Source: Candidatus Nanoarchaeia archaeon
Lineage (GTDB): Archaea; Nanobdellota; Nanobdellia; SCGC-AAA011-G17; JACPNG01
DNA: 64,000 nt
Assembly: GCA_028714375.1 (NCBI GenBank)
Contig: JAQTMK010000001.1
Location: 136,988-200,987 of the forward strand
Direction of reading: 5' to 3'
In this document: one piece after another, positions 1-64,000 of the stretch
Layout of the letters: each line of letters starts with the position of its first letter
Numbering within the stretch: the first letter of the stretch is position 1
The notes under the pieces: model-generated
The model's input: only the letters and a program-made list of their open reading frames with translations
Databases searched by the model: none
What the model was told of the DNA's origin: nothing
Position numbers and translations under genes: made by a program

Positions 1-9
1 ATAATCCAA

Positions 10-627
10 ATGGCCGAAGTTATTATTACCTATGAAACTTTATATGAAATTCTTAGAAGGGAAAAGTTCAGAGAAGAACTCCAAAAACTGAATGAAACCT
101 TTTTCCAGGATATAATAAATTATCTTAAGGATAAGAAAACAATTTTGGAATCTCAGCAGACTAAAGTTTCCATTTTTACAAGTGTTGAATCAAGCAAAAC
201 AAAGAAACAGATTGAAAACACGCTTAAGATTCTGAAAGAATTATATGAAAGAAGAGAGGCAAAAATAATCAGAATGGCTACTTTCTCCTCAAGATCAGAA
301 GAGAACAGTGAAGTTGATTCTTTGTTGCCAGAAGAAAAACAATTATACTTAGAATTGAAAACAACTTTGGATTCATACAGACAAGGCATATTATTCAACC
401 TTTTGTCTGAAAAAATGCCTGAAATCTCTAAAAGAGAAGTTTCAAAAGATTTAAAAACCCCCGAAAATCCGAAAGATACTATACTGATTAAGTTTATACA
501 GGCAGTTCCCAAATTTTTAGGGGAAGACTTAAATGTCTATGGTCCTTTTGAACCAGAAGACATAGCAAACTTGCCAGCAAAAACGGCAAATTTATTAATA
601 CAAAAAAGCAGAGCAGAATCAATATGA
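10..627 (+). CDS. GINS Gins51/Gins15-like DNA replication protein (tentative)
   Basis: N-terminal helical region (LYEILRREKFREEL, REAKIIRMA) and C-terminal B-domain-like motif VPKFLGEDLNVYGPFEPEDIANLPAKTANLLI resemble archaeal Gins51. Recognised from memory, not searched. Confidence 0.5.
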   Translation: MAEVIITYETLYEILRREKFREELQKLNETFFQDIINYLKDKKTILESQQTKVSIFTSVESSKTKKQIENTLKILKELYERREAKIIRMATFSSRSEENSEVDSLLPEEKQLYLELKTTLDSYRQGILFNLLSEKMPEISKREVSKDLKTPENPKDTILIKFIQAVPKFLGEDLNVYGPFEPEDIANLPAKTANLLIQKSRAESI

Positions 628-929
628 AAACACCAAAAACAATAAGAAAATATTGTAAGCATTGTAATAAACCTACAGAGCAGGCTATCAGCGCTGCTAA
701 AAAAAGAGACAGAGGTACATTAAAGAGAGGTTCTATTGCTAGAGGTAAAGGAAGAGGACGTGGAACTGGTTTAGGAAACAAAGGAAGATGGGGATCTAAG
801 CCAACAAAACCTAAAATGTTAGGTAAGAAAACCTCTAAGAAAAGAGACTTAAGATATAAATGTAAAGAGTGTGGAAAAACTTCAATTCAAAGATCAGGAG
901 TAAGAACTAAGAAATTAGTTTTTGAATAA
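624..929 (+). CDS. rpl44e: 50S ribosomal protein L44e
   Basis: Start KTPKTIRKYCKHCNKPT... and a C4 zinc ribbon (CKHC...CKEC); basic, 101 aa. ATGA overlap with the upstream gene. Confidence 0.9.
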   Translation: MKTPKTIRKYCKHCNKPTEQAISAAKKRDRGTLKRGSIARGKGRGRGTGLGNKGRWGSKPTKPKMLGKKTSKKRDLRYKCKECGKTSIQRSGVRTKKLVFE

Positions 930-933
930 TTAA

Positions 934-1122
934 ATGAGAACAGCTACAAAAGAACCAAATAGTAAATTTTTGAAAGTAAGATGTTCTAAGTGTAAAAACG
1001 AACAATTTGTATTTGGAAAACCAGCCTCCCAAGTTAACTGTCTAGTTTGCAACACCTCTCTAGTCGAACCTAGCGGAGGAAAAGGAAAAATTAAGGGCAG
1101 AGTCTTGGAGGTATTGGAGTAA
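934..1122 (+). CDS. rps27e: 30S ribosomal protein S27e
   Basis: 62 aa; [32 protein letters not shown] is the S27e C4 zinc-finger signature. Confidence 0.9.
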
Positions 1123-1907
1123 TGTTTTATAAGAAAAAAGGATGGCCAGAAGAATCTGACTTAATATTGTGTACTGTTAAAAAAATATTGCCTCATTCTG
1201 TTTTTGTTGACCTTGATGAATATGAAAATTTAGAAGGAATGCTTCACATTTCAGAAGTTGCTCCTGGAAGAATAAGAAATTTAAGGGAATATGTTGTTGA
1301 AGGAAAAAAATTAGTCTGCAAGGTATTAAAAGTAGATTCAAGCCAGAGACATATTGATGTTTCATTGAGAAGAGTTTCAATTGCTTTGATGAGAAAAAAG
1401 AACGAAGAATTTAAACAGGAACAAAAGGCAGAAAAACTTTTGGAATTTTTGGCAAAGAAAAATAAAGTTGAGATTAAGGAAATTTATTTCAAGATTGGAA
1501 ATGCATTGGTTGAGGAATTTGGAAGTTTGTATTATGCTTTTGAGGATATTGTAAGAAATAATAATAGTCTTGTAAGGTTAAAAGTTGATGAAAGATTAAG
1601 AAAAGAACTTGTTGAAATAGTAAGGGAGAAAATAAGCTTACCAGAATTTAAGGTAAAAGGTTTCTTGAAGTTATCTTCTTCAGCCCCAACCGGATTAAGG
1701 GACATCAAAGAAGTAATAAACAAGGGAATTGAATTTGCAAGCAGGAATAAATACAAAGTAAGTTTTGCATACATAAGTGCACCAAAATATGCAGTGGAGG
1801 TTATTTCAAATGATTACAAAACTGCTGAAAAAGCACTAAAGGAAGTTTCAGAATTTATTATCAAAGATCTAATTTCTAAAGGGGGTGTTGGAGAATTCCA
1901 AAAGTAG
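1122..1907 (+). CDS. eif2a: translation initiation factor 2 alpha subunit (aIF2-alpha)
   Basis: N-terminal S1 domain (GWPEESDLILCTVKKI...GMLHISEVAPGRIRNLREYVVEGKKLVCKVLKVD); 261 aa; sits between rps27e and nop10. Confidence 0.9.
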   Translation: MFYKKKGWPEESDLILCTVKKILPHSVFVDLDEYENLEGMLHISEVAPGRIRNLREYVVEGKKLVCKVLKVDSSQRHIDVSLRRVSIALMRKKNEEFKQEQKAEKLLEFLAKKNKVEIKEIYFKIGNALVEEFGSLYYAFEDIVRNNNSLVRLKVDERLRKELVEIVREKISLPEFKVKGFLKLSSSAPTGLRDIKEVINKGIEFASRNKYKVSFAYISAPKYAVEVISNDYKTAEKALKEVSEFIIKDLISKGGVGEFQK

Positions 1908-1912
1908 AAATT

Positions 1913-2062
1913 TTGTATTGTAAAAAGTGTGATATCTACACTCTGAAAGAAAATTGCCCTAAATGTAAACAAAAAACAATGTCCAACAAACCAGCTAAGT
2001 TTTCTATCGAAGATAAGTATGGAAAATATAGAAGAATAGCTAAAAAAGTATATAAAGAGTAA
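1913..2062 (+). CDS. nop10: H/ACA RNP protein Nop10 (49 aa, non-ATG TTG start inferred)
   Basis: Hand translation gives (M)YCKKCDIYTLKENCPKCKQKTMSNKPAKFSIEDKYGKYRRIAKKVYKE*. It has the Zn ribbon and the KFS.EDKY.KYRR motif of archaeal Nop10. Absent from the ORF track; sits between eif2a and PAC2 as expected. Confidence 0.7.
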   Translation: MYCKKCDIYTLKENCPKCKQKTMSNKPAKFSIEDKYGKYRRIAKKVYKE

Positions 2063-2078
2063 ATTTTGTCAATATAAA

Positions 2079-2828
2079 ATGTCATTTGAATTTAAGGTTT
2101 TGAAAAAAGTAAAATTAAACAAACCAATATTGATAGAAGGTCTTCCTGGAATAGGAAATGTAGGAAAGATTACTGCTGATTTTATTATAGAATCTCTTAA
2201 GGCAGAAAAAATAATTGATATCAGGACCTACAATCTGCCAAATGCAGTTTTTGTTGGAGAAGATAATCTGATCGAATTACCTTCATTGGCAATATATTAT
2301 AAAAGATGGAAAAATAATGATATCCTGATCCTTGGAGGAGATGTTCAACCTCTGGATGAAAAATCCTGTTATGAATTTTGTGATTTATTATTACAATTAC
2401 TAAAATCCTATAATACTCAGGAAATTATTACCATTGGAGGTATTGGCCTTGGCACAGCCCCTATGGATCCAAAAGTGTTTGCAACTGCAAATAATAAAAA
2501 AATGCTTGCAAAATACAAGCACAATAAAGTATCAAGCAGTTTATATGGGATTGTTGGTCCAATTGTAGGAGTGACTGGAATTCTTCCAGCCTTGTCTTCA
2601 AGATATGATATTCCTTCAATAATTTTATTGGCAGAAACCTTGGGTCATCCAGGTTATCTTGGCATAAAAGGATCAAGGGCAGTACTGCAGGTTTTAGAAT
2701 CTAAGTTTAGTTTTAAGATGGATCTGAAATCATTGGATGCTGAAATAAATGAACTTGAAACCGAATTAAAAGCCAAAGATTTAAGTTTAATATTAAAAAA
2801 ACAGTCGAGTATAGATTATATTGGTTAA
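2079..2828 (+). CDS. proteasome assembly chaperone PAC2-family protein
   Basis: LIEGLPGIGNVGKITADFII motif typical of archaeal PAC2/ATP-grasp-like proteins; in its usual place after nop10. Confidence 0.8.
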   Translation: MSFEFKVLKKVKLNKPILIEGLPGIGNVGKITADFIIESLKAEKIIDIRTYNLPNAVFVGEDNLIELPSLAIYYKRWKNNDILILGGDVQPLDEKSCYEFCDLLLQLLKSYNTQEIITIGGIGLGTAPMDPKVFATANNKKMLAKYKHNKVSSSLYGIVGPIVGVTGILPALSSRYDIPSIILLAETLGHPGYLGIKGSRAVLQVLESKFSFKMDLKSLDAEINELETELKAKDLSLILKKQSSIDYIG

Positions 2829-4039
2829 AACAATTTTTTTTGTTCTTCTTTGCTTGCTTTAATCTCACCATAAACTCCGTCATACCCAGGATTTATTTTT
2901 AATTTTCCTTCTCTGCTCATTAAAATCAAATCAGCAAGTTTCCTATCGCTTATTTTTAAAATATCTTCATGTTTTTTATGAATTAAGATATCATACTCAT
3001 TTCCAAGATGTTTTGTCATTCTTTCATAAACTTCTAGAACTTTCTTAGATTCAACATTTTTACTGCCTACAGAAGCAGCAATCAATTCTGCAAGAGGAAT
3101 TAGTTTGTAAAATGGTTTATAATTTTTTGATTTATACCCAAATTTTCTAGTTGCCAATTCCTCAACTCTGTAATCAACTCCGATAGTTAAAGGTTTTTTA
3201 CAAACAGGACATATACCATTAAGTTTTTTGCTTTCAGTAGGAGTTAGCTGAACATTACAGGCTCTGTGACCATCCCAATGATATTTTCCGTATTCAGGAT
3301 AAACCTCAATTGTTCCTGCTAAATTTTTTCCGGTTCTTATAGCATTTAATATATTTTTATAACTCATCTCTCCATCGAACATTGTTGCCTCTCTTCCAAT
3401 CCTCCATGGATGATGGCTGTGCATGTCAGAAAAACTAACAATATTAAAATTGTCTAAACTTTCAACTCTCATATTCATTTCAACATCAGAACTCATACCA
3501 GTTTCAAAAGCATGAATTTTATTTACTTTGTCTCCAAAACAAGCTTGTAAGGAATCAAATCCAGACTTACTCCCTAAAGCACCAAACCAAGAAGTCCAAA
3601 TATGTGCGGGAATTACTTCAATCTTATCACTTATGTTATTTAATTTTTCAACAAACTCAATGCTTGACATTCCAAAAATTGGCCTTCCATCATAATCAAC
3701 TCTTCCTTTTTTCAATAATTCATCAGTAATCTGTTTTACAACTTCACCATTTGGAGCCAAAACAAGATGATGGACCCTTCTTCCTTTTCCATCTTGGGTA
3801 TATGCTAAAGAAATCTCAGTCTGCCATAAAAAAGGAAATTTATTTTTAGTCCATAATATCCCATTTTCGTCCTCAGTTAGTTTTTCTTTGATTTCTTTTA
3901 TCCATAAAGGATGTGTAAAATCTCCGACTCCCAATATATTGATCCCTTTTGTTCTTGCACCGTTTTCAAGATTTTCAATTGTGATATTTTTACTGCAGGC
4001 AGCAGAATATCTGCTATGTATATGTAAATCAGCAATCAT
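2825..4039 (-). CDS. PHP-domain nuclease, endonuclease Q (EndoQ)-like
   Basis: N-terminal MIADLHIHSRYS PHP metal-binding start, further His/Asp motifs, and a C-terminal Zn finger (CPVCKKP). The EndoQ assignment is from memory of the family architecture. Confidence 0.5.
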   Translation of the reverse strand: MIADLHIHSRYSAACSKNITIENLENGARTKGINILGVGDFTHPLWIKEIKEKLTEDENGILWTKNKFPFLWQTEISLAYTQDGKGRRVHHLVLAPNGEVVKQITDELLKKGRVDYDGRPIFGMSSIEFVEKLNNISDKIEVIPAHIWTSWFGALGSKSGFDSLQACFGDKVNKIHAFETGMSSDVEMNMRVESLDNFNIVSFSDMHSHHPWRIGREATMFDGEMSYKNILNAIRTGKNLAGTIEVYPEYGKYHWDGHRACNVQLTPTESKKLNGICPVCKKPLTIGVDYRVEELATRKFGYKSKNYKPFYKLIPLAELIAASVGSKNVESKKVLEVYERMTKHLGNEYDILIHKKHEDILKISDRKLADLILMSREGKLKINPGYDGVYGEIKASKEEQKKLF

Positions 4040-4069
4040 AAAAATAAAAAAAGAAAGAAGTATTTAAGG

Positions 4070-4999
4070 TTAATTAAAGTCAGTATTTTCTACTGTAAAG
4101 GAAGTAGCAATTGAATCTTTGTACATGTAACTTAATTCAATGTTGATTGGTTTGCTAAATGCAGTTTCCTGTAATCCAGATGTTTCAATATCACAACTGA
4201 CTGTTCTTCCTCCAGATATCAAATCCACAATGCCTTCACTCCCATCATTTAATCTTGAACATTTAATTGGAATATTTCCAGTAGTGCTCACTTTAACTCT
4301 TACTTGTTCATCCATATCAGGAGTTTCAACACATTCAGATCCAAATACACCAGGAGCATAAACCATCCCTGTTCCCTGAGTCATTATATCGAAAGTTAAT
4401 TTGATTGATGAACTTCTTGGAATCTGACTCATGCTTACTACATGAACTGGAGCTCCAGAGTTTTCTAGTCCCATATTTTCATTGTTTACAGTGCATAAAT
4501 CCTCAGTAGTGTCGTCATTTGGTTTTTTCTTTAAACATATATCTGCAACAGCTTTTGTATTATACTCATAACAGACATCTGCTCTTAAATCAACTGGGAA
4601 ATCAGAATCTAGATTGTACTTATAATTCATTCTCTTAAATCTTATTTCTAGTTGGTCTGACTCAGTAACTGTGTCTCTTATCTTGGTTTTCTTTTCCAGT
4701 TTGGTAGGAGATGATTGTGATAAAGAACTCATTGAAAATGCATCTCTTTCAACTCCCTGTAATGTAACAATTAACCTTCCAGAATCAATATCAGCCTCAC
4801 CATCGTTTATAGCTAATATGCTTACATCAAATTCATCTTCTGCATTGTCTCCAACTACAGATGGAGGTTCTCCATCAACAAAACTTAAAGTTAGTCCTGT
4901 AGTCCCACCAATAAATCGGTTAGATGTACTACTGTCTTCAGTACTTGTGCACCCAAACAAAAATAAAACAACAAATAGAGCCATTAAATATTTTTTCAT
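4070..4999 (-). CDS. secreted lipoprotein, unknown function
   Basis: Signal peptide ending in the lipobox LFGC; Ser/Thr-rich linker. Confidence 0.5.
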   Translation of the reverse strand: MKKYLMALFVVLFLFGCTSTEDSSTSNRFIGGTTGLTLSFVDGEPPSVVGDNAEDEFDVSILAINDGEADIDSGRLIVTLQGVERDAFSMSSLSQSSPTKLEKKTKIRDTVTESDQLEIRFKRMNYKYNLDSDFPVDLRADVCYEYNTKAVADICLKKKPNDDTTEDLCTVNNENMGLENSGAPVHVVSMSQIPRSSSIKLTFDIMTQGTGMVYAPGVFGSECVETPDMDEQVRVKVSTTGNIPIKCSRLNDGSEGIVDLISGGRTVSCDIETSGLQETAFSKPINIELSYMYKDSIATSFTVENTDFN

Positions 5000-5000
5000 T

Positions 5001-6284
5001 TTAGTTTTCCTCCAGATAAATATTCAAACTTTCAATATCAAAATCATTCTTAGGTATTATTTTGATGTAGTTTGCACCTCTTTGGATATACTCAGAGATG
5101 TCTTTTACAAATGTTTCCTTGGTAACATCCATGTTGAATTTAATATCATTTACTGCAATCTGTGACTGTTTTCTGTCAACAGCGTTCTTGAATTTAAATC
5201 TTAAGATAACATCATATTTTGTATAATCTGATTTACAGTCATCTATACACTCATTGTAGTCCGTTGTTCCTTTTGTATAATCATCCTTACATTCATCTTC
5301 ACAGGTAGTGTAATCAATATTGTCAACATAGTCATAATCATCGTCTTCAATGAAGAATGTATATTCTGCTTCTAATTTTTCAGAAACATCAAGATTAATC
5401 TGAACATCCTCCAACTTATAATTTCCCTTATCAATACTGAATTCTATTGAGTTGCTTCCTTCTTCAAGATCCTCTTCAGATATGTCTATTTTTGTTTCTT
5501 TAGCATCACAAAGCACCCTTTCTTTATTGATTGATCTGCCGTTCATCTTAATTTCCAATAATCCCTCTTCAATATTAATGCAGTTCAAGTAATAAGTTAA
5601 TTCTGCGGTTTTAATTCCTTTTTTCTCAGAAGCAGTCAATACAAAGTTTCTTCTTACGTTTTTGTTTTCTAATTTACTTACATATTTTAACTGAATTGTT
5701 TTTAATTCAAATTCGTTCTTGAAAATAAATGAGTTAGTGCTAATCTTTAATGTATTATCTTTTTGCAAATAACTTGTTGGAAGATTAATCGGTATGTCCT
5801 GGCTGTTGATTTCATCATCAAATATCTTAACTCCGTTTAATTCTACTTTAAGATTTCCTGATCCATCGTTTATGAAGAAATATAAATCAAGACTTTGGGC
5901 CATGTCTACATCATCAAGTCTGAAATACATTGTCTGAGAACCATCCTTAAACAAACTATCGCTTACATAAAGTCTGTCAGCAAGTTTGATTATTTCCTCA
6001 CTGTTTTTTGAATATAATGCAATGTCTCCAAATTCTTTCTCCACTGTATCTTCATCTAACTTGTAAACTCTTCCTGGAGAAACTGCCAGCAAACTGATTT
6101 TATCCAATTCGCTCTGACTTACATTAGAACCTGGAATCACTCCAGTATCATATTTTAATAATTCCTCTCTTTCATCAGCAGGTAATAAAATAACATAAAC
6201 AATAATGAATAAAGCCAAAAGAAGTACAAAAGTAGCTATTGCTACACCACCCTCAAGTTCCCCTCTCTTAGATTTCATATTCAA
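5001..6284 (-). CDS. large secreted protein with class III (pilin-like) signal peptide
   Basis: N-terminus MNMKSKRGELEGGVAIATFVLLLALFIIVYVILL: KRG followed by a hydrophobic helix, the archaeal prepilin-like pattern. 427 aa extracellular domain. Confidence 0.5.
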   Translation of the reverse strand: MNMKSKRGELEGGVAIATFVLLLALFIIVYVILLPADEREELLKYDTGVIPGSNVSQSELDKISLLAVSPGRVYKLDEDTVEKEFGDIALYSKNSEEIIKLADRLYVSDSLFKDGSQTMYFRLDDVDMAQSLDLYFFINDGSGNLKVELNGVKIFDDEINSQDIPINLPTSYLQKDNTLKISTNSFIFKNEFELKTIQLKYVSKLENKNVRRNFVLTASEKKGIKTAELTYYLNCINIEEGLLEIKMNGRSINKERVLCDAKETKIDISEEDLEEGSNSIEFSIDKGNYKLEDVQINLDVSEKLEAEYTFFIEDDDYDYVDNIDYTTCEDECKDDYTKGTTDYNECIDDCKSDYTKYDVILRFKFKNAVDRKQSQIAVNDIKFNMDVTKETFVKDISEYIQRGANYIKIIPKNDFDIESLNIYLEEN

Positions 6285-6325
6285 ATGAATAAGTTTATTA
6301 ATATATAAAGTTTATTATTAAAAAA

Positions 6326-7387
6326 ATGAAGATTATTAGTTCTGATTTTAAAAAAGGAAATGTAAAATTAAAAGTAGAAAGTTCTGAAGACTTATGGTAC
6401 CTGTCCCAAATACTTGATAAATCAGACCTTATTACAGGAAAAGCAACAAGAAAAATAAAATTGGGAAGCTCAGATTCCAAGTCTTCTTCTGTAAAAAAGA
6501 CTTTTACTTTAAAAATAGAACTTGAAAAGCCAGAATATGACCCATCTACAAACTCCTTAAGGTTATTGGGGTTGGTTAAGAGTGAAATTGAGGATATACC
6601 AAAAGATTCTCACCATTCAATCGTTGTTGAACCAGATTCTATAATTACAATAGAGAAACAATGGCTAAAGTATCAGATTCAGAGATTAAAAGAGGCTTCA
6701 GAAACAAAAAAAGCTGAAGTATTGATTTTAGTATTAGACAGAAGTGATGCATCCTTTGCTTTGTTGACATCTCATGGCTACGATTATCTTACAGAAATTG
6801 AAGGCGAAGTTGAAAACAAAAGAGTAAAACAAAAACTTGACAAGAATTTTTATCTGGAAATAATAACCAAACTTGAAGAATATGTTAAAAGATTTAATAT
6901 CAAAACTGTTATTTTAGCATCACCTTCTTTTTGGAAAGAGGATTTCCTTAAAGAAGTGGAAATTAAAAACATTGAACTGGCAAATAAAATAAAACTTGCT
7001 TCATGTAATACTACTGGAAAAGCCGGTGTTGAAGAGGTATTGAACAGGACCGAAGTAAAACAAATCCTAAAGCAGGACAGGATTATTTTAGAGATGGATA
7101 TAATTGATGAATTTTTAAGAAATGTTGCAAAAGAAACCCTATCTGCTTATGGCTTTACTCATGTTGAAAGGGCTGCAAATGCAGGAGCAGTCTCTAAATT
7201 ACTTTTAACAGATAAATTTCTCTTGGAAGCTAAAGAAAAATCTAATTTTGAAAGAATAGAGTCAGTAATGAAAACTGTGGAGTCTGCAGGAGGAGAAATA
7301 ACAATAATATCAACAGAGCACGATGGTGGAAAAAAACTCCAGGGCTTAAGTGGGATTGCAGCAATTTTAAGGTACGAATTTAAATAA
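6326..7387 (+). CDS. pelA: mRNA surveillance protein Pelota (Dom34 homologue)
   Basis: MKIISSDFKKGNVKLKVESSEDLWYLSQILDKSDLITGKATRKIK is the typical Pelota N-terminus; eRF1-like length (353 aa). Confidence 0.85.
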   Translation: MKIISSDFKKGNVKLKVESSEDLWYLSQILDKSDLITGKATRKIKLGSSDSKSSSVKKTFTLKIELEKPEYDPSTNSLRLLGLVKSEIEDIPKDSHHSIVVEPDSIITIEKQWLKYQIQRLKEASETKKAEVLILVLDRSDASFALLTSHGYDYLTEIEGEVENKRVKQKLDKNFYLEIITKLEEYVKRFNIKTVILASPSFWKEDFLKEVEIKNIELANKIKLASCNTTGKAGVEEVLNRTEVKQILKQDRIILEMDIIDEFLRNVAKETLSAYGFTHVERAANAGAVSKLLLTDKFLLEAKEKSNFERIESVMKTVESAGGEITIISTEHDGGKKLQGLSGIAAILRYEFK

Positions 7388-8404
7388 TCTTGGTTCTCTT
7401 ACCAACAATTTTAAAACAAACTTAGAAGGGAAATCCCTGTCATAGTCTCCTATTATAGTTCTTAATTTTTCCTGACTAAATAATTCAACAAGTTCGTTGT
7501 ATTTTTTATCATTGAATCTGTCCAGTTTTTTTCTCATTACAAGATTTAACATTAATTCTTTCTTAAGTTTTTGATTAACTCTAAACTCATAATTTTTAAA
7601 ACCCTTGGAAAATTCTTTTGCAGCAATCAGTCCAGGGATAATCCCCCCGAAAGTTGTTGCTTTAACCTGGGTTGCTGCATCCCCAACCAAAAAAATATTG
7701 TTTTTGGATATTTTTATTAAAGGATCATAAAAGGGGATAATCCCCCCCTGATTGTCAAGAACTTTTCCGTTCTCCAATATCAAAAGTTTCTTGAACTCAA
7801 TATTTAGATCTTTATTTGAAGCGACACCAATCCTGGCAATTTTTTTGTTTTCAGGAACAACCCATGAAAAACTTCCAATACCAAGATAAAACTTAACCAA
7901 ATCTTCATTAAAATTACCTTTAAGTCTTGCCTGTTTTGCAGCAATAAATTTTCTTTTGTTAAATAATCCGGAATCTCTTGCAACTCTTGAATAAGGTCCA
8001 TCAGCGCCAATAATAAAATCATCTTTTATCCTTAAATCTTTAAAGATTAATTCATTGCCTCTTAATCTCAATAATTTTTTATTTAAGATAATCTTAGCTC
8101 CTCTTTCTCTTGCTTTGTCAGCAAAAAAATTATCAAACCTTACCCGATCTAAAACAAGATTCTTATTTCTTAATTTAATAAAAATGCTTTTTCCGTTGGG
8201 AGCGATTATTTCTGCTTCAGGAATTTTATTAAGCACATAATCCTCACAGTAAATGTCCTTAGGTAAATTATTTGTGATAATTCCAGTGCATTGAACAGGT
8301 TCTCCAATCTTTTTATCCTCTTCATATATCTTGACATCATACTGCTTGGCCAGATTATAACCAGAATATGTTCCTGCAGGTCCTGCTCCAATAATTGATA
8401 CCAT
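7367..8404 (-). CDS. geranylgeranyl reductase family FAD-dependent oxidoreductase
   Basis: N-terminal IIGAGPAGTYSGYNLA dinucleotide-binding motif and overall GGR-like pattern. Confidence 0.75.
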   Translation of the reverse strand: MVSIIGAGPAGTYSGYNLAKQYDVKIYEEDKKIGEPVQCTGIITNNLPKDIYCEDYVLNKIPEAEIIAPNGKSIFIKLRNKNLVLDRVRFDNFFADKARERGAKIILNKKLLRLRGNELIFKDLRIKDDFIIGADGPYSRVARDSGLFNKRKFIAAKQARLKGNFNEDLVKFYLGIGSFSWVVPENKKIARIGVASNKDLNIEFKKLLILENGKVLDNQGGIIPFYDPLIKISKNNIFLVGDAATQVKATTFGGIIPGLIAAKEFSKGFKNYEFRVNQKLKKELMLNLVMRKKLDRFNDKKYNELVELFSQEKLRTIIGDYDRDFPSKFVLKLLVREPRLFKFVP

Positions 8405-8444
8405 CTTAGTAAATTATTTAAACTCTTTAAAGTTCTTAAATCCT

Positions 8445-10130
8445 ATGGGTTTAATTAAGACAATTAGAGATGTTAAAAGACTTAAAAATATTGCGAATGT
8501 ATTATTCTCATATGAATTAGGTAATTTAGTGCATAATCTGGGACTAAGTTCTCATATCCCATTCACAAAAAGGCTCAGTAAAGAACAATTTATCGATAAA
8601 TCTGATTTTGTTGCCTACAGATTAAGGCAGTCTATGGAAGAACTTTCTGGAGCTTTTGTTAAGCTTGGACAGTTATTGAGTTTGCGTCCAGATCTGATTC
8701 CAAAAGAATACTGCGAGGAATTTTCAAAACTACAGGATCATGTTGCTCCATTTAGTTTTGTATCTGTTAAAAAAATAGTTGAAGAAGAATTAAAAAAACC
8801 CTTGGAGATGGCATTTTCTTCATTTGATAAAGACCCAATTGCATCTGCTTCAATAGGTCAAGTTCACAAAGCAAAATTAATTTCAGGGGAAACAGTTGCT
8901 GTCAAGGTTCAGAGACCATTCATCGATGAGATTTTCGAGACAGACATGGATCTGCTTTTCCACATTGCACATCTTGCTGAAAAGAATATGCCTGAATTAA
9001 GACAGTATGACCTGAATGCAATTGTAAAAGAATTTGAGGATTATACAAAAAAAGAACTGAATTATATTGTTGAAGCAAAAAACATAGAGGAATTTTATAA
9101 TAATTTCAAGAAAGATAATAATGTAAAGATCCCAAAAATATTCTGGAATTTTACAACCAAGAAGGTTTTGGTAATGGAATTTATTGAAGGAGAAAAAATA
9201 AAGGAAATTAAAAAACTAACTCCTACAAAAAAGAAAAAAATAGTGGATTTGATAACAAAATCAGTTATCAAACAAATTCTGGAGTATCATTTATTCCATG
9301 CAGATCCACACCCAGGAAATCTATTGATGTTGAAAGATGATAAGATTGCTTTCCTTGATTTTGGAATCGTAGGAAGATTAAGTGACGACTTGATAGAAAA
9401 AATAGAAGGAGTCATGATTGGATTAATTCTTCCAGATAAGGAATTATTATCAAGATCTTTGATTGAATTGGGATTTGTTAAAGAAGAGATTTATATTGAT
9501 GAATTTAAGGAAGATCTTTCCCATTATCTTGGTCAGTACTATGGTGTAAATGAAACTAAGATTGATTTGACTTCAGCAATGTATGATTTGATTTCATTGT
9601 CCAGAAAGTATAAGATGAAACTTCCAACCAACTTTGTTTTGCTGGTTAAGTCTTTGGCAACTTTGGAGGGACTGGTCAGGGAACTTGATCCAGAATACAA
9701 TCTTGTTGAATCCTTTAAGCCCTATGTGCAGAAGTTAGCAAAAAAAAGAAAGTCAGCAAAATATGGTTTGAAAAAATTAAAAAGTACAGCAGAGGATTTC
9801 ACATATACAATAAAAGAACTTCCAAAAGATATGAGGGATGCATTGAAAAATATAAAACAAGGAAATTTAAAATTAAATATTGATAACAAAGACATAAGAA
9901 GGTTTACCCTTGAAATAGATCGTTCAAGCAACAGGATTACCTATGGTTTGATTATTGCAGCATTGCTGGTTTCAGGCGCCTTGGTTATAATGGCAGACCT
10001 TCCACCATTCTATGAAGATATCCCAATGCTCGGAATTGTTTTCTTTTTATTGGCAGTTGTGTTCATATTCATATTTGTCATATCTATAATTATAGAAAAA
10101 ATAAGAGGGAGGAAAAATGAAGAAGATTAG
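8445..10130 (+). CDS. ABC1/UbiB-family atypical protein kinase
   Basis: AFVKLGQLLSLRPDLIP and IASASIGQVHKAKL motifs characteristic of ABC1/ADCK kinases; C-terminal TM helices. Confidence 0.8.
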   Translation: MGLIKTIRDVKRLKNIANVLFSYELGNLVHNLGLSSHIPFTKRLSKEQFIDKSDFVAYRLRQSMEELSGAFVKLGQLLSLRPDLIPKEYCEEFSKLQDHVAPFSFVSVKKIVEEELKKPLEMAFSSFDKDPIASASIGQVHKAKLISGETVAVKVQRPFIDEIFETDMDLLFHIAHLAEKNMPELRQYDLNAIVKEFEDYTKKELNYIVEAKNIEEFYNNFKKDNNVKIPKIFWNFTTKKVLVMEFIEGEKIKEIKKLTPTKKKKIVDLITKSVIKQILEYHLFHADPHPGNLLMLKDDKIAFLDFGIVGRLSDDLIEKIEGVMIGLILPDKELLSRSLIELGFVKEEIYIDEFKEDLSHYLGQYYGVNETKIDLTSAMYDLISLSRKYKMKLPTNFVLLVKSLATLEGLVRELDPEYNLVESFKPYVQKLAKKRKSAKYGLKKLKSTAEDFTYTIKELPKDMRDALKNIKQGNLKLNIDNKDIRRFTLEIDRSSNRITYGLIIAALLVSGALVIMADLPPFYEDIPMLGIVFFLLAVVFIFIFVISIIIEKIRGRKNEED

Positions 10131-10329
10131 AAAAGTAGCAAAAAAAGTTTTAAGCAAAAGAAACAGAGAATTAGCAAAAAGAGCTGCAAAAATAACTGTA
10201 AGGGAAGTTAGAAGAGTTGCACCAAAAGCAAGAAGAGAAGTTGAAAAAATATATCACTTTGGCAAGAGTGAAGCAAAAAAGATAATAATAGAGATTAAGA
10301 GATCTCCAAAAAAGAAGAAAAAGAAATGA
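10117..10329 (+). CDS. small Lys/Arg-rich basic protein (hypothetical)
   Basis: 70 aa, highly basic, poly-K tail. Overlaps the upstream stop and shares ATGA with the downstream peptidase gene, suggesting translational coupling. Confidence 0.35.
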   Translation: MKKIRKVAKKVLSKRNRELAKRAAKITVREVRRVAPKARREVEKIYHFGKSEAKKIIIEIKRSPKKKKKK

Positions 10330-11174
10330 TTTTTATAATTTTAGCTTTGATTGGAGTAGTCGGTCTAATTTTAGCTTCTTATTTTGATATTAAAACTAGG
10401 GAAATACCAAACATAATCAGTTTTACTATGATTGCTTTGGGATTAGGATTGAGATTAATCTATTCAGTCATAAACAAAGAGATTATGTTTTTTGTTTACG
10501 GATTGTTGGCATTCGGTATATTTTTCCTGTTTGGAGTTTTGATGTATTACACAAAACAATGGGGGGGAGGAGACACAAAATTATTAATGGCTCTTGGAGC
10601 ACTATTTGGAACTTGGTCAACAGATTATTTTTTATTATCTCTGATAATAACCTTAATTTTCGTAGCCGCTGTTTATGGATTAGTCTGGGCAGTTTATCTT
10701 ACAATCAAGAATTACAGGAAGTTTAGCAAGATTTTCAAGCAAATATATTATAATAAAAAAATCCAAACAATTATTATTTCTGTCTTCGCAGTTTTATTGA
10801 TATTGGTTTCTTTGATTATCGAAGACAAAACTCTCGGATTTGTGCTTACAATCATGGCCTTTTTGGTTTTGATTTATTATTATCTTCTGATTTATCTCAA
10901 GGTTGTTGAAAAAGCATGCATGGAAAAAACAATCCCGGTATCAAAACTGACAGAAGGCGATTGGGTAATCCATGATGTTAAAAAAGGAAATAAACTGATT
11001 TATTCTAAAAAATATAATATAACAAAAAAACATATTGAAATTTTAAATAAATATAAAATCAAAGAAGTTACAATCAAAGAAGGATTTCCTTTTGTTCCAG
11101 CTTTTCTTCTGGCTTTAATAATTAATTTTTTAATAAGTAAAATTTTGGTTAGATTTTTGCTTAGTTTTATGTAA
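10326..11174 (+). CDS. A24-family prepilin/preflagellin peptidase (PibD/FlaK-like)
   Basis: Polytopic membrane protein with the catalytic Asp in DIKTREIPN and the second catalytic motif WGGGDTKLLMALG. Confidence 0.75.
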   Translation: MIFIILALIGVVGLILASYFDIKTREIPNIISFTMIALGLGLRLIYSVINKEIMFFVYGLLAFGIFFLFGVLMYYTKQWGGGDTKLLMALGALFGTWSTDYFLLSLIITLIFVAAVYGLVWAVYLTIKNYRKFSKIFKQIYYNKKIQTIIISVFAVLLILVSLIIEDKTLGFVLTIMAFLVLIYYYLLIYLKVVEKACMEKTIPVSKLTEGDWVIHDVKKGNKLIYSKKYNITKKHIEILNKYKIKEVTIKEGFPFVPAFLLALIINFLISKILVRFLLSFM

Positions 11175-11176
11175 TT

Positions 11177-11791
11177 TTATCCTGGAAAATCATCATCGAA
11201 ATCAAAATCAATAATCTCTTCTTCTTTATTGATTATTTTTTCTTTCTTTTCTTCTTTTGGTAATTTTGAGATTATCATTTTTGCCAATTCTTCTCCTTTG
11301 TGGAGTTCTTTTGGATCCCAGCTGAACACAATGCCATCGTTTTCATATCTTGGGATTATGTGAACAAGTAAATGGGGAGCATTTTGTCCAGCAGCTTTTC
11401 CATTTGCAACAAATATGTTTGTACCTTCAGCATTTAATCCTTCAAACACCCCTTTTGCAATCCTGTTTGCAATGCTGAACATTTCCCTTACAGAATGATC
11501 ATCCATCTGGCTTAAAACCATATAATGTCTTTTTGGAAATAAGATAACATGCCCAGGATTAGCAGGATTAATGTCTAAAACTCCCATAAAATCAGAATTT
11601 TCAAAAACTTTTATAGATTCAATTTTTCCATGGGCAATCATGCAGAAAGGACATCTTCCTTCGTTAATCTGATTTACCTCATCATCATCCATCGTAGAAA
11701 TAATTTCTTGTAGCTTCTTCTCTTTTTCTTCATCGCTTAATCCAGCGAGTTGAGATTGAATTTTCCTTATCTTATCTTCGCTTAAAACCAT
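11177..11791 (-). CDS. HIT (histidine triad)-family hydrolase with N- and C-terminal extensions
   Basis: Zn-binding CPFC, HIT-like core ending in APHLLVHIIPR (a variant of the HxHxHxx motif). Confidence 0.65.
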   Translation of the reverse strand: MVLSEDKIRKIQSQLAGLSDEEKEKKLQEIISTMDDDEVNQINEGRCPFCMIAHGKIESIKVFENSDFMGVLDINPANPGHVILFPKRHYMVLSQMDDHSVREMFSIANRIAKGVFEGLNAEGTNIFVANGKAAGQNAPHLLVHIIPRYENDGIVFSWDPKELHKGEELAKMIISKLPKEEKKEKIINKEEEIIDFDFDDDFPG

Positions 11792-11793
11792 CT

Positions 11794-12069
11794 TTAACCC
11801 ATTGCTCTGGAGACTTGGATAGTTTCAATGCTGCTTACTTCATCCAGGTCTCTGATAGCATCTTCTAAAGCATCATAATTTCCTAAATTTTCATCCATGG
11901 CAAATCTTGGAAGTATTGCTTTTATTCCAAATGCAACTTCTTCAGTTGTTATCCCTAAAATTCTTGCTCCAAAATTCTCCACTTCTTTCCTTATTTTTTC
12001 AGTAGATTCTTTAACATTTATATCTGGAGAAGCTAGAACACATTTTAAGGTTACAATCACATCTGCCAT
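11794..12069 (-). CDS. ef1b: translation elongation factor 1 beta (aEF-1beta)
   Basis: MADVIVTLKCVLASPD...EEVAFGIKAIL...IETIQVSRAMG is the typical aEF-1beta. Start placed at the internal Met (12069), directly after the stop of the Zn-ribbon gene. Confidence 0.8.
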   Translation of the reverse strand: MADVIVTLKCVLASPDINVKESTEKIRKEVENFGARILGITTEEVAFGIKAILPRFAMDENLGNYDALEDAIRDLDEVSSIETIQVSRAMG

Positions 12070-12070
12070 C

Positions 12071-12244
12071 TTAATTAGGACCTTCAAAACCACAGCTTTT
12101 GCATTTATATTTTGCTGCAATTTTTCTACAGTTTAAGCATCTAACTATTTCAACTTCACCACAATTAGGACACATAAAACTTGTTGATCCAACATCATTG
12201 GTTATTTCCCTTTTGCATGAAATGCATGTTTTTATATGTTTCAT
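12071..12244 (-). CDS. Zn-ribbon protein (COG2888-like, commonly upstream of aEF-1beta)
   Basis: Hand translation of the minus strand: MKHIKTCISCKREITNDVGSTSFMCPNCGEVEIVRCLNCRKIAAKYKCKSCGFEGPN*. Four CxxC pairs. Too short for the ORF track. Confidence 0.6.
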   Translation of the reverse strand: MKHIKTCISCKREITNDVGSTSFMCPNCGEVEIVRCLNCRKIAAKYKCKSCGFEGPN

Positions 12245-12297
12245 GGTTGTTTTTGTAGATATAGCATTTATAAAGTTTTTGATACTTTAAAATAAAG

Positions 12298-12369
12298 GGG
12301 CGAATAGTATAAAGGATAGTACACGGCTTTGCGGAAGCTGGAATCGGGGTTCAATTCCTCGTTCGCCCG
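12298..12369 (+). tRNA. tRNA-Arg (anticodon GCG)
   Basis: Cloverleaf folded by hand: acceptor GGGCGAA/TTCGCCC, D-arm GTAT...GTAC with GG in the loop, anticodon stem CGGCT/AGCTG with loop TTGCGGA, T-arm CGGGG-TTCAATT-CCTCG, discriminator G, no encoded CCA. Confidence 0.75.
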
Positions 12370-12535
12370 TAAATTAGTAAAGAAAGAATTACAACAATTT
12401 ATAAATAAATTATAACCCTCATTCTTTAAATTTTTTAAGAATCAATAAAATGAAAAAACAAAAATGTCAAAAAAGAAAATGGTTTAGAGAATTAAAAGAA
12501 AATGTGAAAAAATTAGAGACATAGATAATTATAAA

Positions 12536-13291
12536 ATGGGAAATAAATATTTAGAATGGATTGGAACTGGTTCAGGATTAAATTTTACATTAGGAAACAC
12601 TTCTTTTTTAATCAAAGGAGGAGAGAGAATCCTTTTAGTTGATTGTGGATATACAGTTCCATTAGAATTAATGAAATCTGGACAATTAAAAGATATAACA
12701 GATGTTATTCTGACTCATACCCATGCTGACCATATTGGAGGGATTGAAGGGTTTGCTTATATGAATTACTTTGCTTTTAAAAAAAGAGAAGACCAAAGGC
12801 CAAATCTTTACATTGCGACAGAAAAATTTGCACAGAGATTATGGAATAATTCTCTTAAGGGAGGATTAGAAAAGATACAAGATGAGGAGAATATCCCTCA
12901 AAATGTAACTCTTGATACTTACTTCAAGATCCATATTGGGAAACAGATAGATATTTTAGGATTACCAACTGCAACATTATTTCCAGCATCCCATGTCCAG
13001 GGAATGGAGAATTATGGAGTAAGTTTTGACAACGGAGTTTGGTATTCTGGGGATTCTTTAGACTTACCCAAAAACAATTCAAAACTAATTTTTCAAGATT
13101 GCCAATTCTACGAAACTATAGCCGATGTTCATGTATCTTATAACAGATTAAAACAAGAATTGTCTCCAGACGTTAAAGCCAAAACATATCTTGTTCATCT
13201 TGGTGGTGGTTGGGAACAAAAAAATCCAAAGGCAGATGGTTTTGCAGGATTTGTTATGCCTAAACAAAGATTTGATCTTGAATCCCTATAA
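12536..13291 (+). CDS. metallo-beta-lactamase-fold hydrolase
   Basis: LTHTHADHIGG (HxHxDH) motif with downstream His/Asp ligands. Confidence 0.75.
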   Translation: MGNKYLEWIGTGSGLNFTLGNTSFLIKGGERILLVDCGYTVPLELMKSGQLKDITDVILTHTHADHIGGIEGFAYMNYFAFKKREDQRPNLYIATEKFAQRLWNNSLKGGLEKIQDEENIPQNVTLDTYFKIHIGKQIDILGLPTATLFPASHVQGMENYGVSFDNGVWYSGDSLDLPKNNSKLIFQDCQFYETIADVHVSYNRLKQELSPDVKAKTYLVHLGGGWEQKNPKADGFAGFVMPKQRFDLESL

Positions 13292-13368
13292 AACTAATTT
13301 TATTAGCAAGATCGTAGAGGCGTAATCTTTATTAAATAATTTAAACCTTAAATATTGGAGGTGTTTAA

Positions 13369-13608
13369 ATGGAACTAAGCTTAATTGGTCTGATTGTTCT
13401 TGTATTAGGTTGGATAATCCAGTTAATTCATTCCTGGAAAAACAACCACGAAATAAGACAATGGTTTTTAATCTTTTACATGGTTGGTGTTGGATTATTA
13501 GTTATAGATGGCTTCCAAAATAATTTAAAAGAATTAGCAATCCTAAACCTAGTCAGTTTGATTGTTGCTGGATTAATCCTGTTAAGATTAAAATTCAGGA
13601 AGAAATAA
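13369..13608 (+). CDS. small two-TM membrane protein (hypothetical)
   Basis: 79 aa, two hydrophobic helices; GGAGG-like ribosome-binding site (TTGGAGGTG) 7 nt upstream. Confidence 0.4.
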   Translation: MELSLIGLIVLVLGWIIQLIHSWKNNHEIRQWFLIFYMVGVGLLVIDGFQNNLKELAILNLVSLIVAGLILLRLKFRKK

Positions 13609-14665
13609 TTCTGTTTTTTATTGTTATTTTTGTTTTGCTTAATTTGATTCTTTTTTCCGCTTCACTTAATATCAACTTTAGCATTTCAGGATAGGAAAAA
13701 TTTTCAAGTGAAAACATCGTTGACAGATGACTGTCCCAGCACCATCCAGGATTTGGGTTTACTTCAAGTAATTTTGGTTCTCCGTTTTCATTTAATCTCC
13801 AGTCAAATCTTGCATAGTCTTTGCACTTCATGTATTGGAACATTTTTAATGAACCATCTTCAACTAGTTTTTTAGTGGATTTATCCAAGATTACAGGAAC
13901 AGATTTGATACATTTCCAGTAAGCAGATTCTGGTTCCCACTTTGCTTCACTTCCGCATATTTTTGGTAAATCTTCTGGCAGCGTGCCGTAATCTTCCTTA
14001 ATCATTGGCAAAACCTTGTAAGAATAAGGTGGATTTCCTAATATTCCAACCATAACATCATCACCGCTTAAGAATTCCTCAATCAAGATTTTTCCATTGT
14101 ATTTGAATTTGGTTCTTAATGTTAAAATTGCTTTATTTAATTCTTTATTATTTTTTACAACACTGTCTTTATTTATTCCAAAACTTCCATCACCCTGTGC
14201 AGGTTTTACAATTACAGGAAAACTAATTTCTTCATCGATTTCATTCTCATTTTCTTTAAGTAAATAAAATTTAGCAGTTGGAACTCCAAGTTTTTCTGCA
14301 TAAACTTTGACTAGATGTTTGTCATAACAGGTAACCAATCCCTCTCTGCTTGCACCAGTGTAAGGAATTTCTAATCTGGTTAATAAATCAGGAATGTCTG
14401 CTTCATGTTTTGGGTCATTGTTAAATCCTTCATCGCATAAATTAAAAACAAAATCAGTATTGTCTTTGAGTTTAATCAAATCTTCTTCAAGAGTATCATG
14501 ATTGTCTAGAAAAGTAAAATTAATGTTTTCAATTTTATTTAGAGCTTCTTTTAATTTACGGATGGTCTCAAAATCATCCTCATCAAAAATTCCGCCAGGT
14601 TTTACTGGATCAGATTTTCTTGGGTCTCCGAGTATCACGACAATATTTTTTATCAATGTTAACAC
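13595..14665 (-). CDS. ATP-grasp enzyme, D-alanine--D-alanine ligase-like
   Basis: N-terminal Rossmann-like ILGDPRKSD, central ATP-grasp region, C-terminal LLEVNPNPGW motif typical of the Ddl family. Confidence 0.55.
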   Translation of the reverse strand: MLTLIKNIVVILGDPRKSDPVKPGGIFDEDDFETIRKLKEALNKIENINFTFLDNHDTLEEDLIKLKDNTDFVFNLCDEGFNNDPKHEADIPDLLTRLEIPYTGASREGLVTCYDKHLVKVYAEKLGVPTAKFYLLKENENEIDEEISFPVIVKPAQGDGSFGINKDSVVKNNKELNKAILTLRTKFKYNGKILIEEFLSGDDVMVGILGNPPYSYKVLPMIKEDYGTLPEDLPKICGSEAKWEPESAYWKCIKSVPVILDKSTKKLVEDGSLKMFQYMKCKDYARFDWRLNENGEPKLLEVNPNPGWCWDSHLSTMFSLENFSYPEMLKLILSEAEKRIKLSKTKITIKNRIISS

Positions 14666-14727
14666 TGAGTTTAACTGACTTATTTTAATGTTTATAAATT
14701 TTTCTAATTTAAAAAAAAGAAAAAGAT

Positions 14728-15681
14728 TTAGACGTCCTGAATTCCATCATCAGTAACGCTAAATATACATTCTGCGTCGGGCATAGCAGGAGCATCAACC
14801 AGCTTGGCAACTCTTGTTCCTTTCTTGCCTCTTCTCACATAAACCCTGTAAGTACTTGCGTGAGCTAAGACATGTCCACCAATAGCTTCTGTTGGATCTC
14901 CAAAGAAAACATCTGGTTTAGACATAACCTGGTTTGTGATATAAACAGCAATGTTATAGGTATGTGCCAGTTTAAGCAGAGCATGTAAATGTTTGTTTAA
15001 TTTCTGCTGTCTGTCTGCAAGCTGCCCTCTTCCTGAAAAATCACTTCTAAAATGACCCATCAAAGAATCGACAACAACGAGTTTGACAGGTAAGCCTTCT
15101 TTAATCAAGTCTTCAACGTTTTCAGCCAGTAACATCTGATGGTCTGAATTAAATGCCCTTACACCTCTGAAGTTTTTTAATGCTTCATTTGGCTCTAATC
15201 CTTTTACCTTTGCAAGTTTTGCAAGATACTCAGGTCTTATAGTTCCTTCTGTATCAATCCAGACAGCCATTCCCTCTGCTCCGCCTTTGTCTTTTGGTAA
15301 CTGAACATTGACAGATAACTGATGTGCCAAAGAAGTTTTTCCAGAACCATAAGCACCATAAACTTCAGTTATTGCTCCAGTTTCTACTCCTCCACCCAAA
15401 ATTTTGTCAAACTCTTTGCTACCAGTACTGATCTTGATAACAGCTTCTCTTTTTCTCAGTAAATCCTCTCCAGACTCAAAACCCATGCTAAGTCCTTCTC
15501 TTGCAGCCTTGATTATTTTTCTTGCTGTAGCTTCAGTCACCCCAGCAACATTAACCAATTCTCCAGGACTTGAAACTGCTAAACTCATTAGATTATCAAA
15601 ACCTGCTTCAGATAGTTTTTCTGCTGTTGCAGCACCAACTCCTGGCAAGTCTTTAATTGTGATCTCTTTTTTTTCTGCCAT
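14728..15681 (-). CDS. radA: DNA repair and recombination protein RadA
   Basis: N-terminal HhH ([17 protein letters not shown]), Walker [22 protein letters not shown], RecA-fold length 317 aa. Confidence 0.9.
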
Positions 15682-15683
15682 TT

Positions 15684-15935
15684 TTATTCCTCCTCATCAC
15701 TATTAAGATAAAGTTCTTCTTGAGCTTTTTGTAAAAGCAAAATAGCTTTTGGAATATCTGCTCTCCTCAAGTTAACAACATCAGATCTCCATACATCTGT
15801 ATCTCTTTTCTTCCACTTTCTTGAAAGACTTATTGTCTTGAATTCTACTTTGGTTCCATTACTTTCTTTTTCATTTAACCAAACCGCAACATCAAAGTTG
15901 CCAGAACTCCATTTTTTTATAGGTTTATTTGCCAT
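15684..15935 (-). CDS. hypothetical small protein co-transcribed upstream of radA
   Basis: 83 aa ORF ending 3 nt before radA; acidic tail. No recognisable family. Confidence 0.4.
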
Positions 15936-16048
15936 TTTACCTCCGATTGCTTTCGCGTTTTATTTCAGTGGAGGTTTTCCACCAATAGAATTAGAAAACA
16001 GACCTTTGTTTATAAATCTTATTTGAGGTTGTCGTGAATCTATCTACT

Positions 16049-16930
16049 TTAGCATATACTTTTCAAATACTCATCCTTACTTTTAAATCCGTGTTTGTTT
16101 GCTAATTTTTTAATAGCTTTGTCAAATTTGCTTCCATACTGTGCAGCAAGTTTCTTTCTCTCACTTAATTCTTTATCATATTTTAAGTCTTTAGCTACCT
16201 CTCTTAACACAACTTTGCTCTGATTTTTAACAATCTTGTATTTTTCAGGAATTCTTAATGAATAATTAACCAAATCTTTATCTAGAAAAGGACATCTAAG
16301 ATTTACCTTGAAATATTCTGCTAATTTAGAATCCCTTATTAAATCTCTATTATAAATTTTCAATAAACCTCTTTGACATTCTTTGTTTATGTTTGAAGAT
16401 AGTCTATGTCTTTCATAACCAGCAAATATTTCCTCGCTTCCCAGGCCGGTAAAAACAGTTTTTATTTTGTCTTTTTTAGCTTGTTCTAAACAAAAATAGA
16501 CTGGAAGCCCAACCCCAACTGTAACAACATCATTTTTCCCGGTTATTTTGATTATTTTTGGAATTATTTTTTCAGCTTTATTTAATTTAATTTTAATAAT
16601 TTTTAATTTTAAATTATATTTCTTTGCAGCTTTTTTTGCATATATCAAGTCCTTTGCTGTATCCATACTTTTTTCATCTAAGACCGCAGTATAGCAGATA
16701 AAGTTTTTCTTATGTTTCTTAGACAGATACGCAATAAATCCAGAATCAATTCCGCCTGAAAATAATATCACAAATCTTTCTCTTGGCCATCTTTTCTCTA
16801 AAGCTTTGATAAATAGTTCTTTGACATTTGTTTTGATTATTTTTAGGGAATCTTTTATTTCAGGTTTTATTTTTAGATCTTTTTCTTTGATTTTTTTCCA
16901 GTAATTTACTTCTACCATAAAATAAATCAA
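16049..16930 (-). CDS. PP-loop ATP pyrophosphatase, asparagine synthase (AsnB) C-terminal-domain-like
   Basis: PP-loop VILFSGGIDSG and the AsnB-type GSEEIFAGYERH motif; no N-terminal glutaminase domain. Confidence 0.6.
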   Translation of the reverse strand: MIYFMVEVNYWKKIKEKDLKIKPEIKDSLKIIKTNVKELFIKALEKRWPRERFVILFSGGIDSGFIAYLSKKHKKNFICYTAVLDEKSMDTAKDLIYAKKAAKKYNLKLKIIKIKLNKAEKIIPKIIKITGKNDVVTVGVGLPVYFCLEQAKKDKIKTVFTGLGSEEIFAGYERHRLSSNINKECQRGLLKIYNRDLIRDSKLAEYFKVNLRCPFLDKDLVNYSLRIPEKYKIVKNQSKVVLREVAKDLKYDKELSERKKLAAQYGSKFDKAIKKLANKHGFKSKDEYLKSIC

Positions 16931-16980
16931 TAAACTAATTTAATAAAACTTGTCAATATATATGTATATATAATTAGAAT

Positions 16981-17009
16981 AAAAAAACCAGCTAAAAAAC
17001 GCTAGCTGG
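16981..17009 (-). terminator. hairpin plus T-tract terminator after the 17031-17456 gene (minus strand)
   Basis: CCAGCTA...TAGCTGG 7-bp stem followed on the minus strand by TTTTTTT. Confidence 0.4.
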
Positions 17010-17030
17010 TAAAAAATGATTCTAAGATTA

Positions 17031-17456
17031 TCACTTAACCCTCTTGCCAACTACTTTTAAATGCCAACTCCCCAACGAACCCTTGAGAAGAAGTGAACCT
17101 TCTCTAAAATCATCAAGAAGTTTTGTTCCAACTTTAGTCTGATTATAGAAGGATTTACTAACTGGAAGTTCAAAAACAATTTCATTTAATCCATCTGCAA
17201 TTTGTTCTTCCAAGTCTAAGGAGTAATGTATTTGTCTTAATTCTATTTTCAGAAGATATTCTTTTCCGATTTCTCCTTGTACACTTTGTTTTTTTGCAAT
17301 TAGTTTTTCGATATCCTTCTCTAGTTGGGTTTTTTGTATAAGAAGTTTTTCGATGTCTGATTTAATAGCCTCCTCAGGTGTCTGACCAAACAGGACAACT
17401 ACAAGGGTTAAGATCAACGATAGCGTAATTAATGTTTTCTTCATCGCCTTCTCCAA
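17031..17456 (-). CDS. secreted coiled-coil protein (hypothetical)
   Basis: N-terminal signal peptide, then KLLIQKTQLEKDIEKLIAKKQ coiled-coil region. Confidence 0.45.
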   Translation of the reverse strand: MEKAMKKTLITLSLILTLVVVLFGQTPEEAIKSDIEKLLIQKTQLEKDIEKLIAKKQSVQGEIGKEYLLKIELRQIHYSLDLEEQIADGLNEIVFELPVSKSFYNQTKVGTKLLDDFREGSLLLKGSLGSWHLKVVGKRVK

Positions 17457-17590
17457 TCAGTTAAATTGTTAATCTTCCAAGGTTTTCCCTTAATTTCAGA
17501 AATCAGGACAGAGTTTAATCTAAGGGATCACCTCGTTAAATTCATTAAAACAACAAAGAAAACCAGAATATGTTTAATATTTAAAACTTC

Positions 17591-18583
17591 CTATAAAGAA
17601 TTAACAACTTCACTCAAAACTTTTTTGACATCAACTTTTTCAACATAATTCCCAGTAAACTCAACTCTCTGGAACATTTCGTTTTTATTTGTTCTTCCAG
17701 AAACTTTAATTAATTCACCCAAAATATTGTCTTTTACAGAATTAAACAAATCAGGATTTTTCCTTATCTCTAAGATTGTCTCATCATCCAATTTTAAAAT
17801 TTTCTTTGCATTATCTCTAAAAAGAACAGTTCTTATTGCTTCAGATCCGTCATCAAGATAAAAATTTAAGATAGGAACAGGAACTTCTTTCACAATCCCA
17901 TGCTCATTGCATTTAAATGCTCCATCCTCAAAAATAACTTTTTTGTTGCATTCAGGACATGAATCATAAAATCTTAAGTCAAAAACCTGAACAATAGTCC
18001 CTTGTATTGTTGTGTTTTGATTTTCACCCAAATCTTTAATCTTAACTACACTCCCTCTATCAATTTCTTTGTTAACATCAGCGATTACAACACCGGCAGG
18101 ATTGATTTCAATCTTTGAATCATTAGTAAGGTGAATTTCTTTTCCAAAATTATTCTCTTTGATATAAAAATTATCAACCCTTAGTATATCATTAGGATTT
18201 ACAGTTTCAATAGTGTTTATTTGGTTAGAATCCCAGATAACCAGCCTGCAGGTTCCAGAATCATCTCCAATAAGCAAATTCTGTACCTTGCCAATCCTTC
18301 CGTTTTTGTTAAACTCCCTGACATCATACTTTGCTATGACTTTGGAATTTAGAGTAACTCCTCTAACCCCAGAAAATAAATTTTTGATCTTAAAATCCTT
18401 CTTGGTGTTTTCAAATATTTTAACACCCAATTCATTTGCAACAATATGTGCAGCACCAGTATTGCTTATTAATCCAGAAAGTTTAGTTAACTTATCATTA
18501 ACTCTGAAATTGACGTCTTCTTTGCTAAGACCTTTCTCACTCATAATTCTTTCTATGATCTCTTCATAGGTTGTACCAAACAT
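17591..18583 (-). CDS. replication protein A (RPA)-like ssDNA-binding protein
   Basis: OB-fold-like segments with a C4 Zn finger (CPECNKK...CNEHG) between them; archaeal RPA architecture. Confidence 0.65.
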   Translation of the reverse strand: MFGTTYEEIIERIMSEKGLSKEDVNFRVNDKLTKLSGLISNTGAAHIVANELGVKIFENTKKDFKIKNLFSGVRGVTLNSKVIAKYDVREFNKNGRIGKVQNLLIGDDSGTCRLVIWDSNQINTIETVNPNDILRVDNFYIKENNFGKEIHLTNDSKIEINPAGVVIADVNKEIDRGSVVKIKDLGENQNTTIQGTIVQVFDLRFYDSCPECNKKVIFEDGAFKCNEHGIVKEVPVPILNFYLDDGSEAIRTVLFRDNAKKILKLDDETILEIRKNPDLFNSVKDNILGELIKVSGRTNKNEMFQRVEFTGNYVEKVDVKKVLSEVVNSL

Positions 18584-18601
18584 TAAAATTCTCCCCCTTT
18601 T

Positions 18602-19420
18602 CTAAACATTAAATTGCTTAGAATTTTCAGTTTTTAAGTTTATTGGAAATCTAGAAGTAGTTTTATAAAAATAATTAAAAGTTATGGTTAATGGAACTGT
18701 TACATAATCTCCCTCAAATTTATATGGAATCTTGCATGGAGCACCAGTAAAACCTTTTTCTTCAAGATCTACCATGCTCTTGCAAATTGTATTTTCATTC
18801 CCTATTTTTACATTTAGATCAGAAACATAATAAACTTCATTCTTTTCTTCTAAAGAATTAATTAATTTTCCGCCACCCTTATTGGCGATGTCAATTTTAA
18901 GGGCTATTATCCCTGCGTCAGTATATTCTGCAATAACACTGATTATAGTTACAGGATATCTTGCTGCAAAATTGTTTCTTGGAGCTAGATTGATATTGTA
19001 AACACCCTTGGTTATTTTTGCTGTATAATCCTGTTCAAATTCAACACCATAATAAACATCTGCGGTAACTTGCAATTTTTCTGGATTTTTATAATTTTCA
19101 TTAAACAAAACAGAAATGTCCTTTGGTTCGATTAATTTATTATTCTCATAACTTATTCCTTCAAGACTAAACCCTTCATACCTTTCAGCATTTTCATTAT
19201 CCCAAAGTTCAATCATTCCCTGAGTCGCTATTGGCATATTGTTTTTTAATATTATCTTAAATTCAACATCATAATTTTTATCTGAAGCAGGGTATATATC
19301 TATTACTGAAGGATTTGTACTGATATCAATTCCCCTGTTTGGAGTGGACTCAGTTTTTTCTCCAGACTTACATCCAACTAACAAAACCAGTACAAACATT
19401 AAAAATATTATTTTTTTCAT
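18602..19420 (-). CDS. lipoprotein (hypothetical), last gene of the pilin-like operon
   Basis: Signal peptide with lipobox LLVGCKSG; start overlaps (ATGA) the stop of the upstream 488-aa gene. Confidence 0.5.
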   Translation of the reverse strand: MKKIIFLMFVLVLLVGCKSGEKTESTPNRGIDISTNPSVIDIYPASDKNYDVEFKIILKNNMPIATQGMIELWDNENAERYEGFSLEGISYENNKLIEPKDISVLFNENYKNPEKLQVTADVYYGVEFEQDYTAKITKGVYNINLAPRNNFAARYPVTIISVIAEYTDAGIIALKIDIANKGGGKLINSLEEKNEVYYVSDLNVKIGNENTICKSMVDLEEKGFTGAPCKIPYKFEGDYVTVPLTITFNYFYKTTSRFPINLKTENSKQFNV

Positions 19421-20883
19421 ACTCTATCTTCTTCTATTTTTTTAATCATGACTCCAACTGATTTCTGATAATTAAATGTGTAGTCCGCAGTTACAGTCAT
19501 TTTAGTTGAAGTATAAGGTCTTATATTTAAGTTGGGTTCCTCGCTTAATTTTAATTTACATGGAATCTCAAATGTGTTTATATTATCCCCAAGAACCATG
19601 CATGTGTTTCCATCATATTTTTTATTGAATGGGGGTGCACTCCTTTTGTTTATTTCATCCAAAACCTCTTTCTTTAATGTGCCATCGTTTTCAAAACATC
19701 CGCAGTTCTGGTTTTCCATTTCCAAACCTCTTGGTATGTTCATTTTAAGACTTTTTATCTTTTCTATTGCTCCAATCCCTTCTTTTTCTACTTTAATCAT
19801 AATTAGTGGATTATTCTGAATTGTAAATGGCTGATAAGAACCAGCACCTATTGAAATTTTAACAGGCCCAGAATCAAGTTTCACTGATTTAACTAAATCA
19901 TTTTCTAGTAAGCCAGTTGTTTTTGGATCATTTTTAATCTCATAAAATACATCTTCGATGTTTTCATTTTCAGCGGTGGTTAAGAATAATAATTGTTCTG
20001 TTTCTGCATGGCTGTCATAACTTATGTTTAAACTGGCAGCTTTTGTTTCAACATTGTTTTTTATTTCTTTGATCCCATCTGGAAAATTACATATAACAGT
20101 ATTTGTTCTTGAATTTATTGTTCTAGCTTCATTTGGAATAATATTATTGATCACATACTTACCGTCTTCTGAAACCTTAGAAGTGCCACCAACTGTATAT
20201 TCTGGTTTGCCATCATAATCCTCTAATTCACAAACAATTTTTAAATCTAAACTTATTTGGCCTTCATTTAATGTTACCCCATTTATAGTATATTTTCCAT
20301 TTATGCTGACTGGGTAATTTTCATAAAAAGGACCATTGGATTCTAATTGAGTAATTTCAACTCCTTTTAGTGGTCCAGTTGTTTTAGCACTAGGATCTGT
20401 CCACGATCCAAATGATTCTTCTGGATGTAAAATCAAACCAACAGTATTTGTGATTAATTTACCTATTTGTTGAATCCCTTCGTTAGATTTAGCCCATATA
20501 CTGATTCCTTCTGTTCCTGCTGAAAAAAATCCAGAACTCATCCATACAACTAGGACAATTATACCAATTATTATCAGCCATTTCCCCCAGTGTTTTGGTT
20601 GTTTAAGTATGGTTGTACTTGGTCCAGAAGATTGTTGGGCAGGAACTTGTTGAGGTGCAGAACGTCTACCACCAGCTCCAATAATCCCTTTTAATGCATT
20701 CCATCTAGCATTCCTTGTTTTCCATGTATTTGCATTAAAAGATGCTTTTCTAGATCTCCTTTCCATTCTTTTATCAGATCTTTCAGCACTTCTTCCAATT
20801 ACACTGAATATTTTTTTAAAAAATCCTCTTTTTTCTTTTGGAGCAGAACTGTCTCCCCCTCCAGTAGATTCTATAGATCCCAT
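19417..20883 (-). CDS. single-pass membrane protein with basic cytoplasmic N-terminus and large extracellular domain
   Basis: About 100 aa R/K-rich N-terminal region, one TM (WLIIIGIIVLVVWM), then a roughly 380-aa extracellular domain. Confidence 0.5.
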   Translation of the reverse strand: MGSIESTGGGDSSAPKEKRGFFKKIFSVIGRSAERSDKRMERRSRKASFNANTWKTRNARWNALKGIIGAGGRRSAPQQVPAQQSSGPSTTILKQPKHWGKWLIIIGIIVLVVWMSSGFFSAGTEGISIWAKSNEGIQQIGKLITNTVGLILHPEESFGSWTDPSAKTTGPLKGVEITQLESNGPFYENYPVSINGKYTINGVTLNEGQISLDLKIVCELEDYDGKPEYTVGGTSKVSEDGKYVINNIIPNEARTINSRTNTVICNFPDGIKEIKNNVETKAASLNISYDSHAETEQLLFLTTAENENIEDVFYEIKNDPKTTGLLENDLVKSVKLDSGPVKISIGAGSYQPFTIQNNPLIMIKVEKEGIGAIEKIKSLKMNIPRGLEMENQNCGCFENDGTLKKEVLDEINKRSAPPFNKKYDGNTCMVLGDNINTFEIPCKLKLSEEPNLNIRPYTSTKMTVTADYTFNYQKSVGVMIKKIEEDRV

Positions 20884-20907
20884 TTTTTCCTCTTTTTAAT
20901 ATTTTAT

Positions 20908-21570
20908 TTACTTTAAATTATTTAAATCTATCTCAGCTTTGATAACCTGATTCTCATAATTAATCTCAACAATAACTTTTGTTTTTTCCTTGTTTAAAAC
21001 TTTAAAATCATAACTTTTGTCAAAACATGCTTCTAATTCTTTTTTCTCTTCATCATCCTTTAGATTTTCCTTTACACTAATTAAACAGTCTCTTCTGTAA
21101 GATTTATTAAATTCCTTGAAATCAAACAAAACAAAATCATATGAAAAATCTAAATTTTTACTGTAGGTTATCTTTCCTTCTTTTTCCTGATATGAAATAA
21201 TCCCGTCAGTCCAGTAAATCCTGTCTTTGGTTTTCCCAATTATTTTTCCATTTATGATTGAAATCTCATAGTTTGTAGGCATGTTATTTAATTTAAGCAA
21301 TTTATAAAATTCATTTGTAAATTGGTTCTTGAAATCATACTCTTCATTATAGTTTTTTGAAGCCTTTTCAGCACTAATTCTTACAGAAGAATCAAGATAA
21401 AACAATTCTGCTTCAACATCATTATACGCATCTATCAAGCTTAAGGAATTATCTCCAACTTCTTTTAATCCAGTTCTTTTAATATCAAACAAAAACATTG
21501 CAGATAAAAGTATTAGGATTATTCCGATTGTTGCCAAAGGCAATGTCATGTCAGTTCCTTTCTTATTCAT
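20908..21570 (-). CDS. pilin-like protein with class III signal peptide
   Basis: Internal start MNKKGTDMTLPLATIGIILILLSAMFLF (KG then hydrophobic helix). The ORF-track start is 8 codons further upstream. Confidence 0.5.
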   Translation of the reverse strand: MNKKGTDMTLPLATIGIILILLSAMFLFDIKRTGLKEVGDNSLSLIDAYNDVEAELFYLDSSVRISAEKASKNYNEEYDFKNQFTNEFYKLLKLNNMPTNYEISIINGKIIGKTKDRIYWTDGIISYQEKEGKITYSKNLDFSYDFVLFDFKEFNKSYRRDCLISVKENLKDDEEKKELEACFDKSYDFKVLNKEKTKVIVEINYENQVIKAEIDLNNLK

Positions 21571-22069
21571 CTTTTTCAGTTCTTGCAATTGCAAGTTTAA
21601 TTTTTACAAGTTTATCCTGATAAGGATATTTTACTTCAGCTTCGCTTTTTATTGGGAATTGGTTTAGCATTTTATCTTCCCACATATCTTCATTATAACC
21701 TGCTCCGAGTGGAACAATATACTCATCATAAATCTCTCTTTCATCAATAAACATCTTCCATAAACATTCTTCATTAATTTTGCAATAACCATTAATCAAA
21801 GGTTTCATAACAGCTATGATTTTGCTTTCATCCTCTTCGTTTTCAATAACAAAATCAGATAAGTATTGATCCTCAACTTTTGTTTTTAATAAATTAATAA
21901 GAAGCAGATTAACATCCTCGTCTACTCCTTTAGTGATAATTTTTTCTTCAATATCAGAGCCTTTCTTAAAACTTGAACTTAAACTAAAAAAGAAAAGAGC
22001 TAAGATTAACACAAATGCAAATATGGAAAGAATATCTTTTAATGGAAATACCTCACCTCTCTTATTCAT
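21563..22069 (-). CDS. pilin-like protein with class III signal peptide
   Basis: MNKRGEVFPLKDILSIFAFVLILALFFFSL. Confidence 0.55.
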   Translation of the reverse strand: MNKRGEVFPLKDILSIFAFVLILALFFFSLSSSFKKGSDIEEKIITKGVDEDVNLLLINLLKTKVEDQYLSDFVIENEEDESKIIAVMKPLINGYCKINEECLWKMFIDEREIYDEYIVPLGAGYNEDMWEDKMLNQFPIKSEAEVKYPYQDKLVKIKLAIARTEKDE

Positions 22070-22496
22070 CTAATATTACCCCCATTTCTAAAAGTTTAAG
22101 TTTGTTTTCAACAAGAACATATTTTTTTTCAGAATAACAATTCTTTTCTAATTTACATAAATTTAATTGGTCTTTATAACTTTTAATATCGTTGGAAATT
22201 TCCTTATCACCAATTTTTGCATAAATTAAATTATCAGTACTGATGCAGTTTTTTAATCTCTCTTCTGTAAATTTATTCATATCGATTGTTCCAGGATAAA
22301 CTCTTAGGTCTTCCAAAGCAAAGCAATCACTGCTGTAAAACAATCTCTTCATCATTAAGTCAGATTCAAAATTACCAACCTTAATCTCTTGATTCACAGC
22401 TAAGTGTAATACAGCCACAACTGCAGCAACCATAATACCCAAAACAACCAAAATCAATACCTGATAAGGTAATTTTTCTCCCAAATCAGAACTCAT
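22062..22496 (-). CDS. small secreted/membrane-anchored protein, possible atypical prepilin
   Basis: MSSDLGEKLPYQVLILVVLGIMVAAVVAV: Gly then charged residues then a hydrophobic helix, but no K/R before the G. Confidence 0.4.
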   Translation of the reverse strand: MSSDLGEKLPYQVLILVVLGIMVAAVVAVLHLAVNQEIKVGNFESDLMMKRLFYSSDCFALEDLRVYPGTIDMNKFTEERLKNCISTDNLIYAKIGDKEISNDIKSYKDQLNLCKLEKNCYSEKKYVLVENKLKLLEMGVILDE

Positions 22497-22822
22497 GAAC
22501 TCACCTCAAACTTTCTTTCTTCCTGTTTCCAGTTTAATTTAGTAACATTACTTGGATAATAATTAAAATTAAACAACCCCTGTTTAACTAAATTTATTGT
22601 TATTTCCAAATCATCATCCTTATTTATATCATAAGATATCTTTGAATTCTTGCTAAGATAAAGTGTATCCAAAGTTAAACCAATATCAATTGTATTTGCT
22701 CTTCTCTCAAGAGCTCTTGAATTTTTAAAACTAGCAACATAATATCCCAATGAAGCAACCACAATTACAGCAACCAGTATTGAAAAAAGCATAAATAACT
22801 GCATCTCCCCTCTTTTTTTCAT
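22493..22822 (-). CDS. pilin-like protein with class III signal peptide
   Basis: Internal start MKKRGEMQLFMLFSILVAVIVVASLGYY. The ORF-track start 16 codons upstream is probably spurious. Confidence 0.5.
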   Translation of the reverse strand: MKKRGEMQLFMLFSILVAVIVVASLGYYVASFKNSRALERRANTIDIGLTLDTLYLSKNSKISYDINKDDDLEITINLVKQGLFNFNYYPSNVTKLNWKQEERKFEVSS

Positions 22823-22859
22823 GTTAAGAATTAGATTTATAGTATTTATATTAGTTTTG

Positions 22860-23339
22860 TTAAGCAACACTATACTTTCCAGATTCGAGTTTTACGTTTA
22901 CCGGTCTCAAGTCATCAAGATTGGATAAGACTACCCCAGAACTAATAAAATCATAACTCAAAACTTTACAAACCATAAATTTTTGTTCTTCAGTATTATA
23001 AACACAAATGCAGGATAATTCTTTGCACTGGATGTTTTTTTCTATCACCTTATCATCAAAAGCTTTCAAAGAACCTTCAGCTGAAAATTTATTCTTTGCA
23101 TATATTGTGTATTCATCGCTTATCTGCATCGGAATACTTGTTCCTTTGCCTTCTTCAAGTCCTTTTAATGTAGTATATAGATCGTTAAAACTGTTATCAG
23201 TTGCAGAATCCATTTCAACTTCATCAGGAATTAATGTTTTGTATAAATCTGTTAAAAATGTAGCTACAACCAAAGTTACAATAATACCTAAGATTAATAA
23301 GATAAGAAACTTTAAAGTCATTAAACCTCTTTTATTCAT
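22860..23339 (-). CDS. pilin-like protein with class III signal peptide
   Basis: MNKRGLMTLKFLILLILGIIVTLVVATFL; preceded by the duplicated promoter element. Confidence 0.55.
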   Translation of the reverse strand: MNKRGLMTLKFLILLILGIIVTLVVATFLTDLYKTLIPDEVEMDSATDNSFNDLYTTLKGLEEGKGTSIPMQISDEYTIYAKNKFSAEGSLKAFDDKVIEKNIQCKELSCICVYNTEEQKFMVCKVLSYDFISSGVVLSNLDDLRPVNVKLESGKYSVA

Positions 23340-23368
23340 TAAATTAAAATAAAAAAGAAATATATAAA
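23337..23368 (-). promoter_or_regulatory. duplicated promoter/start element, copy 1 (includes ATG of gene 22860-23339)
   Basis: Identical 32 nt CATTAAATTAAAATAAAAAAGAAATATATAAA. On the coding strand this is TTTATATA (TATA-box-like) about 22-29 nt upstream of the ATG. Confidence 0.6.
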
Positions 23369-23386
23369 CTTAATTAAAAATGAACT

Positions 23387-23722
23387 TTAGTAATTTACTG
23401 CCTTTTTATATTTATTTGATTTTAGTGGGGGATGAATTAAGTCGGGAAGGACATTATAATAGAACTTTGCCCAATAATCTTGGATAATCCTGTGTGAGTG
23501 GCCATTAAAGAAGCCAAGTTTTCTTACTTCCTCTTGTAATTTTATTTCAAGATCCCTGAGATACCCATCTACGATTGGTATTGATGGGATTTCTTCCCCC
23601 CCAGAAGAATAAGATATGTCCCTTTTAAATTCTGCTAAGATTTTATTTCTATTCTGATCAATAAACTTACAAAACTCCTCATAACAACTTTTCTCTAAAC
23701 TTTTAAGATTTGAATTATCCAT
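23387..23722 (-). CDS. hypothetical cytoplasmic protein inside the pilin-like operon
   Basis: 111 aa, no signal peptide; preceded by copy 2 of the duplicated promoter. Confidence 0.45.
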   Translation of the reverse strand: MDNSNLKSLEKSCYEEFCKFIDQNRNKILAEFKRDISYSSGGEEIPSIPIVDGYLRDLEIKLQEEVRKLGFFNGHSHRIIQDYWAKFYYNVLPDLIHPPLKSNKYKKAVNY

Positions 23723-23751
23723 TAAATTAAAATAAAAAAGAAATATATAAA
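23720..23751 (-). promoter_or_regulatory. duplicated promoter/start element, copy 2 (includes ATG of gene 23387-23722)
   Basis: Exact 32-nt match to 23337-23368. Confidence 0.6.
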
Positions 23752-23760
23752 ATTATGTTT

Positions 23761-24120
23761 TTATGCACAAGAAACCGTACAACTGATTAACTCATTGCAA
23801 TGAACTCCACTCTTAACCACACTTGTTGTAGGATCTAAAATATCAAACTCTTTTTTGCAATAAGCAGAATCCGATGCAATGAATTTTTGACTATTTGTTC
23901 TTTGCTCTTCTTTAGCTGCATCACAATACTGATTGCAGAACTGAATTGCTAATGATCTGTCAGTTCCAGCTGTTCCCTGGAAAAATATTCCTTTTATCTT
24001 ATCAGTTGTTCCTTTAAATCCGTATAGGAAGAAAAATACAACTGCAACTAAAACAATAATTACGATAATCGCTATAATAATTGTATTAAGAGAAATTTCC
24101 GCTCCTTTTTTATTAAACAT
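23761..24120 (-). CDS. archaeal type IV pilin-like protein (canonical class III signal peptide)
   Basis: MFNKKG|AEISLNTIIIAIIVIIVLVAVVFFFLYGF: KG-A cleavage-site pattern and a long hydrophobic helix. The track start (24129) appears to be GTG; the ATG at 24120 is preferred. Confidence 0.65.
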   Translation of the reverse strand: MFNKKGAEISLNTIIIAIIVIIVLVAVVFFFLYGFKGTTDKIKGIFFQGTAGTDRSLAIQFCNQYCDAAKEEQRTNSQKFIASDSAYCKKEFDILDPTTSVVKSGVHCNELISCTVSCA

Positions 24121-24218
24121 ACATTTCACCTCTAATTCAATTAAAACTTCTTGTTTTATTTAAATGTTTTGGTATACTATTTATAAAGAATTTTAAAGCC
24201 TTATAAAAAGAAAATAGT

Positions 24219-24680
24219 TTACTTGAGTTTATCAGGTCCTCTTTCTAAGATTTTGTAAAATTGAACAGCCATAAATTGTGTGTTATTTAAGTTTATACTT
24301 GAAACCCCAAAGTTCCCCCCTCCCAATGTTCCATAATCACCAATCACTACTGCATCTGGTTGATCCCTATACGAAGAAAGTATCCCTTTTTCAAGAAGTT
24401 TTTCTAAATCAGACTTTAATCCATCTAAATTAGATTGATCTAATCCATCAGTTTCAATAAATTCATTATCCATGTACCCCCCAAGATAAGGGAATCTTTT
24501 TAGATCTTCTTTTGTGGATTTTGTGATTTCAGGAGTAGTCCGGTTGTAAACTTCCATGATTTGGGGGGCTCCAATTGGTTGGACTTTAAGACAATTTAAT
24601 CTTATATCTATAAACTGTTCATACTTCTCTCCATCCCGATCATCACAACAAAATATAATTTCTAAATCAAGTTTCTTCAT
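24219..24680 (-). CDS. hypothetical protein
   Basis: 153 aa, no recognisable motif; local GC looks higher than surroundings. Confidence 0.45.
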   Translation of the reverse strand: MKKLDLEIIFCCDDRDGEKYEQFIDIRLNCLKVQPIGAPQIMEVYNRTTPEITKSTKEDLKRFPYLGGYMDNEFIETDGLDQSNLDGLKSDLEKLLEKGILSSYRDQPDAVVIGDYGTLGGGNFGVSSINLNNTQFMAVQFYKILERGPDKLK

Positions 24681-24755
24681 AAAAATATAGTGATTTCTTA
24701 ATTTAAAAACAATTTGTAAATTTAAAATAGATAATTGAAGTATTTATTAAGGAGA

Positions 24756-25358
24756 TCACACACTAAATTGTTTAATTCTTTTTCTCCTTCTCCAGTACCA
24801 GTAAGCAACAGCGATTACAACAATACCAACAAGTAAACTGATAGTCTCAAAGTATTTATCAATAAAAGCGATGATAGGATTTCCAAAGAACATAATCAAG
24901 CCACCAACTAAGAAGAATCTCAATCCTCTTCCGATTATAGAATATATTATTAAAGTTCTTAATTTAATATAAAAGACACCAGAAGCAATTGTAAATACTT
25001 TATATGGAATTGGGGTAAAACCAGCAATGAAGATTGCCAAACCCCCATGTTTTTCAAATAATCTATGGACTTTGTCTATTTTTTCCTGTTTGAATAACTT
25101 ATTTAATATTGGTCTCCCACCAACATAACCAATCCCATATCCAAATATAGCCCCCAAAACACTACCAACTGTGCAGACTAAAGAAAACCATAAAGCGTTT
25201 TTAGGATCAGCTAAACATAATATAATCAGGAGAATGTCTGGTGGAACAGGAAAAAAACTTGATTCAATAAATGCTAAAACAAATAACCCCAAACTTCCTA
25301 AAGGCTGAAAAGTTAATTTTGTCCAGTCTACCAAACTAGTTATTAAACCCATAAACAA
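24756..25358 (-). CDS. DedA/YqaA (SNARE-associated, TVP38) family membrane protein
   Basis: FIESSFFPVPPDILLI and following TM pattern typical of DedA/YqaA proteins. Confidence 0.7.
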   Translation of the reverse strand: MFMGLITSLVDWTKLTFQPLGSLGLFVLAFIESSFFPVPPDILLIILCLADPKNALWFSLVCTVGSVLGAIFGYGIGYVGGRPILNKLFKQEKIDKVHRLFEKHGGLAIFIAGFTPIPYKVFTIASGVFYIKLRTLIIYSIIGRGLRFFLVGGLIMFFGNPIIAFIDKYFETISLLVGIVVIAVAYWYWRRRKRIKQFSV

Positions 25359-25389
25359 AGAAATAAAAATGCCTTTAAATTACTTTCGT

Positions 25390-26304
25390 TTAAATCTTAT
25401 CGCCCTGTAAAATCCATAAATCTTCAGTTGTTAATTTTTTCTTATTCTTAATTTTTTGTTCTATTTCTCTTTTTCTTCCTTCAATAAACTCATTAGGTTC
25501 TTCCCTTTTCTCAAAAACTCTTTTTGGTCTTTTAATTATCTGAGGTCTAGGTATTTCTGCCTGTGAAACTTTTAACTGCAATAATTTTTCTTTTAGATCA
25601 TTGTTTAATATTGAAAATTCTTTTTTGAATTTGATAAAGTTGTCAAAAGCATCTTCCTGTTCTTTTTTGATTCTGTTTATCTCCTTGCTTATTTTTAAGA
25701 ATTCAGAATAACTTTCATTGTTTCTTAATTCCTCAAGTTTGCTGTGAAAATCATTGGCTATCTTTCTTTTATCTTTGAAATCCTTTCTTAGGTTAATATA
25801 TTTTTCATTTAGGTTTGTTTGAGTATTAGATTTTTTTAGTTTGTCTTTTAATTCTTTTAATTTAACCATTGTGGCTTTTTCTTTTGAAAAACTTAGAACA
25901 TCTGTTTGTATACTTAATTCTAATCTTTCAATGGTTTCTTTGATGTTTTTGTCTTCCTTGTCAAATCTTACCTTTCTTTTCTCTTCGCTGACTTTTTTAA
26001 GTTCTTCAGCAATGATTTTGACTTCAGCATTGAATTTATCTCTTTCTTTCTTTATATTTTTAAGTTCTTTGTCTATTTCCTTCTTTTTATCCTGTATTGC
26101 CTTTGCCTTTGTTATGTTTTCAGCAAGAACTTTCTTTAATTCTTCTTTCTTCGCAAACCAGGTTTCTTTTTCAGCATTAATAGAATTTAGTTTATCTTTT
26201 AGCTCTTTTATTTCGTTTTTCAATGAATCTAGTTTTTCCTTATCCATTTTTTGTGTCCCAATCAAAACAGTTGTCTTAAGATATAATTTCTGTAAAATCA
26301 CCAC
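25390..26304 (-). CDS. Lys/Glu-rich coiled-coil protein (hypothetical)
   Basis: 304 aa, almost entirely heptad-like K/E repeats. Confidence 0.45.
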   Translation of the reverse strand: MVILQKLYLKTTVLIGTQKMDKEKLDSLKNEIKELKDKLNSINAEKETWFAKKEELKKVLAENITKAKAIQDKKKEIDKELKNIKKERDKFNAEVKIIAEELKKVSEEKRKVRFDKEDKNIKETIERLELSIQTDVLSFSKEKATMVKLKELKDKLKKSNTQTNLNEKYINLRKDFKDKRKIANDFHSKLEELRNNESYSEFLKISKEINRIKKEQEDAFDNFIKFKKEFSILNNDLKEKLLQLKVSQAEIPRPQIIKRPKRVFEKREEPNEFIEGRKREIEQKIKNKKKLTTEDLWILQGDKI

Positions 26305-26314
26305 TTTAAAAAGG

Positions 26315-26938
26315 TTATGCTTTTATCTTATTTATCAGATATTTGATATCATCTATTAAAGGAATTGATTTTACCTTAAATCTGTAAACCAGAAATACCC
26401 AGACCAGGAAAACATAGACTGTAGAGAGAACATTCCAGATTAAAAAATGTAAATTCTCAAACATGTTGATATTGTTATTCAAAAAATAATATAATAAAAC
26501 AGTAATCCTTATTATATTGCCAATAAATATAAATAAACAACCTGAAATAAATATTTTTAGTCGTTTAACCCACTTCATTCTTGTTAACATCACCAAAATA
26601 AATAACAAAAAGTAAGCAGAGGTTGCGATACAGGCAGGAATAAAACTTAATATAGTATTATTATATACTAAATAATCAGAACCAATCACAATTCCTTTTG
26701 AAATCCAGAAAACTCCGCTTAATAACAGTGTAGGTTTTAAAAAAATAAAATAAAACAAATTAAAAGGGATCAATAAAATAACCAATACTAAACAAATTCT
26801 TAATATTAAGTCTTTATAATATCTCACAAGACCAAACAATAACCTAAATATAAAAACCTTTTTAAGAAAACAAAACCTGATAATTACAATGAAAAAATAT
26901 TTTATTCCTATAATTTCGCTTTTTGTTTTGACAATCAT
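26315..26938 (-). CDS. exosortase/archaeosortase-family-like polytopic membrane protein (tentative, small ArtE-like size)
   Basis: Multi-TM protein with a conserved-looking Cys in a TM (IPACIATSAYF) and an N-x-x-R motif (FIGNIIRITVL), as in the exosortase/archaeosortase family. The 5' end overlaps the divergent PAP2 gene, so the true start is likely internal or non-ATG. Confidence 0.4.
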   Translation of the reverse strand: MIVKTKSEIIGIKYFFIVIIRFCFLKKVFIFRLLFGLVRYYKDLILRICLVLVILLIPFNLFYFIFLKPTLLLSGVFWISKGIVIGSDYLVYNNTILSFIPACIATSAYFLLFILVMLTRMKWVKRLKIFISGCLFIFIGNIIRITVLLYYFLNNNINMFENLHFLIWNVLSTVYVFLVWVFLVYRFKVKSIPLIDDIKYLINKIKA

Positions 26939-27470
26939 CGGTTCTTTTTTTATAGATCAGGAAGTTGCTATAGGAATCTTTAAGTTACAGGACCCAATTT
27001 TAACAACTATTTTTGTGTATTTTAGTTATATTTTCACAAATCTGACAATATTCTTGTTTGGTGCTTTATTCTTAATAAGAAACAAGACAATGATCCCCTA
27101 TATGACATTAGGGTATCTGGTTCATGGATTTTTTCATATTATAATTAAATTTTTTATAAACAGACCAAGACCATTTATAGAGATTTCACTAAAACAAATA
27201 GAGGGGTTTTCATATGATTTTGCTTCTTGGAATACAACTTTTCCTAGTTTTCATGTTGCAGCGATGTTCTTTATGATACCTTTTATATTCAAACTAAAGA
27301 GCAAGTTAAGATATGTTTGGGTAGGTCTGGCAGTTTTAATGGGCATTGTAAGGATTTATTCGGGGGTTCATTATTTAAGTGATATCTTGGCTGGTGCACT
27401 TGTTGGTTTAGCATTTGGTTATTTGACACTTTATATCTACGAAAAAAAAGCCCGAAACCTTTTTAAATAA
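26889..27470 (+). CDS. PAP2-family (type 2 phosphatidic acid phosphatase-like) membrane phosphatase
   Basis: Three PAP2 motifs: KFFINRPRP, PSFH, SGVHYLSDI. Confidence 0.75.
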   Translation: MKKYFIPIISLFVLTIIGSFFIDQEVAIGIFKLQDPILTTIFVYFSYIFTNLTIFLFGALFLIRNKTMIPYMTLGYLVHGFFHIIIKFFINRPRPFIEISLKQIEGFSYDFASWNTTFPSFHVAAMFFMIPFIFKLKSKLRYVWVGLAVLMGIVRIYSGVHYLSDILAGALVGLAFGYLTLYIYEKKARNLFK

Positions 27471-27599
27471 TGCATTTATGGCAGTATTTACAACCACAGG
27501 TCTTTTTGACCACACAAGTATTATACATCTAGTTTGATTTCTACATCATTATTAAATCTTCACGGAAGACCTGTAAAACCCATTAAATAAGGAGATTTT

Positions 27600-27767
27600 A
27601 TGGGATCAGAAATTAGTGGAAATGAAAGCCTCAAAAACGGGATTAATGGAGGGGAAGAAAACGATAAAGAAAATACCTCCACAAAATCGCCAAAACCAAA
27701 ATTTCGTCGTCCAAGTCGCAGAAGCAAAAGAAAAAGAATTCCGCCTCCAAAAACTTTTCATCGTTAA
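27600..27767 (+). CDS. small basic protein, 55 aa (speculative)
   Basis: Strong ribosome-binding site TAAGGAGATTTTATG. Translation MGSEISGNESLKNGINGGEENDKENTSTKSPKPKFRRPSRRSKRKRIPPPKTFHR*. Uses CGT/CCG/TCG codons atypical for this genome. Confidence 0.25.
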   Translation: MGSEISGNESLKNGINGGEENDKENTSTKSPKPKFRRPSRRSKRKRIPPPKTFHR

Positions 27768-27826
27768 ATTTTCCACTATTTTTAACACTTAATTGAATTA
27801 GGAGGTGCCTAAGAAAAGAGGATTTT

Positions 27827-28333
27827 ATGAAAAAAATAATATTCATAATCATAATATTTCTGCTTTTAACAACCACAATCTTTGGCAAAGGATTTGGATT
27901 TGATATGTCCTTCGGATATTTTTTTGGAGAATTCAACGAAATAGACTCAGATTTTGTATGGGGGGCGGGCGGTTCTTACTCTATTGATGATACCCTTACA
28001 TTAAATATTAGTATTATAAGATCTGCCAATGAGATAAGAGAACCTGAAAATAAAGAAATTAAAATAGATTATTTCTTGTTCGGAGCCACAATCCAACTAT
28101 CCAAAATAATATTTATTGGTGGAGGCATATCATATACTTCTCTCCGTGAAAAAACAGAATCCGGAACTCTGGATGATATGGGATTTGGAGGATTTATTGA
28201 AACTGGTGCCAGATATCTAATCGATGAGGATATCAACAACATAACAGTCGGCGGGAGAGTTATGTACAGTTACAATAAGGTAGAAGATGAAAACATCGGA
28301 GGAATCTTTCTGATATTTACTATTGGATTTTAA
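27827..28333 (+). CDS. secreted protein with outer-membrane beta-barrel-like sequence pattern
   Basis: Signal peptide, then alternating hydrophobic/polar beta-strand-like segments (GARYLI, GGRVMYSY, IGGIFLIFTIGF) and a C-terminal Phe. GGAGG ribosome-binding site upstream. Confidence 0.45.
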   Translation: MKKIIFIIIIFLLLTTTIFGKGFGFDMSFGYFFGEFNEIDSDFVWGAGGSYSIDDTLTLNISIIRSANEIREPENKEIKIDYFLFGATIQLSKIIFIGGGISYTSLREKTESGTLDDMGFGGFIETGARYLIDEDINNITVGGRVMYSYNKVEDENIGGIFLIFTIGF

Positions 28334-28347
28334 CTTCCTTCCCGGAA

Positions 28348-28417
28348 GCCCGAGACAATAAAGCCTGCCTCTTTCCCCCCCTTACACCCAAAGCCCAAGT
28401 CTCGGGCTCTTTTTTTA
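28348..28417 (+). terminator. GC/C-rich hairpin plus T-tract, putative terminator or structured RNA
   Basis: GCCCGAGAC...GTCTCGGGC 9-bp stem enclosing a 42-nt C-rich loop, followed by TCTTTTTTT. Unusually GC-rich for this genome. Confidence 0.4.
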
Positions 28418-28471
28418 TCTATCCTATATATACATATATAACAAATAAATTTATAAATAAGGAGTATATAC

Positions 28472-28642
28472 ATGTTCCTTATGAAAGTTAAAATTGAAGA
28501 AAACAAAATTGAAATTGGAACAAAAGTAGAAGCTGAAGGAATTTATTCAAGAAAAGTAACCCCTTTCGGTAATGGTGCAAAGATAGACTTTGTGAAAAGA
28601 TATATCGGAAGAGACGTTATTGTAGTTGTCTTGAAAAAATAA
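28472..28642 (+). CDS. DUF2080-like small protein (putative transposon/virus-associated family)
   Basis: Hand translation MFLMKVKIEENKIEIGTKVEAEGIYSRKVTPFGNGAKIDFVKRYIGRDVIVVVLKK*. The V.PFGNGAKI...GR.V.VV pattern recalls DUF2080. GGAG ribosome-binding site upstream. Confidence 0.4.
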   Translation: MFLMKVKIEENKIEIGTKVEAEGIYSRKVTPFGNGAKIDFVKRYIGRDVIVVVLKK

Positions 28643-29173
28643 CTAATACTTGAATTGAAAATAATCTCCTTGATTTTCTCCATCAGGGATTATGATAGAA
28701 TTAATCCTAAAAATTGAACATTTTTTTTCTAATCTTCCAAAAAAATAAGCAGGTTCTCTAAACTCGGCCATATCTTTCAACAAATCCGATAAATTGGAAT
28801 AATCTGATTCTCCATCGCAGAGCCAATCATTCTCTTGGAGAGGATAACATGGAAAACTAATCTGGTAAATTGTATCTGGATCTTTCTCACCTATAAAAAT
28901 CCCATCAGAATCCTTAAGATATTCAAAGGAATTGCTATCTTCACAATCGTCTTCATCTTCATCTATAAATAATTCTGGCATAGTAAGGCAGATGTCAAAA
29001 ATATTTTTATTTTGTCTCAAAAGTATTGAAGCGATAGTCCCAATCTTGGAGGAAGGATAATTTCCATTTAATTTTTCGCTTTCTGATCTGAAAAAGACAA
29101 GATCCCTTACACTACATAAAGGATATTCCTCCCATCTTTTTTTAACCTTTCTCTTTAATCTTGTTATAAACAT
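28643..29173 (-). CDS. hypothetical acidic protein
   Basis: 176 aa ORF, Asp/Glu-rich, several Cys; no recognisable family. Confidence 0.4.
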   Translation of the reverse strand: MFITRLKRKVKKRWEEYPLCSVRDLVFFRSESEKLNGNYPSSKIGTIASILLRQNKNIFDICLTMPELFIDEDEDDCEDSNSFEYLKDSDGIFIGEKDPDTIYQISFPCYPLQENDWLCDGESDYSNLSDLLKDMAEFREPAYFFGRLEKKCSIFRINSIIIPDGENQGDYFQFKY

Positions 29174-29234
29174 TGAATTGAAAAATTCAGAGAATTTAAA
29201 ACTACAATTATACTTCCTAATATATTTTACTTAA

Positions 29235-29348
29235 TCACTTTTTTACAAATTTAGAAAGATCTGTTTGTTTTTGGTTCTTGCAGTAAGGACATTGTTCCTG
29301 CATCTCATGCCATGCACCGCAATGTTTGCACTTAATTCTAGTCACCAT
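29235..29348 (-). CDS. mini Zn-ribbon protein, 37 aa (speculative)
   Basis: Hand translation MVTRIKCKHCGAWHEMQEQCPYCKNQKQTDLSKFVKK*; CxxC...CxxC. Confidence 0.25.
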   Translation of the reverse strand: MVTRIKCKHCGAWHEMQEQCPYCKNQKQTDLSKFVKK

Positions 29349-29543
29349 CTTTTCAGAAAAAACATTAATTTAAACTGCTTTATATATATTTATAATCTAG
29401 AATATATTTTATAAGATATATTTTTTAGTTTACATAAATCTTTTTAAATGTCTCATTTGCGAAGTTACAATATTTTTTTATAAATAAATTCAAAAAATTC
29501 TCACCAAAAGTATTATAAACTAGCCAAAAAAGAGAAAACTCCC

Positions 29544-30170
29544 ATGCTAAACTTAGAATCAGAGATATCAAAAAGTATAGAGAAAGTAGTTAAGGGAAAA
29601 AAAGCTCACAAACTATCTGATCTATTAGAATCCCTAAAAAATCATGATTTAGATACTTATAATCATTCTATAAGAGTTGGAGAACTTAGCAAAAAGGCCT
29701 TAGAAGCCTATACCTCAAAACAGTTTTATTTAGATTATATCTTCTGTGCCGGTATTTCCCATGACATTGGCAAATTGGGGATATCCAAAGAGATAATTAA
29801 TGCAGTCCCATTTGATGACAGGTGCAGGGAGATTATGGATAACCATCCAGAAATAGGTTACCAACTGTTAAAGGATATTGATAAAGAAGTAGCTTTGATA
29901 TGTGAAGGGCACCATACCTTCCAGAATAGAATTTATCCAGCTAAGCTACCAGGGTTAAATAATTTACCTACACGTAAAAAATATGTTATTTCTTTCTTTA
30001 CAATGATCATTACAATCGTAGATGCTTATGATAGAATTAAGTATAAATCCAACAACCATAACCATATAGAAGGTCAGTTAATAGATACTCATCCACAATG
30101 TAAAGAGATGATCCAATATTTATTCAAAAAAGAAATTCTAAAAGAAAATAAAATAAGTCCTTATATCTGA
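29544..30170 (+). CDS. HD-domain phosphohydrolase
   Basis: HSIRV...AGISHDIGK HD motif with downstream His/Asp ligands. Confidence 0.7.
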   Translation: MLNLESEISKSIEKVVKGKKAHKLSDLLESLKNHDLDTYNHSIRVGELSKKALEAYTSKQFYLDYIFCAGISHDIGKLGISKEIINAVPFDDRCREIMDNHPEIGYQLLKDIDKEVALICEGHHTFQNRIYPAKLPGLNNLPTRKKYVISFFTMIITIVDAYDRIKYKSNNHNHIEGQLIDTHPQCKEMIQYLFKKEILKENKISPYI

Positions 30171-30592
30171 TCATTAAGGACTGTGAAGTAAGCTTTTTCC
30201 CATCTTTCATTCGTGTAGTCAAATATTTTTATATAATATATCCCATCCCAGGATGAACTGGTTTTGTATTCTACAGAATGGATCTGTTTACATTTATATT
30301 CTCCGCACTTAAATGAATATCTTACTCTACACATATCATTCTCAGCTTCGCAGATTCTATAAATTCTATTTATACCGTCTGTTCCGGGTTTTATAGAAAT
30401 TTTAATTAAATCGCCTGCAGTTACAACTTTTGGATTTACTTCTAGCATAGTTTGCTCATTCACATTTGCTCCCGTTATATTGCCAAAAGTATAAGCAAGT
30501 ATTATTATTATAGTAATAATCAAGAACCCGATTACCAAGGTTTTAGGATCTTTTTTCTGCACCCCTGGCATAGATGTTTCCTTCTTTTTCAT
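30161..30592 (-). CDS. membrane-anchored small Cys-containing protein (hypothetical)
   Basis: N-terminal basic segment, one TM (LVIGFLIITIIIILAY), extracellular Cys-rich domain. Confidence 0.4.
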   Translation of the reverse strand: MKKKETSMPGVQKKDPKTLVIGFLIITIIIILAYTFGNITGANVNEQTMLEVNPKVVTAGDLIKISIKPGTDGINRIYRICEAENDMCRVRYSFKCGEYKCKQIHSVEYKTSSSWDGIYYIKIFDYTNERWEKAYFTVLNDQI

Positions 30593-30776
30593 CCAAAATA
30601 CACCTCCGTATGCCTTTTCTTAGGCAGAAATGCTATTTAAACCTTGTTATAGAACATATTAATTCCATAGTAGTTACAAAATAGAAAGCTTTATAAAGGA
30701 GATATTATTGCATAGTAATTACAAAATGCATCAAACAATTTGTATTTTGTGATACTCATTTACGAGGAGGGAAAAG

Positions 30777-32042
30777 ATGAATAAAACAATGAAAATTTTG
30801 AGTGCAGTATTTTTGGCAGTTGTTGCTTTAATAGCTACACCTATTGTAAGTGCTGCTCAAATAGACATCAACTCTGTTGAAGCATGTGGTATTGAATACG
30901 ACACTACAGTATCAACCATTTATGCTGAAAGAGGAGAAACATGCGACGTAATCGTTAAATTTACTGCTAACGCAGATATTGACGACCTTAAACTTAAAGC
31001 TTGGATTGGTGGTTACGAATACGATGATATTGAAGATGTAACATCAATGTTTGACGTTGAGTCAGGCGTTACATACAAGAAATCATTGAGTTTGGAATTA
31101 CCAGACGATATGGATGCTTCTGAAGACTATACAATTAATGTAGAAGTTTACAACAAGGATACAGAACTTGTTGATAAAGAATATACATTAAGAGTTAAAG
31201 AAGGCAGACATAACCTTCAGATACAGGATGTTATCTTAAGACCTGATTCAACCATTGAAGCAGGAAGATCCTTATTTGCAACTATTAGAGTTGAAAATAT
31301 GGGAGACAGAAAAGAAGAAGATATCCAAGTTAACATTGAAATTCCAGACTTAGGCGTTTCAGCAAGAGACTACATTGACGAATTATCAGCAGATGAAGAT
31401 TCTGATGCTAATGAAGACAATGAAGATGAAGAGGACTCTGCTTCAAGTGATGAAATTTACTTGAAAATACCAGAAAACGCAATGACTGGAGCTTACGATG
31501 TAATTGTTAAAGTTGTTTACTCAAGAGGACATGAAGAAGTAACAAAAACCGAAACAATTTACGTTGTTGGTAATACCCCAATAGTTGAAGAAGGAAAAGC
31601 ATTGGTAAATGTTGATGCAGCTTCAAAGTCAGCTGATGCTGGTGAAGAAGTTAGCTACAAAGTAATGATTGCTAACCTAAACGGAGCAAAACATGTTTAC
31701 ACAGTAGAAGCTACTGGTGCAGATTTGTTTGCAGACGTTGCAGTTGAACCAGGATTTGTAACAATTGAAAAAGGAAATGTTGGAGAATCCTACGTTAAAC
31801 TAAACGTTAAAGAAGGAGCTTCAGATGGTGTTCATCAATTTACCATTAAGGTAAAAGCTGATGATGTAATCGTTGCTGAAAAAACAGTTACCGTAGACGT
31901 AAATGCAGCTAGTGCTTCAAACGCAAAGAAAACATTGGCAATTGCATTCGGAATATTAGTAGTGTTGCTTATCATTATAGCACTTATCTTGGCTTTCAAT
32001 AAAATGAGAAGCTCAGATAGTGATAATGAGAGTTACTACTAA
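30777..32042 (+). CDS. cell-surface protein with CARDB-like domains and C-terminal TM anchor
   Basis: Signal peptide; beta-sandwich-like repeats (DVIVKFTANADIDD, RVENMGDRKEEDIQVNIEIPDLG); acidic linker; C-terminal TM helix followed by basic/Ser-rich tail. Confidence 0.55.
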   Translation: MNKTMKILSAVFLAVVALIATPIVSAAQIDINSVEACGIEYDTTVSTIYAERGETCDVIVKFTANADIDDLKLKAWIGGYEYDDIEDVTSMFDVESGVTYKKSLSLELPDDMDASEDYTINVEVYNKDTELVDKEYTLRVKEGRHNLQIQDVILRPDSTIEAGRSLFATIRVENMGDRKEEDIQVNIEIPDLGVSARDYIDELSADEDSDANEDNEDEEDSASSDEIYLKIPENAMTGAYDVIVKVVYSRGHEEVTKTETIYVVGNTPIVEEGKALVNVDAASKSADAGEEVSYKVMIANLNGAKHVYTVEATGADLFADVAVEPGFVTIEKGNVGESYVKLNVKEGASDGVHQFTIKVKADDVIVAEKTVTVDVNAASASNAKKTLAIAFGILVVLLIIIALILAFNKMRSSDSDNESYY

Positions 32043-32119
32043 GATAACAGGGAAATCATTTCCCTCCTTTTTCTTTTTTCACAAAAATTAAAGAAAAAGG
32101 CAAAATTTTTTCTACATCC

Positions 32120-32521
32120 ATGAAAACTTTAAATATACTTTTTGTTGAGGATGAGGCAGGATTTAATCAAACTATCACAAGAAAACTTTTAGATTATGAT
32201 TTTAAGGTGACTTCTGTTTATACATATAAAGATGCAATAAAAGAAACAAAACATTTGCAGGAAGCTAACAAGAAGAATAATGTATTAATCACAGATTTTG
32301 ATTTAGGGGAGAAAACAACTGGGATGGATATTATAAAAGAAACAAACAATTTATTCGGAAAAATTATTTTACAGACCGGTACTTCAGAATCAGCTATCCA
32401 ATATCGTTATGAAGATTATGAAGAACTTGTATCTAAATTGGGTATAAATTACATATTTAAAGCTGACTTAAGTAAAAAGATATTAGGAGTATTGGATGAG
32501 TATCTAAAATCCCAAAAATAA
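32120..32521 (+). CDS. stand-alone response-regulator receiver (CheY-like) domain protein
   Basis: ILFVEDE acidic pocket, candidate phospho-acceptor Asp in LITDFDLG, conserved Thr (ILQTGT) and Lys (YIFKADL). Confidence 0.5.
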   Translation: MKTLNILFVEDEAGFNQTITRKLLDYDFKVTSVYTYKDAIKETKHLQEANKKNNVLITDFDLGEKTTGMDIIKETNNLFGKIILQTGTSESAIQYRYEDYEELVSKLGINYIFKADLSKKILGVLDEYLKSQK

Positions 32522-32630
32522 TTCTTTATTAAGATCATACTTTAATTAATATCTATTCTAAAACCATCTTTTTAATTAAATTATATATATAAACCACCTC
32601 TGTTTATAAATTTAAAAGAGAGGTGATACG

Positions 32631-34664
32631 ATGAGGTTTGATAAATCTATAATTTTCATAACCCTATTAATTCTATTTTCGTTTTCAGTTTCAGCAGAAA
32701 TTGGAACAAGCCCTGACAATTGTAAGGGAAAAGACTTAACCGACCATATTTTTAATGATAATTTAATTACAAATGGTTGGAATAATTTATACCAGCAGAT
32801 GCAGGTTAATGATGTTCATACAATCAGCTTCAAAGGTATAAGCAATGACAATCCAGATCCAATAACAGTAACCTATTCTTTGTTTTACTGTAAAAGAGCA
32901 TGTGATTTGAACGGAGATGGAAAAGTCACTGCAGCAGATGCATGTTCAGATCATTTAGTTCTTCAACAAAAAACAGTCATAGAAGCAAATTCTAAAAAAG
33001 ATATTACTATAAATTTCAAGCCAGCTCAGGAAGGTTGTTATCAGTTAGATTGGGCTGTTGAAAAAATTGAAAACTCTCAGTGTTCTTATTTAGATAAAAC
33101 CTACTGTGAGGATTGTACATTTTTGGCTTATCTTGTAGATACTTCATGTAAGGCAGGTTCAACCCAAACAAGAAAATGTGGTTACTCTGATGTTGGAGAA
33201 TGTAGTTATGGAACTAAAACTTTAACCTGTACAGCCCAGTCACAGTTAATTGGTCCAACAAGTTATTGGAAATATGGAATTTGCATTGGAGCAACCTATC
33301 CAACAACAGAAATCTGTGACCAGAAAGACAATGACTGTGATGGTTTAATCGATGAAGACAATGTTTGTGAAGTTCCAGAATGTGAAGATGGAGAAACACA
33401 AACACAGCAATGTGGAATAACTGATGTTGGAATTTGCGAATACGGACATAAAGAAAAAATCTGTGAGAATGGCTCATGGGGAAATTGGGGTGATTGTATT
33501 GGTGCCATTAATCCTTCAACAGAAATATGTAATCAGTTAGATGATGATTGTGATGGGTTGATAGATGAAGGCGATGTTTGCCCTCCAGAAGAATGTTACA
33601 CTAATGATGACTGTGATAATGGTTTGTATTGTGATGGTGAGGAAATCTGCATAGATAACGAGTGTTATTCAGGAACAGAAATTAATTGTAATTTATACAA
33701 TATTCCAGGAATAAATACTTGCTACAATAGTCCAGACAGCAATCCATACACATTAGATTATAGAAATGCATTTACTTCAACCTGTAACGAAGATTTAGAT
33801 ATGTGTACAATTGGAAGTAGCATAATATCTCATATTTGTTATTATGGTTGTGGAGCAGAATGTATTGATTCTTGTGAAAAAACAGAATGTGATTACTTAG
33901 ATGGTTGCTATGGAAATGATTACTATGATTACAGTGATGTTTCAAACCTATGTAATTCCTGTTTATGTAGTCATAATGAATGTGGTCTTCCAGTAATTTC
34001 TGAAAATGATCCAAGATGTGAACAACCAGAATGTACAGAAGGAGATATTGATATTGTTTCCTGTGGTATGACCGATGTTGGAGAATGCTCTTATGGTCAG
34101 AAACAAAGAATATGTATTGATGAAGAATGGACAGACTGGAGCGAATGCGTTGGAAGTGTAAATCCAACAACAGAAATCTGTGACCAAAAAGACAATGACT
34201 GTGATGGTTTAATCGATGAAGACAAAGTCTGTGAAATATGTGTTCTGAATAAAACCAGACTTGATGGGGAAAATGGATTTATTGATCACATAAATGAATT
34301 TACAAATGAAGACTTTACAAAAAATAAGATTGATTTCAAGGCTTGGGTTTCAAAATCAGACAAGTACACAGGATATGTTATAGTTTCTGTGACAGGAACA
34401 ACCACAGATGGTGGAAGACTTTCTTTGAAATTAAAAGGTAAAGTAAGAAACGTCTATGAAAATACCTGTGAAGCATTTAACGTTGAAAATTCCTGGTGGA
34501 GTTTAGCTACCTACAGAGCACCAAATTCCAAGAAAACAGAAAAAATCCATCTGGATAGCATCTGGTATGAATGGAACAGGGAAACTAATTTGTTAAATGT
34601 CTACGGAATTGGTCCTGACATTGACTTTGAAATAAACAACATTGAAATTGAATCAAAGTACTGA
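32631..34664 (+). CDS. secreted Cys-rich protein with MopE-like 'putative metal-binding' repeats
   Basis: Signal peptide; three ~60-aa repeats each ending C(D/N)QKDNDCDGLIDED; many paired Cys. Confidence 0.6.
   Translation: MRFDKSIIFITLLILFSFSVSAEIGTSPDNCKGKDLTDHIFNDNLITNGWNNLYQQMQVNDVHTISFKGISNDNPDPITVTYSLFYCKRACDLNGDGKVTAADACSDHLVLQQKTVIEANSKKDITINFKPAQEGCYQLDWAVEKIENSQCSYLDKTYCEDCTFLAYLVDTSCKAGSTQTRKCGYSDVGECSYGTKTLTCTAQSQLIGPTSYWKYGICIGATYPTTEICDQKDNDCDGLIDEDNVCEVPECEDGETQTQQCGITDVGICEYGHKEKICENGSWGNWGDCIGAINPSTEICNQLDDDCDGLIDEGDVCPPEECYTNDDCDNGLYCDGEEICIDNECYSGTEINCNLYNIPGINTCYNSPDSNPYTLDYRNAFTSTCNEDLDMCTIGSSIISHICYYGCGAECIDSCEKTECDYLDGCYGNDYYDYSDVSNLCNSCLCSHNECGLPVISENDPRCEQPECTEGDIDIVSCGMTDVGECSYGQKQRICIDEEWTDWSECVGSVNPTTEICDQKDNDCDGLIDEDKVCEICVLNKTRLDGENGFIDHINEFTNEDFTKNKIDFKAWVSKSDKYTGYVIVSVTGTTTDGGRLSLKLKGKVRNVYENTCEAFNVENSWWSLATYRAPNSKKTEKIHLDSIWYEWNRETNLLNVYGIGPDIDFEINNIEIESKY
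33300..33361 (+). repeat. 62-nt intragenic direct repeat, copy 1
   Basis: CCAACAACAGAAATCTGTGACCAGAAAGACAATGACTGTGATGGTTTAATCGATGAAGACAA; one mismatch to the copy at 34164-34225. Confidence 0.8.
34164..34225 (+). repeat. 62-nt intragenic direct repeat, copy 2
   Basis: Near-identical to 33300-33361. Confidence 0.8.
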
Positions 34665-34718
34665 TTCTTTTTTCTTTTTTTTTATAATACACATATACAC
34701 TTAGTAAATCAAAAAAAG

Positions 34719-34734
34719 GCCCGATTAAACGGGC
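34719..34734. terminator. short GC hairpin between convergent genes
   Basis: GCCCG-ATTAAA-CGGGC flanked by A/T runs. Confidence 0.3.
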
Positions 34735-34755
34735 TCTAATTTAAACAGGAATGAA

Positions 34756-35112
34756 TCATTTCATCTTGAGAACTTTCTTAGCTTCTTTAAGAAAGTTTTC
34801 AATACTGTCTTCTACCTGTATCCCGTGGAGTCCGTTTCCAGAATTGTTTTTGCAGGGTCCGAAAGTTTCTATTTCATCTCCCCCAATTGAAATTTGAAGA
34901 TAAAGATCCTCGAATGGCTTTTCGGTTCCAATATCTCCCAAAGGAAAATAAATTTCAATTAGGGAATCCTCTGGAATTATCCGAGGTTCTAATACTCCAG
35001 TGATGTATTTGAGAAAATTGTTAATCTTCTCCTGAGGCGAGCTGAGATTTTTTAAGAATATCATAACATCTTCTGGATAACAAACATTCTCCCGATAGAT
35101 TTTATATCCCAT
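34756..35112 (-). CDS. hypothetical protein (compositionally atypical)
   Basis: 118 aa; GC and codon usage (CCG, TCC, GGG) higher than genome background. Confidence 0.45.
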   Translation of the reverse strand: MGYKIYRENVCYPEDVMIFLKNLSSPQEKINNFLKYITGVLEPRIIPEDSLIEIYFPLGDIGTEKPFEDLYLQISIGGDEIETFGPCKNNSGNGLHGIQVEDSIENFLKEAKKVLKMK

Positions 35113-35127
35113 ATTTCCTCCTTGTAA

Positions 35128-35592
35128 TTATTTTAGAAATGCTTCCATCTCTTCTTTTGCGTTATCGGTAATTTCCAATTGGATAGAATGATCAGTTAAA
35201 AGCTGGGGAAGATCATCTTTTTTGAGGATAAAGATCCACAATTTTGGATATGCTCGCCAAGATCGAGGATATCCATTTCCATTTGCTTTCATCCATATGA
35301 CGTGTTGATTATTGGTAAGGAAGGTTTGTATCGAAAAAGATATCAAATTCATATCTTCCACCTCTTCACTTAGGATATGTTTAATCATATTTTTGAATTT
35401 GATGCCTTCCTCCCCTTCCTCTGAAACCTTAAATGAGATAACCGAGAATCGTCTTAAATTTTCGATCGGATTATCTAAAAGCCTTGATTGTTGGTCAGTT
35501 TCTACAACTTTCAAATTCAGCAAGCAGTCAACGACAGCCTTACTAAGACGGATTACCTCAGTTGTTTGAGAAACTTTTAAATTTACACTCAT
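35128..35592 (-). CDS. hypothetical protein (compositionally atypical)
   Basis: 154 aa; co-oriented with and 15 nt upstream of 34756-35112. Confidence 0.45.
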   Translation of the reverse strand: MSVNLKVSQTTEVIRLSKAVVDCLLNLKVVETDQQSRLLDNPIENLRRFSVISFKVSEEGEEGIKFKNMIKHILSEEVEDMNLISFSIQTFLTNNQHVIWMKANGNGYPRSWRAYPKLWIFILKKDDLPQLLTDHSIQLEITDNAKEEMEAFLK

Positions 35593-35727
35593 AAAATTCT
35601 CCTTTCTTCCACGTTTTCCGTGGATTTTAAAATTTAGAAGATGGTTCTAACTACAACCTCTTTTACCAACCAGAACTCCGTTTTGTTAAGGTTTTAGCAA
35701 ACTATTTTAAGTTTATAAATCTTATTA

Positions 35728-36093
35728 TTGGTTAAAATGGAAGACATCGAAGAAAGATTAGAAGGATTAATCGAGGAAATAAACACAAAACAAATCCTTG
35801 TTATAGTTGAAGGCAAGAAAGATCTTAAAGCCCTGGAAGAACTGGGAATAGAAAAAATATACCCAATAAACAGAAAACCAATATACAAAGTTATAGATGA
35901 AATCAACGAAAAAGAAGTTTTAATCTTAACAGATTTGGATCAAACAGGAAAAGAACTTTATTCAGTTTTAAAGTCCGGATTACAGAATAAAGGCATAAAA
36001 ATTAACAATAATCTGAGGAATTTTTTATTCAAAACAGAGATAAGACAGATAGAAGGAATAACCCATTATATCCTCAAAAAGCAAGGTTTATAA
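35728..36093 (+). CDS. small Toprim-domain protein (COG1658-like)
   Basis: ILVIVEGKKDLKAL ... VLILTDLDQTGKEL: Toprim Glu plus DxD motif in a roughly 120-aa protein. Confidence 0.55.
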   Translation: MVKMEDIEERLEGLIEEINTKQILVIVEGKKDLKALEELGIEKIYPINRKPIYKVIDEINEKEVLILTDLDQTGKELYSVLKSGLQNKGIKINNNLRNFLFKTEIRQIEGITHYILKKQGL

Positions 36094-36247
36094 AGCATTA
36101 CTCCAGTAAAAGGCTCTGATTGAATTAAATTTGTATTTTTGTCTTGATAGAGGGTATTCTATTTGTTTTTCTGAAACTCATGGAAAACCCGGAAGAAGAC
36201 AAAAATAGTTTTTCTATCGAAGAAATCTAAAAGAAGGAGATTAAAAA

Positions 36248-36541
36248 ATGGAAAAAAGTGGAGACCCCCTCAGTTCAAACAATGGATTTAACATTAGTGT
36301 GATACATGGTTTTAAAAACCAAATCGTTACCATTGAAGATACTCAAACCAGACAGAAGGTTTCTGGTACAATCAAGGAATTTAAAAGACTTATCTTGGGA
36401 AAAAGTTCTAAAATAAGGGTTGAGCAGAACAACGGTTATAAGAGAATCATTGGAGTTGGTGAATCTAACTATCTTGAAGTTGAATCACCTAGAATGGATA
36501 TTATGTTAAAAAAACTTAAAGGAACATTAAACCTACCTTGA
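36248..36541 (+). CDS. hypothetical protein
   Basis: 97 aa; AAGGAG ribosome-binding site; first of three tightly linked small genes. Confidence 0.4.
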   Translation: MEKSGDPLSSNNGFNISVIHGFKNQIVTIEDTQTRQKVSGTIKEFKRLILGKSSKIRVEQNNGYKRIIGVGESNYLEVESPRMDIMLKKLKGTLNLP

Positions 36542-36972
36542 AAGGAGAAACTATGAGAAGAATACGTTCTCTATTAAACTCAGAGGTTAAGGAAAATGTG
36601 AAAAACATAATCAAAATCTTGGAAGAGGATCCAACAAAATTTAAGACTCTCAAGGAACTAATCTCTATAAAGTTTTTCCTTTTCTTTCGATATGTGAGAT
36701 ATGTTAAAATCTCTATCACCGAAATATCTAGGAAAAAGAAAGAGAAACAAGTTCCAGAAAAAATGATCAAAGTTGTTTTAGTAAATTCTTTTTTTCACAA
36801 GAAATATTCTCCAGTTTTGTTGTTCCCAACTTATGGAAATTATATCAAGATTGAAAAGGAGATTCGAATTGATGCCAATCAGTTAATATGTTACCTTCAG
36901 CATAAGAAGATTCTCTCAAGATTAAGGGGATTGTTTAATTTTAAAAAACGGAGGAAGAATGGTAAAACCTAA
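36538..36972 (+). CDS. hypothetical basic protein
   Basis: 144 aa; ATGA-type overlap with the upstream gene; Lys/Arg-rich. Confidence 0.4.
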   Translation: MKGETMRRIRSLLNSEVKENVKNIIKILEEDPTKFKTLKELISIKFFLFFRYVRYVKISITEISRKKKEKQVPEKMIKVVLVNSFFHKKYSPVLLFPTYGNYIKIEKEIRIDANQLICYLQHKKILSRLRGLFNFKKRRKNGKT

Positions 36973-37002
36973 AACTTTAAACTCAAAGAAAGGAGAGGGA
37001 GA

Positions 37003-37377
37003 ATGATAATTACTGAATCAGGAAGAAAAATACCTATGGATGAAGCCCTACAAAAAACAATTATTAGAGGAGGAGCTTTATGGGACCTTATTGCAGCATT
37101 CATTGAATACAAGAAAGATCTCCGCATCGAGGTGAGAGATGACAAAAGAAATGAAGTCCCACAAGATAAAGAAGACATATGTTTTATTCTTACAAACAGA
37201 AAAACAGATGAGGGTATAATTGTAAGGGCTAAGAATGCTTTAACATATTTAAATGTTAAGTCTTCAATACCTCAACAGGAAATAAACCCCCAAGAAGTGC
37301 TGGGATTTATCAGAGACTACATTAAAAAGACTGATGATCATCTTATTGAAGTGGAAAAATTATTCAATCTGATATGA
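37003..37377 (+). CDS. hypothetical protein
   Basis: 124 aa; AGGAGAGGGAGA ribosome-binding site; followed by a strong terminator. Confidence 0.4.
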   Translation: MIITESGRKIPMDEALQKTIIRGGALWDLIAAFIEYKKDLRIEVRDDKRNEVPQDKEDICFILTNRKTDEGIIVRAKNALTYLNVKSSIPQQEINPQEVLGFIRDYIKKTDDHLIEVEKLFNLI

Positions 37378-37395
37378 TTCCAGGGTAATCCTCCA

Positions 37396-37427
37396 AAGGT
37401 TAGATTAATTTCTAACCTTGTTTTTTA
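37396..37427 (+). terminator. intrinsic-type terminator (perfect 9-bp hairpin plus T-tract)
   Basis: AAGGTTAGA-TTAATT-TCTAACCTT followed by GTTTTTTATT. Confidence 0.6.
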
Positions 37428-37924
37428 TTATTAGAGTATATACATCTATTATTAACAACCAGGATATTATTGCAGAGTTTTCTAATCACTTCAAAGTAAG
37501 TTGTTGATGTTACTTGAATTTAATTACCACTTTGTGTGCGTAATAGTTCTTTTAAAAGCATACTACTTTTTTTGAATATATAATCTTATTCTGATATTAA
37601 TTGGAGTTTTGCGCCCTTAAGCCTTGAATTGTTATTTCCCGAGGAGTTTTTTTATTTTACGCACCATTTCATAGTAAACTTTTTTTCACTCCTTTTCGTT
37701 CTTCTAAAATATATTTGATTTCTGAATAATGTTTAAATAAAAACTTTGGAGATTATGAGCTATTAATTTCAGAGTGACAACTTAGAATTGACTACAGAGA
37801 CAGAAAATACAACTTGGCAAATTCGCAAGTTGGATTTGCGCAAACCCAACATCAAACGTGTTGGCGTTAATGAAAAAGAAAAAGAAAAAGAGGGCTGATA
37901 AAAAACAATGGAGGAATATAGAAA

Positions 37925-39007
37925 ATGAAAAAGCTATTAGCAATATTGGCTGTTTTAGTTTTAGCTGTTAGCCCAATCCTAGCAAATAGTATAGGAACTG
38001 GTATTGGCGTTGACATTGAAACTGAAGACTTTGTTCCAGAAATCTGGATGTGTGATGGTAGAGCTGTTTACGATGATAACATCGAACCAGGAAGAAACGG
38101 AGCTCCATCATTGAGTGAAAGATTAAACAACTATGCTTTCGAAGGAGAGCAACTTGAATATGACGTATTAGTCTTGGATAAAAACGGAATCAACAAAATT
38201 GAAGACGTTTACATGACAATTGGAACCTCACAAGGTACAGGAAACGACATTGAAGTTAACTGTGTATTAAATGAACTTGGACCAGAAGTTGATTCAAGTT
38301 GTAATGCATACATTGGAGAAGAAAAAGTAGAAGCTAAAAACTTTGATAACTGGAATCAGATTGCAGCAATGTACACATGTACTTTGACCGTTGAAACTCC
38401 AGAATCAATGTACGGTGAATACTGGGTAACAGCAGAAGTTACTGACCTAGATGGTTTGCAAAACTCAGTTGATGAAAACGAATACTGGTTCTTCAACCCA
38501 GTCATTGCATTGACTGTTGAAGGAGAATTAGCATTTGAAAACGTAAGACCAGGAACAAACTCCTACTCTGAAACACTTTTAGTAGGAAACGATGCTGATG
38601 AAGGATCTGGTGTTACATTAGATATGTACATCTCAGGAACCAACTTCTACGATTCAAGTAGCTCAGGTGCAATGTGCCCAACAAGTAACGTTTTAGAATT
38701 GGATAACTTCGCTTACTACGCAGTAAACGGAGCTTACACAACTGCAACCGTATCTGGAGTAAACCCAGCATGGGATCCAGATGATGAAGGTTACGTAGGA
38801 ATACCAGAAGGTAATACAATCAACCAGGCTAAAGAAATTGTCGGAACCGAGTTCTTCGGAGATGCAGGTTCATCCTACAATAACTGGAGAGGAAACACAT
38901 TAACTCCAGGTGCTGAAATGGCATTGACTTTCAGATTGGCATTACCAGAACCATGTAATGGTGACTTCGATACAGGTACCATTTACTTCTGGGGAGAAGC
39001 TATCTAA
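37925..39007 (+). CDS. secreted protein (hypothetical)
   Basis: Signal peptide MKKLLAILAVLVLAVSPILA; GGAGG ribosome-binding site. Confidence 0.55.
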   Translation: MKKLLAILAVLVLAVSPILANSIGTGIGVDIETEDFVPEIWMCDGRAVYDDNIEPGRNGAPSLSERLNNYAFEGEQLEYDVLVLDKNGINKIEDVYMTIGTSQGTGNDIEVNCVLNELGPEVDSSCNAYIGEEKVEAKNFDNWNQIAAMYTCTLTVETPESMYGEYWVTAEVTDLDGLQNSVDENEYWFFNPVIALTVEGELAFENVRPGTNSYSETLLVGNDADEGSGVTLDMYISGTNFYDSSSSGAMCPTSNVLELDNFAYYAVNGAYTTATVSGVNPAWDPDDEGYVGIPEGNTINQAKEIVGTEFFGDAGSSYNNWRGNTLTPGAEMALTFRLALPEPCNGDFDTGTIYFWGEAI

Positions 39008-39089
39008 GTAAAGGAAAATTTTTTTCCTTTTTTTATTTTATTTTTAAAAACTTAAAGTGGTGATGAAAGAAAGGGAGAACTATCAAAAA

Positions 39090-40190
39090 ATGAAATACAA
39101 AATCATCATATTCACTTTGATTGCTTTAACAGCAATATCATTTGTTATCTCATATGACCCAAGTTACACATATACATTATTATGTTTATCAAAAGGAGAA
39201 AGTGCAAACTTGACTGCACCTCAAAGTTATGTTTGTCAGACTACATCCTGTCCAAATTTTTGTGTTTATGATACACCAAGCGGAAAAAGATACAGCACAG
39301 ATTCAAGTATCTGTTTTGCTTTAGGTTTAAGTTGTGAACCTGGTGGTACAGGATCTATGGATGTAACTCCACCAACTCTAACATTAATTGATCCAATCCC
39401 AAACGCAGTTTATAATTCAAGATCAGTTTTATTTAATCTTACCTTAGATGAAAAAGGAGAAGTATCCTATTATGATAATATAAATGGGCAGGGAAGATGG
39501 TCTACATTATTTAGTGAAAGAAATTCTTACTCAAAAAAATTAAGCATGAAAGAAGGATTAAATGATCTAACCTTAAGTGCAAGAGATGAAGATGGAAACG
39601 AAGCAAATAAAACAATCAAATTTTACGTAGATTCAAAAGCACCAAAAATAAAGAAAACCTACCCTAAGAAAGGAACTTATGCAACAGGCGAGTTTACAGT
39701 TGAATACACAGAAGAAAACCTGCAGTCAGTTACTTTGGTAATAAACGGAGTAAATGTACAGAAAAAAATAGATTGTCCTTCAAGTTCAAAAAAAGCTTCA
39801 TGCATATTTAATGTTGATTTGACTCAGTATGATGGACAGGAAATTAATTATACATTCGTATTGGAAGATTTGTTAACTACATCTACACTAAAAACACCAG
39901 TAGCTGTAAAAGTTGATATAACTAATCCAAACCTGGCTGTGTTTGATCCTGATGATGGAGCTGTTTACAATAAATATGTTCCATTCAATATGCAGAGCAG
40001 TGAAACAGTAAAATTGCAATACAGGGATAACTCTGCACTAAGACCAACCTGGAAAACTTTATGTAGTAAATGTACTGTTTATAATAAAGTAATAAGTTTT
40101 GGCAGAGGTACACACAATGTTGATATCCAGGCAACTGACTTGGCTGGAAATCCAACCGGATATAATTATGATTTCACAGTAAGCTATTAG
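39090..40190 (+). CDS. secreted protein with Ig-like C-terminal modules shared with the downstream gene
   Basis: Start at MKYKIIIFTLIALTAISF (AGGGAG ribosome-binding site 12 nt upstream). C-terminal modules paralogous to 40234-43191. Confidence 0.5.
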   Translation: MKYKIIIFTLIALTAISFVISYDPSYTYTLLCLSKGESANLTAPQSYVCQTTSCPNFCVYDTPSGKRYSTDSSICFALGLSCEPGGTGSMDVTPPTLTLIDPIPNAVYNSRSVLFNLTLDEKGEVSYYDNINGQGRWSTLFSERNSYSKKLSMKEGLNDLTLSARDEDGNEANKTIKFYVDSKAPKIKKTYPKKGTYATGEFTVEYTEENLQSVTLVINGVNVQKKIDCPSSSKKASCIFNVDLTQYDGQEINYTFVLEDLLTTSTLKTPVAVKVDITNPNLAVFDPDDGAVYNKYVPFNMQSSETVKLQYRDNSALRPTWKTLCSKCTVYNKVISFGRGTHNVDIQATDLAGNPTGYNYDFTVSY

Positions 40191-40233
40191 TTTGCTGTGA
40201 TTTAATTTCAAAACCATGGAGGCCCCAATAAAA

Positions 40234-43191
40234 ATGAAAAAAAATATTTTTTTAATGTCTTTACTCTTTGCTCTGTCTTTGAGTTTAGTCTCAGCCGCAA
40301 CAACCTATCAGGTAGATAATAGAAATCTTGGTGGGAATGTTTGTAGTGATTTAGGAAATGAAACCTATTTTTGTACAATCCAGGCAGCTGTGAACTATTC
40401 AAGCAATGGTGATACTATTAATGTTTTAGGCGGAACATATTCAGAACAGATTATAATAAATAAAAATCTTAAACTAAAAAATACTGGAGATGCAAAAATT
40501 AATGCACCAGATTCAAGAAAAACATTTACATTTACAGAATCAACTAGCACATGGGACCCAATCATAATCGCTTATGGTGGATCTGAAATAAGTGGGGCAA
40601 TTTCAGGAAATGATGTTGTTAATGTTGATATTGAAGGTTTTGAAATTGATGGTTTAGATAAAACTCCATCCGGAAGATATGTTGGAATTTTATACAGAAA
40701 TGTTAAAGGAAACGTTAAAGAAAATACGATTGGACATATGAAATTAGATGGATATGAAACTTTTGGAGTTTCTGTTTACGGTAAATCGGATGTAGTAGTA
40801 GAAGGGAATGATATAAGTGGTTATTCTAGAGGTGGAATTGGAATAAATGGGGACTTAGGAACAAATCCAGATCCAAAAGCAATGGTTAAAAATAATAAAG
40901 TTTCAGGTCCAGGACTAGGAGTTCCAGTAACCTGGGCAGCAAACGGTATCCAATTTGGATATGGTACTACCGGAACAATCGAAAGTAACGAAGTAATTGG
41001 AAGCGGATGGTTGGGAGACGAATGGAGTGGAACCGGAATTTTAGTTGTTGATTGTGATGGAGTAAATATAATCTCTAATAAAGTATATAGCAATGAGCAA
41101 GCAATAGGTGTTGGTGAATTTTATGTTTCAGCTTCAAACATCGAAATAACCGGTAACGAGATTTATGATAATGAATGGGGGATTTCAATATTTAATGATA
41201 TAGAAGATGTAATCGTAACAGATAATAAAATTTTAAATTCAGTTTATGATGGTATTGATGTTTATAGTTATGGTTTAACAAGTTGGAGGGATTATACCGG
41301 CCATTATCCTTCAAAAGTTAAAATAAACTTTAATGAAATTATTGGGAATGGACCTGATGCACTTTGGGTTGAAGTTCCAGCTAATGAAACAATCGATGCA
41401 AAAAATAATTACTGGGGAGTTTGCGATGGTCCTTCTGGAATTGGTCCAGGAACCGGAGATAATATTAATGTAGTTTCTGGTAATGTAGACTATACCCCAT
41501 GGTTGGGAGTTTGTATTGATCATCAATCAATAGAAGACAATTGTGTTTTAGAAGTAGAAGATGTTGAATTCAAAACAAATCTTTCAAGTGTTGATTCATG
41601 TTCAACACCTTCAGTATGGTTACAGACAGATTCAAAAAATTATACTGCATCTAAACAATCAGGATTTTATGTTGCAACAATACCTGGTTCTGATTTAGTT
41701 GGTGGTTCCACAGTATCATGGAAGTTTGTTGTTGAAGATTGTGAAGATCATTTAGATGAAGGAGCAATTCAATCATTTTATGTAAACCAACTCACCGTTT
41801 TAACAGTAAATCCAGAAGATGCAGATGGACAAAATGGATGGTATGTAACAGAACCATTATTTACATTAAACAATCCAAGCAATTCAACAGCAGTTATAAG
41901 TTATAGATGGGATGGTCTAGGACCATTTGTATATAATGGAACTGAATTTGGGGTAGCAGATGCACCAAATGATGGAGATGGTTATTTAGAATTAACTTAC
42001 TGGTCAAATATTTGTGGGGGAGAACCAGAGCAGGTAAAAGAATTAAATGTGGATAGATTAGTCCCAACCATATCTGATGTTTATCCAGAAGAATCAAGCA
42101 TGATATCTACAATAAATCCAAAAATATCAGCATTTATTGATAAACAACAGCATCAGACAAATTCACAGATAAATGTTTCATCAATAATATTAACTGTAGA
42201 TGGAACAGTAATTAATGAATTTGAATATAGCAGCAACATAAGAAAAATAAATTATAATTCAAATTTAACTGAAGGATTCCACGAAGTGAAACTGGAAGTT
42301 TCAGATCTAGCAGGAAATAAAGGAGAAAAAATCTGGAACTTTACAATAAACACAAATCCAGTTGAATTAAGAATACTTAATCCACCTGAAGGAATCTTGA
42401 ACAGTAAAAGACAATTATTGAACATATCGCTGGGAGAAAAAGTAAAAAGTTTAGGATACACAGACTCAATTGATTCAACTCCAACTTACAAAAACTTATG
42501 CAGAAATTGTGATCATTATGATAAAATGAAGGCATTTAGCGAAGGTCAGCATAATCTGACAGTAACTGCAGTAAGTTATTCAGGAGCTGAATTTAATCAG
42601 AGTGTATCCTTCTTTATAGATTCAATCGCACCAAAGATACCATACACAACTCCAAAAGGAGGAACATTTGGTAACGGAAACTTTACAGTAAGATACACTG
42701 AAGAAAATCCTGTTGAAGTAAATCTATATTATGATTACAATCAGACAGGAGTTTTCCAGAAAGTAACAAAAACAGATTGTCCAGCTGGAAAAAATAAGGA
42801 CTGTACCTTTGTTGTAGAAGGAGTAATGAATGAAAAATTAGATTATTACTTTGAAATCATCGATATTTCAGGATTTAACACAACATCAAAAGTAATAACC
42901 ACAACAATGGATACCATACCACCAGTGATGACTAAGTTAGGTTCACCTTTGAAGGAAACAAACTATACAAAGAAGGTGCCATTTGATATTGAAGTTAGTG
43001 AACCCGTAGATATTTATTACAAAGATAACAAAGGAAAAAATCCAGACAGATGGACAAGGTTAGCTTCAAAAGTAACAGAGTATAAAAAGTCAGTAAGTTT
43101 CAGCAAAGGCCCTCATGAAGTTGAAATAAAAATAATTGACAAGGCAGGAAATACTGAAATTACCGACCCAATAAACTTTGAGGTTATCTAA
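40234..43191 (+). CDS. large surface protein with parallel beta-helix (pectate-lyase-like) repeats and Ig-like modules
   Basis: Signal peptide; repeated beta-helix-like NxxSG/GxGI segments (NDISGYSRGGIGINGDLG, NKVSGPG, ITGNEIYDNEWGISIFN); C-terminal modules homologous to 39090-40190. Confidence 0.6.
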   Translation: MKKNIFLMSLLFALSLSLVSAATTYQVDNRNLGGNVCSDLGNETYFCTIQAAVNYSSNGDTINVLGGTYSEQIIINKNLKLKNTGDAKINAPDSRKTFTFTESTSTWDPIIIAYGGSEISGAISGNDVVNVDIEGFEIDGLDKTPSGRYVGILYRNVKGNVKENTIGHMKLDGYETFGVSVYGKSDVVVEGNDISGYSRGGIGINGDLGTNPDPKAMVKNNKVSGPGLGVPVTWAANGIQFGYGTTGTIESNEVIGSGWLGDEWSGTGILVVDCDGVNIISNKVYSNEQAIGVGEFYVSASNIEITGNEIYDNEWGISIFNDIEDVIVTDNKILNSVYDGIDVYSYGLTSWRDYTGHYPSKVKINFNEIIGNGPDALWVEVPANETIDAKNNYWGVCDGPSGIGPGTGDNINVVSGNVDYTPWLGVCIDHQSIEDNCVLEVEDVEFKTNLSSVDSCSTPSVWLQTDSKNYTASKQSGFYVATIPGSDLVGGSTVSWKFVVEDCEDHLDEGAIQSFYVNQLTVLTVNPEDADGQNGWYVTEPLFTLNNPSNSTAVISYRWDGLGPFVYNGTEFGVADAPNDGDGYLELTYWSNICGGEPEQVKELNVDRLVPTISDVYPEESSMISTINPKISAFIDKQQHQTNSQINVSSIILTVDGTVINEFEYSSNIRKINYNSNLTEGFHEVKLEVSDLAGNKGEKIWNFTINTNPVELRILNPPEGILNSKRQLLNISLGEKVKSLGYTDSIDSTPTYKNLCRNCDHYDKMKAFSEGQHNLTVTAVSYSGAEFNQSVSFFIDSIAPKIPYTTPKGGTFGNGNFTVRYTEENPVEVNLYYDYNQTGVFQKVTKTDCPAGKNKDCTFVVEGVMNEKLDYYFEIIDISGFNTTSKVITTTMDTIPPVMTKLGSPLKETNYTKKVPFDIEVSEPVDIYYKDNKGKNPDRWTRLASKVTEYKKSVSFSKGPHEVEIKIIDKAGNTEITDPINFEVI

Positions 43192-43341
43192 ACCTCTTCT
43201 TTTTTTATCTATTTTTAATTAATACTATCAAATAATAGAATTTACGATAATATCTATTTCTTTCCATAAATGTTTATATATAATCTTGGAGTGGTATTAA
43301 CTTAAAAGTGGTGTTATAAATTAAATACAGGGAGTGGTAAA

Positions 43342-43998
43342 ATGAGGAAAATAACAGTATTCATATTGGTTTTAGCATTGCTTTTGATATTTCCAGTAAG
43401 CGCAAAACTTACGGGACAAGCTAGAGGACAGGCTGTAATCAACGTTGACGTTGATGAAGGTAGCACAGAAGTAATCTCAAGAACTGTTTGGGTTAAGAAT
43501 GTAAATGATATTCCGGTTAATGTCGCAATTATTGCAATAGATGATATTGAAGACAGAACAGAAATAGAAGAACCTTCTTTTATACTTCAGCCAGGCCAGG
43601 AAAAAACAGTTAAATATTTATTGAAAATTTCCCAGCCAGGAAATTATTATGGAAAATTAAATATTGGTTTTTCTCCAGCAGATGGTTCTAAAGAAAATGG
43701 AGTAGGAATCTCATTAGCTATAACCGTTATTGCAGATGGTGAGGGTGAAGAATTTGTAAGTCCAGAACCTAATACTGAAGAAATCCCAGAAGATACAGAA
43801 GAAACTCCAGAAGACACAACCGATATCCCTCAGGAAGAAGACACAACTGATGGAGAAGGAGTAGATGTATTCGGAGGAGGACAAAATCCTGTAACACCTA
43901 AAACAAACATAAATTGGCCACTCATAATTTTCATAGGTTTACTTTTAATCGTAATCGCAGCAGGGGTGTTTGCTTTTTTAAGGGGAGGAAAAAAATGA
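43342..43998 (+). CDS. secreted protein with C-terminal TM anchor and basic tail
   Basis: Signal peptide; acidic PEDTEETPEDT linker; C-terminus WPLIIFIGLLLIVIAAGVFAFLRGGKK. Confidence 0.5.
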   Translation: MRKITVFILVLALLLIFPVSAKLTGQARGQAVINVDVDEGSTEVISRTVWVKNVNDIPVNVAIIAIDDIEDRTEIEEPSFILQPGQEKTVKYLLKISQPGNYYGKLNIGFSPADGSKENGVGISLAITVIADGEGEEFVSPEPNTEEIPEDTEETPEDTTDIPQEEDTTDGEGVDVFGGGQNPVTPKTNINWPLIIFIGLLLIVIAAGVFAFLRGGKK

Positions 43999-46900
43999 AG
44001 AAAGTAGTTTTTTTATTTGCTTTGTTATTAACAGTTTCATGTGTAAGTGCTTGGGATGTAGCTTATGTGGTTACTAACCCATCAACTGCAGCACAGGAAC
44101 CAATAACAGTGTTGGAAAACGAGGGATATAATGTAGAAGTTATTGATGATTCTGCATTACTAACAACAAATTTCAGTAATTATGATTTAATTGTTGTTGC
44201 AGATCAGAACTTTCCATATCCAGAAAGAATTCCAGTAACCTCCCACAGTACAGTAATTTTAAGTTCTAATGATGGTGATGTTTTAACTTGGGGTCTAAGT
44301 ACCTCAGTTGCAGATCAGACAAGCAGTCAACCAGAAAAAGTAGTTAATAATGATCCTACCAGTCCAATAACAGAAGGACTGCCCTCTGAAATTCAGGTTT
44401 ATACAACTGGAGGAGTTTCAGCAGGCCTGTCATACTTACCTTCTTCAGATAAAGCTGGAAAAATGAAGGTTATTGCTTCAACTTATTTCAGCAGCAATAT
44501 AAATGATGGAATAATTGCAACAGCATCTCCAGGAGATGTTTTAAAAATCTACAATAGTGGTTGGAAATACACAACCGTAAATTCAAGAATATGTTATTTT
44601 GGTATTAATACTCCAGCATACTGGACAAGCGATGCAGAAACATTATTCATTAATTGTGCAACATGGTCAGCATTAGGAGTAGATAATGATAATGATGGTT
44701 TCTACTCAGATGAAGACTGTGATGATACAAACGCAGATATTAATCCAGATGCAGAAGAAACCTGTAACGGAGTAGATGATAATTGTGATTTAATTATCGA
44801 TGAAGAAAACTCATTAGGATGTACTGATTATTACTATGATTTTGATCAGGATACTTATGGAGTATTCTTATCTAAGTGTTTATGTTCACCAAACGCATTT
44901 TATGATTCAGAAACAAACGATGACTGTAATGATAACAATATAAATATACATCCAGACGCACAGGAATTGTGTAATGGAATAGACGATAGTTGTGATGATA
45001 TCATTGATGAAGACTTAATTGAACCTTTGTCAGACAACCAAAAAGGAATCTGTAAAAATTCTGTAAAAATCTGTGAAGGAACTTCAGGATGGACAAATCC
45101 AGATTACACAGAACTGGAAGATTATGAAAATCCAGAATTAAGTTGTGATGGTTTAGATAATAACTGTGACGGAACAGTTGATGAAGATTTAGCAACAACT
45201 TATTATAAAGATTTAGATGAAGATACCTATGGAAGTAAAACAGTAACAATCCAGTCTTGTGATATTGTGGATGGTTATGTTGAAAACAATGATGATTGTA
45301 ATGATAATAATGCAGATATAAGTCCAGACGGAATTGAAGAATGTAATGGTATTGATGACAACTGTGACGGAGCCATCGATGAAGATGATATCTGTGAAAT
45401 AACAATTTATTATTGTGATGCAGATGCAGATTTACATTTAAGCTTGACACAATCAGGAACTTGTGATACCTATAACTGTGTTCCAACAGGATGTTCAACA
45501 ACACCCGGAGATGATTGTAATGACCATAATGCAAATATGTATTTAGGAAAAGCAGAAACCTGTGATGGTCTGGACAATGACTGTGATTATGTTATTGATG
45601 ATGGTGTAAAAACAACTTATTATCAGGATAAGGATGGAGATCTTTACGGAAATTCAGGAGTAACCAAACAGGCATGTTCTGCTCCAACAGGATATTTATT
45701 GGATAAGACAGATTGTAATGATAACTTTGCTACAATTCACCCAGGAGCAACAGAAACCTGTAATGGAATTGACGATGATTGTGATGGTTTGATTGATGAG
45801 GGAGGAGTTTGTGCAGTAAAGACTTACTATTGTGATGATGATTCAGACAGTTATCTAAGCTTAGATATCTCAGGAACATGTAACACCTATAATTGTGTTC
45901 CAGAAGACTGTTCAGAAACCAGCGGAACAGATTGTAACGACGATGATTCAGATATGTATCCAGGAAACATAGAAGTTTGTGATAACTTAGACAATGACTG
46001 TGATGGTTTAATTGATGAATCTCTTACACAAATAACAACTTGTGGACTAGGAGAATGTTCAGACAACACAGGAATAGAAACTTGTTCAGCAGGAGAATGG
46101 ATTAATGATACTTGTGATCCTTATGCTGGAGCAGTAGCTGAGACTTGTGATGGTTTAGATAACAACTGTGATGGTGAAACAGATGAAGGAGTAACTACAG
46201 AATATTATGAAGATTCAGATAATGATACCTATGGAGATGCATTAAGCATTTTAGATGCATGTTCTCTTCCAGCAGGTTACTCTGTAAATAATCTAGATTG
46301 TGATGATTCAAATGCAAATATGTATCCAGGAAATCCAGAAGTTTGTGATGGTGATGATAATGATTGTGATGGAACAATTGATGAAGATTTATCTGCACCA
46401 TTAAATACAAACCAAAATGGAGTATGTTTTGAATCAAATCAAACCTGTCAGGGAGAATTAGGATGGATCGATACTTATTCAACAATCTCAACTTATCAAG
46501 AAACAGAAGAAGCCTGTGACAGTTTAGATAATGATTGTGATGGAATAGTTGATGATGGTGTTAAAACAACATTCTATGAAGATTCAGATAATGATACTTA
46601 TGGAAATGCAACAAGCTCACAGGATGTATGTACTAAACCAACAGGTTATGTTTTAGATGATACTGATTGTGATGATAGTCAAAATACAATTTATCCTGGA
46701 GCTACAGAAGTTCCATACGATTCAATTGACCAAGATTGTAGTGGTGCTGATTTAACTGATGTGGATGCAGACGGATATGATTATACTACAGATTGCAATG
46801 ATAATGATCCAGATGTAAATCCTGGAGAAACAGAATCCTGTAACACAATTGATGATGATTGTGACGGAACAATTGATGAAGAAGATTCAACAGGATGTTC

Positions 46901-48476
46901 AGTATATTATTACGATGAAGATGCTGATGCCTATGGTACAAATGATGACAAATGTTTATGTGCAATAACTGGATATTATACAGCCTCAGTAAATGGAGAC
47001 TGTGATGATACAGCAGCTTCAATTAACCCAGGAGTTTCAGAAATCATCTACAATACAATAGATGATGATTGTAATTCACATACATTAGATGATGATTTAG
47101 ACCAGGATGGATATAATCATGATGTAGATTGTGATGAAACTAATAATAAGATTCATCCAGGTGCAACAGAGATTCCATACAATGGAATAGACGAAAATTG
47201 TAATGGATGGGATTTGGTTGATGTTGATAATGATGGTTACAGTGCTCCGCAAGTTGGAGGAACAGATTGTAACGATAATAATCCAGCAATAAATCCAGGA
47301 GTTTTAGAGATTCCATACGATGGAATCGATAATGATTGTAATCCATTAACTTTGGATGAAGATTTAGATCAGGATGGCTACAACCATAATGTAGATTGTG
47401 ATGATTTAGATCCATTAGTGCACCCAGGAGCAACAGAAATTCCAAATAATGGAAAAGATGATGATTGTAATTCACATACATTAGATAATGATGCAGATCA
47501 GGATGGAATTCAGGATCCAGATGATAATTGTGTAATTCTTTACAATCCAAATCAGGAAGATCAGGACCATGACGGAATTGGAGATGTTTGTGATTCAGAC
47601 ATAGATGGCGATGGAATATTAAACGAAGATGATAATTGTATAACAACTCCAAACCCAGACCAATTAGATATTGACTCAGATGGAATTGGAGATGTCTGTG
47701 ATTTGGATAAAGATGGAGATGGAATAAATAATAATAAAGATAATTGTCAGAGCATCTTTAACCCAGAACAGGAAGATGTAGATCATGATGGTTTAGGAGA
47801 TGTCTGTGATGATGATAACGATAATGATGGAATTCCAGACAGCGAAGATAACTGTTCAGATGTTTACAATCCAGATCAGTTAGATACAGATTCAGACGGT
47901 TTGGGAGATAAATGTGATGACGATGATGATAACGATGGTCTTGATGACCACGACGATAACTGTCCAATAAATTACAACCCAGGCCAGGAAGACAGAGACA
48001 GCGATAGGAAAGGAGACGTCTGTGATGTAGATTGGGATAATGATAGTGTTCCAGATGCATCAGATAACTGTCCATATATTAAAAACAGAGACCAAGCCGA
48101 TATAGACAAAGACGGAATTGGAAACGTGTGTGATGATGTAGACGGTAGAATAAAAGAAATAATCAGCCATGAATTTAGCCTAAGCTCAGTTTCATTGGAA
48201 GATGAAAAAATAAATCCTGGTGAAAACCTTGACTTATATGTAAAATTAAAGAACAGAGGAAACCAAGACGAAGACGGTATTAAAGTTCAGGCAACAATAA
48301 TGGAGACTGGCCAAATATCAACTCCAAGTTATGTTGACCTGGAAAAAGGAGAGTCTCAGTCAACATGGATAACCATAAAAACAACCAAAATAAAACCAGG
48401 AACATACACATTAAGAGTAATGGCAGAAAACAGCAAAGAACATGATGTAGCTTACCTAACCTTTAAGGTTATGTAA
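43995..48476 (+). CDS. giant secreted protein (1493 aa): MopE-like Cys-rich metal-binding repeats, thrombospondin type-3 Ca-binding repeats, CARDB-like C-terminal domain
   Basis: Start at MKKVVFLFALLLTVSCVSA (AGGGGAGG ribosome-binding site; ATGA overlap with the upstream gene). At least 15 repeats of the type DCDDTNADINPDAEETCNGVDDNCD(G)LIDE; about 10 TSP3-like repeats (DNCxxxxNPDQxDxDxDGxGDxCD); C-terminal INPGENLDLYVKLKNRGNQDEDGIKV beta-sandwich. Confidence 0.65.
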   Translation: MKKVVFLFALLLTVSCVSAWDVAYVVTNPSTAAQEPITVLENEGYNVEVIDDSALLTTNFSNYDLIVVADQNFPYPERIPVTSHSTVILSSNDGDVLTWGLSTSVADQTSSQPEKVVNNDPTSPITEGLPSEIQVYTTGGVSAGLSYLPSSDKAGKMKVIASTYFSSNINDGIIATASPGDVLKIYNSGWKYTTVNSRICYFGINTPAYWTSDAETLFINCATWSALGVDNDNDGFYSDEDCDDTNADINPDAEETCNGVDDNCDLIIDEENSLGCTDYYYDFDQDTYGVFLSKCLCSPNAFYDSETNDDCNDNNINIHPDAQELCNGIDDSCDDIIDEDLIEPLSDNQKGICKNSVKICEGTSGWTNPDYTELEDYENPELSCDGLDNNCDGTVDEDLATTYYKDLDEDTYGSKTVTIQSCDIVDGYVENNDDCNDNNADISPDGIEECNGIDDNCDGAIDEDDICEITIYYCDADADLHLSLTQSGTCDTYNCVPTGCSTTPGDDCNDHNANMYLGKAETCDGLDNDCDYVIDDGVKTTYYQDKDGDLYGNSGVTKQACSAPTGYLLDKTDCNDNFATIHPGATETCNGIDDDCDGLIDEGGVCAVKTYYCDDDSDSYLSLDISGTCNTYNCVPEDCSETSGTDCNDDDSDMYPGNIEVCDNLDNDCDGLIDESLTQITTCGLGECSDNTGIETCSAGEWINDTCDPYAGAVAETCDGLDNNCDGETDEGVTTEYYEDSDNDTYGDALSILDACSLPAGYSVNNLDCDDSNANMYPGNPEVCDGDDNDCDGTIDEDLSAPLNTNQNGVCFESNQTCQGELGWIDTYSTISTYQETEEACDSLDNDCDGIVDDGVKTTFYEDSDNDTYGNATSSQDVCTKPTGYVLDDTDCDDSQNTIYPGATEVPYDSIDQDCSGADLTDVDADGYDYTTDCNDNDPDVNPGETESCNTIDDDCDGTIDEEDSTGCSVYYYDEDADAYGTNDDKCLCAITGYYTASVNGDCDDTAASINPGVSEIIYNTIDDDCNSHTLDDDLDQDGYNHDVDCDETNNKIHPGATEIPYNGIDENCNGWDLVDVDNDGYSAPQVGGTDCNDNNPAINPGVLEIPYDGIDNDCNPLTLDEDLDQDGYNHNVDCDDLDPLVHPGATEIPNNGKDDDCNSHTLDNDADQDGIQDPDDNCVILYNPNQEDQDHDGIGDVCDSDIDGDGILNEDDNCITTPNPDQLDIDSDGIGDVCDLDKDGDGINNNKDNCQSIFNPEQEDVDHDGLGDVCDDDNDNDGIPDSEDNCSDVYNPDQLDTDSDGLGDKCDDDDDNDGLDDHDDNCPINYNPGQEDRDSDRKGDVCDVDWDNDSVPDASDNCPYIKNRDQADIDKDGIGNVCDDVDGRIKEIISHEFSLSSVSLEDEKINPGENLDLYVKLKNRGNQDEDGIKVQATIMETGQISTPSYVDLEKGESQSTWITIKTTKIKPGTYTLRVMAENSKEHDVAYLTFKVM

Positions 48477-48487
48477 GTTTTATTTTT

Positions 48488-49645
48488 TTATTTAATATTT
48501 TTATTTTCTTTTACAAATACTAACATTATAAATGCTAAAACAGCTAAACCCATTGAAAAATAAAATGGAGCCATAAAATCTATTTTATCCCATAACAATC
48601 CGGCAATCAGCGAAGCTGGTAAGGCAACTATACCCAGTAACATCTGATACCCGCCTAAAACACTTGCTTTGTAATTTTCAGGAGCCAATTCAGAAACAAA
48701 TGTTTTTTGCACTGGATCTAATGCTCCCCTATGTAATCCATATAAAACAAATGCAAGAATAATTCCTACATAACTGTTAAGGAAAATAAAACTCAAACAA
48801 ACCAAAATCCACAAAACAAAAGATAAACCTAAAACATTCTTTCTTCCTATCTTGTCAGCCATTTTACCAAATGGTAATGCAGATACTGAAGCAAATGCTG
48901 CAAAGATTAAATATAAGACAGAAACTAATCCAACACTAAACCCAAAATCTTTTGCAAATACCAATAAGAATGAATAGCTGAAAGCACCCAAAGAAAAAAT
49001 ACTTCCTAAAACTAAGAATAACCTTAGATTATTATTTATATCTTTGAAATGAATTCCTCTATAGATCTTGATATGATTTGATTTTTTTTCCTTTATAATA
49101 AATATTATTAACAAAACAGCAATCAAAGATGGAACTGCAGCAACTAAAAATAATTTTTTATATCCAAGTAAACCAAATAACAAAATGCTTGCTATAACAC
49201 CACATAATCCCCCTAATTTGTCCATTGCTTCTAAAATTCCAAAACTCTTGCCTCTATCCTTATGATTTGAAACATTGGCGATTAAAGCATCTCTTGGAGC
49301 ATCTCTCATTTTTCCAAATCTGTCTAAAATTTTAAAGGGGATTAAGTGTTGCCACATTGTGGAAAAAGCATACCCAACTCTTGAAAAAGAAGCAAATAAA
49401 TATCCTAACCAGACAAATATCTTTCTTTTCTTGATTCTGTCTGAAATATAACCCGATAAAGCCTGAGATATTGAGACTAAAGCATTTCCCAATCCATCTA
49501 TTAATCCCAAAGTAGCCATGCTTGCCCCCAAAAATGTTGTGACAAACAAAGGCCAGATAGGAGTTATCATATCTGAACCTAGATCATTTAAGAAAGAAGC
49601 CAAAGAAAAAGTTCTAATTACCCTCTTTTTGTATTTCTTGTCCAT
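48488..49645 (-). CDS. major facilitator superfamily (MFS) transporter
   Basis: 12-TM pattern; MFS loop motif GYISDRIKKRK between TM2 and TM3. Confidence 0.8.
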   Translation of the reverse strand: MDKKYKKRVIRTFSLASFLNDLGSDMITPIWPLFVTTFLGASMATLGLIDGLGNALVSISQALSGYISDRIKKRKIFVWLGYLFASFSRVGYAFSTMWQHLIPFKILDRFGKMRDAPRDALIANVSNHKDRGKSFGILEAMDKLGGLCGVIASILLFGLLGYKKLFLVAAVPSLIAVLLIIFIIKEKKSNHIKIYRGIHFKDINNNLRLFLVLGSIFSLGAFSYSFLLVFAKDFGFSVGLVSVLYLIFAAFASVSALPFGKMADKIGRKNVLGLSFVLWILVCLSFIFLNSYVGIILAFVLYGLHRGALDPVQKTFVSELAPENYKASVLGGYQMLLGIVALPASLIAGLLWDKIDFMAPFYFSMGLAVLAFIMLVFVKENKNIK

Positions 49646-49801
49646 TAAGGCTTAAAAGTAACATTTCCTATTCAAATAGTTTTTGTATTTTTCACTAAAA
49701 ACTTCAATGAAATCAACCTTTTTTGAACCTATGGAAAACCTTATAAACCCGTTCCAACTCACAGATGGTAACAAAATTACGTAATTTGGAGGATTAAAAA
49801 A

Positions 49802-51385
49802 ATGAGAAAGCTAGCAATAATGTTTTTAGCAGTATTTGTTGTTTTGGCTGGTATAGCTTCAGCAACAATAGTTAACACTGTTGACGCTAACGATGCATAT
49901 GTAGACACAGGCATTGATGGGTGTACAAGTGATAGTTGCTATATATTTTACGAAGACGTAACTGGGAAAATTTCTTTAACCACAGATTTTACAGGAACAA
50001 TCGCATGGGATTTAACTGGTAATCCATCTTGGTTAAGCAAATCATCTGCAATAGGAACCACAATATATCTAACAGGGACTCCTTCAAGTGATGATTATGA
50101 TTTTAAGGGAACCACTATTACAGTTACAGATGGTAATGTAAGTGAGACCTACTCAATCAGAGTTTACCCAGACTTCTGTGATAGAGAAGATGATGACCTT
50201 AAAGTATCAAATAGTTATGTATCAATTGGAAGTTTAGACTTCGATGATGATGACTATACAATTTTTGATAAGGTAGATACTTCAATTGAAGATGTAAATG
50301 CAGAAAAAGAAGATCTTGTTGATGTAAATGCACAGGTATGCTTATATAATGTAAATTCAAATGAAGAGATTGATTGTTGGAGTGCTTCAGAAGAAATTGA
50401 CATTGATGAAGATGAATCAGAAGATTTTGACATCAGCTTTGAGATTCCAAACGTGGAAGAAATTGGGGATAAAAAAGATTACAAACTCTTTGCAGTTATC
50501 CAAGCAGATGCAGACGATTCAGAAATACCAGTTTGTATGTTTGAATCCGAAGATATAAATATTGAAAGGGAAAAGTACGATGTATCAATTACAGATGCAT
50601 TCATAAACCCAACTTCAGTAAAAGCAGGAGAAACATTTGATGTAACTGTTGATTTTGAAAACGTTGGAAGTAAAGACGATGATAGTGTATATGTTGTTGT
50701 TAAGGAAAATACATTAGGACTTAACGAAAAGTCAACAACTTATGACCTAGAAAATTACGATGGTAATGACAACAGCGCTACAGCAAGATTTACTTTAAGT
50801 GTTCCAGAAGATGCAGCTAATAAACAATACTCAATTGAAGTTATCGTTTACTTTGATGATGGAGACGGTACTGATTCAGAGTTTGTTATGTTGGAAGTTA
50901 AAGGACAAAGCACAGCAACACCAGTAGTTCCAAAAGACTCAATTTTATTGAGTGCAGGGGAAGCAGTTGCTGAAGGTAATGCATTTAGCTTGCCAGTTAC
51001 AGTAACAAACAAAGCTGAAAGTCAGGAATTAAGTGTTGAATTAACCAATTTAGATGATTGGGCAACAGCTGGAAGTGCTAAAACTCAGTTACTTGACAAA
51101 GATCAGAGTACAACTTTCTACTTTTACATAACACCTAATGAAGGAATTACTGGAACCAGAACAGCTACAATAAACGTAAGATCTGAATCTGGAAACATTT
51201 TGAAAACACAGTCAGTTTCCTTGAAGTTAGGAGAAGAAGTAGTTGAAGAAGATGTAAACGTGAGCGGAGGCATCAAAGACTTTTTCAGTAACAATAGCAA
51301 AGTCTTATGGATAATTGGAGACATAGTCTTGATTATTCTGGCTGTAGTATTGCTAAAGTTCTTGTTTACTAAGAAGAAGAAATAA
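49802..51385 (+). CDS. cell-surface protein with CARDB-like domains and C-terminal TM anchor plus KKKK tail
   Basis: Signal peptide; acidic regions; CARDB-like INPTSVKAGETFDVTVDFENVGSKDDDSVYVVVKE; C-terminus VLWIIGDIVLIILAVVLLKFLFTKKKK. Confidence 0.55.
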   Translation: MRKLAIMFLAVFVVLAGIASATIVNTVDANDAYVDTGIDGCTSDSCYIFYEDVTGKISLTTDFTGTIAWDLTGNPSWLSKSSAIGTTIYLTGTPSSDDYDFKGTTITVTDGNVSETYSIRVYPDFCDREDDDLKVSNSYVSIGSLDFDDDDYTIFDKVDTSIEDVNAEKEDLVDVNAQVCLYNVNSNEEIDCWSASEEIDIDEDESEDFDISFEIPNVEEIGDKKDYKLFAVIQADADDSEIPVCMFESEDINIEREKYDVSITDAFINPTSVKAGETFDVTVDFENVGSKDDDSVYVVVKENTLGLNEKSTTYDLENYDGNDNSATARFTLSVPEDAANKQYSIEVIVYFDDGDGTDSEFVMLEVKGQSTATPVVPKDSILLSAGEAVAEGNAFSLPVTVTNKAESQELSVELTNLDDWATAGSAKTQLLDKDQSTTFYFYITPNEGITGTRTATINVRSESGNILKTQSVSLKLGEEVVEEDVNVSGGIKDFFSNNSKVLWIIGDIVLIILAVVLLKFLFTKKKK

Positions 51386-51457
51386 ATTTCTTTTTTCTTT
51401 TTTATTATATTTTTTATACCAGAAACCTTTAAATAAATCTCTCTTTTAGAAATAACC

Positions 51458-54055
51458 ATGACAAACTTCCAGAAAATAGAGCAGAAATGGCAAAAAAAGT
51501 GGGAAGATTCTGAAATTTTTAAGGTAAAGGAAGATTCTAAAAAAAAGAAGTATTATGTCTTAGAAATGTTTCCTTATCCAAGTGCTTCTGGATTGCATAT
51601 GGGACATGCACTAAACTATACAATTGGGGATATTTTTGCAAGGTTCAAAAGAATGCAGAACTATAATGTTCTATACCCTATGGGTTATGATGCTTTTGGT
51701 TTGCCTGCTGAAAATGCAGCAATAAAAGCAAAACAGCATCCTAAGGTTTACACAGAAGCTTCAATGAAAAACTTTGAAAAGCAGCAAAAATCTTTGGGTT
51801 TAAGTTATGATTGGTCAAGGATTGTAAAGACCTGTGAGTCAGAATACTACAAATGGAACCAGTATTTTTTCCTTAAGTTCTTTGAAAACGGATTAGTTTA
51901 CAGAAAAAAATCTCCTGTAAACTGGTGTCCCAAATGTGATACTGTTTTAGCTAATGAGCAGGTTCATAATGGAAGATGCTGGCGTCATGAAGATACAGAA
52001 GTGGAAATAAAACACCTAGAACAGTGGTTTATCAAAACAACAAAATATTCAGAAGAACTTTTAAAAGATATTGAAAAACTTGAATGGCCAGAAAGAATCA
52101 AGTTAATGCAGCAGAACTGGATTGGAAAAAGTTATGGAACTGAAATTAATTTTGAAATCAACGGGGAAAACTGGCCAATATTCACAACAAGAGTGGATAC
52201 AATATTTAGTGTGACATTTATGGTAGTATCAGCTCAGCATCCAAAATTAAATAGTTTAATTACTGAAAAACAAAAAAAAGAAGTTAATAATTTCCTTAAA
52301 AAAATAAAATCTGTTTCAGAAAAAGAATTAGAAGCTTTGGAAAAAGAAGGAGTGTTTACAGGAAGTTATGCTATAAATCCATTTACAGGAGAAAAAGTCC
52401 CAGTATGGATAGGAAATTTTGTTCTTGCAGACTATGGTTCTGGAATGGTAATGGCAGATGGCCATGATGTAAGAGATGTAGAATTTGCGAAAAAGTATAA
52501 TATTCCATTAAAAACTGTGATTAAACCAATCGAAAGAAAAACAAATCCTAATGAAGTTTTCACCGAAAAAGGAATCTTATACAATTCAGGAGAATTCTCG
52601 GGTTTGTCAAGTGATGAGGCAATAATAAAAATGCAAAATTGGCTTGAAAACAGAAAATTAGGTAAAAAAACTTTGCAGTATAAATTCAAAGACTGGTTAG
52701 TTTCAAGACAAAGATACTGGGGAACACCAATACCAATTATTTATTGTAATAAATGTGGTTTAGTTCCAGAAAAAAACCTTCCGGTCTTACTCCCAGAAAA
52801 AGTGGAATTTGGAAAAGGAAATCCTTTGGCTACAAATAAGAATTTTGTAAATGTTAAATGTCCAAAATGTAATTCAGATGCAAAAAGAGAAACAGACACT
52901 ATGGATACATTCTTTGATTCATCCTGGTATTACCTGAGATATTGTGATAATAAAAACCTAAAAGAAGCTTTTGAAAAGAAAAAAGCAGATTACTGGCTTC
53001 CAGTAGACCAATACATTGGTGGAGCAGAACATGCATGTATGCATTTAATCTATGCAAGATTTTTTGTAAAAGCACTAAGGGACTTAGGATTGTTGAAAAT
53101 TGATGAACCATTTACAAGATTGTTTAATCAGGGAATGCTTCATGGTGCAGACGGAAACAAAATGTCAAAATCCTTAGGCAATGTTATTGTTCCTGAAGAA
53201 GTTTCAAAAGTTTATGGAATTGATACTGCAAGATTATTCCTAGTTTCAGTTGCATCTCCTGACAAGGATATTGAATGGAGCGAAAATGGAATCCAGGGAA
53301 TGTTTAGATTTACAAACAGATTAGTGGATTATTTTGAAAACGTTAAAATCTCTAAAGCTAAAAATGAAAAATTAGAATCTGCTTCAAACAAAGCAATAAA
53401 AGAGATTACAGAGGACATTGAGAGTTTCAAATACAATATAGCAACAATAAAATTAAGGCAATTGTTTGAAAAAATCTCCAAAGAAGAAGTCAATAAAGAA
53501 ACCCTAGAAAACTTCCTTAAATTGTTAAGTCCATTTGCCCCCCATTTGGCAGAAGAGTTGTGGGAAAAGATTGGAAATAAAGGATTTATTTCTGTTTCAG
53601 AATGGCCAAAGTATGATTCTAAGAAAATCAAAATAGAATTTGAATACGAAGATGAATTTATGGAAAATATTAAGTCAGATATTAATACAGTAATAAAACT
53701 TGTAGGAAAACAGCCAAAAATAATTAAAATGTTTGTTTCAGAGTCATGGAAATATGAGGTTTATAGAAAATTAGCCAAACTAGAATCCAGAAATATAAAA
53801 GAAGTCATTGAAAAGATAATGGTTAAGGGTTATGAAAAAGAAATACCAAAAATAGCCCAATCATTTATCAAAAATCCAAATGCATTTATGAAAATTGTCT
53901 TGGATCAAAAAACAGAGATGAAGATATTGGAAGAAAACAAGAAAGAACTTGAAAGTATGTTTAATTCTAAGATTGAAATTATAAAAGCAGAAAGTTCTAA
54001 AGAAGTTAAAGCTAAACAGGCAGTACCAGGCAAGGTTGCTATTTTGATTGAATAA
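51458..54055 (+). CDS. leuS: leucyl-tRNA synthetase
   Basis: Class I HIGH (PSASGLHMGHALNY) and KMSKS motifs, CP1 editing insertion, 865 aa. Confidence 0.9.
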   Translation: MTNFQKIEQKWQKKWEDSEIFKVKEDSKKKKYYVLEMFPYPSASGLHMGHALNYTIGDIFARFKRMQNYNVLYPMGYDAFGLPAENAAIKAKQHPKVYTEASMKNFEKQQKSLGLSYDWSRIVKTCESEYYKWNQYFFLKFFENGLVYRKKSPVNWCPKCDTVLANEQVHNGRCWRHEDTEVEIKHLEQWFIKTTKYSEELLKDIEKLEWPERIKLMQQNWIGKSYGTEINFEINGENWPIFTTRVDTIFSVTFMVVSAQHPKLNSLITEKQKKEVNNFLKKIKSVSEKELEALEKEGVFTGSYAINPFTGEKVPVWIGNFVLADYGSGMVMADGHDVRDVEFAKKYNIPLKTVIKPIERKTNPNEVFTEKGILYNSGEFSGLSSDEAIIKMQNWLENRKLGKKTLQYKFKDWLVSRQRYWGTPIPIIYCNKCGLVPEKNLPVLLPEKVEFGKGNPLATNKNFVNVKCPKCNSDAKRETDTMDTFFDSSWYYLRYCDNKNLKEAFEKKKADYWLPVDQYIGGAEHACMHLIYARFFVKALRDLGLLKIDEPFTRLFNQGMLHGADGNKMSKSLGNVIVPEEVSKVYGIDTARLFLVSVASPDKDIEWSENGIQGMFRFTNRLVDYFENVKISKAKNEKLESASNKAIKEITEDIESFKYNIATIKLRQLFEKISKEEVNKETLENFLKLLSPFAPHLAEELWEKIGNKGFISVSEWPKYDSKKIKIEFEYEDEFMENIKSDINTVIKLVGKQPKIIKMFVSESWKYEVYRKLAKLESRNIKEVIEKIMVKGYEKEIPKIAQSFIKNPNAFMKIVLDQKTEMKILEENKKELESMFNSKIEIIKAESSKEVKAKQAVPGKVAILIE

Positions 54056-54091
54056 TAATATTTATAAATTATCTATTATTTTATAATTGGT

Positions 54092-54760
54092 ATGAAACGG
54101 TTTCACAAACAAACCAATAAACCTAAATCAACCTGGAAGAGCCATATTAAAAATTTTATAGTTTGGTTTTTAGTTTATTCTATTCTTTTAATTTTGTTAG
54201 AATTAGTTTTTGAGAATACTAAACTATACCAATCTAAATTTGGTTTCTATTTAGCCATCGGATTTATTCTGGTTGTAGTATCCAGGGTTATATATTCTGC
54301 ATATAAAAGAAAACATTTTAATTTAAATGGAATTGTTTTTTGGGGGACAATTTATACACTTGCAATCGCCTTCGTTAACTTTATATTAAATAAATTACCA
54401 AAGATCCAAGTTAATTTAACCTATGACAGGTATCTTAATCTCTTACTGGTCTCTATAATTTTTACGATTTTAATTATATTCCTTAGAAGAATGAAGATGG
54501 GGAGTTTAAGGATTGGTAAAAAAAGAATAAAAGCACCATCCCAAATTATGTCTGGGGTAATTTTGATTTTTTCAGGAATCTTAACTTTTAGATTTAGTTA
54601 TAAAATTTTTGTAGAGTGGTTTAATTGGTCAGAAGGGATGGCATGGAGTTGGCTTATTGGAATTTGCCTCATACTTGGAGGCGCTTTGACGATTGTTGCT
54701 TGGTGGAGAAATAATGTTGCAACGTTAAATACCAAACATATGGTTCGCTTTTTAAAATAA
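54092..54760 (+). CDS. polytopic membrane protein (hypothetical)
   Basis: 222 aa with about 6 hydrophobic helices. Confidence 0.45.
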   Translation: MKRFHKQTNKPKSTWKSHIKNFIVWFLVYSILLILLELVFENTKLYQSKFGFYLAIGFILVVVSRVIYSAYKRKHFNLNGIVFWGTIYTLAIAFVNFILNKLPKIQVNLTYDRYLNLLLVSIIFTILIIFLRRMKMGSLRIGKKRIKAPSQIMSGVILIFSGILTFRFSYKIFVEWFNWSEGMAWSWLIGICLILGGALTIVAWWRNNVATLNTKHMVRFLK

Positions 54761-54832
54761 CCATTCCGAATAACTCCAATTCAACTTGAAACTATAAAAT
54801 CATTTAAATACTAGATAATTTACTTATTTTCC

Positions 54833-55405
54833 ATGACAGATAAATATATTATGGTATCATTGGAAGATAAAAAAGCAGAAGAACTTGCCAATGTTATCTC
54901 TAATAAAACCTCAAGAAAAATTATTGATTTCTTATCAGAAAACAAGGCTTCTGAAGCAGAAATTGCAAAAAAATTAAGCTTACCAGCTTCAACAGTTAAT
55001 TACAACATAAAAGCACTTATGAAATCAAACTTAATAGAAGCAGTAGATTTCACCTGGAGTGAAAAAGGAAACAAGATAAATTTCTACAAAGTTTCAAATA
55101 AAACAATTATAATCTCACCAAAAAATACAGGTATTACTGCATTAAGACAATTCTTGCCAGTGGTTTTAATTTCAGGTTTTGCTTCATTATTAGTTTACAT
55201 TTACACAAAAACCTATCAGATAATACAGCCAGCTGTGATGGAAGAAAAAGCAATGTATGCAGCAGACGCTTCATTGGCAGGAGCAAGAGAAAATTTCATA
55301 CAGCAATCAACTTATTTATTAAATCCAGGTTCATGGTTTTTTATAGGAGCAGTTTTTGCTCTTTTAATATTCTTTTTAATAAAGACATGGAGGTCTGAAA
55401 AATGA
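54833..55405 (+). CDS. ArsR-like winged-HTH transcription regulator with C-terminal TM anchor
   Basis: RKIIDFLSENKASEAEIAKKLSLPASTVNYNIKALMKSNLIE helix-turn-helix; two C-terminal TM helices. Confidence 0.5.
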   Translation: MTDKYIMVSLEDKKAEELANVISNKTSRKIIDFLSENKASEAEIAKKLSLPASTVNYNIKALMKSNLIEAVDFTWSEKGNKINFYKVSNKTIIISPKNTGITALRQFLPVVLISGFASLLVYIYTKTYQIIQPAVMEEKAMYAADASLAGARENFIQQSTYLLNPGSWFFIGAVFALLIFFLIKTWRSEK

Positions 55406-56670
55406 AAAAAATAGTTTTAATTTTATTGGCATTGATAATACTGCCCTCAGTCTTGGCTATCATGCCAGTACCAGATCAAACCAGTTTTGGTCAGGATCAA
55501 TACTACTCTGTAACTTTCGACAAAGAAGGAGAAGCAGCAGTAGCAGCAAAAATAACCTATTACAATTCAGCTACTGAAGACATGAATGAAGTTGTAGTGG
55601 AACTTCCAGGAACAAATCACAGGATTGTTTCTGTTTTGCAGGAATATTATGCAAAAGAAAAAAGATGTTCTTATTGGGAAGACGTTTGCTTTAAATCAGA
55701 TGCAAATGGTTTCTGTGAAGAATTTAAAAAACAATGCAACAACTGGTATGAATATCAGGTTTACCCGCCATATTACTACGCTTTAAAATATGATGAAGAT
55801 AAACTTTCAGATTCAGTTAAATACACAATAAAACTGTCAAAACCAATTAAATCACAGGAAACAGGAAGTGTAATCTTATATTATAAGTCCAGTGATTATG
55901 TTGAAAACTCATTTGGAGTATATAAATTTGAATTTGAAACATTAAAAATACCTTATGACTCAAAATATGTTTCTGTAGCAGTTGATGTTGTAGATGATTT
56001 GAAAATGTCAAACACAAACTCTCAAACACAATACCTAGATGTTTCTTATGACAAGGCAGCAAGTTTTGCAGGTGGAGCTCAGAGTGAAGAATTATACAGA
56101 TATTCAAATTATATAGGTAATAACGGTCAAAGATTAGAACAGACATCTAATTTAGATCCATGGGAATCATTGAAAGTTAAAGGTAAATATTCAAGTTCCT
56201 GGTTTAATCTACATAAAGGATCAATTCTAATCTGGACATTAGTAGGAATCTTAGTCATAGTTGGAGCTGTTTTACTAGTCAAAAAAGGACTAAAGAAACA
56301 AACAAGCCCAGCACTAAGGATAATTGGAACTTCTTTGGTTTCAACAATAGTTTTAGGGGGATTATGGTTCCTTGCTAAAATATTGTATGACTTTGTCAGA
56401 AATAACCTATATTACCAATACAGTTCATTGGTAGGGATATTGATTATAACCCTGACAGTGATTTTAAGTTTGGCAATCTGGATTGCTCCAGCAGTGTTTA
56501 TTGGACTTAAATACGGAGTCAAGGAAGGTATATGGACAGTAATTGCAACCTTGGGGTTCACCCTGATATTGGTTGTAATAGCAATGATAATAATCTTTTC
56601 ATTAAAACAGAATCCTGGCCCCATCTATTATGGGGTTAAGGATATGGCTGCCTCAGTTGCTGCAGAGTGA
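55402..56670 (+). CDS. membrane protein with extracellular N-domain and C-terminal multi-TM region (hypothetical)
   Basis: Signal peptide, about 250-aa ectodomain, then 4 TM helices; ATGA overlap with the regulator gene. Confidence 0.45.
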   Translation: MKKIVLILLALIILPSVLAIMPVPDQTSFGQDQYYSVTFDKEGEAAVAAKITYYNSATEDMNEVVVELPGTNHRIVSVLQEYYAKEKRCSYWEDVCFKSDANGFCEEFKKQCNNWYEYQVYPPYYYALKYDEDKLSDSVKYTIKLSKPIKSQETGSVILYYKSSDYVENSFGVYKFEFETLKIPYDSKYVSVAVDVVDDLKMSNTNSQTQYLDVSYDKAASFAGGAQSEELYRYSNYIGNNGQRLEQTSNLDPWESLKVKGKYSSSWFNLHKGSILIWTLVGILVIVGAVLLVKKGLKKQTSPALRIIGTSLVSTIVLGGLWFLAKILYDFVRNNLYYQYSSLVGILIITLTVILSLAIWIAPAVFIGLKYGVKEGIWTVIATLGFTLILVVIAMIIIFSLKQNPGPIYYGVKDMAASVAAE

Positions 56671-56835
56671 AAAGATTTATTTTTTCTTTTTTAGGTTTAT
56701 AATTTTTTAATCAGAAATATTTATAAAGGGAAAGGACAGTATTTTATTATATCTGTTTGTTTTCTAAGAGGTGAGGACGAGTTAGTTCTATAAACTTTAA
56801 TTTAAATGGGTTGGAAAACCCGAAAGGAGTTAAAA

Positions 56836-57048
56836 ATGAGCGGATTGATTGTTCAATTAGAATGCCCTGATTGTGGAGAGAAAAAAGAGGTTTCATTTAC
56901 AGACCAAGAATGTAGGAAAATATTCCGGCTATATAGCCTAATTAGTCTTGGTACCTATTGTAAAACCTGCAAATCCAAGATGGATATTGTAAATGAAACA
57001 GAAGTAAGGAATCAAATATCTAAATATCGTTCTAAAGGGCCACAATAA
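56836..57048 (+). CDS. small Zn-ribbon protein
   Basis: Start at MSGLIVQLECPDCG (AAAGGAG ribosome-binding site); CPDC...CKTC. Confidence 0.4.
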   Translation: MSGLIVQLECPDCGEKKEVSFTDQECRKIFRLYSLISLGTYCKTCKSKMDIVNETEVRNQISKYRSKGPQ

Positions 57049-57076
57049 GGGATTTATTAAACGTATCTAAGTTCTA

Positions 57077-57094
57077 GGGGGAAACCCCTTTTTT
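57077..57094 (+). terminator. short GC hairpin plus T-tract
   Basis: GGGG-GAAA-CCCC followed by TTTTTT. Confidence 0.35.
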
Positions 57095-57157
57095 CCAAAG
57101 TAAGTATCTACATATATAACCTTAAGATATTTAAACTAATCCAAAATTTAAATAATA

Positions 57158-58936
57158 ATGGAATCAAGGGAAATAGCAACCAAATTTGTAAAATTCTTTG
57201 AAAAGAATAATCATAAGATTATAGAATCATCTTCCTTATTGCCTGCAGATAAAACAGTTTTATTAACAACCGCAGGTATGCAGCAGTTTGCTCCATATTT
57301 CAAAGGAGAAAAAAATCCTGAAAAAGATTTCAAATCAAGAACCTTGACTTCAGTTCAGAAATGTTTCAGGACTTCAGACTTGGAATCTGTTGGAGATGAA
57401 ACCCATCTAACTTTCTTTGAAATGTTGGGTAATTTTTCAATAGGAGATTATTTTAAAAAAGATGCAATAAATTATGCATTAAAATTTCTGATAGAAGACC
57501 TGAAATTAGATAAAAATAGAATTTCAATTACAGTTTTCGGAGGAAATAATTTAATACCTAAGGACTTTGAAGCAATTGAACTATGGAAAAAACAGGGAAT
57601 TGCAGAAGAAAAAATATTTGAGTTCGGAGAAAAGGAAAACTTTTGGGGTCCTCCAGGACCAACAGGTCCATGTGGCCCTTGTTCTGAATTGCATTATGAT
57701 TTAACTAAAAAACCATGTAATAAAGGAAAAAAATGCGGACCAAACTGTGAATGTGGCAGGTTCTTAGAAATATGGAACTTGGTATTTATGGAATATAATT
57801 TTACAGACAAACAAAAATATGAAAATCTCCCACTAAAAAATATTGATACTGGGATGGGATTGGAAAGAATTTCTATGATAGTCCAGAACAAAAAAACCCT
57901 TTTTGAAACAGATATTTTCCAGAAAATCATAAATAATATCCAAAAAATCGGATACAAAAGAACCGAAGAAGCAAAGAGGATGGAGAGAATAATTGCAGAC
58001 CATCTAAGGGGATCTGTATTCTTAATCTCCGACGCTGTTCGTCCATCAAACATAGAACAGGGTTATATTTTAAGAAGAGTCTTAAGAAAATCAATAATTT
58101 ATTTGAACTTGTTAGGAGCAGAACCAAATAAAATATTAGATTTAACAGAACTAATAATAAATGAATACAAAACCGAATACAAGGACTTACAAAAAAATAA
58201 AAAAGAAATCTTAACAATAATTAAAGAAGAAAAAAACAAGTTCCAGAAATCCTTGGATAAAGGTTTTGTGGAAATTAAGAAAATAATTGAAGATACAAAA
58301 AAACAAAAGAAAAAACAATTACCAACAAAAGAAATCTTCCAGCTGTATGATACTTATGGTTTCCCATTTGAAATAACAAAAGAAATTGCAAATAAGGAAA
58401 AATTGGAAGTTAATGAAGAAGAATTCTATGACATGTTCAAATCTCATCAGGAAGTTTCAAGAGCAGGAGTTGAAAAGAAATTTGGTGGTGTTGGGGACTT
58501 TGGAGAACAGGTAGCAAGACAGCACACAGCAACTCATTTATTGCACCAGGCTTTAAGGGAAGTCTTAGGCAAGGATGTCAGGCAGGCAGGTTCTGATTTA
58601 ACTCCAGAAAGAATAAGATTTGATTTTAATTTTAACAGGGCTTTGACAGAAGAAGAAAGAAAAAAGATTGAAGATATTGTAAATAAGAAAATAAAAGAAT
58701 CAATACCAGTAAAATGTGAAACTAAAAAGTTCAAAGATGCACAAAAAGAAGGATTCTTGGCTTTCTTCAGGGATAAATACGGAGAAGAGGTCTCAACATA
58801 TTCTATTGGGGATTTCTCCAAGGAAGTTTGTGCTGGACCTCATGTTCAAAACACAAAAGAAATAGGTAAATTTAGAATACTAAAGGAAAAATCTTCTGCT
58901 TCAGGAATAAGAAGAATTAAAGCTGTTTTGGAATAA
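57158..58936 (+). CDS. alaS: alanyl-tRNA synthetase, bacterial-type, catalytic plus editing domains only (no C-Ala domain)
   Basis: Class II AlaRS signature FFEMLGNFSIGDYFK, TAGMQQF, and editing-domain HTATHLLHQALREVLG ... CAGPHVQNT ... IRRIKAV ending at the stop. 592 aa. Confidence 0.8.
   Translation: MESREIATKFVKFFEKNNHKIIESSSLLPADKTVLLTTAGMQQFAPYFKGEKNPEKDFKSRTLTSVQKCFRTSDLESVGDETHLTFFEMLGNFSIGDYFKKDAINYALKFLIEDLKLDKNRISITVFGGNNLIPKDFEAIELWKKQGIAEEKIFEFGEKENFWGPPGPTGPCGPCSELHYDLTKKPCNKGKKCGPNCECGRFLEIWNLVFMEYNFTDKQKYENLPLKNIDTGMGLERISMIVQNKKTLFETDIFQKIINNIQKIGYKRTEEAKRMERIIADHLRGSVFLISDAVRPSNIEQGYILRRVLRKSIIYLNLLGAEPNKILDLTELIINEYKTEYKDLQKNKKEILTIIKEEKNKFQKSLDKGFVEIKKIIEDTKKQKKKQLPTKEIFQLYDTYGFPFEITKEIANKEKLEVNEEEFYDMFKSHQEVSRAGVEKKFGGVGDFGEQVARQHTATHLLHQALREVLGKDVRQAGSDLTPERIRFDFNFNRALTEEERKKIEDIVNKKIKESIPVKCETKKFKDAQKEGFLAFFRDKYGEEVSTYSIGDFSKEVCAGPHVQNTKEIGKFRILKEKSSASGIRRIKAVLE
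58905..58932 (+). repeat. 28-nt direct repeat, copy A (contains the alaS 3' end)
   Basis: GAATAAGAAGAATTAAAGCTGTTTTGGA; exact match to 60501-60528. Confidence 0.85.
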
Positions 58937-58965
58937 CTAAAAAAGAAGAAGATTGAATTAGTAAA

Positions 58966-60516
58966 ATGATAATTAAGGACATAAACAAGAGAAAAAATAT
59001 AAAGATTGCAATGGTTCAACCAGATGCAGGGCTAAGTGTCACAAATACAGATACCTATGCAGTTCCACTAGGCCTCGGTTCCATAGCGACTTATTGTAAG
59101 CAAAAACATCCAGAAATAGATATCCTGCTTATAGGAGCATATACAGATATGCCTCATGAAGAACAAATGAAAAAAATTTTGGAATATAATCCAGATATAT
59201 TGGCTATTTCATCAACAATCTCCAGTCAGGAAAATGCATATGATATTGCAAAAAAGGCAAAAGAACAAAACAAAAATATAATAATTGTATTTGGTGGAGT
59301 AAATTCTACAAGCCTATATGAACAAATATTAAAAAATCGTGATTTTGTAGATGCTATTATCTTATTTGATGGAGAAGAAGCATTCGCAGAGGTAGTCGAT
59401 AGAGTCAAGAAAAATAAATCTTTTGAGGGAATAAATAATTTAGCCTACAAAGATAAGAAGGGACTTCATATTGATAAAAATAAAATAACAATAAAAATTC
59501 CTTCATTATGTAAGATTCTTGATAAGAATCCACCAATAGATTATTCTGTGTTTGATATGAATACTTTTCTTAAAAAAACAGAGATGAGAGGATTTGGAAG
59601 AGCAATCAGTTATTTTGGGGGAAAGGGTTGTATTAAAAGAAGGGGTTTTTTTAAGGAAAAGATCTATACCCTTAAAGAATATGAAGACTTGGTAAACAAT
59701 ATGGGGGCATGTTCTTTTTGTGGGAGAAACGAATTAGGGTATAGGATATTACCTTGGTCTCTTGAAAAGGAGCTAATTAATTATTTGTACGAGAAATATG
59801 GAGTAAGAGGATTATTTAATGTACAAGATGTTGTAAGCCTGGATGAAGAACAGGGAGATCCAAAATGGAAAAACACTTGGTTTAGATTTTTCATAATGGC
59901 TGGCCAAGTAACTCAAAAAAATATTGATATTCTTAAGAAAAAATATTCTCCAAACTTAGTATTACAAATAGGGGTAGAATCTGTTGATCCAAATATGCTC
60001 AAAGAATTTGGAAAGTCGCCAGAATTTACCAGAGAATATTACTTAAAAAATTTAGACTTAATGGAAAAAAATGGGATTCAGGCCCATTATACCTTTGTTT
60101 TGGGAGGGAGTAATGAAACTAGAGAATCCCTCAAAAAAACTGGAGATTTTATTAAAGAAATTGTAAAGAGAAAAAACGTAACTTGGATAGGCGCAAGCCC
60201 ATTAATTGTGCTTCCAGGATCGCCATATTTCAGAATGCTTAGCGAGAAAGAAAAAAAACTAAAGGATAAAGATTTATTTGATGTCTCTGAATTGCATAGA
60301 TTATTCCTTCGTCATTTTGCACCAAAAATCACAAGAGAAGATGTATTAAACATTATTAAAGATTGTTTTAGTTATGCTAAATTAATAAGAAGCGACTTGA
60401 TATTAGATGGAAAAGGCTTAACCAAAGAAGAAGAGAAATTTGTGGGCTCATATAGGCCATACACACATAAAGAAGGTTCGTGGACATTCAATTTTGTCCA
60501 GAATAAGAAGAATTAA
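58966..60516 (+). CDS. B12-binding-domain / radical-SAM-like protein (tentative)
   Basis: N-terminal IAMVQPD...YAVPLGLGSIATY resembles the cobalamin-binding domain of B12-dependent radical SAM enzymes. Cys cluster GKGC...CSFC is non-canonical, so the assignment is weak. Confidence 0.4.
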   Translation: MIIKDINKRKNIKIAMVQPDAGLSVTNTDTYAVPLGLGSIATYCKQKHPEIDILLIGAYTDMPHEEQMKKILEYNPDILAISSTISSQENAYDIAKKAKEQNKNIIIVFGGVNSTSLYEQILKNRDFVDAIILFDGEEAFAEVVDRVKKNKSFEGINNLAYKDKKGLHIDKNKITIKIPSLCKILDKNPPIDYSVFDMNTFLKKTEMRGFGRAISYFGGKGCIKRRGFFKEKIYTLKEYEDLVNNMGACSFCGRNELGYRILPWSLEKELINYLYEKYGVRGLFNVQDVVSLDEEQGDPKWKNTWFRFFIMAGQVTQKNIDILKKKYSPNLVLQIGVESVDPNMLKEFGKSPEFTREYYLKNLDLMEKNGIQAHYTFVLGGSNETRESLKKTGDFIKEIVKRKNVTWIGASPLIVLPGSPYFRMLSEKEKKLKDKDLFDVSELHRLFLRHFAPKITREDVLNIIKDCFSYAKLIRSDLILDGKGLTKEEEKFVGSYRPYTHKEGSWTFNFVQNKKN

Positions 60517-60528
60517 AGCTGTTTTGGA
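60501..60528 (+). repeat. 28-nt direct repeat, copy B (contains the stop of 58966-60516)
   Basis: Exact match to 58905-58932. In the alaS frame it encodes RIRRIKAVLE*. Confidence 0.85.
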
Positions 60529-60533
60529 GTAGA

Positions 60534-60863
60534 TTAATCTTTAATTACATCATAGAGAATTGTACCAAAACCATATGGACTTAATTCTGGACAATCTTCA
60601 AGTTTAATTCTAAGGTCTTTTAATTTATTAATTTCCCCAGATTGTTTAGTCTCATATTTAATAATCGTATCTACAAGGTCTATTTGCCCGGTGCGACTAA
60701 GACATCTCCCAGACTCTCCTGATTCATGATTTAATAAAATTAATCCACTTATTTTTGCAATAATTTCTTTTGAGCTAAAAAATAAATCTTTATCTTTCAA
60801 TGTTAGATAAATCGGATTAGTTGGGTCAGATATTGAAGCTATGAAAGTAGTATATTGATCCAT
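60534..60863 (-). CDS. hypothetical protein
   Basis: 109 aa, no recognisable motif. Confidence 0.4.
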   Translation of the reverse strand: MDQYTTFIASISDPTNPIYLTLKDKDLFFSSKEIIAKISGLILLNHESGESGRCLSRTGQIDLVDTIIKYETKQSGEINKLKDLRIKLEDCPELSPYGFGTILYDVIKD

Positions 60864-60916
60864 GATTTTATATAAAAAACAATAGTTATAAACATTTATG
60901 AAAGATAAAATATAGA

Positions 60917-61960
60917 TTAATTAGATAGCACTTTGGAAACTAATCTATAGAAATTTTCAAGTCCCTTTATTGAGGCAGTTTCATTATTTGTATGATAATT
61001 GAATGTGGGAATTTGAATCGTAGCCCCATTAATATCTCCTTTTGTTTCCTCTACAATCCTACCCAATTCAGTTGTACCTAATTTTTTGGGTTTTTGACCT
61101 TCTGTTACTAATTTTTTATTTTGTCCCTCAATAAACTCATCTTTCATTTCATAAGGAATTAATAGTTCATCACATTTATTTTTTAAAAATCTAACTAAAT
61201 TAGGATTAAATACCCCATGTTGATCTTTGTTTCTTAACACAACCAATCCATTTTCAATCTTATCCCTTTCAGTATAAGGTGTTGTATCTAGATTAATAAT
61301 TTCTTTAGTACTCAAATTTAATTTTTCCAATGCCTTCAAAACATATTTCCAACTATTTCCTATCTCTTCTTCAGTTGAAAAGATAATATTTCCATCATAC
61401 CCGTCCTTTACTAGTTGATAGATTAAAGCAATGCTGATAGCATTATCAATTTGAGAATCTATGAATGGTCCATTGATTTTCAGATTAGATAGATAAGAAA
61501 CTGGTAAATTTGATTCAAGTTTTTTTATTCCATCAACATCAAATTTTAAAGTTTTAGTTTCTAGATCATAATCAAATGATTTGACAAACCCTTCTTCAAG
61601 ACGATTTCTTATCCAATAAGAATAAACTAAACAATTTAAAAATCGTTTGCCCGCTTCCTGAAACATTTTTTCAGAAGAAGGATTATCTTTTTTATAAAAT
61701 TTATTTGCATTAAATGCTGCATATTCAAAATCAAGATTCGAATTTATTACGATACCATGTCTATCAATATGAGCAGTTAAAACTTTTGGATTTCTTATAT
61801 TTTTTTTAGAGATTATCAAAAATCTTTCATCAAATTTAATATCACAACCAAGATTTGCAAAGTCTTCACTTAGATGATTTCTAAATGAATCTTCATATCT
61901 TACTACAGATGGGATTTGAACATATTCTTCCAATTTGTTGATGATTGGTTGAATTTCCAT
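60917..61960 (-). CDS. M42/M20-like metallopeptidase (tentative)
   Basis: N-terminal pattern LEEYVQIPSV...VLTAHIDRHGIVI resembles M42 aminopeptidase/FrvX (l.aHmDeiG); length 347 aa fits. Confidence 0.4.
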   Translation of the reverse strand: MEIQPIINKLEEYVQIPSVVRYEDSFRNHLSEDFANLGCDIKFDERFLIISKKNIRNPKVLTAHIDRHGIVINSNLDFEYAAFNANKFYKKDNPSSEKMFQEAGKRFLNCLVYSYWIRNRLEEGFVKSFDYDLETKTLKFDVDGIKKLESNLPVSYLSNLKINGPFIDSQIDNAISIALIYQLVKDGYDGNIIFSTEEEIGNSWKYVLKALEKLNLSTKEIINLDTTPYTERDKIENGLVVLRNKDQHGVFNPNLVRFLKNKCDELLIPYEMKDEFIEGQNKKLVTEGQKPKKLGTTELGRIVEETKGDINGATIQIPTFNYHTNNETASIKGLENFYRLVSKVLSN

Positions 61961-62011
61961 AGAATAAAACTTAGTTTTTAGTTTATAAAGAAAATTGAAC
62001 TAGAAAACAGA

Positions 62012-62815
62012 TTAAGAATAATACAAAATATGCCTGTTAACAGCCTGTTTCTCAGCTTTTTTTGAAAATATTTCTTTGATTTTCATGTGAAGTCTGGGAT
62101 CAGAATATTGTTTCCCAGTTATAGCAGAAGCTAATTTTTTATACTCAATTGAAACCGGATTTTTTTCTCTGAAAATAGTCAAAGGAACATTTGAAGCAAC
62201 TGCTTTTAATGCATCATCATGTTCTCTTAAAACAGCAATCACAGGGATACCAACGCTTTTTTCAATTTCTTCAAGTTTTAATTCAAAGTTCTTTCCTCTA
62301 ACTTTATTTAATATCAGTCCAGTAATAGGAACATTTTTCTGTTTGGCAATCTTAATGGTTTTCAATGTACAGTTTAATGTAGGAACATCAGGGGTTGTAA
62401 CAACAAAAATCTCATCAGCAGCGACGAGAGTGGAAACAATCTCTTCGTTAAGTGAAGGGCTTGAGTCAATCAATATATAATCATAATACTTTTTGATCTG
62501 ATTTAATTTTTTCTTTAGTGCAAATGGATCTTTTATTCTTCTGGCAAGTAAAGTAGCTGGGATAACATGTAATCCGGAAGCTTCATGCTCATGAACAACG
62601 TCTTTAATGTCTAATTTATCATTCAAAACATCATGTATTGTCCCTTGAGGATCATTTAAACCTAAATGTGCTCCCAAGTTAGGTGCAGAAAAATTAGCAT
62701 CAACGATTAAAACTCTTTGATTGCAGTCTTTGGCCAAAGCAGCCCCTAAAGAAACAACTGTAGAGGTCTTTCCTACCCCTCCTTTTATTGAAATCACACC
62801 TATTGTTTTTGTCAT
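62012..62815 (-). CDS. ParA/MinD-family P-loop ATPase
   Basis: Deviant Walker A ISIKGGVGKTSTVVSLG, plus Walker A' and B-like motifs. Confidence 0.8.
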   Translation of the reverse strand: MTKTIGVISIKGGVGKTSTVVSLGAALAKDCNQRVLIVDANFSAPNLGAHLGLNDPQGTIHDVLNDKLDIKDVVHEHEASGLHVIPATLLARRIKDPFALKKKLNQIKKYYDYILIDSSPSLNEEIVSTLVAADEIFVVTTPDVPTLNCTLKTIKIAKQKNVPITGLILNKVRGKNFELKLEEIEKSVGIPVIAVLREHDDALKAVASNVPLTIFREKNPVSIEYKKLASAITGKQYSDPRLHMKIKEIFSKKAEKQAVNRHILYYS

Positions 62816-62851
62816 CTTACCTAATCTAGGATTCTGGATTTATAAATCTTT

Positions 62852-63253
62852 TTATAAGCTTGCAAGTTTTGCTTTAAGCAAGTCCATATCAGACTGCAGT
62901 TTATCCACTTTTTTCTGTTTTTTGCCAGGTTCTTTTAATATATCAGCATCATTAAAGCTGGCAGCTTTTTTCTTGAATTTTTTAATATCAATTATCTGAT
63001 CCTTGTCAATATGTTGCTGATGTTTTTCCAATTCACCGATATCAACCTTTGGAAGTTTTAATATTTCATTGAACTCAATCTTTATTTCATTGAAATTCCT
63101 TTTGCACTGATTTAAATAAACTAATTTTTCTTTTCTAACCTTTATTACATTTTCATAGTCTTTTAGAAATTGAATTATGTCAATAGCTCCACCTAATAAT
63201 TCTTTTCTGGAATTTACAGGGCTAGGAATCTGGACATATTTTAACTCGCTCAT
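62852..63253 (-). CDS. coiled-coil protein (hypothetical)
   Basis: 133 aa, heptad-rich; immediately upstream of the MinD-like gene. Confidence 0.4.
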   Translation of the reverse strand: MSELKYVQIPSPVNSRKELLGGAIDIIQFLKDYENVIKVRKEKLVYLNQCKRNFNEIKIEFNEILKLPKVDIGELEKHQQHIDKDQIIDIKKFKKKAASFNDADILKEPGKKQKKVDKLQSDMDLLKAKLASL

Positions 63254-63255
63254 TC

Positions 63256-63717
63256 TTATTCCTCAAACAAAGTAGAGTCTATGGACAATAATCTTTCTTT
63301 TAGTGTTTCTAGATCATCGTGCCATTTTTGTAATTGCATGTCTTCTTCTTTTTTAACATCTTCTAACTTGGCGATTATTTCCTGAGTTTCTTCTATCTTT
63401 CTTTTCATATCGTTGATGGATTTTATAACCATCTTGTACTTGTCTAATTTAATGAAAACCGGTCTTTCTTCTTTCATTGCTCTTTTAACATCTTCGTCCA
63501 TGTCAGGACTGAATTTAGGACCAAATGTCCTGCTATCATCTGTGGATTTTCTTACTGGAATTTCAAAATCATCAAATAATCCAACACCTTTTTTAATATC
63601 ACTCATGTCTTTATCCATGATTGGAGAATCATAATCTTCTTTTGGAATGTCTGGAAAACTAATTTGAGGTTGTTCCTCTCTTGACATCTCTTTTTTCTTT
63701 TTTTTGAAAAGACCCAT
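63256..63717 (-). CDS. coiled-coil protein (hypothetical)
   Basis: 153 aa; 2-nt gap to the next gene; KKKKK near the N-terminus. Confidence 0.4.
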   Translation of the reverse strand: MGLFKKKKKEMSREEQPQISFPDIPKEDYDSPIMDKDMSDIKKGVGLFDDFEIPVRKSTDDSRTFGPKFSPDMDEDVKRAMKEERPVFIKLDKYKMVIKSINDMKRKIEETQEIIAKLEDVKKEEDMQLQKWHDDLETLKERLLSIDSTLFEE

Positions 63718-63932
63718 TCATATCACCTCGATTTATATTTGAAACTTATTTCTCCTTATTAAATGTTTTTATATCATTATCAAATAGTAATATAGTTTAT
63801 ATAGTTTATGTTTTATTGATTATTTTGTATTATAGCCCTTCTATATCAAAAATTTGAAATTTTTTAAAAAAAATAAAACAAAAAGTTTTTAAATGGATTT
63901 TTACATACTAATTGTTGTTTCTATGGAGGAAT

Positions 63933-64000
63933 AATGAGGATAACTCAAGAGCATATCGAAGAATTAATCAGGGAAGTCGCTGGTCCAGATGTTATTCCGT
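63933..64000 (+). CDS. partial ORF at window edge, possibly transcription factor E alpha (TFE)
   Basis: MRITQEHIEELIREVAGPDVIP resembles TFE-alpha N-termini; truncated by the window end. Confidence 0.3.

Follow-up and report, generated by a model that had tools for sequence, protein, structure and literature searches.

Does a run of genes for large surface proteins in an archaeal chromosome represent an accessory island that varies from one genome to the next, or is it an inherited part of the cell envelope? We addressed this question for positions 30777 to 51385 of a stretch of 64,000 nucleotides, hereafter the window, in which genes are named by their first coordinate (Table 1). The source is a low-GC, Pacearchaeota-like DPANN archaeon of the tiny symbiotic type, with a LeuRS 62-68% identical to those of Pacearchaeota, Woesearchaeota and Nanoarchaeota MAGs. 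The stretch is chromosomal, and core genes (eIF2alpha, eRF1, RadA, LeuRS and AlaRS) flank the surface span. The comparison with relatives identifies the span as a stable inherited envelope neighbourhood, not a variable accessory island: an ordinary envelope locus with one uncharacterised, highly conserved family, that of 37925.

Exported proteins of the span

The initial annotation had described the locus as dominated by secreted and surface proteins, which holds: eight signal-peptide-like genes take up 15,165 of the 20,609 nucleotides (74%), and all ORFs are present as it had listed them. Its text counts ten signal-peptide genes but names eight, and a hydrophobicity scan detected an N-terminal signal-like segment in each of these (8/8: 30777, 32631, 37925, 39090, 40234, 43342, 43995 and 49802). 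The internal ATG starts proposed for 39090, 40234 and 43995 were also supported, each leading into a classic signal peptide with a GGAGG-like motif a few bases upstream. The scan places C-terminal TM anchors in 30777, 43342 and 49802, leaving 32631, 37925, 39090, 40234 and 43995 without an anchor. Ig-like, beta-helix, MopE and TSP3 domains, together with the membrane anchors, recur across the span. The product of 30161-30592, just outside it on the opposite strand, is a ninth envelope protein.

Table 1. Genes of the surface span and its left border.
Coordinates	Strand	Product	Basis or features
30161..30592	-	small N-terminally TM-anchored protein, 143 aa, 4 Cys	hydrophobic segment residues 15-41
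30777..32042	+	membrane-anchored tandem beta-sandwich protein, 421 aa	signal + C-terminal TM; FixG_C
32120..32521	+	probable single-domain CheY-like receiver	Response_reg 24.6 bits
32631..34664	+	secreted Cys-rich protein, 677 aa, 54 Cys, no anchor	signal-like N-terminus; MopE
34756-35112	-	small cytoplasmic ORF	no signal/TM
35128-35592	-	small cytoplasmic ORF	no signal/TM
35728-36093	+	Toprim protein	Toprim_4/Toprim Pfam match; no signal/TM
36248-36541, 36538-36972, 37003-37377	+	small cytoplasmic ORFs	no signal/TM
37925..39007	+	secreted all-beta protein, 360 aa, signal peptide, no anchor ('37925 domain')	uncharacterised DPANN family
39090..40190	+	secreted protein, 366 aa: signal peptide, Cys-rich N-domain, three Big_13-type Ig domains	Pfam Glucodextran_B, Big_13
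40234..43191	+	large secreted protein, 985 aa: NosD-like right-handed beta-helix, Ig domains, C-terminal three-domain block	Beta_helix, NosD, Big_13
43342..43998	+	small anchored protein, 218 aa	hydrophobic segments residues 1-25 and 188-216
43995..48476	+	giant secreted protein, 1,493 aa, 83 Cys, 24% Asp+Glu, no anchor	Cu-binding_MopE, TSP_3, CARDB
48488..49645	-	MFS transporter	Pfam MFS_1 162.6 bits
49802..51385	+	putative S-layer protein, Pacearchaeota type, 527 aa	NF033506; signal + C-terminal TM

The surface genes are not contiguous, being broken by the small non-secreted ORFs at 34756-37377 and by the MFS transporter. The ORFs of 34756-37377 gave no family match except for the Toprim gene, which is also the sole one with a homologue in the corresponding place in relatives. 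The MFS transporter is a syntenic landmark rather than a surface protein (75% identity, same place and orientation in GCA_028713535.1).

In the 49802 protein, a signal peptide and four beta-sandwich domains are followed by a short disordered linker, a C-terminal TM helix and a KKKK tail; its AF2 model likewise comprises four beta-sandwiches, linker and TM helix. With 144.9 bits (E 3.5e-42, cutoff 110) over positions 150-619 of the 627 in the model NF033506 (PACE-CTERM-PROT), it is a member of that family, and has very few detectable homologues. An identical protein bears the NCBI name 'putative S-layer protein', which for NF033506 is a curator's label and not an experimentally derived role; our literature searches found no paper describing NF033506 and no characterised S-layer of a Pacearchaeota or Woesearchaeota organism. 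The 30777 protein is composed of a signal peptide, Ig-like domains, an acidic linker and a C-terminal TM helix, and matches Pfam FixG_C (30.4 bits) and NF033506 (77.2 bits, under the cutoff of 110). Both BLAST (E = 2e-8) and profile comparison (hhalign, probability 99.2%, E = 2e-19, 344 columns including the TM anchor) relate it to 49802, of which it is a shorter paralogue, a superfamily relative rather than a member of the NF033506 family. The two proteins had been suggested to share CARDB-like domains and C-terminal anchors; their homology and anchors are real and both match NF033506, but the Pfam CARDB matches themselves are sub-threshold. For 30777 we found 232 homologues, and the 120 listed span 36-70% identity and 408-451 aa, many of them bearing PF10633 or PF11614.

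An oligo-T tract follows the 30777 stop codon. Further downstream, 32631 matches Pfam Cu-binding_MopE (PF11617; 42 bits, above the gathering score) and contains internal 74-nt repeats of 96% identity. In two relatives the gene immediately downstream of the 30777 orthologue is an orthologue of 32631 (48-50% identity); 32631 is the conserved downstream partner of 30777. On the other side, the 30161-30592 gene is transcribed divergently from 30777; its product has no Pfam or NCBIfam match, and orthologues with 56% and 51% identity occupy the same divergent place in two relatives.

The gene at 32120-32521, between 30777 and 32631, had been called an orphan receiver-domain gene. It aligns with positions 1-83 of the 111 in Response_reg (PF00072) at E 2.9e-5, below the gathering score of 30.2, and has weak NCBIfam response-regulator matches and no match in a PDB sequence search. 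Judged by eye, its motifs FVEDE, LITDFD, QTGTS and FKAD keep the acidic pair, Asp, Thr and Lys in place. The window contains no kinase gene, and the gene's identity as a receiver is probable. Neither relative has it between the 30777 and 32631 orthologues, and the receiver is lineage-specific at this position.

The 43342 protein has no family match; its signal peptide leads into a beta domain of ~110 aa, which an acidic Pro/Glu/Thr linker joins to a C-terminal TM helix with a basic end. Its stop codon overlaps the start of 43995 (ATGA; junction GAGGAAAAAAATGAAG), the same 4-nt overlap occurs with its orthologue in locus L082 (56% identity), and the two genes are predicted to be translationally coupled. 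Genes similar to 43342 occur in 8 of 55 loci. In 43995, an N-domain (~residues 20-250) precedes 16 MopE motifs, five TSP type-3 repeats of the calcium-binding type and a CARDB-like C-terminal domain. The N-domain, conserved in loci L085 and L086, has no significant family match. Cu-binding_MopE (358 bits) and TSP_3 (PF02412, 118 bits) exceed their gathering scores, CARDB reaches 22.5 bits, and NF047638 (MtsC) matches partially, with 200 bits over the TSP3 region against a cutoff of 350. The repeats are also visible in the DNA, and the orthologue is 55% identical. MopE-like repeats are indeed common to 32631 (three stretches) and 43995, as first noted.

Homologues of 39090 show ASA/VSA cleavage sites and a conserved Cys pattern, and the orthologue in L082 is 49% identical. 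The larger 40234 protein matches Beta_helix (57.6 bits), NosD (26.9 bits) and Big_13 and carries 17 N-glycosylation sequons; its orthologue lies at the same position with 41% identity. A partial match to TIGR04247 (63 bits, cutoff 300) rules it out as a NosD orthologue. The Ig modules shared by 39090 and 40234 are genuine (34% identity over 274 aa, E = 4e-39). However, they form a colinear three-domain block rather than the two modules described before, and the earlier pairing had matched domain 3 of one protein to domain 1 of the other; within the block, domains 1 and 3 share one type.

Conservation of the neighbourhood

We compared synteny with three relatives having 67-68% identical LeuRS: GCA_028713535.1, GCA_028714095.1 and the Logan SRR24270828 assembly. 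In GCA_028713535.1, the orders 30161c-30777-32631 and 37925-39090-40234-43342-43995-MFS-49802-...-LeuRS are both kept; in the other two, gene order is partly kept and both halves are recognisable. Among the relatives compared, presence and order of the surface genes are unchanged, and what varies is the receiver gene and, in two stretches (34756-35592 and 36248-37377), the small cytoplasmic ORFs. A point against the neighbourhood reading is that species representatives (LeuRS 62-68%) have no surface gene closer than 10 kb to LeuRS.

The surface genes have a mean GC3 of 0.228, compared with 0.238 in 16 other genes of the window, and the slightly higher total GC of the former stems from the first and second codon positions. 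No tRNA flanks the span (the sole tRNA lies at 12298), none of its ORFs has an integrase or transposase domain, and no border repeats were found around it. There is no DGR template/variable repeat pair, all direct repeats of at least 40 nt in the span being in-frame MopE/TSP3 repeats, and no reverse transcriptase domain among the ORFs scanned, which do not include those at 62012-63717.

The surface proteins do diverge faster: their orthologues in the nearest relative are 41-70% identical, compared with 68-85% for non-surface neighbours; across the two to three relatives the range for such neighbours is 66-85%. These values, and in particular those of six proteins (39090, 40234, 43342, 43995, 49802 and 32631) at 41-56% against 68-85% for neighbours, would suit an accessory, rapidly varying envelope or host-interaction island whose content differs among related genomes. 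So would the scarcity of 49802 homologues and the other large proteins (Laminin_G_3, LTD, BNR, DUF4215) that follow the conserved 37925 pair in distant loci. Raised non-synonymous variation reported for Nanoarchaeota hypothetical surface proteins (PMC6142677) counts in the same direction. We nevertheless regard such an island as improbable. Synteny largely refutes it, since the nearest relatives retain both the order and the content; neither a compositional signal nor mobility genes, tRNA or DGR repeats accompany the span; 37925 and 30777 belong to the better conserved genes; and the elements that do vary are the non-surface ORFs and the receiver gene. Of what the initial annotation had proposed, the accessory, highly variable island is largely contradicted by the conserved orthologous loci, while the concentration of envelope proteins and their faster divergence are upheld, host interaction being only possible.

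The 37925 family

Searches of Pfam, NCBIfam, PHROG and PDB sequences returned no match for 37925. It has at least 1,121 full-length homologues with 55-67% identity (405 representatives at 50% clustering), occurring across the Pacearchaeota, Woesearchaeota and Nanoarchaeia MAGs sampled. The protein is as conserved as LeuRS, a housekeeping level, with some 90 invariant positions in which Asp, Glu, Asn, Gly and Cys are frequent, six invariant cysteines and an invariant C-terminal FWGEAI tail. The AF2 model (pLDDT 85) consists of tandem beta-sandwiches and nothing else, and resembles known folds only in a generic way (Ig, CBM or adhesin). In 121 of 137 representatives the domain is C-terminal with the invariant tail. 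In fused relatives, other domains amounting to up to 2,650 aa (Beta_helix/NosD with TSP_3, MopE, DUF4215) take the place of the segment before residue ~30-38, and the MopE, TSP_3 and beta-helix types are those encoded beside 37925 here. N-glycosylation sequons are depleted 23-fold (0.12 observed, 2.76 expected). A T-rich tract follows the stop codon of 37925. In 52 of 55 loci a 39090-type or 40234-type Ig-repeat gene directly follows (<400 nt) the 37925 homologue, and the 39090 type is the obligate downstream partner of 37925.

The explanation we judge probable is a vertically inherited envelope neighbourhood of the core chromosome, with 37925 presumably its assembly or attachment module. All large products of the span would be Sec-exported, and 49802, 30777 and 43342 would stay tethered through their C-terminal TM helices. 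The five unanchored proteins, predicted to be disulfide-rich and built of calcium-binding-type or adhesin-type domains (MopE, TSP3, beta-helix, Ig), would therefore be held by protein-protein contacts or released. The genes form three conserved pairs or groups, namely 30777 with 32631, 37925 with 39090 (and 40234), and 43342 with 43995. The 37925 domain may self-associate or dock on partners such as 39090 or the anchored proteins, and may thereby provide a base for projecting variable adhesin-type domains, encoded as separate neighbours here and as N-terminal fusions in other genomes. As the exposed, glycosylatable and faster-evolving parts, 40234, 43995 and 49802 would be the likely points at which the cell meets its environment or a host cell.

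We infer this module role for 37925 because of its housekeeping-level conservation, the C-terminal position of the domain with its invariant tail, the fusions to domain types encoded next door, and the depletion of sequons, which are not depleted in the 39090 type and abundant in 40234. Three further distant loci (L098, L105 and L155), in which a 49802-type gene recurs no more than 10 kb from a 37925 homologue, argue in the same direction.

Low conservation and heavy glycosylation are usual for classical archaeal S-layer proteins. In both respects 37925 is their opposite, which counts against the envelope-module explanation.

A small, secreted, anchorless beta-sandwich protein, very conserved and sequon-free, would also be consistent with tight subunit packing in a non-type-IV extracellular fibre, with 37925 as the major subunit assembled via strand exchange and 39090 and 40234 as minor or tip adhesive subunits. 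The T-rich tract ahead of the Ig-repeat genes would fit such an arrangement, and the invariant C-terminal strand could be the exchanged element. Models for such a fibre are Sulfolobus threads, TasA-like archaeal bundling pili and chaperone-usher pili. We consider this fibre unlikely. The fusions replace the N-terminal segment, which makes donation of a strand from that end unlikely; from residue ~31 onwards the AF2 monomer is well folded throughout, and no strand is obviously missing; the cluster encodes no chaperone-, usher- or sortase-like assembly factor; and the fold matches are too weak for assigning a pilin fold.

Conservation equal to that of LeuRS and the many invariant positions could likewise point to a secreted enzyme or ligand-binding protein, acting for example on glycans or peptides of the host's or its own surface, with the Ig-repeat neighbours as unrelated cargo of the same export route. 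No library searched contains a catalytic domain matching 37925, however, and its model offers beta-sandwiches only. The strict C-terminal placement behind adhesin-type passengers and the gene pairing fit a structural or docking role better, and we find this alternative quite unlikely.

Returning to the inherited envelope neighbourhood with its assembly module, we tentatively raise a stronger possibility: that 37925 is an undescribed surface-assembly domain which, with its 39090-type partner, might form the true conserved scaffold, or docking unit, of the cell envelope in these ultrasmall archaea. If so, interchangeable adhesin modules would be mounted on the 37925 domain as separate neighbours or N-terminal fusions, the domain would be an archaeal counterpart of a common 'surface display' anchor, and it would offer a handle for finding host-contact proteins in uncultured DPANN.

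Comparison with known surface systems

Among the proteins of the span, 49802 follows the NF033506 plan, in which a signal peptide precedes tandem beta-sandwich domains and the C-terminal TM helix bears a basic tail, whereas 30777 is a shorter, sub-cutoff homologue without the N-terminal ~160 aa. Neither the Sulfolobales S-layer, with its SlaA canopy and membrane-anchored SlaB stalk, nor the tandem-Ig csg of Haloferax volcanii (PDB 7ptp) has a sequence relationship to the proteins of the span. The anchor here is a plain TM helix and not a PGF-CTERM lipid anchor. In contrast to SlaA and csg, which are large, variable and heavily glycosylated, 37925 is a small, very conserved protein free of sequons.

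In Foldseek, the 37925 model matched best to the MSCRAMMs ClfB and SdrD, the C-terminal domains of antigen I/II, and RbmA (E 4e-5 to 1e-3). Like these tandem Ig-fold bacterial adhesins, 37925 is a secreted surface protein with two to three beta-sandwiches in a row, but with TM-scores of 0.14-0.31 and identities of at most 13% the resemblance is one of architecture only. Unlike MSCRAMM-type adhesins, 37925 lacks a sortase signal, and neither a ligand-binding trench nor isopeptide bonds are in evidence.

The 43995 protein partially resembles Myxococcus MtsC, both being surface proteins with MopE/TSP_3-type repeats, but it scores below the cutoff, comes from another domain of life, lacks MYXO-CTERM, and has an unrelated N-terminal domain and a CARDB-like C-terminus. 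By its MopE motifs, 32631 also resembles MopE-motif surface proteins. With a right-handed beta-helix followed by Ig domains and many sequons, 40234 resembles the beta-helix/Ig-repeat 'adhesin-like proteins' of other archaea and NosD-type beta-helix proteins; its score falls short of the TIGR04247 cutoff, and no nos operon is present here.

Gene content and gene order of the surface-protein span

All open reading frames (ORFs) listed in the initial annotation exist, and the eight surface genes, named by their start positions, occupy 15,165 of the 20,609 nt of the span 30777-51385. Ten genes with signal peptides had been announced but only eight were named; a hydrophobicity scan found signal-like N-termini in all eight. 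The same scan located C-terminal transmembrane (TM) anchors in 30777, 43342 and 49802. GGAGG-like motifs upstream support the internal start codons chosen for 39090 and 40234. Terminator hairpins after 37925 and 30777 did not outperform shuffled sequence (z -1.25 and -1.69, respectively), leaving the oligo-T tracts as the sole remaining, weak hint of termination.

Positions of features in the window and protein identities to GCA_028713535.1
Feature	Position	Strand	Identity
30161c, ninth envelope gene (surface)	30161-30592	-	56%
30777 (surface)			70%
32631 (surface)			48%
37925 (surface)			67%
39090 (surface)			49%
40234 (surface)			41%
43342 (surface)			56%
43995 (surface)			55%
49802 (surface)			55%
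Toprim (non-surface)			68%
MFS transporter, interrupting the span (non-surface)	48488-49645	-	75%
LeuRS (non-surface)			68%
HTH (non-surface)			79%
55402 (non-surface)			85%
Small non-secreted ORFs including the Toprim protein, interrupting the span	34756-37377
Small cytoplasmic ORFs other than Toprim	34756-35592; 36248-37377
Receiver gene	32120-32521
MopE-motif segments in 32631	33298-33371; 34162-34235
tRNA gene	12298
Metallo-beta-lactamase-fold gene	12536-13291	+
ATP-grasp gene	13595-14665	-
Pilin-type genes	20908-24129; 5001-6284	-
Peptidase_A24 prepilin peptidase gene, listed with the pilin-type genes	10326-11174	+
AT-rich ~41-nt motif	23332-23372; 23715-23755; 4032-4072

The span had been proposed to be a fast-evolving accessory island of the cell envelope. 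Its reading as a cell-envelope locus is supported, whereas composition, mobility, repeats and synteny all speak against an accessory island. The GC3 of the surface genes (0.228) is equal to that of 16 other window genes (0.238), no integrase or transposase domain is found in the ORFs of the span, and the only tRNA gene of the window is the one listed in the table. The sole repeats in the span are in-frame MopE and TSP3 units; because these are protein repeats, there is no template/variable pair, and DGR-type diversification was ruled out.

Judging from the related genomes, synteny is a stronger argument against an island than composition, mobility or repeats. The order Toprim ... 37925-39090-40234-43342-43995-MFS(-)-49802 in GCA_028713535.1 is identical to that of the window, and two extra genes after 49802 are followed by LeuRS, the HTH gene and a 422-aa gene, as in the window. 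Orthologues of 30161c, 30777 and 32631 reside together on another contig of this assembly and in GCA_028714095.1, where a Toprim gene lies 7 kb beyond them. A third assembly (Logan SRR24270828) carries a giant protein, then the 49802 orthologue, then LeuRS. This synteny became visible only via homologues of 37925, 49802 and 30777. The 10-kb LeuRS flanks of 14 DPANN species representatives contain no surface gene or other window neighbour, a test that is uninformative on this locus because general synteny decays at that divergence. As for fast evolution, the surface genes are quicker on average than the non-surface genes, but they are still orthologous and syntenic. Previous work has already documented raised variation in the surface proteins of DPANN archaea (PMC6142677).

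By the same genome comparison, the variable content of the region is the receiver gene and the small cytoplasmic ORFs, not the surface genes. The receiver gene is missing between the 30777 and 32631 orthologues in related genomes, and the small cytoplasmic ORFs lack homologues at the syntenic position there. Introduced as an orphan receiver, the former matches Response_reg with the expected residues (acidic pair, Asp, Thr and Lys, assigned by eye) but scores 24.6 bits, under the threshold of 30.2; it is probably a single-domain receiver. It has no significant PDB sequence match, and neither it nor the small cytoplasmic ORFs have a Pfam match above threshold. PHROG matches among these ORFs are confined to the receiver gene, being weak and to families of unknown function. 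On the evidence of this locus, part of the DPANN surface repertoire appears to consist of stably inherited gene pairs and not of a shuffled island. The conserved pairs are 30777 with 32631, 37925 with 39090 (and 40234), and 43342 with 43995, the last with an ATGA overlap also kept in the relative.

Shared modules and membrane anchors

All three cases of module sharing described initially could be reproduced. The 32631 and 43995 proteins carry 3 and 16 MopE motifs, and 43995 also bears five TSP type-3 repeats and ends in a CARDB-like domain. The 30777 and 49802 proteins align as homologues across 344 profile columns, the anchor among them (probability 99.2%, E = 2e-19). The Ig-like parts of 39090 and 40234 are homologous (34% identity over 274 aa, E = 4e-39), but their domains had been mispaired: the common block comprises three colinear Big_13-type domains, of which the first and third are alike in kind, and the peptides matched to each other come from domain 3 of 39090 and domain 1 of 40234. 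Searched against PHROGs and Pfam, sub-domains of 32631, 43342, 39090 and 49802 gave no family, and the N-domain of 43995 has no significant PDB sequence match. Within 32631, two 74-nt MopE-motif segments have a DNA identity of 96%, compared with 74% for a third copy, which suggests recent internal duplication or gene conversion.

Against NF033506, the NCBIfam family "PACE-CTERM-PROT, putative S-layer protein", 49802 scores 144.9 bits, above the curated cutoff of 110, and is thus a family member, whereas 30777 remains below it with 77 bits. The S-layer role is the curator's label; the literature searched contained no publication on NF033506, no specific work on "PACE-CTERM" or a Pacearchaeota/Woesearchaeota S-layer, and no characterised envelope component of these two groups. 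In the AlphaFold model of 49802 (pLDDT 83), four beta-sandwich domains follow a signal helix, and a disordered linker leads to a TM helix (residues 499-526); the structural matches of this model are only single-domain ones of CARDB, FixG or Ig type.

The locus products bear Sec-type export signals and membrane anchors. We propose that the anchored beta-sandwich proteins 49802, 30777 and 43342 would form or tether a wall layer, and that the proteins lacking an anchor, which are disulfide-rich and of calcium-binding type, would be held by contacts with them. An inherited cell-envelope neighbourhood of anchored and docked surface proteins is, on the whole, a rather probable description of the locus.

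The 37925 family and its partners

The 37925 gene (37925-39007) encodes a 360-aa secreted protein without a match in Pfam, NCBIfam, PHROG or the PDB, the last searched with the 37925 profile. Its homologues number at least 1,121; the best 120 all share 55-67% identity with it along their full length, and they originate from Pacearchaeota, Woesearchaeota, Nanoarchaeia and one Aenigmarchaeota-labelled MAG. Among 52 aligned family sequences, about 90 positions are invariant, including all six cysteines and a C-terminal G-E-A, and the conservation is at the level of LeuRS. The AlphaFold model (pLDDT 85) is all-beta with consecutive sandwiches. Remote homology to the 30777 family was considered and rejected (hhalign probability 50%, one Ig domain); hhalign returned nothing for 43342 against that family.

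Of 80 metagenome and 5 genome loci, 55 offered enough sequence, and in 52 of them a 39090/40234-type gene begins fewer than 400 nt after the 37925 homologue. Other neighbours are a 40234-type gene (16/55), 43342-like and 43995-like genes (8/55 each) and a 49802-like gene (3/55). In the 39090-type partners, a cleavable signal peptide precedes a conserved N-domain rich in cysteine and three Ig domains. Some loci contain two to three tandem copies of 37925 domain proteins.

An exhaustive profile search yielded 405 cluster representatives. The profile end is covered by 137 of them, and in 121 of those the domain terminates at most three residues from the protein C-terminus, with the tail [FIL][WY][GA]E[AP][IV]; N-terminal extensions of 100 to 2,650 aa occur in 23 of these. 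The extensions, Beta_helix/NosD with TSP_3, MopE or DUF4215 repeats, match in domain kind the separate genes beside 37925 in the window. Individual paralogues and relatives of 442-3,050 aa that end in the domain (P0274, P0301, P0266 and P0283; loci L158 12369-17559, L104 12310-13926 and L110 4628-5956) have N-terminal Cys-rich DUF4215, MopE, beta-helix or TSP3 parts.

N-x-S/T sequons number 0.12 per protein against 2.76 expected in the 37925 family (alignment A1), with none in 46 of 52 members, and 0.66 against 2.33 in the 30777 family. Unlike the neighbouring 37925 family, the 39090-type partners are not depleted (3.77 against 4.46), and 40234 contains 17. The near-total avoidance in the 37925 family implies selection against its glycosylation.

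Domain fusions of "Rosetta stone" type, the strict placement at the C-terminus, and sequon avoidance together with strong conservation, which would fit extensive protein-protein interfaces, point to the 37925 domain as a possible conserved unit for assembly or docking; variable adhesin-type domains would project from it. We propose this specific role only tentatively. The 37925/39090 pair could alternatively build a strand-exchange fibre, against which the N-terminal fusions of the domain and the lack of assembly genes argue, or 37925 could be a conserved secreted enzyme or binding protein, although no catalytic domain is detectable in it. If 37925 were not a scaffold or docking unit, the locus would be no more than an archaeal envelope gene neighbourhood of the usual kind. 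With its very high conservation, its strict pairing with 39090-type genes, its obligate C-terminal position and its avoidance of glycosylation sites, 37925, as a candidate docking unit, is a manageable protein to start with when it comes to expression, tests of assembly and structural work in situ, and the 37925/39090 pair is the one element of the locus deserving follow-up.

Host, neighbouring genes and known systems

The GC content of the window is low (~31%). Core archaeal genes on both flanks of the span (eIF2alpha, eRF1/Pelota-type, RadA, LeuRS, AlaRS), 62-68% identity of LeuRS to Pacearchaeota, Woesearchaeota and "Nanoarchaeota" MAGs, and NCBI records of identical proteins (locus tags PHE43_, "Candidatus Nanoarchaeia archaeon") identify the host as a Pacearchaeota-like DPANN archaeon. 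Most DPANN archaea are uncultured and are believed to live attached to other cells; the first proteins to consider for contact with a host are those on their surface. LeuRS of the nearest relative (L167 15395-18409) has 1,004 aa compared with 865 aa in the window, and a single-piece alignment is limited to residues 237-865 of the window protein, which indicates an insertion or rearrangement in the N-terminal part of the former.

A pilin-like gene cluster lies 7-10 kb upstream of the span, as recognized from prepilin-type N-termini and the Peptidase_A24 gene. Six consecutive small ORFs begin like type IV prepilins (class III signal), with K/R-G and then a long hydrophobic stretch (MNKRGEVF..., MKKRGEMQLF..., MNKRGLMTLKF...), and a larger ORF carries SKRGELEGGVAIATFVLLL. 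An AT-rich ~41-nt motif (TTAAATTAAAATAAAAAAGAAATATATAAA...) upstream of cluster genes, two copies of which are 95% identical, is possibly a shared promoter element. The window also encodes, in an archaeon, an ATP-grasp protein of D-Ala-D-Ala-ligase type (Dala_Dala_lig_C, 96.7 bits), which may have to do with an unusual wall polymer or with peptide ligation in the lineage. Adjoining the tRNA gene, the metallo-beta-lactamase-fold gene matches the Pfam family "Anti-Pycsar Apyc1" (69 bits, cutoff 50) and may simply encode an RNase Z-like enzyme.

The MopE, TSP3 and beta-helix proteins of the locus are ordinary members of widespread repeat families. In its logic of an anchored stalk with a free partner, the locus recalls SlaB/SlaA, and it likewise recalls the tandem-Ig S-layer protein csg of Haloferax, in both cases without a sequence relationship. 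Unlike SlaA/SlaB and csg, 37925 is small, conserved and sequon-free.

Follow-up and report, generated by a model that had tools for sequence, protein, structure and literature searches.

Among the closest described relatives of the protein considered here are bacterial giants annotated as 'MopE-related' or 'putative metal-binding motif-containing' proteins (T9SS cargo in Bacteroidota, MYXO-CTERM proteins in Myxococcota). They likewise carry long arrays of the PF11617 motif, are secreted and acidic, and often hold PF11617 beside TSP_3, lectin, PKD or Ig-like domains, with an identity of 30-40% in the repeat region. At their C-termini the bacterial proteins carry T9SS (PF18962), gliding-associated (PF13585) or MYXO-CTERM sorting domains, whereas the archaeal protein has no such signal and is distinguished by a DPANN-specific ThuA/GATase1-like head and a small archaeal membrane partner. 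MopE/MopE* of Methylococcus capsulatus (PDB 2vov) and CorA of Methylomicrobium album have in common with it a motif of about 30 residues (DxDCxDxxxxIxPGAxExxxDGxDxxCDG). In MopE*, the Cu(I) site is made of His132, His203 and kynurenine130, the N-terminal 46 residues are invisible in the crystal, and weak Cu(II) binding depends on the first 24 residues (PMC3423442). Beyond this motif, the archaeal protein shows similarity neither to the copper-binding beta-sandwich core nor to the His/His/kynurenine Cu(I) site.

In thrombospondin and COMP, N-type and C-type Asp-rich motifs alternate along a 'calcium wire' (PDB 3fby, 1yo8, 1ux6), an arrangement that recurs here together with the paired Cys. The archaeal protein differs from them in the kind of organism, in having only six 36-aa units, in the absence of EGF and coiled-coil parts, and in a CARDB-like domain that takes the place of the C-terminal globe. 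MtsC, the thrombospondin-like MYXO-CTERM protein of cell-cell cohesion in Myxococcus, is the best NCBIfam match (NF047638, E=5.9e-59). However, the score of 200 bits lies well below the 350-bit equivalog cut-off, the match is limited to the TSP3 part, and MYXO-CTERM is absent from the archaeal protein. The head recalls ThuA/GATase1-like domains, including those of the GldG/IFT52/OST48 'GIFT' type, with a sequence similarity that is not significant; it differs from them in being extracellular, in having a disulfide and in standing always at the N-terminus of DPANN surface proteins.

Life on the surface of host cells is presumed for DPANN archaea, by means of attachment that to our knowledge are still poorly understood. 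Here we describe a gene for a giant secreted protein in a 64,000-nt stretch (the window) of contig JAQTMK010000001.1 from a Candidatus Nanoarchaeia archaeon (GCA_028714375.1). The product is adhesin-like and represents a known type of surface protein, already in NCBI as a 'MopE-related protein' (P0001, 'MAG: MopE-related protein [Candidatus Nanoarchaeia archaeon]', 100% identity and coverage); literature searches turned up no account of the protein family. Its combination of domains, which an earlier note on this DNA had called unusual, turns out to be shared: PF11617 and PF02412 occur together in 18 of the best 120 database matches, three Nanoarchaeia proteins among them, and PF11617 is found in other DPANN proteins as well. 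All sequences compared derive from MAGs.

The gene and its product

The open reading frame is real. Its ATG agrees with the MKK start of the orthologues, is preceded by the Shine-Dalgarno-like GGGGAGGA, and is overlapped by the stop codon of the 218-aa partner gene (ATGA). A hairpin and T-run at 43180-43206, 3' of the preceding gene, are followed by the element TTTATATA, which may act as an archaeal TATA box for the two-gene unit. The T-rich stretch beyond the giant gene may be a terminator common to this gene and a convergent MFS gene. A scan for bacterial sigma-70 promoters returned fewer sites than shuffled sequences; the consensus is bacterial, and the organism is an archaeon.

Table 1. 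Features of the giant-protein locus, in coordinates of the window.
Feature	Position	Strand	Description
Three co-directional upstream envelope-cluster genes	37925..43191	+	360-aa secreted; 377-aa Big_13/Glucodextran_B; 991-aa beta-helix (NosD-like) + Big_13
TATA-box-like archaeal element TTTATATA	43272..43279	+	Upstream of the two-gene unit (218-aa gene and giant gene); read from the sequence
Upstream partner gene, 218 aa	43342..43998	+	Signal peptide, ~110-aa beta-sandwich, acidic linker, TM helix, basic tail
Giant secreted repeat protein gene, 1493 aa	43995..48476	+	ORF, Pfam domains, NCBI match P0001
Sec-type signal peptide MKKVVFLFALLLTVSCVSA	43995..44051	+	Hydrophobic N-terminal segment; common to orthologues
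Head domain, residues 20-235	44052..44699	+	Non-catalytic ThuA/class-I glutamine-amidotransferase-like fold; unannotated DPANN surface-protein family
MopE-motif region, residues 236-1163 (928 residues)	44700..47483	+	13 full and 3 half PF11617 motifs, 68 Cys, acidic DxDxD(G)-type loops interspersed
TSP3 array, residues 1164-1382	47484..48140	+	Six 36-aa units, 12 Cys, 108-nt DNA period
CARDB-like beta-sandwich, residues 1383-1493	48141..48473	+	CARDB score as isolated domain; anchor absent downstream
T-rich stretch	48477..48500	+	Directly after stop codon of giant gene; resembles archaeal oligo-T terminator
Downstream cluster gene, 527 aa, PACE-CTERM family putative S-layer protein	49802..51385	+	NF033506 144.9 bits (cut-off 110); C-terminal TM anchor

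The product is secreted and repeat-built, as the earlier note had proposed, and the domain calls made there hold in Pfam/HMM scans for PF11617 and TSP_3 and, in a scan of the isolated domain, for the CARDB-like C-terminus, which is marginal in the scan of the whole protein. Cleavage of the signal peptide is likely after VSA, a site judged by eye. That the signal peptide is of the lipoprotein type, with Cys16, was discounted because the orthologue P0055 has no Cys there. Beyond the N-terminal hydrophobic sequence, no TM-like segment was detected in the 1493 residues, nor a membrane anchor after the CARDB-like domain, nor a known sorting signal. The composition is far from chance, with 18.6% Asp and 83 Cys, and the mature chain has a net charge of -313. 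Its 82 Cys fall into even numbers in each region (head 2, MopE region 68, TSP3 12, CARDB-like 0). The stalk formed by the MopE modules and the TSP3 units extends over about 1150 extremely acidic residues and holds 80 Cys, all of which are able to pair. Stabilisation by Ca2+, as previously suggested, is very likely.

The TSP3 pattern is strong (PF02412, 117.8 bits against a cut-off of 25, E=1.5e-34); the count, earlier put at about ten, comes down to six units. Each has two Cys and pairs an N-type motif (DNCxxxxNPxQxDxDxDGxGDxC) with a short C-type DxDxDG loop, so that six of the one alternate with six of the other. In the PDB, the region matches COMP (3fby, E=1.5e-48) and TSP-2 (1yo8, E=8e-46), and the Asp ligand motifs are conserved. 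These alignments end at the repeats (residues 81-313 of 551 in 3fby, for example), and the C-terminal lectin-like globe of thrombospondins is therefore taken to be absent. The chain closes instead with the Ig-like domain that had been foreseen. Its CARDB (PF07705) score in the full-length scan, 22.5 bits, falls just short of the cut-off of 22.7, and rises to 29.0 bits (E=1.3e-6) for the last 110 residues by themselves; many other Ig-like families match it weakly too.

The head domain and the envelope gene cluster

The N-terminal 'globular region', to which the earlier note gave no identity, is a ThuA/GATase1-like head, and the most informative part of the protein. A confident fold model resembles ThuA-like and class-I glutamine amidotransferase-like domains in three dimensions (PDB 1t0b, 4jqs, 3rht); an AF2 model built from 3 sequences had reached a pLDDT of 42.7 and was discarded. 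The head does not belong to Pfam ThuA (PF06283), with scores of 14.4-14.7 bits against a cut-off of 33.4 and a weak match in only 2 of 39 family members. No Cys-His-Glu catalytic triad was found in the alignment of these 39 sequences, where no column exceeds 33% Cys, 46% His or 49% Glu and where the only recurrent Cys are a single covarying pair.

As a single-sequence word-index query the head gave no matches, and the profile version of that search gave only 9 short proteins; an exhaustive HMM search recovered a Pfam-less family of 578 clusters. Named members are all from DPANN archaea (Woesearchaeota, Pacearchaeota, DPANN). The head starts right after the signal peptide in 134 of 151 family representatives, and the tails behind it vary greatly: MopE/TSP3 in the giant protein, and elsewhere cadherin/Big_9/LTD, vWA, tandem-95 repeats or giant Cys-rich arrays.

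A homologue of the small partner gene lies directly upstream of a head-domain gene in eight loci from Woese-, Pace- and Nano-archaeal lineages, with a 4-nt overlap or a 1-nt gap. Comparison of profiles of the partner beta-sandwich and the CARDB-like domain gave a probability of 44%, and PDB sequence searches with the 218-aa partner and the 360-aa neighbour returned nothing significant. Around this pair, the order of the three upstream genes is kept in the orthologues of L001, L002 and L013, and the PACE-CTERM gene is conserved in L001 and L002. The cluster genes are 41-67% identical to their relatives, compared with 68-69% for LeuRS. The adhesin or surface role proposed earlier suits this context, in which the cluster is conserved, its products are secreted or anchored in the membrane, and a neighbour is a putative S-layer protein.

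Anchoring and orientation of the giant protein

The giant protein is probably exported through Sec and has a structural or adhesive, not an enzymatic, role in the cell envelope, with a stalk stiffened by Ca2+ and disulfides. The stalk would fold around many Ca2+ ions, in the TSP3 part as in thrombospondin and COMP; the DxDxDG-type loops and CxGxDDDCDGxxDE motifs of the MopE modules are predicted to bind Ca2+ too. About 40 disulfides would lock it into a stiff, protease-resistant spacer. With the C-terminus next to the cell, the conserved head would be displayed distally and serve to bind a host cell or some other surface.

How would such a protein be kept at the cell? No anchor is part of the chain itself, and secretion might just shed the protein into the medium. 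It might then serve as a polyanionic buffer of Ca2+ or other divalent cations, or as a matrix or biofilm component, rather than as an adhesin on the cell. The absence of a membrane anchor and of a known sorting signal would fit such a role, as would the strong negative charge with some 25 or more predicted Ca sites, and thrombospondins and COMP are themselves matrix proteins. We nevertheless regard it as unlikely: a membrane-anchored partner is encoded immediately upstream in eight loci, TM anchors are present in paralogues that share the head and CARDB domains, and conservation of the terminal domains equals that of a housekeeping gene, an argument for specific interactions.

If the protein is held at the surface, which end is proximal? 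In related DPANN proteins the CARDB-like domain is either terminal or directly precedes a linker and TM segment. Because it is thus membrane-proximal in the TM-anchored paralogues, the C-terminus is most likely the cell-proximal end by analogy, with the head distal; the envelope, or the small membrane protein translated along with it, may keep this end in place through non-covalent contacts. With the opposite polarity, the head would be a handle docking on the small membrane protein, and the stalk and CARDB-like domain would project outward. The strict adjacency of head and partner genes across the three lineages could be explained in this way, and so could the use of one constant module over many tails, as is the case for anchoring modules (SLH, dockerin). 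However, in 55 of the 151 family representatives the C-terminus, opposite the head, carries a TM anchor, and one of them (P0128) retains the partner gene all the same; together with the membrane-proximal CARDB-like domain of the anchored members, this makes a head-proximal arrangement improbable.

The MopE motifs and copper

The MopE-motif region is the longest part of the stalk. PF11617 matches 16 stretches of the protein (358.3 bits against a cut-off of 27, E=1e-109). The array is real; it is not, as first described, a uniform series of at least 15 tandem four-Cys repeats of about 40 aa. The 13 full and 3 half motifs start 42-124 aa apart and are distributed over at least four types of Cys-rich module. 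Eight of the full motifs have three Cys, the middle one being present, and the other five are a two-Cys 'PY' variant, the form found in MopE itself. Aligned, the full motifs have invariant D3, C4, E17, D23 and C26 and a conserved DCxD...PG..E.C.G.DDDCDG pattern with fixed Cys spacing, and the DxDxD loops keep a fixed register relative to the Cys motifs. A weak match of the motif to acyloxyacyl hydrolase (E=0.17) was also seen.

Does the motif imply metal binding of the MopE type, as the earlier note assumed? The PDB match to MopE* (2vov) is confined to residues 6-45 or 15-43 of the chain, with one two-Cys copy aligned at 15-43, outside the Cu(I) site, and the PDB sequence search found no similarity to the copper-binding beta-sandwich core. 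No solved structure with an ordered PF11617 motif was found; in MopE*, the motif falls within the 46 N-terminal residues that are not seen. The MopE-type motif of the archaeal protein is therefore not the solved copper site of MopE. A scavenger of copper or other transition metals, each of whose Cys-rich repeats would bind metal outside the cell for uptake or detoxification, is still suggested by the Pfam name ('Cu-binding_MopE / putative metal-binding motif') with its very strong match, and by the overlap of the matched residues 15-43 with the part of MopE* behind weak Cu(II) binding (PMC3423442). Such a role is very improbable. Likeness to the core bearing His132, His203 and Kyn130 is lacking, and only 10 His and 4 Trp occur in the 928 residues of the region. 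The even Cys counts suggest disulfides rather than free thiolate ligands; the residues conserved as likely ligands, namely Asp, Asn and Glu, are those that bind hard cations such as Ca2+, and the neighbouring genes encode envelope proteins, not metal transporters or chaperones.

Variation of the stalk among relatives

A colinear, full-length orthologue is found in a second, independently assembled MAG, and another orthologue has the same ends. A profile search of genome contigs with the three orthologues returned only the two known MAGs. Relative to its orthologues, the giant protein is 70-73% identical in the head and 63-67% in the CARDB-like domain, and 27-48% in the MopE region, with hundreds of gap positions. 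Repeat number does vary among related genomes, a comparison that had been proposed as a check. One cassette is common to the orthologue P0055 and another gene of the window. The middle region may thus evolve through the gain, loss and swapping of cassettes.

At the DNA level, identity between repeat copies is 60-81%, and no exact direct repeat in the gene exceeds 31 nt; Tandem Repeats Finder reports one weak 108-nt array only (2.2 copies, 76% matches). Contrary to the earlier note, the repeats are therefore not encoded by highly similar DNA, and collapse during assembly is not to be expected of this gene; these diverged copies and the full-length orthologue likewise speak against a hotspot of recombination and assembly errors. 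That assembly has collapsed or expanded the repeats, or that the gene is a pseudogene in decay, is hardly credible: the protein is repetitive, comes from a short-read MAG and is found in exact form on a single contig only, but its frame is intact over 4.5 kb, its repeat copies are diverged, its Cys counts are even in each region, and it has a colinear full-length orthologue in another MAG and a second orthologue with the same ends.

Implications for DPANN surface proteins

The head may have a wider significance than the giant protein itself. In L013 it forms a single protein with a cadherin/LTD adhesin, whose counterpart in L005, L008, L010 and L012 is encoded beside a separate head gene, and this alternation of fusion and fission supports a functional link. 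It is possible, though we put it forward only tentatively, that the head and the small upstream membrane beta-sandwich protein form an undescribed two-component surface-display module, widespread among DPANN archaea, in which a constant pair mounts many interchangeable cassettes on the cell envelope for host attachment.

The value of the giant protein lies chiefly in giving a correctly delimited case of a large, probably Ca-binding repeat surface protein, and a warning that the annotation 'Cu-binding_MopE' does not imply copper binding. The head domain is the more useful by-product, with its fold model, its invariant small partner gene and its conserved spot beside a putative S-layer gene, and the family could serve as a handle by which DPANN genomes are searched for gene clusters of the envelope and of attachment.

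Export, domain content and membership of a known class

The ATG at 43995 is the correct start: GGGGAGGA lies upstream of it, and the same MKK-hydrophobic signal sequence opens the giant protein and both of its orthologues (P0002 and P0055); the signal peptide called in the earlier note thus holds. This segment is the only strongly hydrophobic one, so the protein is exported and lacks a membrane anchor. Asp accounts for 18.6% of the residues, and after removal of the signal peptide the net charge is -313. The protein contains 83 Cys, of which 82 remain in the mature chain, and each region has an even count (head 2, MopE region 68, TSP3 array 12). In the domain scan PF11617 (Cu-binding_MopE) reaches 358 bits over 16 stretches and TSP_3 117.8 bits, while CARDB scores 22.5 bits in the whole protein against a cut-off of 22.7 bits, and 29.0 bits (E=1.3e-6) when the last 110 residues are scanned alone. 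The TSP3 part also matches the solved structures of COMP (3fby, E=1.5e-48) and TSP-2 (E=8e-46). Scores, structure matches and composition together bear out the domain content given in the earlier note, far beyond chance, although the CARDB match is marginal in the whole protein.

The giant protein is probably secreted and belongs to the DPANN cell envelope as an adhesin-like stalk stabilized by Ca2+ and disulfides. The stalk would present a conserved ThuA/GATase1-like head and cooperate with the small membrane protein whose gene lies just upstream; the neighboring envelope or S-layer genes may act together with it. That it is instead shed as a cation-binding matrix protein seems unlikely to us.

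The protein belongs to a known class. NCBI holds an identical sequence on a 382-kb contig, annotated as 'MAG: MopE-related protein [Candidatus Nanoarchaeia archaeon]'. The domain combination had been thought unusual for an archaeon, but PF11617 and PF02412 occur together in 18 of the 120 best matches, so it is not rare; PF11617 is also found in other DPANN proteins and in a second gene of the window, and the MopE array is common to thousands of bacterial proteins at 30-40% identity. Nanoarchaeia are placed in Nanobdellota/Nanobdellati, that is, DPANN, and archaeal RadA and RPA-like genes occur in the window. The former adjoins a D-Ala-D-Ala-ligase-like gene, notable since the archaeon has no known murein wall; the latter and a VTT-domain gene flank a stretch of ORFs with strongly negative GC skew.

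Features of the window and of related loci
Feature	Position	Strand	Description
Giant gene	43995..48476	+	Uninterrupted ORF, 1493 aa
Small partner gene	43342..43998		218 aa; stop overlaps giant start (ATGA)
360-aa secreted protein	37925..39007	+	No family match
PACE-CTERM putative S-layer protein (NF033506)	49802..51385	+	527 aa; signal peptide, C-terminal TM anchor
MFS transporter	48488..49645	-	Convergent
Second secreted Cys-rich protein	32631..34664	+	677 aa, 54 Cys, PF11617 half-motifs
D-Ala-D-Ala-ligase-like ATP-grasp gene	13595..14665	-	
Archaeal RadA	14728..15681		
RPA-like gene	17591..18583		
Nine co-directional ORFs	18602..24680	-	122-488 aa; no Pfam/PHROG match at all
VTT-domain membrane protein	24756..25358		
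MopE module type	MopE region		~65-70-aa 'YYxDxDxDxYG ... C ... DCxD...C...C' units
MopE module type	MopE region		Two 'YYCD...' units, ~70 aa each
MopE module type	MopE region		Three 'NQxGxC...GW...CDGLDNNCDG' units, ~55 aa each
MopE module type	MopE region		Consecutive two-Cys units, ~43 aa each; Pro-Tyr replaces middle Cys
Orthologue P0002	MAG STA_79		1636 aa; Nanoarchaeia
Orthologue P0055	MAG STA_51		1322 aa; Nanoarchaeia
Further small-gene loci	L005		Marine Pacearchaeota contig
Further small-gene loci	L008, L010, L012		Metagenome contigs
Further small-gene locus	L013		Woesearchaeota
Acidic small proteins	L005 4858-5307; L008 1773-2261; L011 2486-2977; L012 2860-3384		

The head and its orientation

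Neither Pfam nor NCBIfam yields a match for the head (residues 20-235); ThuA comes closest, at E=0.04. A head HMM built from the three orthologues and searched against 1.84 billion representatives matches 578 clusters at E<=1e-3, of which 306 reach E<=1e-10. All organism-named members are Woesearchaeota, Pacearchaeota, Nanoarchaeota, 'DPANN group archaeon' or 'uncultured archaeon', and they are titled by their other domains or as plain 'hypothetical'. The 151 proteins inspected range from 165 to 2858 aa with very different tails, and the head begins within 40 residues of the N-terminus, right behind the signal peptide, in 134 of them; 55 end in a TM helix and basic tail, and only 10 carry at least two MopE motifs. 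Many members of ~380 and ~670 aa (P0127, P0133, P0136, P0140, P0186, P0213 and P0241 among them) share a C-terminal '(L)EPGKGYW.KA....W.Y'.

The AlphaFold2 model from a 39-sequence alignment is of high quality (pLDDT 93.8, pTM 0.92). Among its additional fold matches are non-catalytic copies from IFT52, OST48 and GH42 enzymes, and Foldseek is consistent with these matches. No Cys/His/Glu triad is conserved in the head in the same alignment. Given this fold and the missing triad, the head is a non-enzymatic ThuA/GATase1-like module that is common at the N-terminus of DPANN surface proteins. Two cysteines, Cys181 and Cys202, covary: 11 sequences have both, 1 has a single one and 27 have neither, a pattern compatible with a disulfide in an extracellular domain.

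Which end of the protein faces outward? An HMM of the C-terminal domain places the CARDB-like domain at the extreme C-terminus in ten other proteins; in about nine TM-anchored head-family members it lies 58-142 residues before the end, just ahead of the linker and TM helix, and is thus the membrane-proximal domain where an anchor exists. By analogy with these anchored members, a distal head is suggested; the reverse polarity, with the head as a docking handle, appears rather improbable. Profile comparison of the CARDB-like domain with the beta-sandwich of the small partner gives a probability of 44%.

A probable stalk of MopE and TSP3 modules

The earlier reading of at least 15 tandem four-Cys repeats of ~40 aa stands as to the MopE motifs but not as to their uniformity: residues 236-1163 contain 13 full and 3 half motifs, spaced 42-124 aa apart, in several module types. 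DxDxD(G)-type loops (YYEDSDNDTYG, DLDQDGY) alternate with the motifs in fixed register. The conserved polar residues of the motifs are Asp, Asn and Glu; among the 928 residues His (10) and Trp (4) are scarce. The 13 motifs, combined in a profile, match a single solved protein at residues 15-43 of MopE* (2vov; E=2e-8), where the motif has the two-Cys form, as in the ~43-aa units. The MopE* crystal does not show the first 46 residues; Cu(I) is bound with high affinity by His132, His203 and kynurenine130 (PMC3423442). The motif is thus not the known copper site, and the metal binding proposed by likeness to MopE loses its ground; with so few His and Trp, a copper scavenger is a quite improbable reading. 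No structure found with this profile shows the motif bound to anything. A weak match (E=0.17) falls on residues 50-78 of 5w7a_B, the acyloxyacyl hydrolase large subunit, whose pattern, RDCNDSDKTVYPG....D.NCNG, is strikingly similar; a genuine match here would give this motif type its only ordered structure.

The thrombospondin type-3 assignment likewise survives, with six 36-aa units (6 N-type and 6 C-type Asp-rich motifs) in place of about ten repeats. The fold of thrombospondin/COMP type-3 repeats depends on bound Ca2+, and by homology this part would bind Ca2+. For the MopE part we infer the same, and the whole stalk would be disulfide-locked and bind Ca2+ and not copper.

Repeat DNA and evolution of the center

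The repeats had been described as encoded by highly similar DNA, prone to recombination and assembly errors. The copies are in fact only 60-81% identical as DNA, the longest exact direct repeat is 31 nt, Tandem Repeats Finder reports a single array (2.2 copies, 76% matches), and the orthologue from an independent MAG is full-length and colinear (54% identity over 1-1492). Collapse or expansion during assembly is therefore unlikely, and we give an artefactual gene hardly any credence.

Repeat number varies between related genomes, with 13+3, 17+1 and 4+1 full and half motifs across the giant protein and its orthologues. The head is 73% and 70% identical to the two orthologues and the CARDB-like domain 67% and 63%, while the MopE region is 48% and 27% identical, with 152 and 318 gap positions (LeuRS, for comparison, 68-69%). 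The middle of P0055 holds a 131-aa Cys-rich cassette, absent from the giant protein, that is 59% identical to residues 328-455 of the second Cys-rich protein of the window. This likeness suggests that paralogous surface-protein genes exchange modules. Cassettes of the center are thus gained, lost and exchanged in evolution, and the ends are constrained.

A conserved partner gene and surface-protein cluster

The small partner comprises a signal peptide, a beta-sandwich of ~110 aa, an acidic linker, a TM helix and a basic tail. The gene pair has its own TTTATATA box, located past the hairpin and T-run that follow the preceding gene. Directly behind the giant's stop codon the sequence is rich in T. 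In both orthologous loci the small gene lies directly upstream of the head-domain gene, with a 4-nt overlap or a 1-nt gap, and the adjacency recurs in five further loci. The partner proteins are homologous (27-31% identity, E 1e-7 to 1e-14), and the upstream 360-aa secreted protein is likewise conserved (26-56%).

Close relatives keep the order 360-aa protein, Big_13, beta-helix, small TM, giant and ~530-aa protein, with cluster genes 41-67% identical against 68-69% for LeuRS. The last of these passes the NCBIfam NF033506 cut-off (144.9 against 110 bits) and keeps its place beside the giant gene in the two relatives. The MFS gene between the two is present at that position in the window and L001 but not in L002.

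Short-head loci encode a head protein of ~380 aa, then a CBM96 protein, then a cadherin/Big_9/LTD protein of 1200-1400 aa. In L013 the head is fused to an adhesin of this type; fusion here and separate genes elsewhere link the head functionally to adhesin-like stalks.

A secreted protein of ~360-380 aa, encoded upstream of the head-domain gene, has been kept in distant DPANN loci (L005, L008, L011, L012, L013); the window copy is up to 56% identical to a Woesearchaeota one, above other cluster genes. Between the genes for such proteins and the small partners lie those for extremely acidic, low-complexity small proteins, with a 'GIGGGLGI.LEV'-like motif behind the signal sequence and a TM-helix end; in the window, the 360-aa protein has a similar stretch, 'SIGTGIGVDIE', at its mature N-terminus.

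It is the unannotated head family, together with its invariant partner gene, that may merit follow-up.

Follow-up and report, generated by a model that had tools for sequence, protein, structure and literature searches.

The literature on alanyl-tRNA synthetase (AlaRS) repeatedly presents the enzyme as built on a single four-domain prototype wherever it occurs (PMC10036535, PMC8887476), and the exceptions that it cites are limited to N. equitans, the mitochondria of C. elegans and Tupanvirus. This statement is contradicted by small-AlaRS, a class defined in 'Common evolutionary origins of the bacterial glycyl tRNA synthetase and alanyl tRNA synthetase' (bioRxiv 10.1101/2023.05.29.542759), with thousands of natural enzymes that are without both barrel and C-Ala. 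By that definition, a small-AlaRS consists of catalytic, ATL and editing domains only, the cradle-loop barrel and C-Ala being absent; such enzymes occur in CPR, Thermoplasmatota, DPANN and Asgard, and horizontal transfer from a bacterium to an archaeon was deduced from bacteria-specific insertions together with a maximum-likelihood tree (10.1101/2023.05.29.542759). In the literature that we searched, the term 'small-AlaRS' was found in that study only, and no biochemical data were found for any member. The class is under-appreciated rather than new: the domains it contains and its passage into DPANN archaea have been published, an NCBI model for it exists, and the exact protein considered here has been deposited under a correct name. 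What is added here is the donor-recipient pair, from Patescibacteria to a narrow lineage of Nanoarchaeia, along with synteny, residue conservation and a Gly-rich motif at a domain junction.

The gene lies in a stretch of 64 kb, which was analysed as a whole and is referred to as the window. Its features are as follows.

57158-58936, forward strand: alaS, a complete gene for a small-AlaRS of 592 aa plus stop, starting with ATG (open reading frame; match to NF002436, positions 1-593 of 595, at 690 bits; 100% identity to a GenBank protein).
57158-57907, forward strand: class II catalytic (aminoacylation) domain, residues ~1-250, boundary approximate (Pfam tRNA-synt_2c, invariant residues, Cys cluster, fold superposition).
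57908-58462, forward strand: helical tRNA-recognition (ATL) domain, residues ~251-435 (alignment to A. aeolicus and E. coli fragments, N298 and D398, all-helical model).
58463-58507, forward strand: junction, residues 436-450, with the Gly-rich stretch K441-F-G-G-V-G446, in place of a beta-barrel of ~105 aa (E. coli residues 443-554 without counterpart).
58508-58933, forward strand: AlaX-S-like editing core, residues 451-592 (tRNA_SAD at 545-587, zinc-site residues, Foldseek).
58934-58936: stop codon of alaS.
58937-58965, no strand: spacer of 29 nt from the alaS stop to the gene that follows (sequence, Pfam on the downstream reading frame, negative tblastn).
58966-60516: B12-binding/radical-SAM gene, starting with ATG and, by Pfam, unrelated to AlaRS.

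The reading frame and the motifs quoted in the initial annotation were all found as described. TTAGMQQFAPYFKG occupies residues 37-50 and TFFEMLGNFSIGDYFKK residues 85-101; the editing motifs HxxxH and CxxxH read H456-TAT-H460 and C558-AGP-H562, and the protein ends in ...SGIRRIKAVLE. Pfam returned tRNA-synt_2c over residues 5-450 (E 2.8e-134) and tRNA_SAD over residues 545-587 (E 7e-17), both matches being far above chance. GenBank holds the identical protein (100%) on a 382-kb contig, under the name 'alanine--tRNA ligase [Candidatus Nanoarchaeia archaeon]'.

A protein of this length might be what is left of a long AlaRS cut by a nonsense mutation or frameshift, with C-Ala remnants downstream. 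Short length is all that speaks for such decay, and we give it virtually no probability. The unrelated radical-SAM gene starts 29 nt past the stop, and there is therefore neither space nor frame for a C-terminal continuation carrying C-Ala; the frameshifted continuation that the initial annotation had proposed as a check is not there. When 22 barrel and 22 tail segments of long AlaRS were compared by tblastn with all six frames of the window, no remnant of either module was found (the best match, of 27 aa at E 0.02, was spurious). The same end point recurs in more than 100 homologues and in the 595-position NF002436 profile, which refutes the reading of alaS as a decaying gene.

The enzyme is instead an architecture with two modules missing. 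A. aeolicus and E. coli catalytic fragments recovered in a search of PDB sequences align with it through residue ~435. Beyond that point, alignment with E. coli AlaS (876 aa) leaves two stretches without counterpart: residues 701-876, comprising the coiled-coil linker and C-Ala, and residues ~443-554, the beta-barrel of ~105 aa ahead of the editing core. Absence of C-Ala had been recognized from the start and was borne out, both by this alignment and by the tblastn result across the window; that account of what is missing was nevertheless incomplete, as the second deletion, of the barrel, had been overlooked. Compared with 22 long bacterial AlaRS, the protein has six residues where they have a barrel region of 101-127 aa, and none where they have a tail of 170-190 aa. 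Its final residue aligns with E. coli residue ~700.

Where the barrel would be, the Gly-rich stretch K441-F-G-G-V-G446 aligns with E. coli GGQVG. Among 63 short forms, K441, F442 and G444 never vary, and G443 and G446 hardly ever do. An AlphaFold model has three domains, with pLDDT 89 and pTM 0.70; residues 436-445, in the junction, are the only segment with pLDDT below 50. With these values, it is uncertain how the modelled domains are oriented to one another. In Foldseek comparisons AlaX-S is matched by the editing module over its full fold (TMt 0.83-0.86), AlaX-M only at TMt 0.53.

By profile scores, the enzyme is of bacterial type, as the initial annotation had proposed. It reaches 690.4 bits against a cutoff of 529 for NF002436 (PRK01584, an NCBIfam equivalog of 595 positions), with residues 1-592 aligned to profile positions 1-593, and 604.3 bits against 457.05 for the bacterial model TIGR00344. 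In the latter, of 847 positions, only two stretches are matched, the best joining residues 5-440 to profile positions 1-432, and barrel and tail are missing. The archaeal model TIGR03683 gives 265.4 bits in four fragmentary stretches, well short of its cutoff of 744.7. The AlaXM model NF040865 also fails (74.9 bits against 300, over positions 93-233 of 234 only), the module being fused here to a synthetase. Archaeal affinity was excluded by these scores together with PDB and fold comparisons: bacterial and human AlaRS sequences in the PDB match at 263-288 bits, as against 139-167 for those of P. horikoshii and A. fulgidus, and the model superposes on bacterial and human catalytic fragments with 35-39% identity, as against 20-24% for archaeal AlaRS.

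An invariant cluster of cysteines, C172/C193/C197/C199, was considered as a trait specific to small-AlaRS and rejected, as many long bacterial AlaRS have it. The Cys-rich insertion C187-C199 is likewise common to long bacterial AlaRS, and closest to that of Chloroflexi, in an alignment without archaeal-type sequences.

A homology search covered a collection of 5.8 billion proteins, and the figures given here come from the best 120 matches. About 115 of these are ~570-630 aa long with the same two Pfam domains. Two of the 120 are labelled Nanoarchaeia, at 78-100% identity; every named match among them below 78% identity (at 50-56%) is from Patescibacteria (Portnoy-, Pace-, Nealson- and Parcubacteria) or from an unclassified bacterium. 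The small-AlaRS architecture is the norm in Patescibacteria (CPR); shortness characterizes the donor family and did not arise in the archaeon. Bacterial genes surround alaS in three neighbouring sequences, P0004, P0007 and P0010, encoding RpoA with its CTD, L17, FtsA, SecA, GreA and sigma-70. A third archaeal relative, Nanoarchaeia STA_79 at 83% identity, came from a scan of species-representative genomes that relied on idiosyncratic peptide patterns and sampled bacteria haphazardly, and that supplied named long-form references rather than a census.

In a distance-based, neighbour-joining tree (583 columns, 100 bootstraps, E. coli root) without an archaeal-type outgroup, the three Nanoarchaeia sequences are nested within the Patescibacteria short forms. 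They group together at 100%, with their CPR sister P0010 at 66%, and in a clade of 13 members that includes a named Patescibacteria protein at 75%; all short forms group at 98%, and the nearest long forms to them are bacterial. Internal support is moderate (66-76%). The horizontal origin proposed at the outset is supported both by this placement, the phylogeny having been put forward as a check and the trio falling inside the Patescibacteria clade of a tree lacking archaeal-type sequences, and by the bacterial gene contexts of the nearest neighbours. The recipient would thus have been an ancestor of a narrow lineage of Nanoarchaeia (DPANN), which took alaS, already short, from a CPR bacterium.

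The opposite direction has some precedent. If small-AlaRS were native to DPANN archaea, or older still, CPR bacteria would have received it from them, and the class does occur in several archaeal groups (10.1101/2023.05.29.542759); CPR bacteria also receive archaeal synthetases, such as arcGlyRS and TyrRS/TrpRS (PMC5370408 for TyrRS/TrpRS). We nevertheless regard this direction as very improbable. Only three archaeal sequences are present, nested among more than 115 bacterial ones in the best 120 matches and the tree, and bacterial small-AlaRS surround them in that tree, archaeal-type outgroup being absent from it. The profile scores are bacterial and not archaeal, the closest long forms are bacterial, and the Cys-cluster insertion is common to long bacterial AlaRS, such as those of Chloroflexi.

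The surroundings of alaS are those described at the outset as an archaeal informational context: the window carries GINS51, aIF2-alpha, PAC2, eRF1/Pelota-like, RadA and RPA-like genes, at a GC content of ~31-32%. An independent MAG, GCA_028714095.1, repeats the order of seven genes including alaS, at 69-85% identity (78% for alaS): those for an Ig-like protein, LeuRS, an HTH regulator, a 422-aa membrane protein, AlaRS, ParA and a 153-aa protein. Of these, the membrane protein (86%) and AlaRS (83%) recur in a third MAG. This synteny across archaeal MAGs implies that alaS was at the locus already in their common ancestor and that the transfer was not very recent. Since its acquisition, the gene would have been inherited vertically at a conserved locus.

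The same observations bear on a possible artefact, a CPR fragment placed in an archaeal contig by faulty assembly or binning. Groundwater-type samples can contain CPR and DPANN organisms together, and chimeric MAGs exist; here, nevertheless, such an error is scarcely credible. alaS lies inside the contig, flanked by genes of the archaeal lineage, and its GC (0.315) and GC3 (0.248) match those of its neighbours. Recurrence of the gene order in GCA_028714095.1, and in part in the third MAG, refutes it.

The CPR locus of P0007 also has a radical-SAM gene adjoining alaS. Co-transfer of the two genes was considered and rejected: the P0007 neighbour is only 25% identical, and the radical-SAM gene is not beside alaS in the syntenic MAG L001.

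The residues expected of an active enzyme are in place. The catalytic residues R71, W163, N207, D230 and G232 are invariant across all 145 AlaRS compared; N298 and D398 align with E. coli N303 and D400, the N/D pair that is conserved in the tRNA-recognition domain. In the editing core, H456, H460, C558 and H562 of the zinc site are invariant, and the editing-site residues T459, Q476, S479 and R585 are conserved. Every catalytic, tRNA-reading and editing residue that was checked is thus conserved. Judged by its sequence, the protein is probably an active, complete and monomeric enzyme, the monomeric state being expected because the dimerization region is gone. Taken with its origin, we consider it highly likely that alaS encodes a complete and functional small-AlaRS, acquired from Patescibacteria already short and since then inherited vertically in a narrow Nanoarchaeia lineage.

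Such an enzyme would activate alanine and charge tRNA-Ala, reading G3:U70 of the acceptor stem through the conserved N298/D398 region, and it may work as a monomer that has no elbow-binding module. As bacteria, archaea and eukaryotes share the G3:U70 identity, archaeal tRNA-Ala could be served by a bacterial AlaRS, and no co-transfer of a tRNA would be needed; a tRNA-Ala gene was sought in the window and five related loci and none was found. Truncated enzymes from other sources work along similar lines. Fragment 1-700 of E. coli AlaRS, which ends exactly where the window enzyme ends, is a monomer with near wild-type aminoacylation (PMC4649089). In A. aeolicus, fragment N453 charges a minihelix bearing G3:U70, and the mini-AlaRS of Tupanvirus can complement yeast (PMC10036535). 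Without C-Ala, E. coli AlaRS binds tRNA with up to 13-fold lower affinity, and given a loss of that size some compensation in the small enzyme is assumed. The zinc-dependent editing core would clear Ser-tRNA-Ala, and perhaps Gly-tRNA-Ala, in cis; as the module resembles the barrel-less AlaX-S, its substrate range may be either Ser alone or Ser and Gly, by analogy with AlaX-S and AlaX-M.

Set beside described systems, the enzyme is closest to small-AlaRS as represented by NF002436/PRK01584: it has the same three domains, the same two missing modules and the same bacterial-type sequence features, likewise occurs in both CPR and DPANN with a transfer from bacterium to archaeon deduced, and shows no architectural difference. 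The modules that it shares with canonical bacterial AlaRS, exemplified by E. coli AlaS, are homologous, with identical active-site, N/D and HxxxH/CxxxH residues; the canonical enzyme differs in its two additional stretches, and the window enzyme is accordingly predicted, from its sequence, to be monomeric and without tRNA-elbow binding. Archaeal-type AlaRS (TIGR03683; A. fulgidus 3WQY, P. horikoshii 2ZZE) has the same function and the same fold in the shared modules, but carries the barrel and the dimerization/C-Ala domain, and the structural identity is 20-24%. Tupanvirus mini-AlaRS and the mitochondrial AlaRS of C. elegans (PMC10036535, PMC8887476) likewise function without a normal C-Ala; the former, however, is without editing domain and N/D pair, both kept here, while the latter has a residual C-Ala, of which nothing is left in the window enzyme. 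Free-standing, trans-editing AlaX-S of P. horikoshii (1V7O/1WNU) resembles the editing module (residues ~451-592, TMt ~0.85) in having no N-terminal barrel, whereas the module here is fused in cis to a synthetase, with the conserved Gly-rich motif ahead of it.

Replacement of an archaeal enzyme, as suggested at the outset, is one of two candidate readings. An archaeal-type AlaRS encoded elsewhere in the genome would make the small-AlaRS an accessory second copy, with an auxiliary or specialized role, and the transfer an addition rather than a replacement. The window is part of a contig that measures 382 kb or more, and a second alaS could sit outside it. Nevertheless, tblastn with the window AlaRS itself across six frames of the 64-kb window found no second AlaRS or AlaX paralogue, and Pfam found no tRNA_SAD, DHHA1 or tRNA-synt_2c in the 48 other open reading frames of at least 150 aa or in an 80-aa frame upstream of alaS. 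alaS is syntenic in three MAGs and diverges as its neighbours do (78-83% as against 69-86%), and its active-site and editing residues are all intact. DPANN genomes are small and seldom retain redundant synthetases. We therefore think an accessory role unlikely, and lean somewhat towards the CPR-derived small-AlaRS being the sole AlaRS of this Nanoarchaeia lineage, that is, towards full displacement across domains of an essential archaeal-type synthetase by a minimal monomeric enzyme.

The locus offers a clean case of an essential translation enzyme moving from CPR to DPANN, two ultra-small and co-occurring radiations of episymbionts. AlaRS is especially transferable because its identity element, G3:U70, is universal. 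As members of the class seem to be uncharacterized in the literature that we searched, the enzyme described here is a well-documented candidate for biochemistry. If it is indeed the sole AlaRS of its lineage, then cells of both prokaryotic domains could live without the barrel and the elbow-binding module, two supposedly 'universal' parts of AlaRS, and core genes of translation would be passing between CPR bacteria and DPANN archaea.

Upstream of the 592-aa AlaRS gene (alaS), at 57077-57094, GGGG(G)AAACCCC forms a short hairpin with T6 behind it, which looks like a terminator of the preceding 80-aa zinc-ribbon ORF. Further downstream, a ATATTTAAA element (57127-57135) is centred ∼27 nt 5' of the alaS ATG, and inspection of the upstream sequence revealed no Shine-Dalgarno sequence before that ATG. 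The arrangement would fit a leaderless mRNA with an archaeal TATA box, a match that carries little weight in DNA of 31% GC.

A B12-binding/radical-SAM gene lies close to alaS at three loci:

58966-60516, + strand, B12-binding/radical-SAM gene of the window
6200-7690, L003 (Nanoarchaeia MAG STA_79), copy 43% identical to that of the window
11769-13163, - strand, L085 (CPR locus), copy 25% identical to that of the window

These identities are too low to support co-transfer of alaS with the radical-SAM gene.

AlaRS is probably not the only bacterial-derived gene in the window:

51458-54055, + strand, bacterial-type LeuRS with a PF13603 editing domain, 3 kb upstream of alaS
13595-14665, - strand, D-Ala-D-Ala-ligase-family ATP-grasp gene (PF07478, E 1.7e-27)

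LeuRS and AlaRS are both bacterial-type, but they differ in their named nearest relatives. Those of LeuRS, at 60-70% identity, are exclusively DPANN archaea (Woesearchaeota, Pacearchaeota, Nanoarchaeia and Diapherotrites), unlike those of AlaRS, which points to an older, DPANN-wide acquisition of LeuRS. The ATP-grasp gene, on this archaeal contig, is probably a further gene of bacterial derivation.

Three other proteins encoded in the window deserve comment:

40216-43191, + strand, right-handed beta-helix/Big_13 protein of 991 aa, predicted surface protein
43914-48476, + strand, predicted surface protein of 1520 aa with 15 MopE metal-binding repeats, five thrombospondin type-3 repeats and CARDB
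12536-13291, + strand, metallo-beta-lactamase (MBL)-fold protein

The first two are both very large and could plausibly serve an episymbiont in attaching to its host. The third scores 69 bits with the Pfam model of Anti-Pycsar Apyc1, above the cutoff of 50; its gene adjoins tRNA-Arg(GCG) at 12298-12369, and the protein may be no more than an RNase-Z-like MBL enzyme.

Small-AlaRS, the form that lacks both beta-barrel and C-Ala, was also found in two MAGs labelled 'uncultured Methanosarcinales archaeon', and a partly reduced form in one member each of two bacterial phyla:

1455-3203, L004 (Methanosarcinales label), small-AlaRS of 589 aa
3001-4749, L038 (Methanosarcinales label), small-AlaRS of 589 aa
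3001-4806, L005 (Margulisiibacteriota), AlaRS of 791 aa, no beta-barrel, C-terminal tail present
3001-4755, L007 (Omnitrophota), AlaRS of 758 aa, no beta-barrel, C-terminal tail present

The first pair, 46% identical to the window protein, falls outside the CPR clade, in a group with a short form from Clostridia; Kae1/TsaD and a metallophosphoesterase in the 3-kb flanks do not settle the archaeal label of these contigs. In the second pair, just 16-26 residues occupy the barrel region and a tail of 171-187 aa is retained. This intermediate architecture, with the barrel absent and the tail present, shows the two losses to be separable. In two Patescibacteria proteins, P0020 (963 aa) and P0048 (936 aa), small-AlaRS is joined to a PF03706 domain, which we take to be an LPG-synthase/MprF-type transmembrane region; if so, CPR may possess a fused synthase for aminoacyl-lipids (alanyl-phosphatidylglycerol-like).

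In an alignment of 123 short forms, the window protein keeps the N/D pair that reads G3:U70 (N298 and D398). K or R stands in place of the N in 39 of these proteins, and Q or E in place of the D in 48, whereas both positions are near-invariant in long-form AlaRS. Part of the CPR small-AlaRS family may have shifted its tRNA recognition.

Follow-up and report, generated by a model that had tools for sequence, protein, structure and literature searches.

The 3' end of alaS in a tiny DPANN archaeon, known from a metagenome-assembled genome, stands duplicated on either side of a single radical-SAM gene, and this repeat is most likely an ordinary recombination scar and not the mark of a mobile element. 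Our main reading, to which we give roughly even odds (a probability of about 0.5), is that the repeat records a single recombination event, driven by homology and not site-specific, in a gene slot whose content varies from strain to strain. The event would have been either a single crossover or an unequal crossover between two alleles of the alaS tail that had different genes downstream. The locus (Table 1) lies within the 64,000-nt stretch of DNA that we analysed, hereafter the window, and it reveals no new kind of genetic element.

Table 1. Features of the alaS locus and other features of the window discussed in the text (window coordinates).
Feature	Coordinates	Strand	Description
RadA	14728-15681		Pfam Rad51, E 9e-90
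Second, analogous footprint	23337..23751	-	32-nt exact repeat, 23337-23368 and 23720-23751
alaS	57158..58936	+	592 aa; Pfam tRNA-synt_2c and tRNA_SAD
Repeat copy 1	58905..58936	+	Last 10 alaS codons and stop; 28 nt exact, then A-TA-A
Spacer, alaS stop to radical-SAM ATG	58937..58965	+	29 nt, read from the sequence
B12-binding radical-SAM gene	58966..60516	+	516 aa; Pfam B12-binding and Radical_SAM
Small hairpin TGGACA-N8-TGTCCA	60481..60500	+	Inside the C-terminal tail of the radical-SAM gene
Repeat copy 2, orphan alaS tail	60501..60532	+	28 nt exact, then G-TA-G; ...IRRIKAVLE* in the alaS frame
109-aa ORF, convergent on the orphan alaS tail	60534..60863	-	No assigned family
M42-like peptidase homologue	60917..61960	-	347 aa
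ParA/MinD-type ATPase	62012..62815	-	Pfam; conserved right-hand border of the variable slot

The original prediction described perfect 28-nt direct repeats that bracket one gene at the end of an intact alaS, a footprint of the insertion type, and this anatomy was confirmed. The 28-mer GAATAAGAAGAATTAAAGCTGTTTTGGA occurs exactly twice in the window, on the + strand at 58905-58932 and 60501-60528 (a spacing of 1596 nt, or 3 x 532), and no further copy with up to three mismatches was found there. Two copies are far above chance expectation: none of 100 dinucleotide shuffles contained such a match, and direct repeats within 5 kb reached at most 20 nt in 100 second-order Markov simulations of the window. 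Nor is the 28-mer a generic repeat, being without a third copy in the window and absent from IMG/VR viral contigs. The base flanking each copy differs on either side, and the repeat extends to 31-32 nt when two A/G transitions are allowed (GGA-A-TA-A versus GGA-G-TA-G). The 60 nt on either side of the copies share 28% identity, which is the random expectation, and the duplication therefore has sharp borders. Neither dyad symmetry nor a hairpin was found in the repeat, the 31-nt form of which folds to 0 kcal/mol; no inverted repeat pairs the two ends of the insert (58937-58965 and 60470-60500), and a composition check returned no GC or skew anomaly over the insert. An independent Logan contig (L081, run SRR22315509) matches window positions 57448-63400 (5,953 bp) at 100% identity and passes unbroken through both copies.

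The alaS gene encodes a short alanyl-tRNA synthetase of the bacterial/CPR type that ends right after the editing-domain motif GIRRIKAVLE*, encoded by copy 1. Beyond two Nanoarchaeia relatives, its nearest homologues are Patescibacteria AlaRS proteins of about 590-600 aa at 50-56% identity. As had been predicted, copy 2 reads RIRRIKAVLE* in the alaS frame and also supplies the stop of the radical-SAM gene, in whose frame it reads ...FVQNKKN* and gives the last five codons and the TAA at 60514-60516. Because the repeat reaches 32 nt once the two transitions are allowed, each copy closes with E and a stop in the alaS frame, and the Glu codon is kept in both through a synonymous difference (GAA TAA and GAG TAG). 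The chance of finding a purine and a stop directly after the 28-mer in unrelated sequence is ~0.04. The sharp bounds, the stop that is reached and the retained Glu codon thus make both copies resemble genuine alaS ends. Both differences between the copies fall in the last 4 of the 32 nt; this clustering has a likelihood of a few per cent under any model, and so it is a weak discriminator that does not separate them strongly.

The intervening 516-aa gene had been called B12-binding/radical-SAM-like, and both Pfam domains matched above their gathering thresholds; matches to NCBIfam class-B radical-SAM models were all below cut-off, and no equivalog reached it. An alternative start at 59011 corresponds to a 501-aa call (P0001). 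Across the family the canonical CxxxCxxC is replaced by an invariant C222...C249xxC252, and the window protein retains every invariant residue of a 35-sequence alignment; the gene is intact. It is about 43% identical to the canonical family and 50% to the homologue P0002, and among 5.8 billion proteins we found no homologue above 50% identity apart from the same genome. It belongs to a divergent subfamily of a DPANN-wide family. The family is common across DPANN archaea, where it is normally paired with a TrmB-like regulator, and is absent from the viral contigs of IMG/VR; the window copy has no TrmB partner. Alignment of the C-terminal tail with that of the closest homologue holds as far as the joint (WTFNFVQ|NKKN* against WKFRFAS*), which places the joint no more than 1-2 codons from the native stop. 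The small hairpin has its 3' end exactly at this novel joint, 60500|60501. Because the 29-nt spacer contains no TATA-like box, and nothing like the promoter at 23337-23368 described below, the radical-SAM gene is probably co-transcribed with alaS.

A metagenome scan with the single radical-SAM protein as query gave no match, and a scan with the family alignment gave 28 loci, none with an adjacent alaS or ParA and none with flanking repeats. Flanking repeats were likewise not found among 22 other radical-SAM loci, with one apparent exception (L099). The repeats at L099, of about 113 nt, were considered as a second repeat-flanked unit and rejected: within 11 kb there are three copies of their core, which overlaps a recurring promoter-like motif, and L099 is therefore a multi-copy intergenic element and not a footprint. 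No tRNA or Rfam family was found at the L099 repeat.

The interval between alaS and the convergent ParA/MinD gene has different content in each of three related Nanoarchaeia genomes (3/3), with syntenic flanks. It holds a single 72-aa ORF in L082, genes for CYTH, TrmB and radical-SAM proteins in L001, and the radical-SAM gene, the 109-aa ORF and the M42-like peptidase gene in the window; the ParA/MinD gene is syntenic in L001 and L082 at 72-73% nucleotide identity. The original prediction looked to related genomes for an uninterrupted junction downstream of alaS. This was borne out in part: the two closest relatives each have a single alaS tail and downstream genes unlike those of the window, and no empty-site strain was found. 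Exact-protein look-ups with alaS, the radical-SAM protein, the 109-aa ORF and a 159-aa ORF returned the same Logan contig or nothing, and with it no strain variant or empty site. Sliding-window identity gave no breakpoint signal in alaS or ParA against the two relatives, which are too distant for a sensitive test. Both repeat copies sit at junctions typical of compact genomes, 29 nt separating alaS from the radical-SAM gene and 1 nt separating the orphan alaS tail from the convergent stop of the 109-aa ORF; the corresponding junctions are 2 nt between alaS and CYTH and a 4-nt radical-SAM/ParA overlap in L001, and a 4-nt overlap in L082. Slot content that differs in every relative fits better with homology-driven, strain-to-strain recombination than with site-specific integration.

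In agreement with the prediction that no integrase is present, a Pfam scan of 40 ORFs, which include 38 of the 41 window ORFs of at least 180 aa, detected no domain of an integrase, a transposase or Cas1, and no cas gene or CRISPR array was seen. Homologous-recombination machinery is encoded in the window in the form of RadA. The 109-aa ORF had no Pfam, NCBIfam or PHROG match, and neither PHROG nor NCBIfam linked the inserted gene or its neighbours to viruses or to defence. Outside its own genome, the M42-like peptidase has no homologue above 56% identity, and the best ones all come from Woesearchaeota-like sources. Two candidate traces of the event were rejected. Similarity to a CYTH gene start after the alaS stop proved to be of low complexity only. 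The AGAATAA microhomology between the ParA 3' end TTAAGAATAATAC, which all three genomes share, and the joint CCAGAATAAG is unsupported as an illegitimate crossover site, because the preceding three nucleotides in the window are TCC and not the ParA stop TTA.

The window contains a second, analogous footprint. Here a 32-nt exact repeat, consisting of a TATA-like promoter plus ATG (23337-23368 reads TTTATATA...ATG), brackets one 111-aa gene (23387-23722), to which it donates an in-frame start codon, and the start of the next gene (22860-23339) also comes from it. Homologues of the 111-aa protein, similar to it in length, form 14 clusters. This footprint is the mirror image of the alaS-tail repeat, with no core motif in common between the two. 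Such an arrangement would arise naturally from an incoming gene with the same boundary sequence, and it is very unlikely as a target-site duplication.

We propose that two parental versions of the slot were joined. One would have carried alaS (tail ...GAA TAA), 29 nt and then the radical-SAM gene; the other would have carried alaS (tail ...GAG TAG), 1 nt, and then the convergent 109-aa ORF, the M42-like gene and ParA. DNA with the first version would have recombined into a chromosome with the second, transfer presumably having run in that direction. The DNA may have been a circularised fragment that entered by a Campbell-type single crossover through the ~30-nt alaS tail, or there may have been homologous exchange in alaS and one illegitimate joint, made from the end of the radical-SAM gene to a site lying 28 nt before the stop of the resident alaS. 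Both routes would stack the downstream gene sets in tandem and leave two alaS tails, the upstream one completing a working alaS and the downstream orphan happening to supply the last five codons and stop of the radical-SAM gene. In well-studied systems a homology of only 28-32 nt recombines inefficiently, and to our knowledge recombination in DPANN archaea has never been studied. Neither parental arrangement was found among sampled sequences, in which the nearest homologues are 50% (radical-SAM) and 56% (M42) identical, so the donors would be unsampled. In E. coli, experiments showed that a circle with a short segment of homology gives exactly such a duplication-flanked insertion by single crossover (PMC3240628), and in archaea homologous recombination works on tracts that are very short (PMC3367456).

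The sharp-bordered target-insert-target structure could instead have arisen if resident sequence was duplicated during insertion, giving a 32-nt duplication that acquired its two transitions later. A ~30-nt staggered double-strand break might have been filled in, or replication might have switched templates to a foreign gene, copied it and resumed on the original template about 30 nt upstream; the 6-bp hairpin ending at the joint could stall replication. Both footprints in the window are ~32 nt with the same + strand polarity, and they share the order of left copy, short spacer and an ORF that ends or begins in the right copy, as such a process might leave them. We nevertheless consider this explanation unlikely, as the insert must be almost exactly one ORF, preceded by 29 nt and followed by nothing, both substitutions must lie among the final 4 nt of the repeat, and an ATG-less, promoter-less 111-aa ORF must land in frame behind a resident ATG, which is very unlikely. 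Neither a cas gene nor a CRISPR array was seen in the window as a source of wide staggered cuts, and we know of no enzyme that makes cuts staggered by about 30 nt except Cas1-Cas2 at CRISPR repeats. A conjecture that goes further, and that we hold to be very improbable, is a trans-acting DPANN mechanism, with no recombinase gene in cis, that inserts promoter-less or terminator-less single genes exactly at gene boundaries and duplicates ~30 nt. If it were true, the newcomer would borrow a neighbour's promoter and ATG or its stop, the alaS-tail/radical-SAM and promoter-ATG/111-aa units of the 64-kb window would be the first examples, and the system would be an integron-like or Cas1-like 'gene-slot' system. 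Copy 2 might also be functional, as a shared terminator or RNA-stability signal, or might derive from a short ectopic gene conversion without gene insertion. The repeat does contain a short T-run (GCTGTTTTGG) at the 3' ends of two co-directional genes, and the repeated promoter and ATG of the second footprint are plainly functional. However, no structure is predicted in the alaS-tail repeat, four Ts are a weak archaeal termination signal, and a signal needs neither 28 identical bases nor the alaS frame, Glu codon and stop; gene conversion requires prior similarity, and the flanks are at random identity. Relatives also lack a second copy. Both ideas are highly implausible.

The original prediction itself favoured an att-site-like duplication, left by an integrative element or a site-specific cassette, and this interpretation was not supported. 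In this reading the 28-32-nt alaS tail would be the att-like target of a recombinase encoded elsewhere, which mobilised the cassette in trans, and the 1.6-kb unit could excise as a circle. Direct repeats that regenerate the 3' end of a housekeeping gene are the classic att geometry, and archaeal att sites are 13-243 bp long and in a few cases lie in protein-coding genes (PMC8371274). The alaS/ParA slot is also an insertion hotspot, and a second single-gene unit with ~32-nt repeats lies in the same window. Against this, no integrase, transposase or Cas1 domain was detected in the 40 scanned ORFs, the repeat has no symmetry or structure, the two repeats of the window have no common core motif, and neither the 28-mer nor the radical-SAM family occurs in IMG/VR. 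Repeats flank none of the 22 other radical-SAM loci (0/22), and the family, a widespread DPANN gene, is normally a fixed chromosomal pair with its TrmB-like regulator, which speaks against a mobile cassette. We regard mobilisation in trans as distinctly improbable. Nor does a decayed element account for a single gene between the copies, since everything else would have been lost with both ends untouched. To an assembly artefact, in which strain variants, or a chromosome and a small circle, were threaded through a shared k-mer, we give almost no credence. In a metagenome-assembled genome such as this one, repeats as long as the k-mer are a classic cause of mis-joins, but the independent contig is identical through both copies (Logan uses k = 31), and any k of at least 30 resolves the links from alaS to the radical-SAM gene and from there to the 109-aa ORF because each copy has a different base on either side. 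Moreover, the junction of the radical-SAM end and the alaS tail must occur in reads for any assembler to yield it.

The locus can be compared with known systems. As in Campbell-type duplication-insertions, exemplified by duplications of lacZ segments in E. coli (PMC3240628), a direct duplication flanks the insert, the resident gene is intact and a dedicated recombinase is unneeded; the duplicated segment is part of the resident gene, and similarity is sharply lost outside it. Unlike in the E. coli study, the homology is 28-32 nt and not 109-950 bp (PMC3240628), and both the circle and its origin are what we infer here. Homology-facilitated illegitimate recombination (HFIR) is the mechanism thought to build T6SS effector-immunity and Rhs/CDI gene arrays, and the slot resembles such arrays (V. 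cholerae T6SS effector-immunity genes and Rhs/CDI orphan 3' ends) in its conserved upstream anchor gene, in new genes beside the anchor with old ones displaced downstream, and in the orphan 3' piece left behind (PMC5361080). Unlike classical HFIR, which usually deletes recipient DNA (PMC3240628), the event left a duplication, and unlike those of toxin-immunity arrays the window genes are metabolic or without assigned function.

Other systems share less with the locus. At the attL/attR sites of archaeal tyrosine recombinases of the SSV, pNOB8 and pTN3 types, as at this locus, the 3' end of a conserved gene is restored by direct repeats tens of bp long (PMC8371274); unlike in those elements, there is here a single gene between the repeats, with no integrase, element body, symmetric core or tRNA target. 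The flanking direct repeats do restore the target gene, as an integrative element would, but we found no recombinase inside or adjacent, no core site with inverted arms, and no recurrence of the 28-mer in IMG/VR or of a close homologue of the radical-SAM protein in another genome among the 5.8 billion proteins. Beyond the 6-bp stem there is no imperfect palindrome at the ends of the unit as in an integron cassette, and no integrase. No terminal inverted repeats or transposase of a transposon, IS or casposon were found, and the duplication is 28-32 nt as against 2-15 bp. Casposon target-site duplications are about 14-15 bp. A duplication of ~28-32 nt is within the range of CRISPR repeats, as in Cas1-Cas2 spacer integration; unlike the products of Cas1-Cas2 or a casposon, the insert is 1.56 kb (or 0.35 kb at the second footprint) and not spacer-sized, and it comes with no cas genes, array or terminal inverted repeats.

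The alaS-tail repeat offers a clean, datable trace of gene-content change in very small DPANN genomes. Conserved alaS and ParA/MinD genes frame a slot whose contents differ in each related genome, and the scar would be a sign that at least one addition to it came by short-homology recombination and not by a mobile element. A radical-SAM gene that is usually coupled to a regulator stands here without its TrmB partner, behind the transcription unit of an essential gene. The 28-nt direct repeats should make this gene precisely deletable by recombination or slippage, and they predict a precise deletion polymorphism in reads from the population.

The window carries the 28-mer GAATAAGAAGAATTAAAGCTGTTTTGGA in exactly two places, 58905-58932 (copy 1) and 60501-60528 (copy 2), as the original prediction had it, with a spacing of 1596 nt (3 x 532). 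No third match was found in the window even with three mismatches allowed, none arose in dinucleotide shuffles (n=100), and 100 Markov-2 simulations of the window produced direct repeats of at most 20 nt within 5 kb. Similarity between the copies extends to 32 nt with two A/G transitions (...GGA A TA A vs ...GGA G TA G), and the 60 nt on each side of this stretch are 28% identical, which is exactly the random expectation. Both copies end, via synonymous differences, in a Glu codon and a stop, an outcome that 4 unrelated bases following the 28-mer would give by chance ~4% of the time. The two mismatches cluster at one end of the repeat; because such clustering is unlikely under every model, it does not discriminate between models.

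Read in the alaS frame, copy 2 encodes the predicted RIRRIKAVLE*, and in the reading frame used by the ORF between the copies it gives QNKKN and a TAA, so the bracketed gene does take its stop codon from copy 2. Both Pfam domains are present, in keeping with the B12-binding/radical-SAM-like identity proposed for that gene. Window 57448-63400, both copies included, is matched at 100% identity by a Logan contig of run SRR22315509, and a k of at least 30 resolves the linkage because the flanking bases of the two copies differ. The arrangement is therefore real, and an assembly artefact, which this independent contig contradicts, is extremely improbable.

The window is archaeal, encoding aIF2-alpha, aRF1, RadA, RPA and GINS, and its nearest records are 'Candidatus Nanoarchaeia' MAGs. 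Its G+C content is ~30%, with no compositional anomaly over the insert. The AlaRS is short (592 aa), stopping directly after the editing domain, and is of the bacterial type without a C-Ala domain. It is 83% and 78% identical to the enzymes of two Nanoarchaeia relatives; beyond these, the best matches are Patescibacteria (CPR) proteins of the same short type (50-56% identity), which suggests that the gene may have passed from CPR to DPANN. Elsewhere in the window, large proteins at 32631-34664 and 43914-48476 carry many near-identical Cys-rich DxDCDG-type repeats, which explain its other long direct repeats (e.g. 38 nt at 33324/34188 and 31 nt at 47060/47456). A Pfam Anti-Pycsar Apyc1 match of metallo-beta-lactamase fold (12536-13291; E 4.5e-19, 69.3 bits, cut-off 50 bits) adjoins tRNA-Arg (12298-12369), the window's sole tRNA gene.

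Three related genomes, that of the window included, have the same flanks: to the left, LeuRS, an ArsR-like gene and a 422-aa membrane protein leading to alaS; to the right, a convergent ParA/MinD gene. The content of the slot between alaS and ParA differs in all three. In the comparison with related genomes that the original prediction called for, the two relatives have a single alaS tail with other genes downstream. No homologue above 50% identity for the radical-SAM protein, or above 56% for the M42-like protein, was found outside this genome, and any donors are therefore unsampled. The stretch just 5' of alaS is likewise variable among the three genomes. An IMPDH gene adjoins ParA in L001 (11610-13121) and L082 (12973-14466) and is missing there in the window (62815-62852).

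Features of the two repeat-bracketed loci and of the regions flanking alaS in the window and in two related Nanoarchaeia genomes
Feature	Location	Strand	Description
alaS	57158-58936		copy 1 is its end, reading GIRRIKAVLE*
Radical-SAM ORF	58966-60516		Pfam B12-binding and Radical_SAM domains
Pilin-like gene, 159 aa	22860-23339	-	started by downstream repeat copy
ORF, 111 aa	23387-23722	-	started by upstream repeat copy; sole gene bracketed
Slot, window			divergent radical SAM, orphan alaS tail, 109-aa ORF (-), M42-like peptidase (-)
Slot, L001 (JAQTOC010000006.1)			CYTH, TrmB (-), canonical radical SAM, whose stop overlaps the ParA stop
Slot, L082 (JAQTMY010000001.1)			one 72-aa membrane ORF
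5' of alaS, window	56700-57150		80-aa zinc-ribbon ORF
5' of alaS, L001	4042-5960		92-aa Cys-rich ORF and 539-aa PEP-utilising protein
5' of alaS, L082	9192-9968		92-aa and 149-aa ORFs

The radical-SAM family is widespread in Woesearchaeota-, Pacearchaeota- and Nanoarchaeia-like contigs. A well conserved TrmB-like regulator is divergently paired with it in L001 and in 24 of 28 metagenome loci (in one of these, L095, the match is only 29% identical), and in three of the remaining four the upstream DNA is too short to judge. Apart from L095, the regulators across L085-L111 are 57-79% identical to that of L001, and the two genes form a tight module (L001 8348-10690; L085-L111). No TrmB homologue is present in the window, where the radical-SAM gene has lost its partner. 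Canonical members share ~64% mutual identity; the window protein reaches only ~43% against them and 50% against P0002, its nearest relative, and retains every invariant residue of a 35-sequence alignment, so it is an intact member of a divergent subfamily. The family has no canonical CxxxCxxC; its invariant cysteines are spaced Cx26CxxC (GKGC...CxFCGRNE; C222, C249 and C252 in the window protein). Because no TATA-like box such as occurs at other sites in the window is present in the 29-nt alaS-radical SAM spacer, the gene is probably read through from alaS.

Judged from sequence, both copies look to sit in junctions native to such compact genomes: alaS-29 nt-ATG at copy 1, and alaS tail-1 nt-stop of the convergent ORF at copy 2, with 2 nt and 4 nt at the comparable junctions of L001 and L082. 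Only one junction looks new, that of the radical-SAM tail with the alaS tail at 60500|60501. C-terminal alignment (WKFRFAS* in the nearest homologue vs WTFNFVQ|NKKN* in the window) places this joint no more than one or two codons from the native stop, and a hairpin (TGGACA-N8-TGTCCA, 60481-60500) ends exactly at it.

A similar footprint is formed by a 32-nt exact direct repeat with copies at 23337-23368 and 23720-23751, extending to 41 nt if 2 mismatches are allowed; on the minus strand the repeat comprises a TATA-like promoter and an ATG. The bracketed 111-aa gene is a real one, since 14 clusters of homologues of similar length exist for its protein. It takes its in-frame start from the repeat, mirroring the way in which copy 2 provides the radical-SAM gene with a stop. 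Under target-site duplication, an ORF lacking its own ATG would here have had to insert in frame directly after a resident one; no such coincidence is needed if the incoming gene brought that boundary sequence with it. Across ~220 kb of other DPANN loci, no boundary duplication of this sort was seen.

The original prediction of an insertion footprint holds; its interpretation as an att site or integrative-element remnant is not supported. Archaeal att sites can match this length; what defines them is an integrase-bearing element, and most lie in tRNA genes (PMC8371274). In agreement with the integrase-free insert first described, the 40 ORFs scanned yielded no integrase, transposase or Cas1 domain. 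A site-specific cassette mobilised in trans is unlikely, as only one gene lies between the copies, the alaS-tail repeat has no dyad symmetry or predicted structure, neither the 28-mer nor the radical-SAM family occurs in IMG/VR, and 22 other radical-SAM loci lack flanking repeats of at least 16 nt. An apparent exception, the metagenome locus L099, was rejected, its repeat being a multi-copy intergenic element (3985-4097, 7629-7740, about 10697, also 6478 and 6982) of about 50-110 nt with a promoter-like TTATTTAAAC motif and a GGTGTTCTGTCCGGTGTGGG core; it lies at the 3' flanks of several genes on a Woesearchaeota-like contig and matches neither a tRNA nor an Rfam family. Functional duplication or gene conversion is very improbable given a repeat without structure and the missing second copy in relatives. 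Duplication of resident sequence by a staggered break or template switch deserves somewhat more weight, at perhaps one chance in a handful, its weaknesses being the 23337/23720 footprint and how closely the insert corresponds to a single ORF.

The best explanation, to which we assign a probability of about 0.5, is that homology drove recombination between two forms of this slot, whose content varies among strains. One parent would have carried alaS(GAA TAA)-radical SAM and the other alaS(GAG TAG)-109aa-M42-ParA. Both gene sets would be stacked, and two alaS tails left, whether a circularised fragment entered by one crossover at the ~30-nt alaS tail or homologous exchange in alaS was combined with one illegitimate joint at the radical-SAM end. 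RadA is encoded in the window, such duplications are known experimentally from a single crossover via a short shared segment (PMC3240628), and very short tracts suffice for archaeal recombination (PMC3367456). The outcome resembles T6SS and Rhs loci, where arrays beside a conserved anchor gene contain orphaned 3' fragments (PMC5361080). A boundary-targeting gene-insertion mechanism acting in trans is improbable, and would be of high interest if true. Most likely, the alaS-tail duplication adds one more example to a familiar class of recombination scars, and it records how the gene slot next to alaS has turned over in a DPANN lineage.
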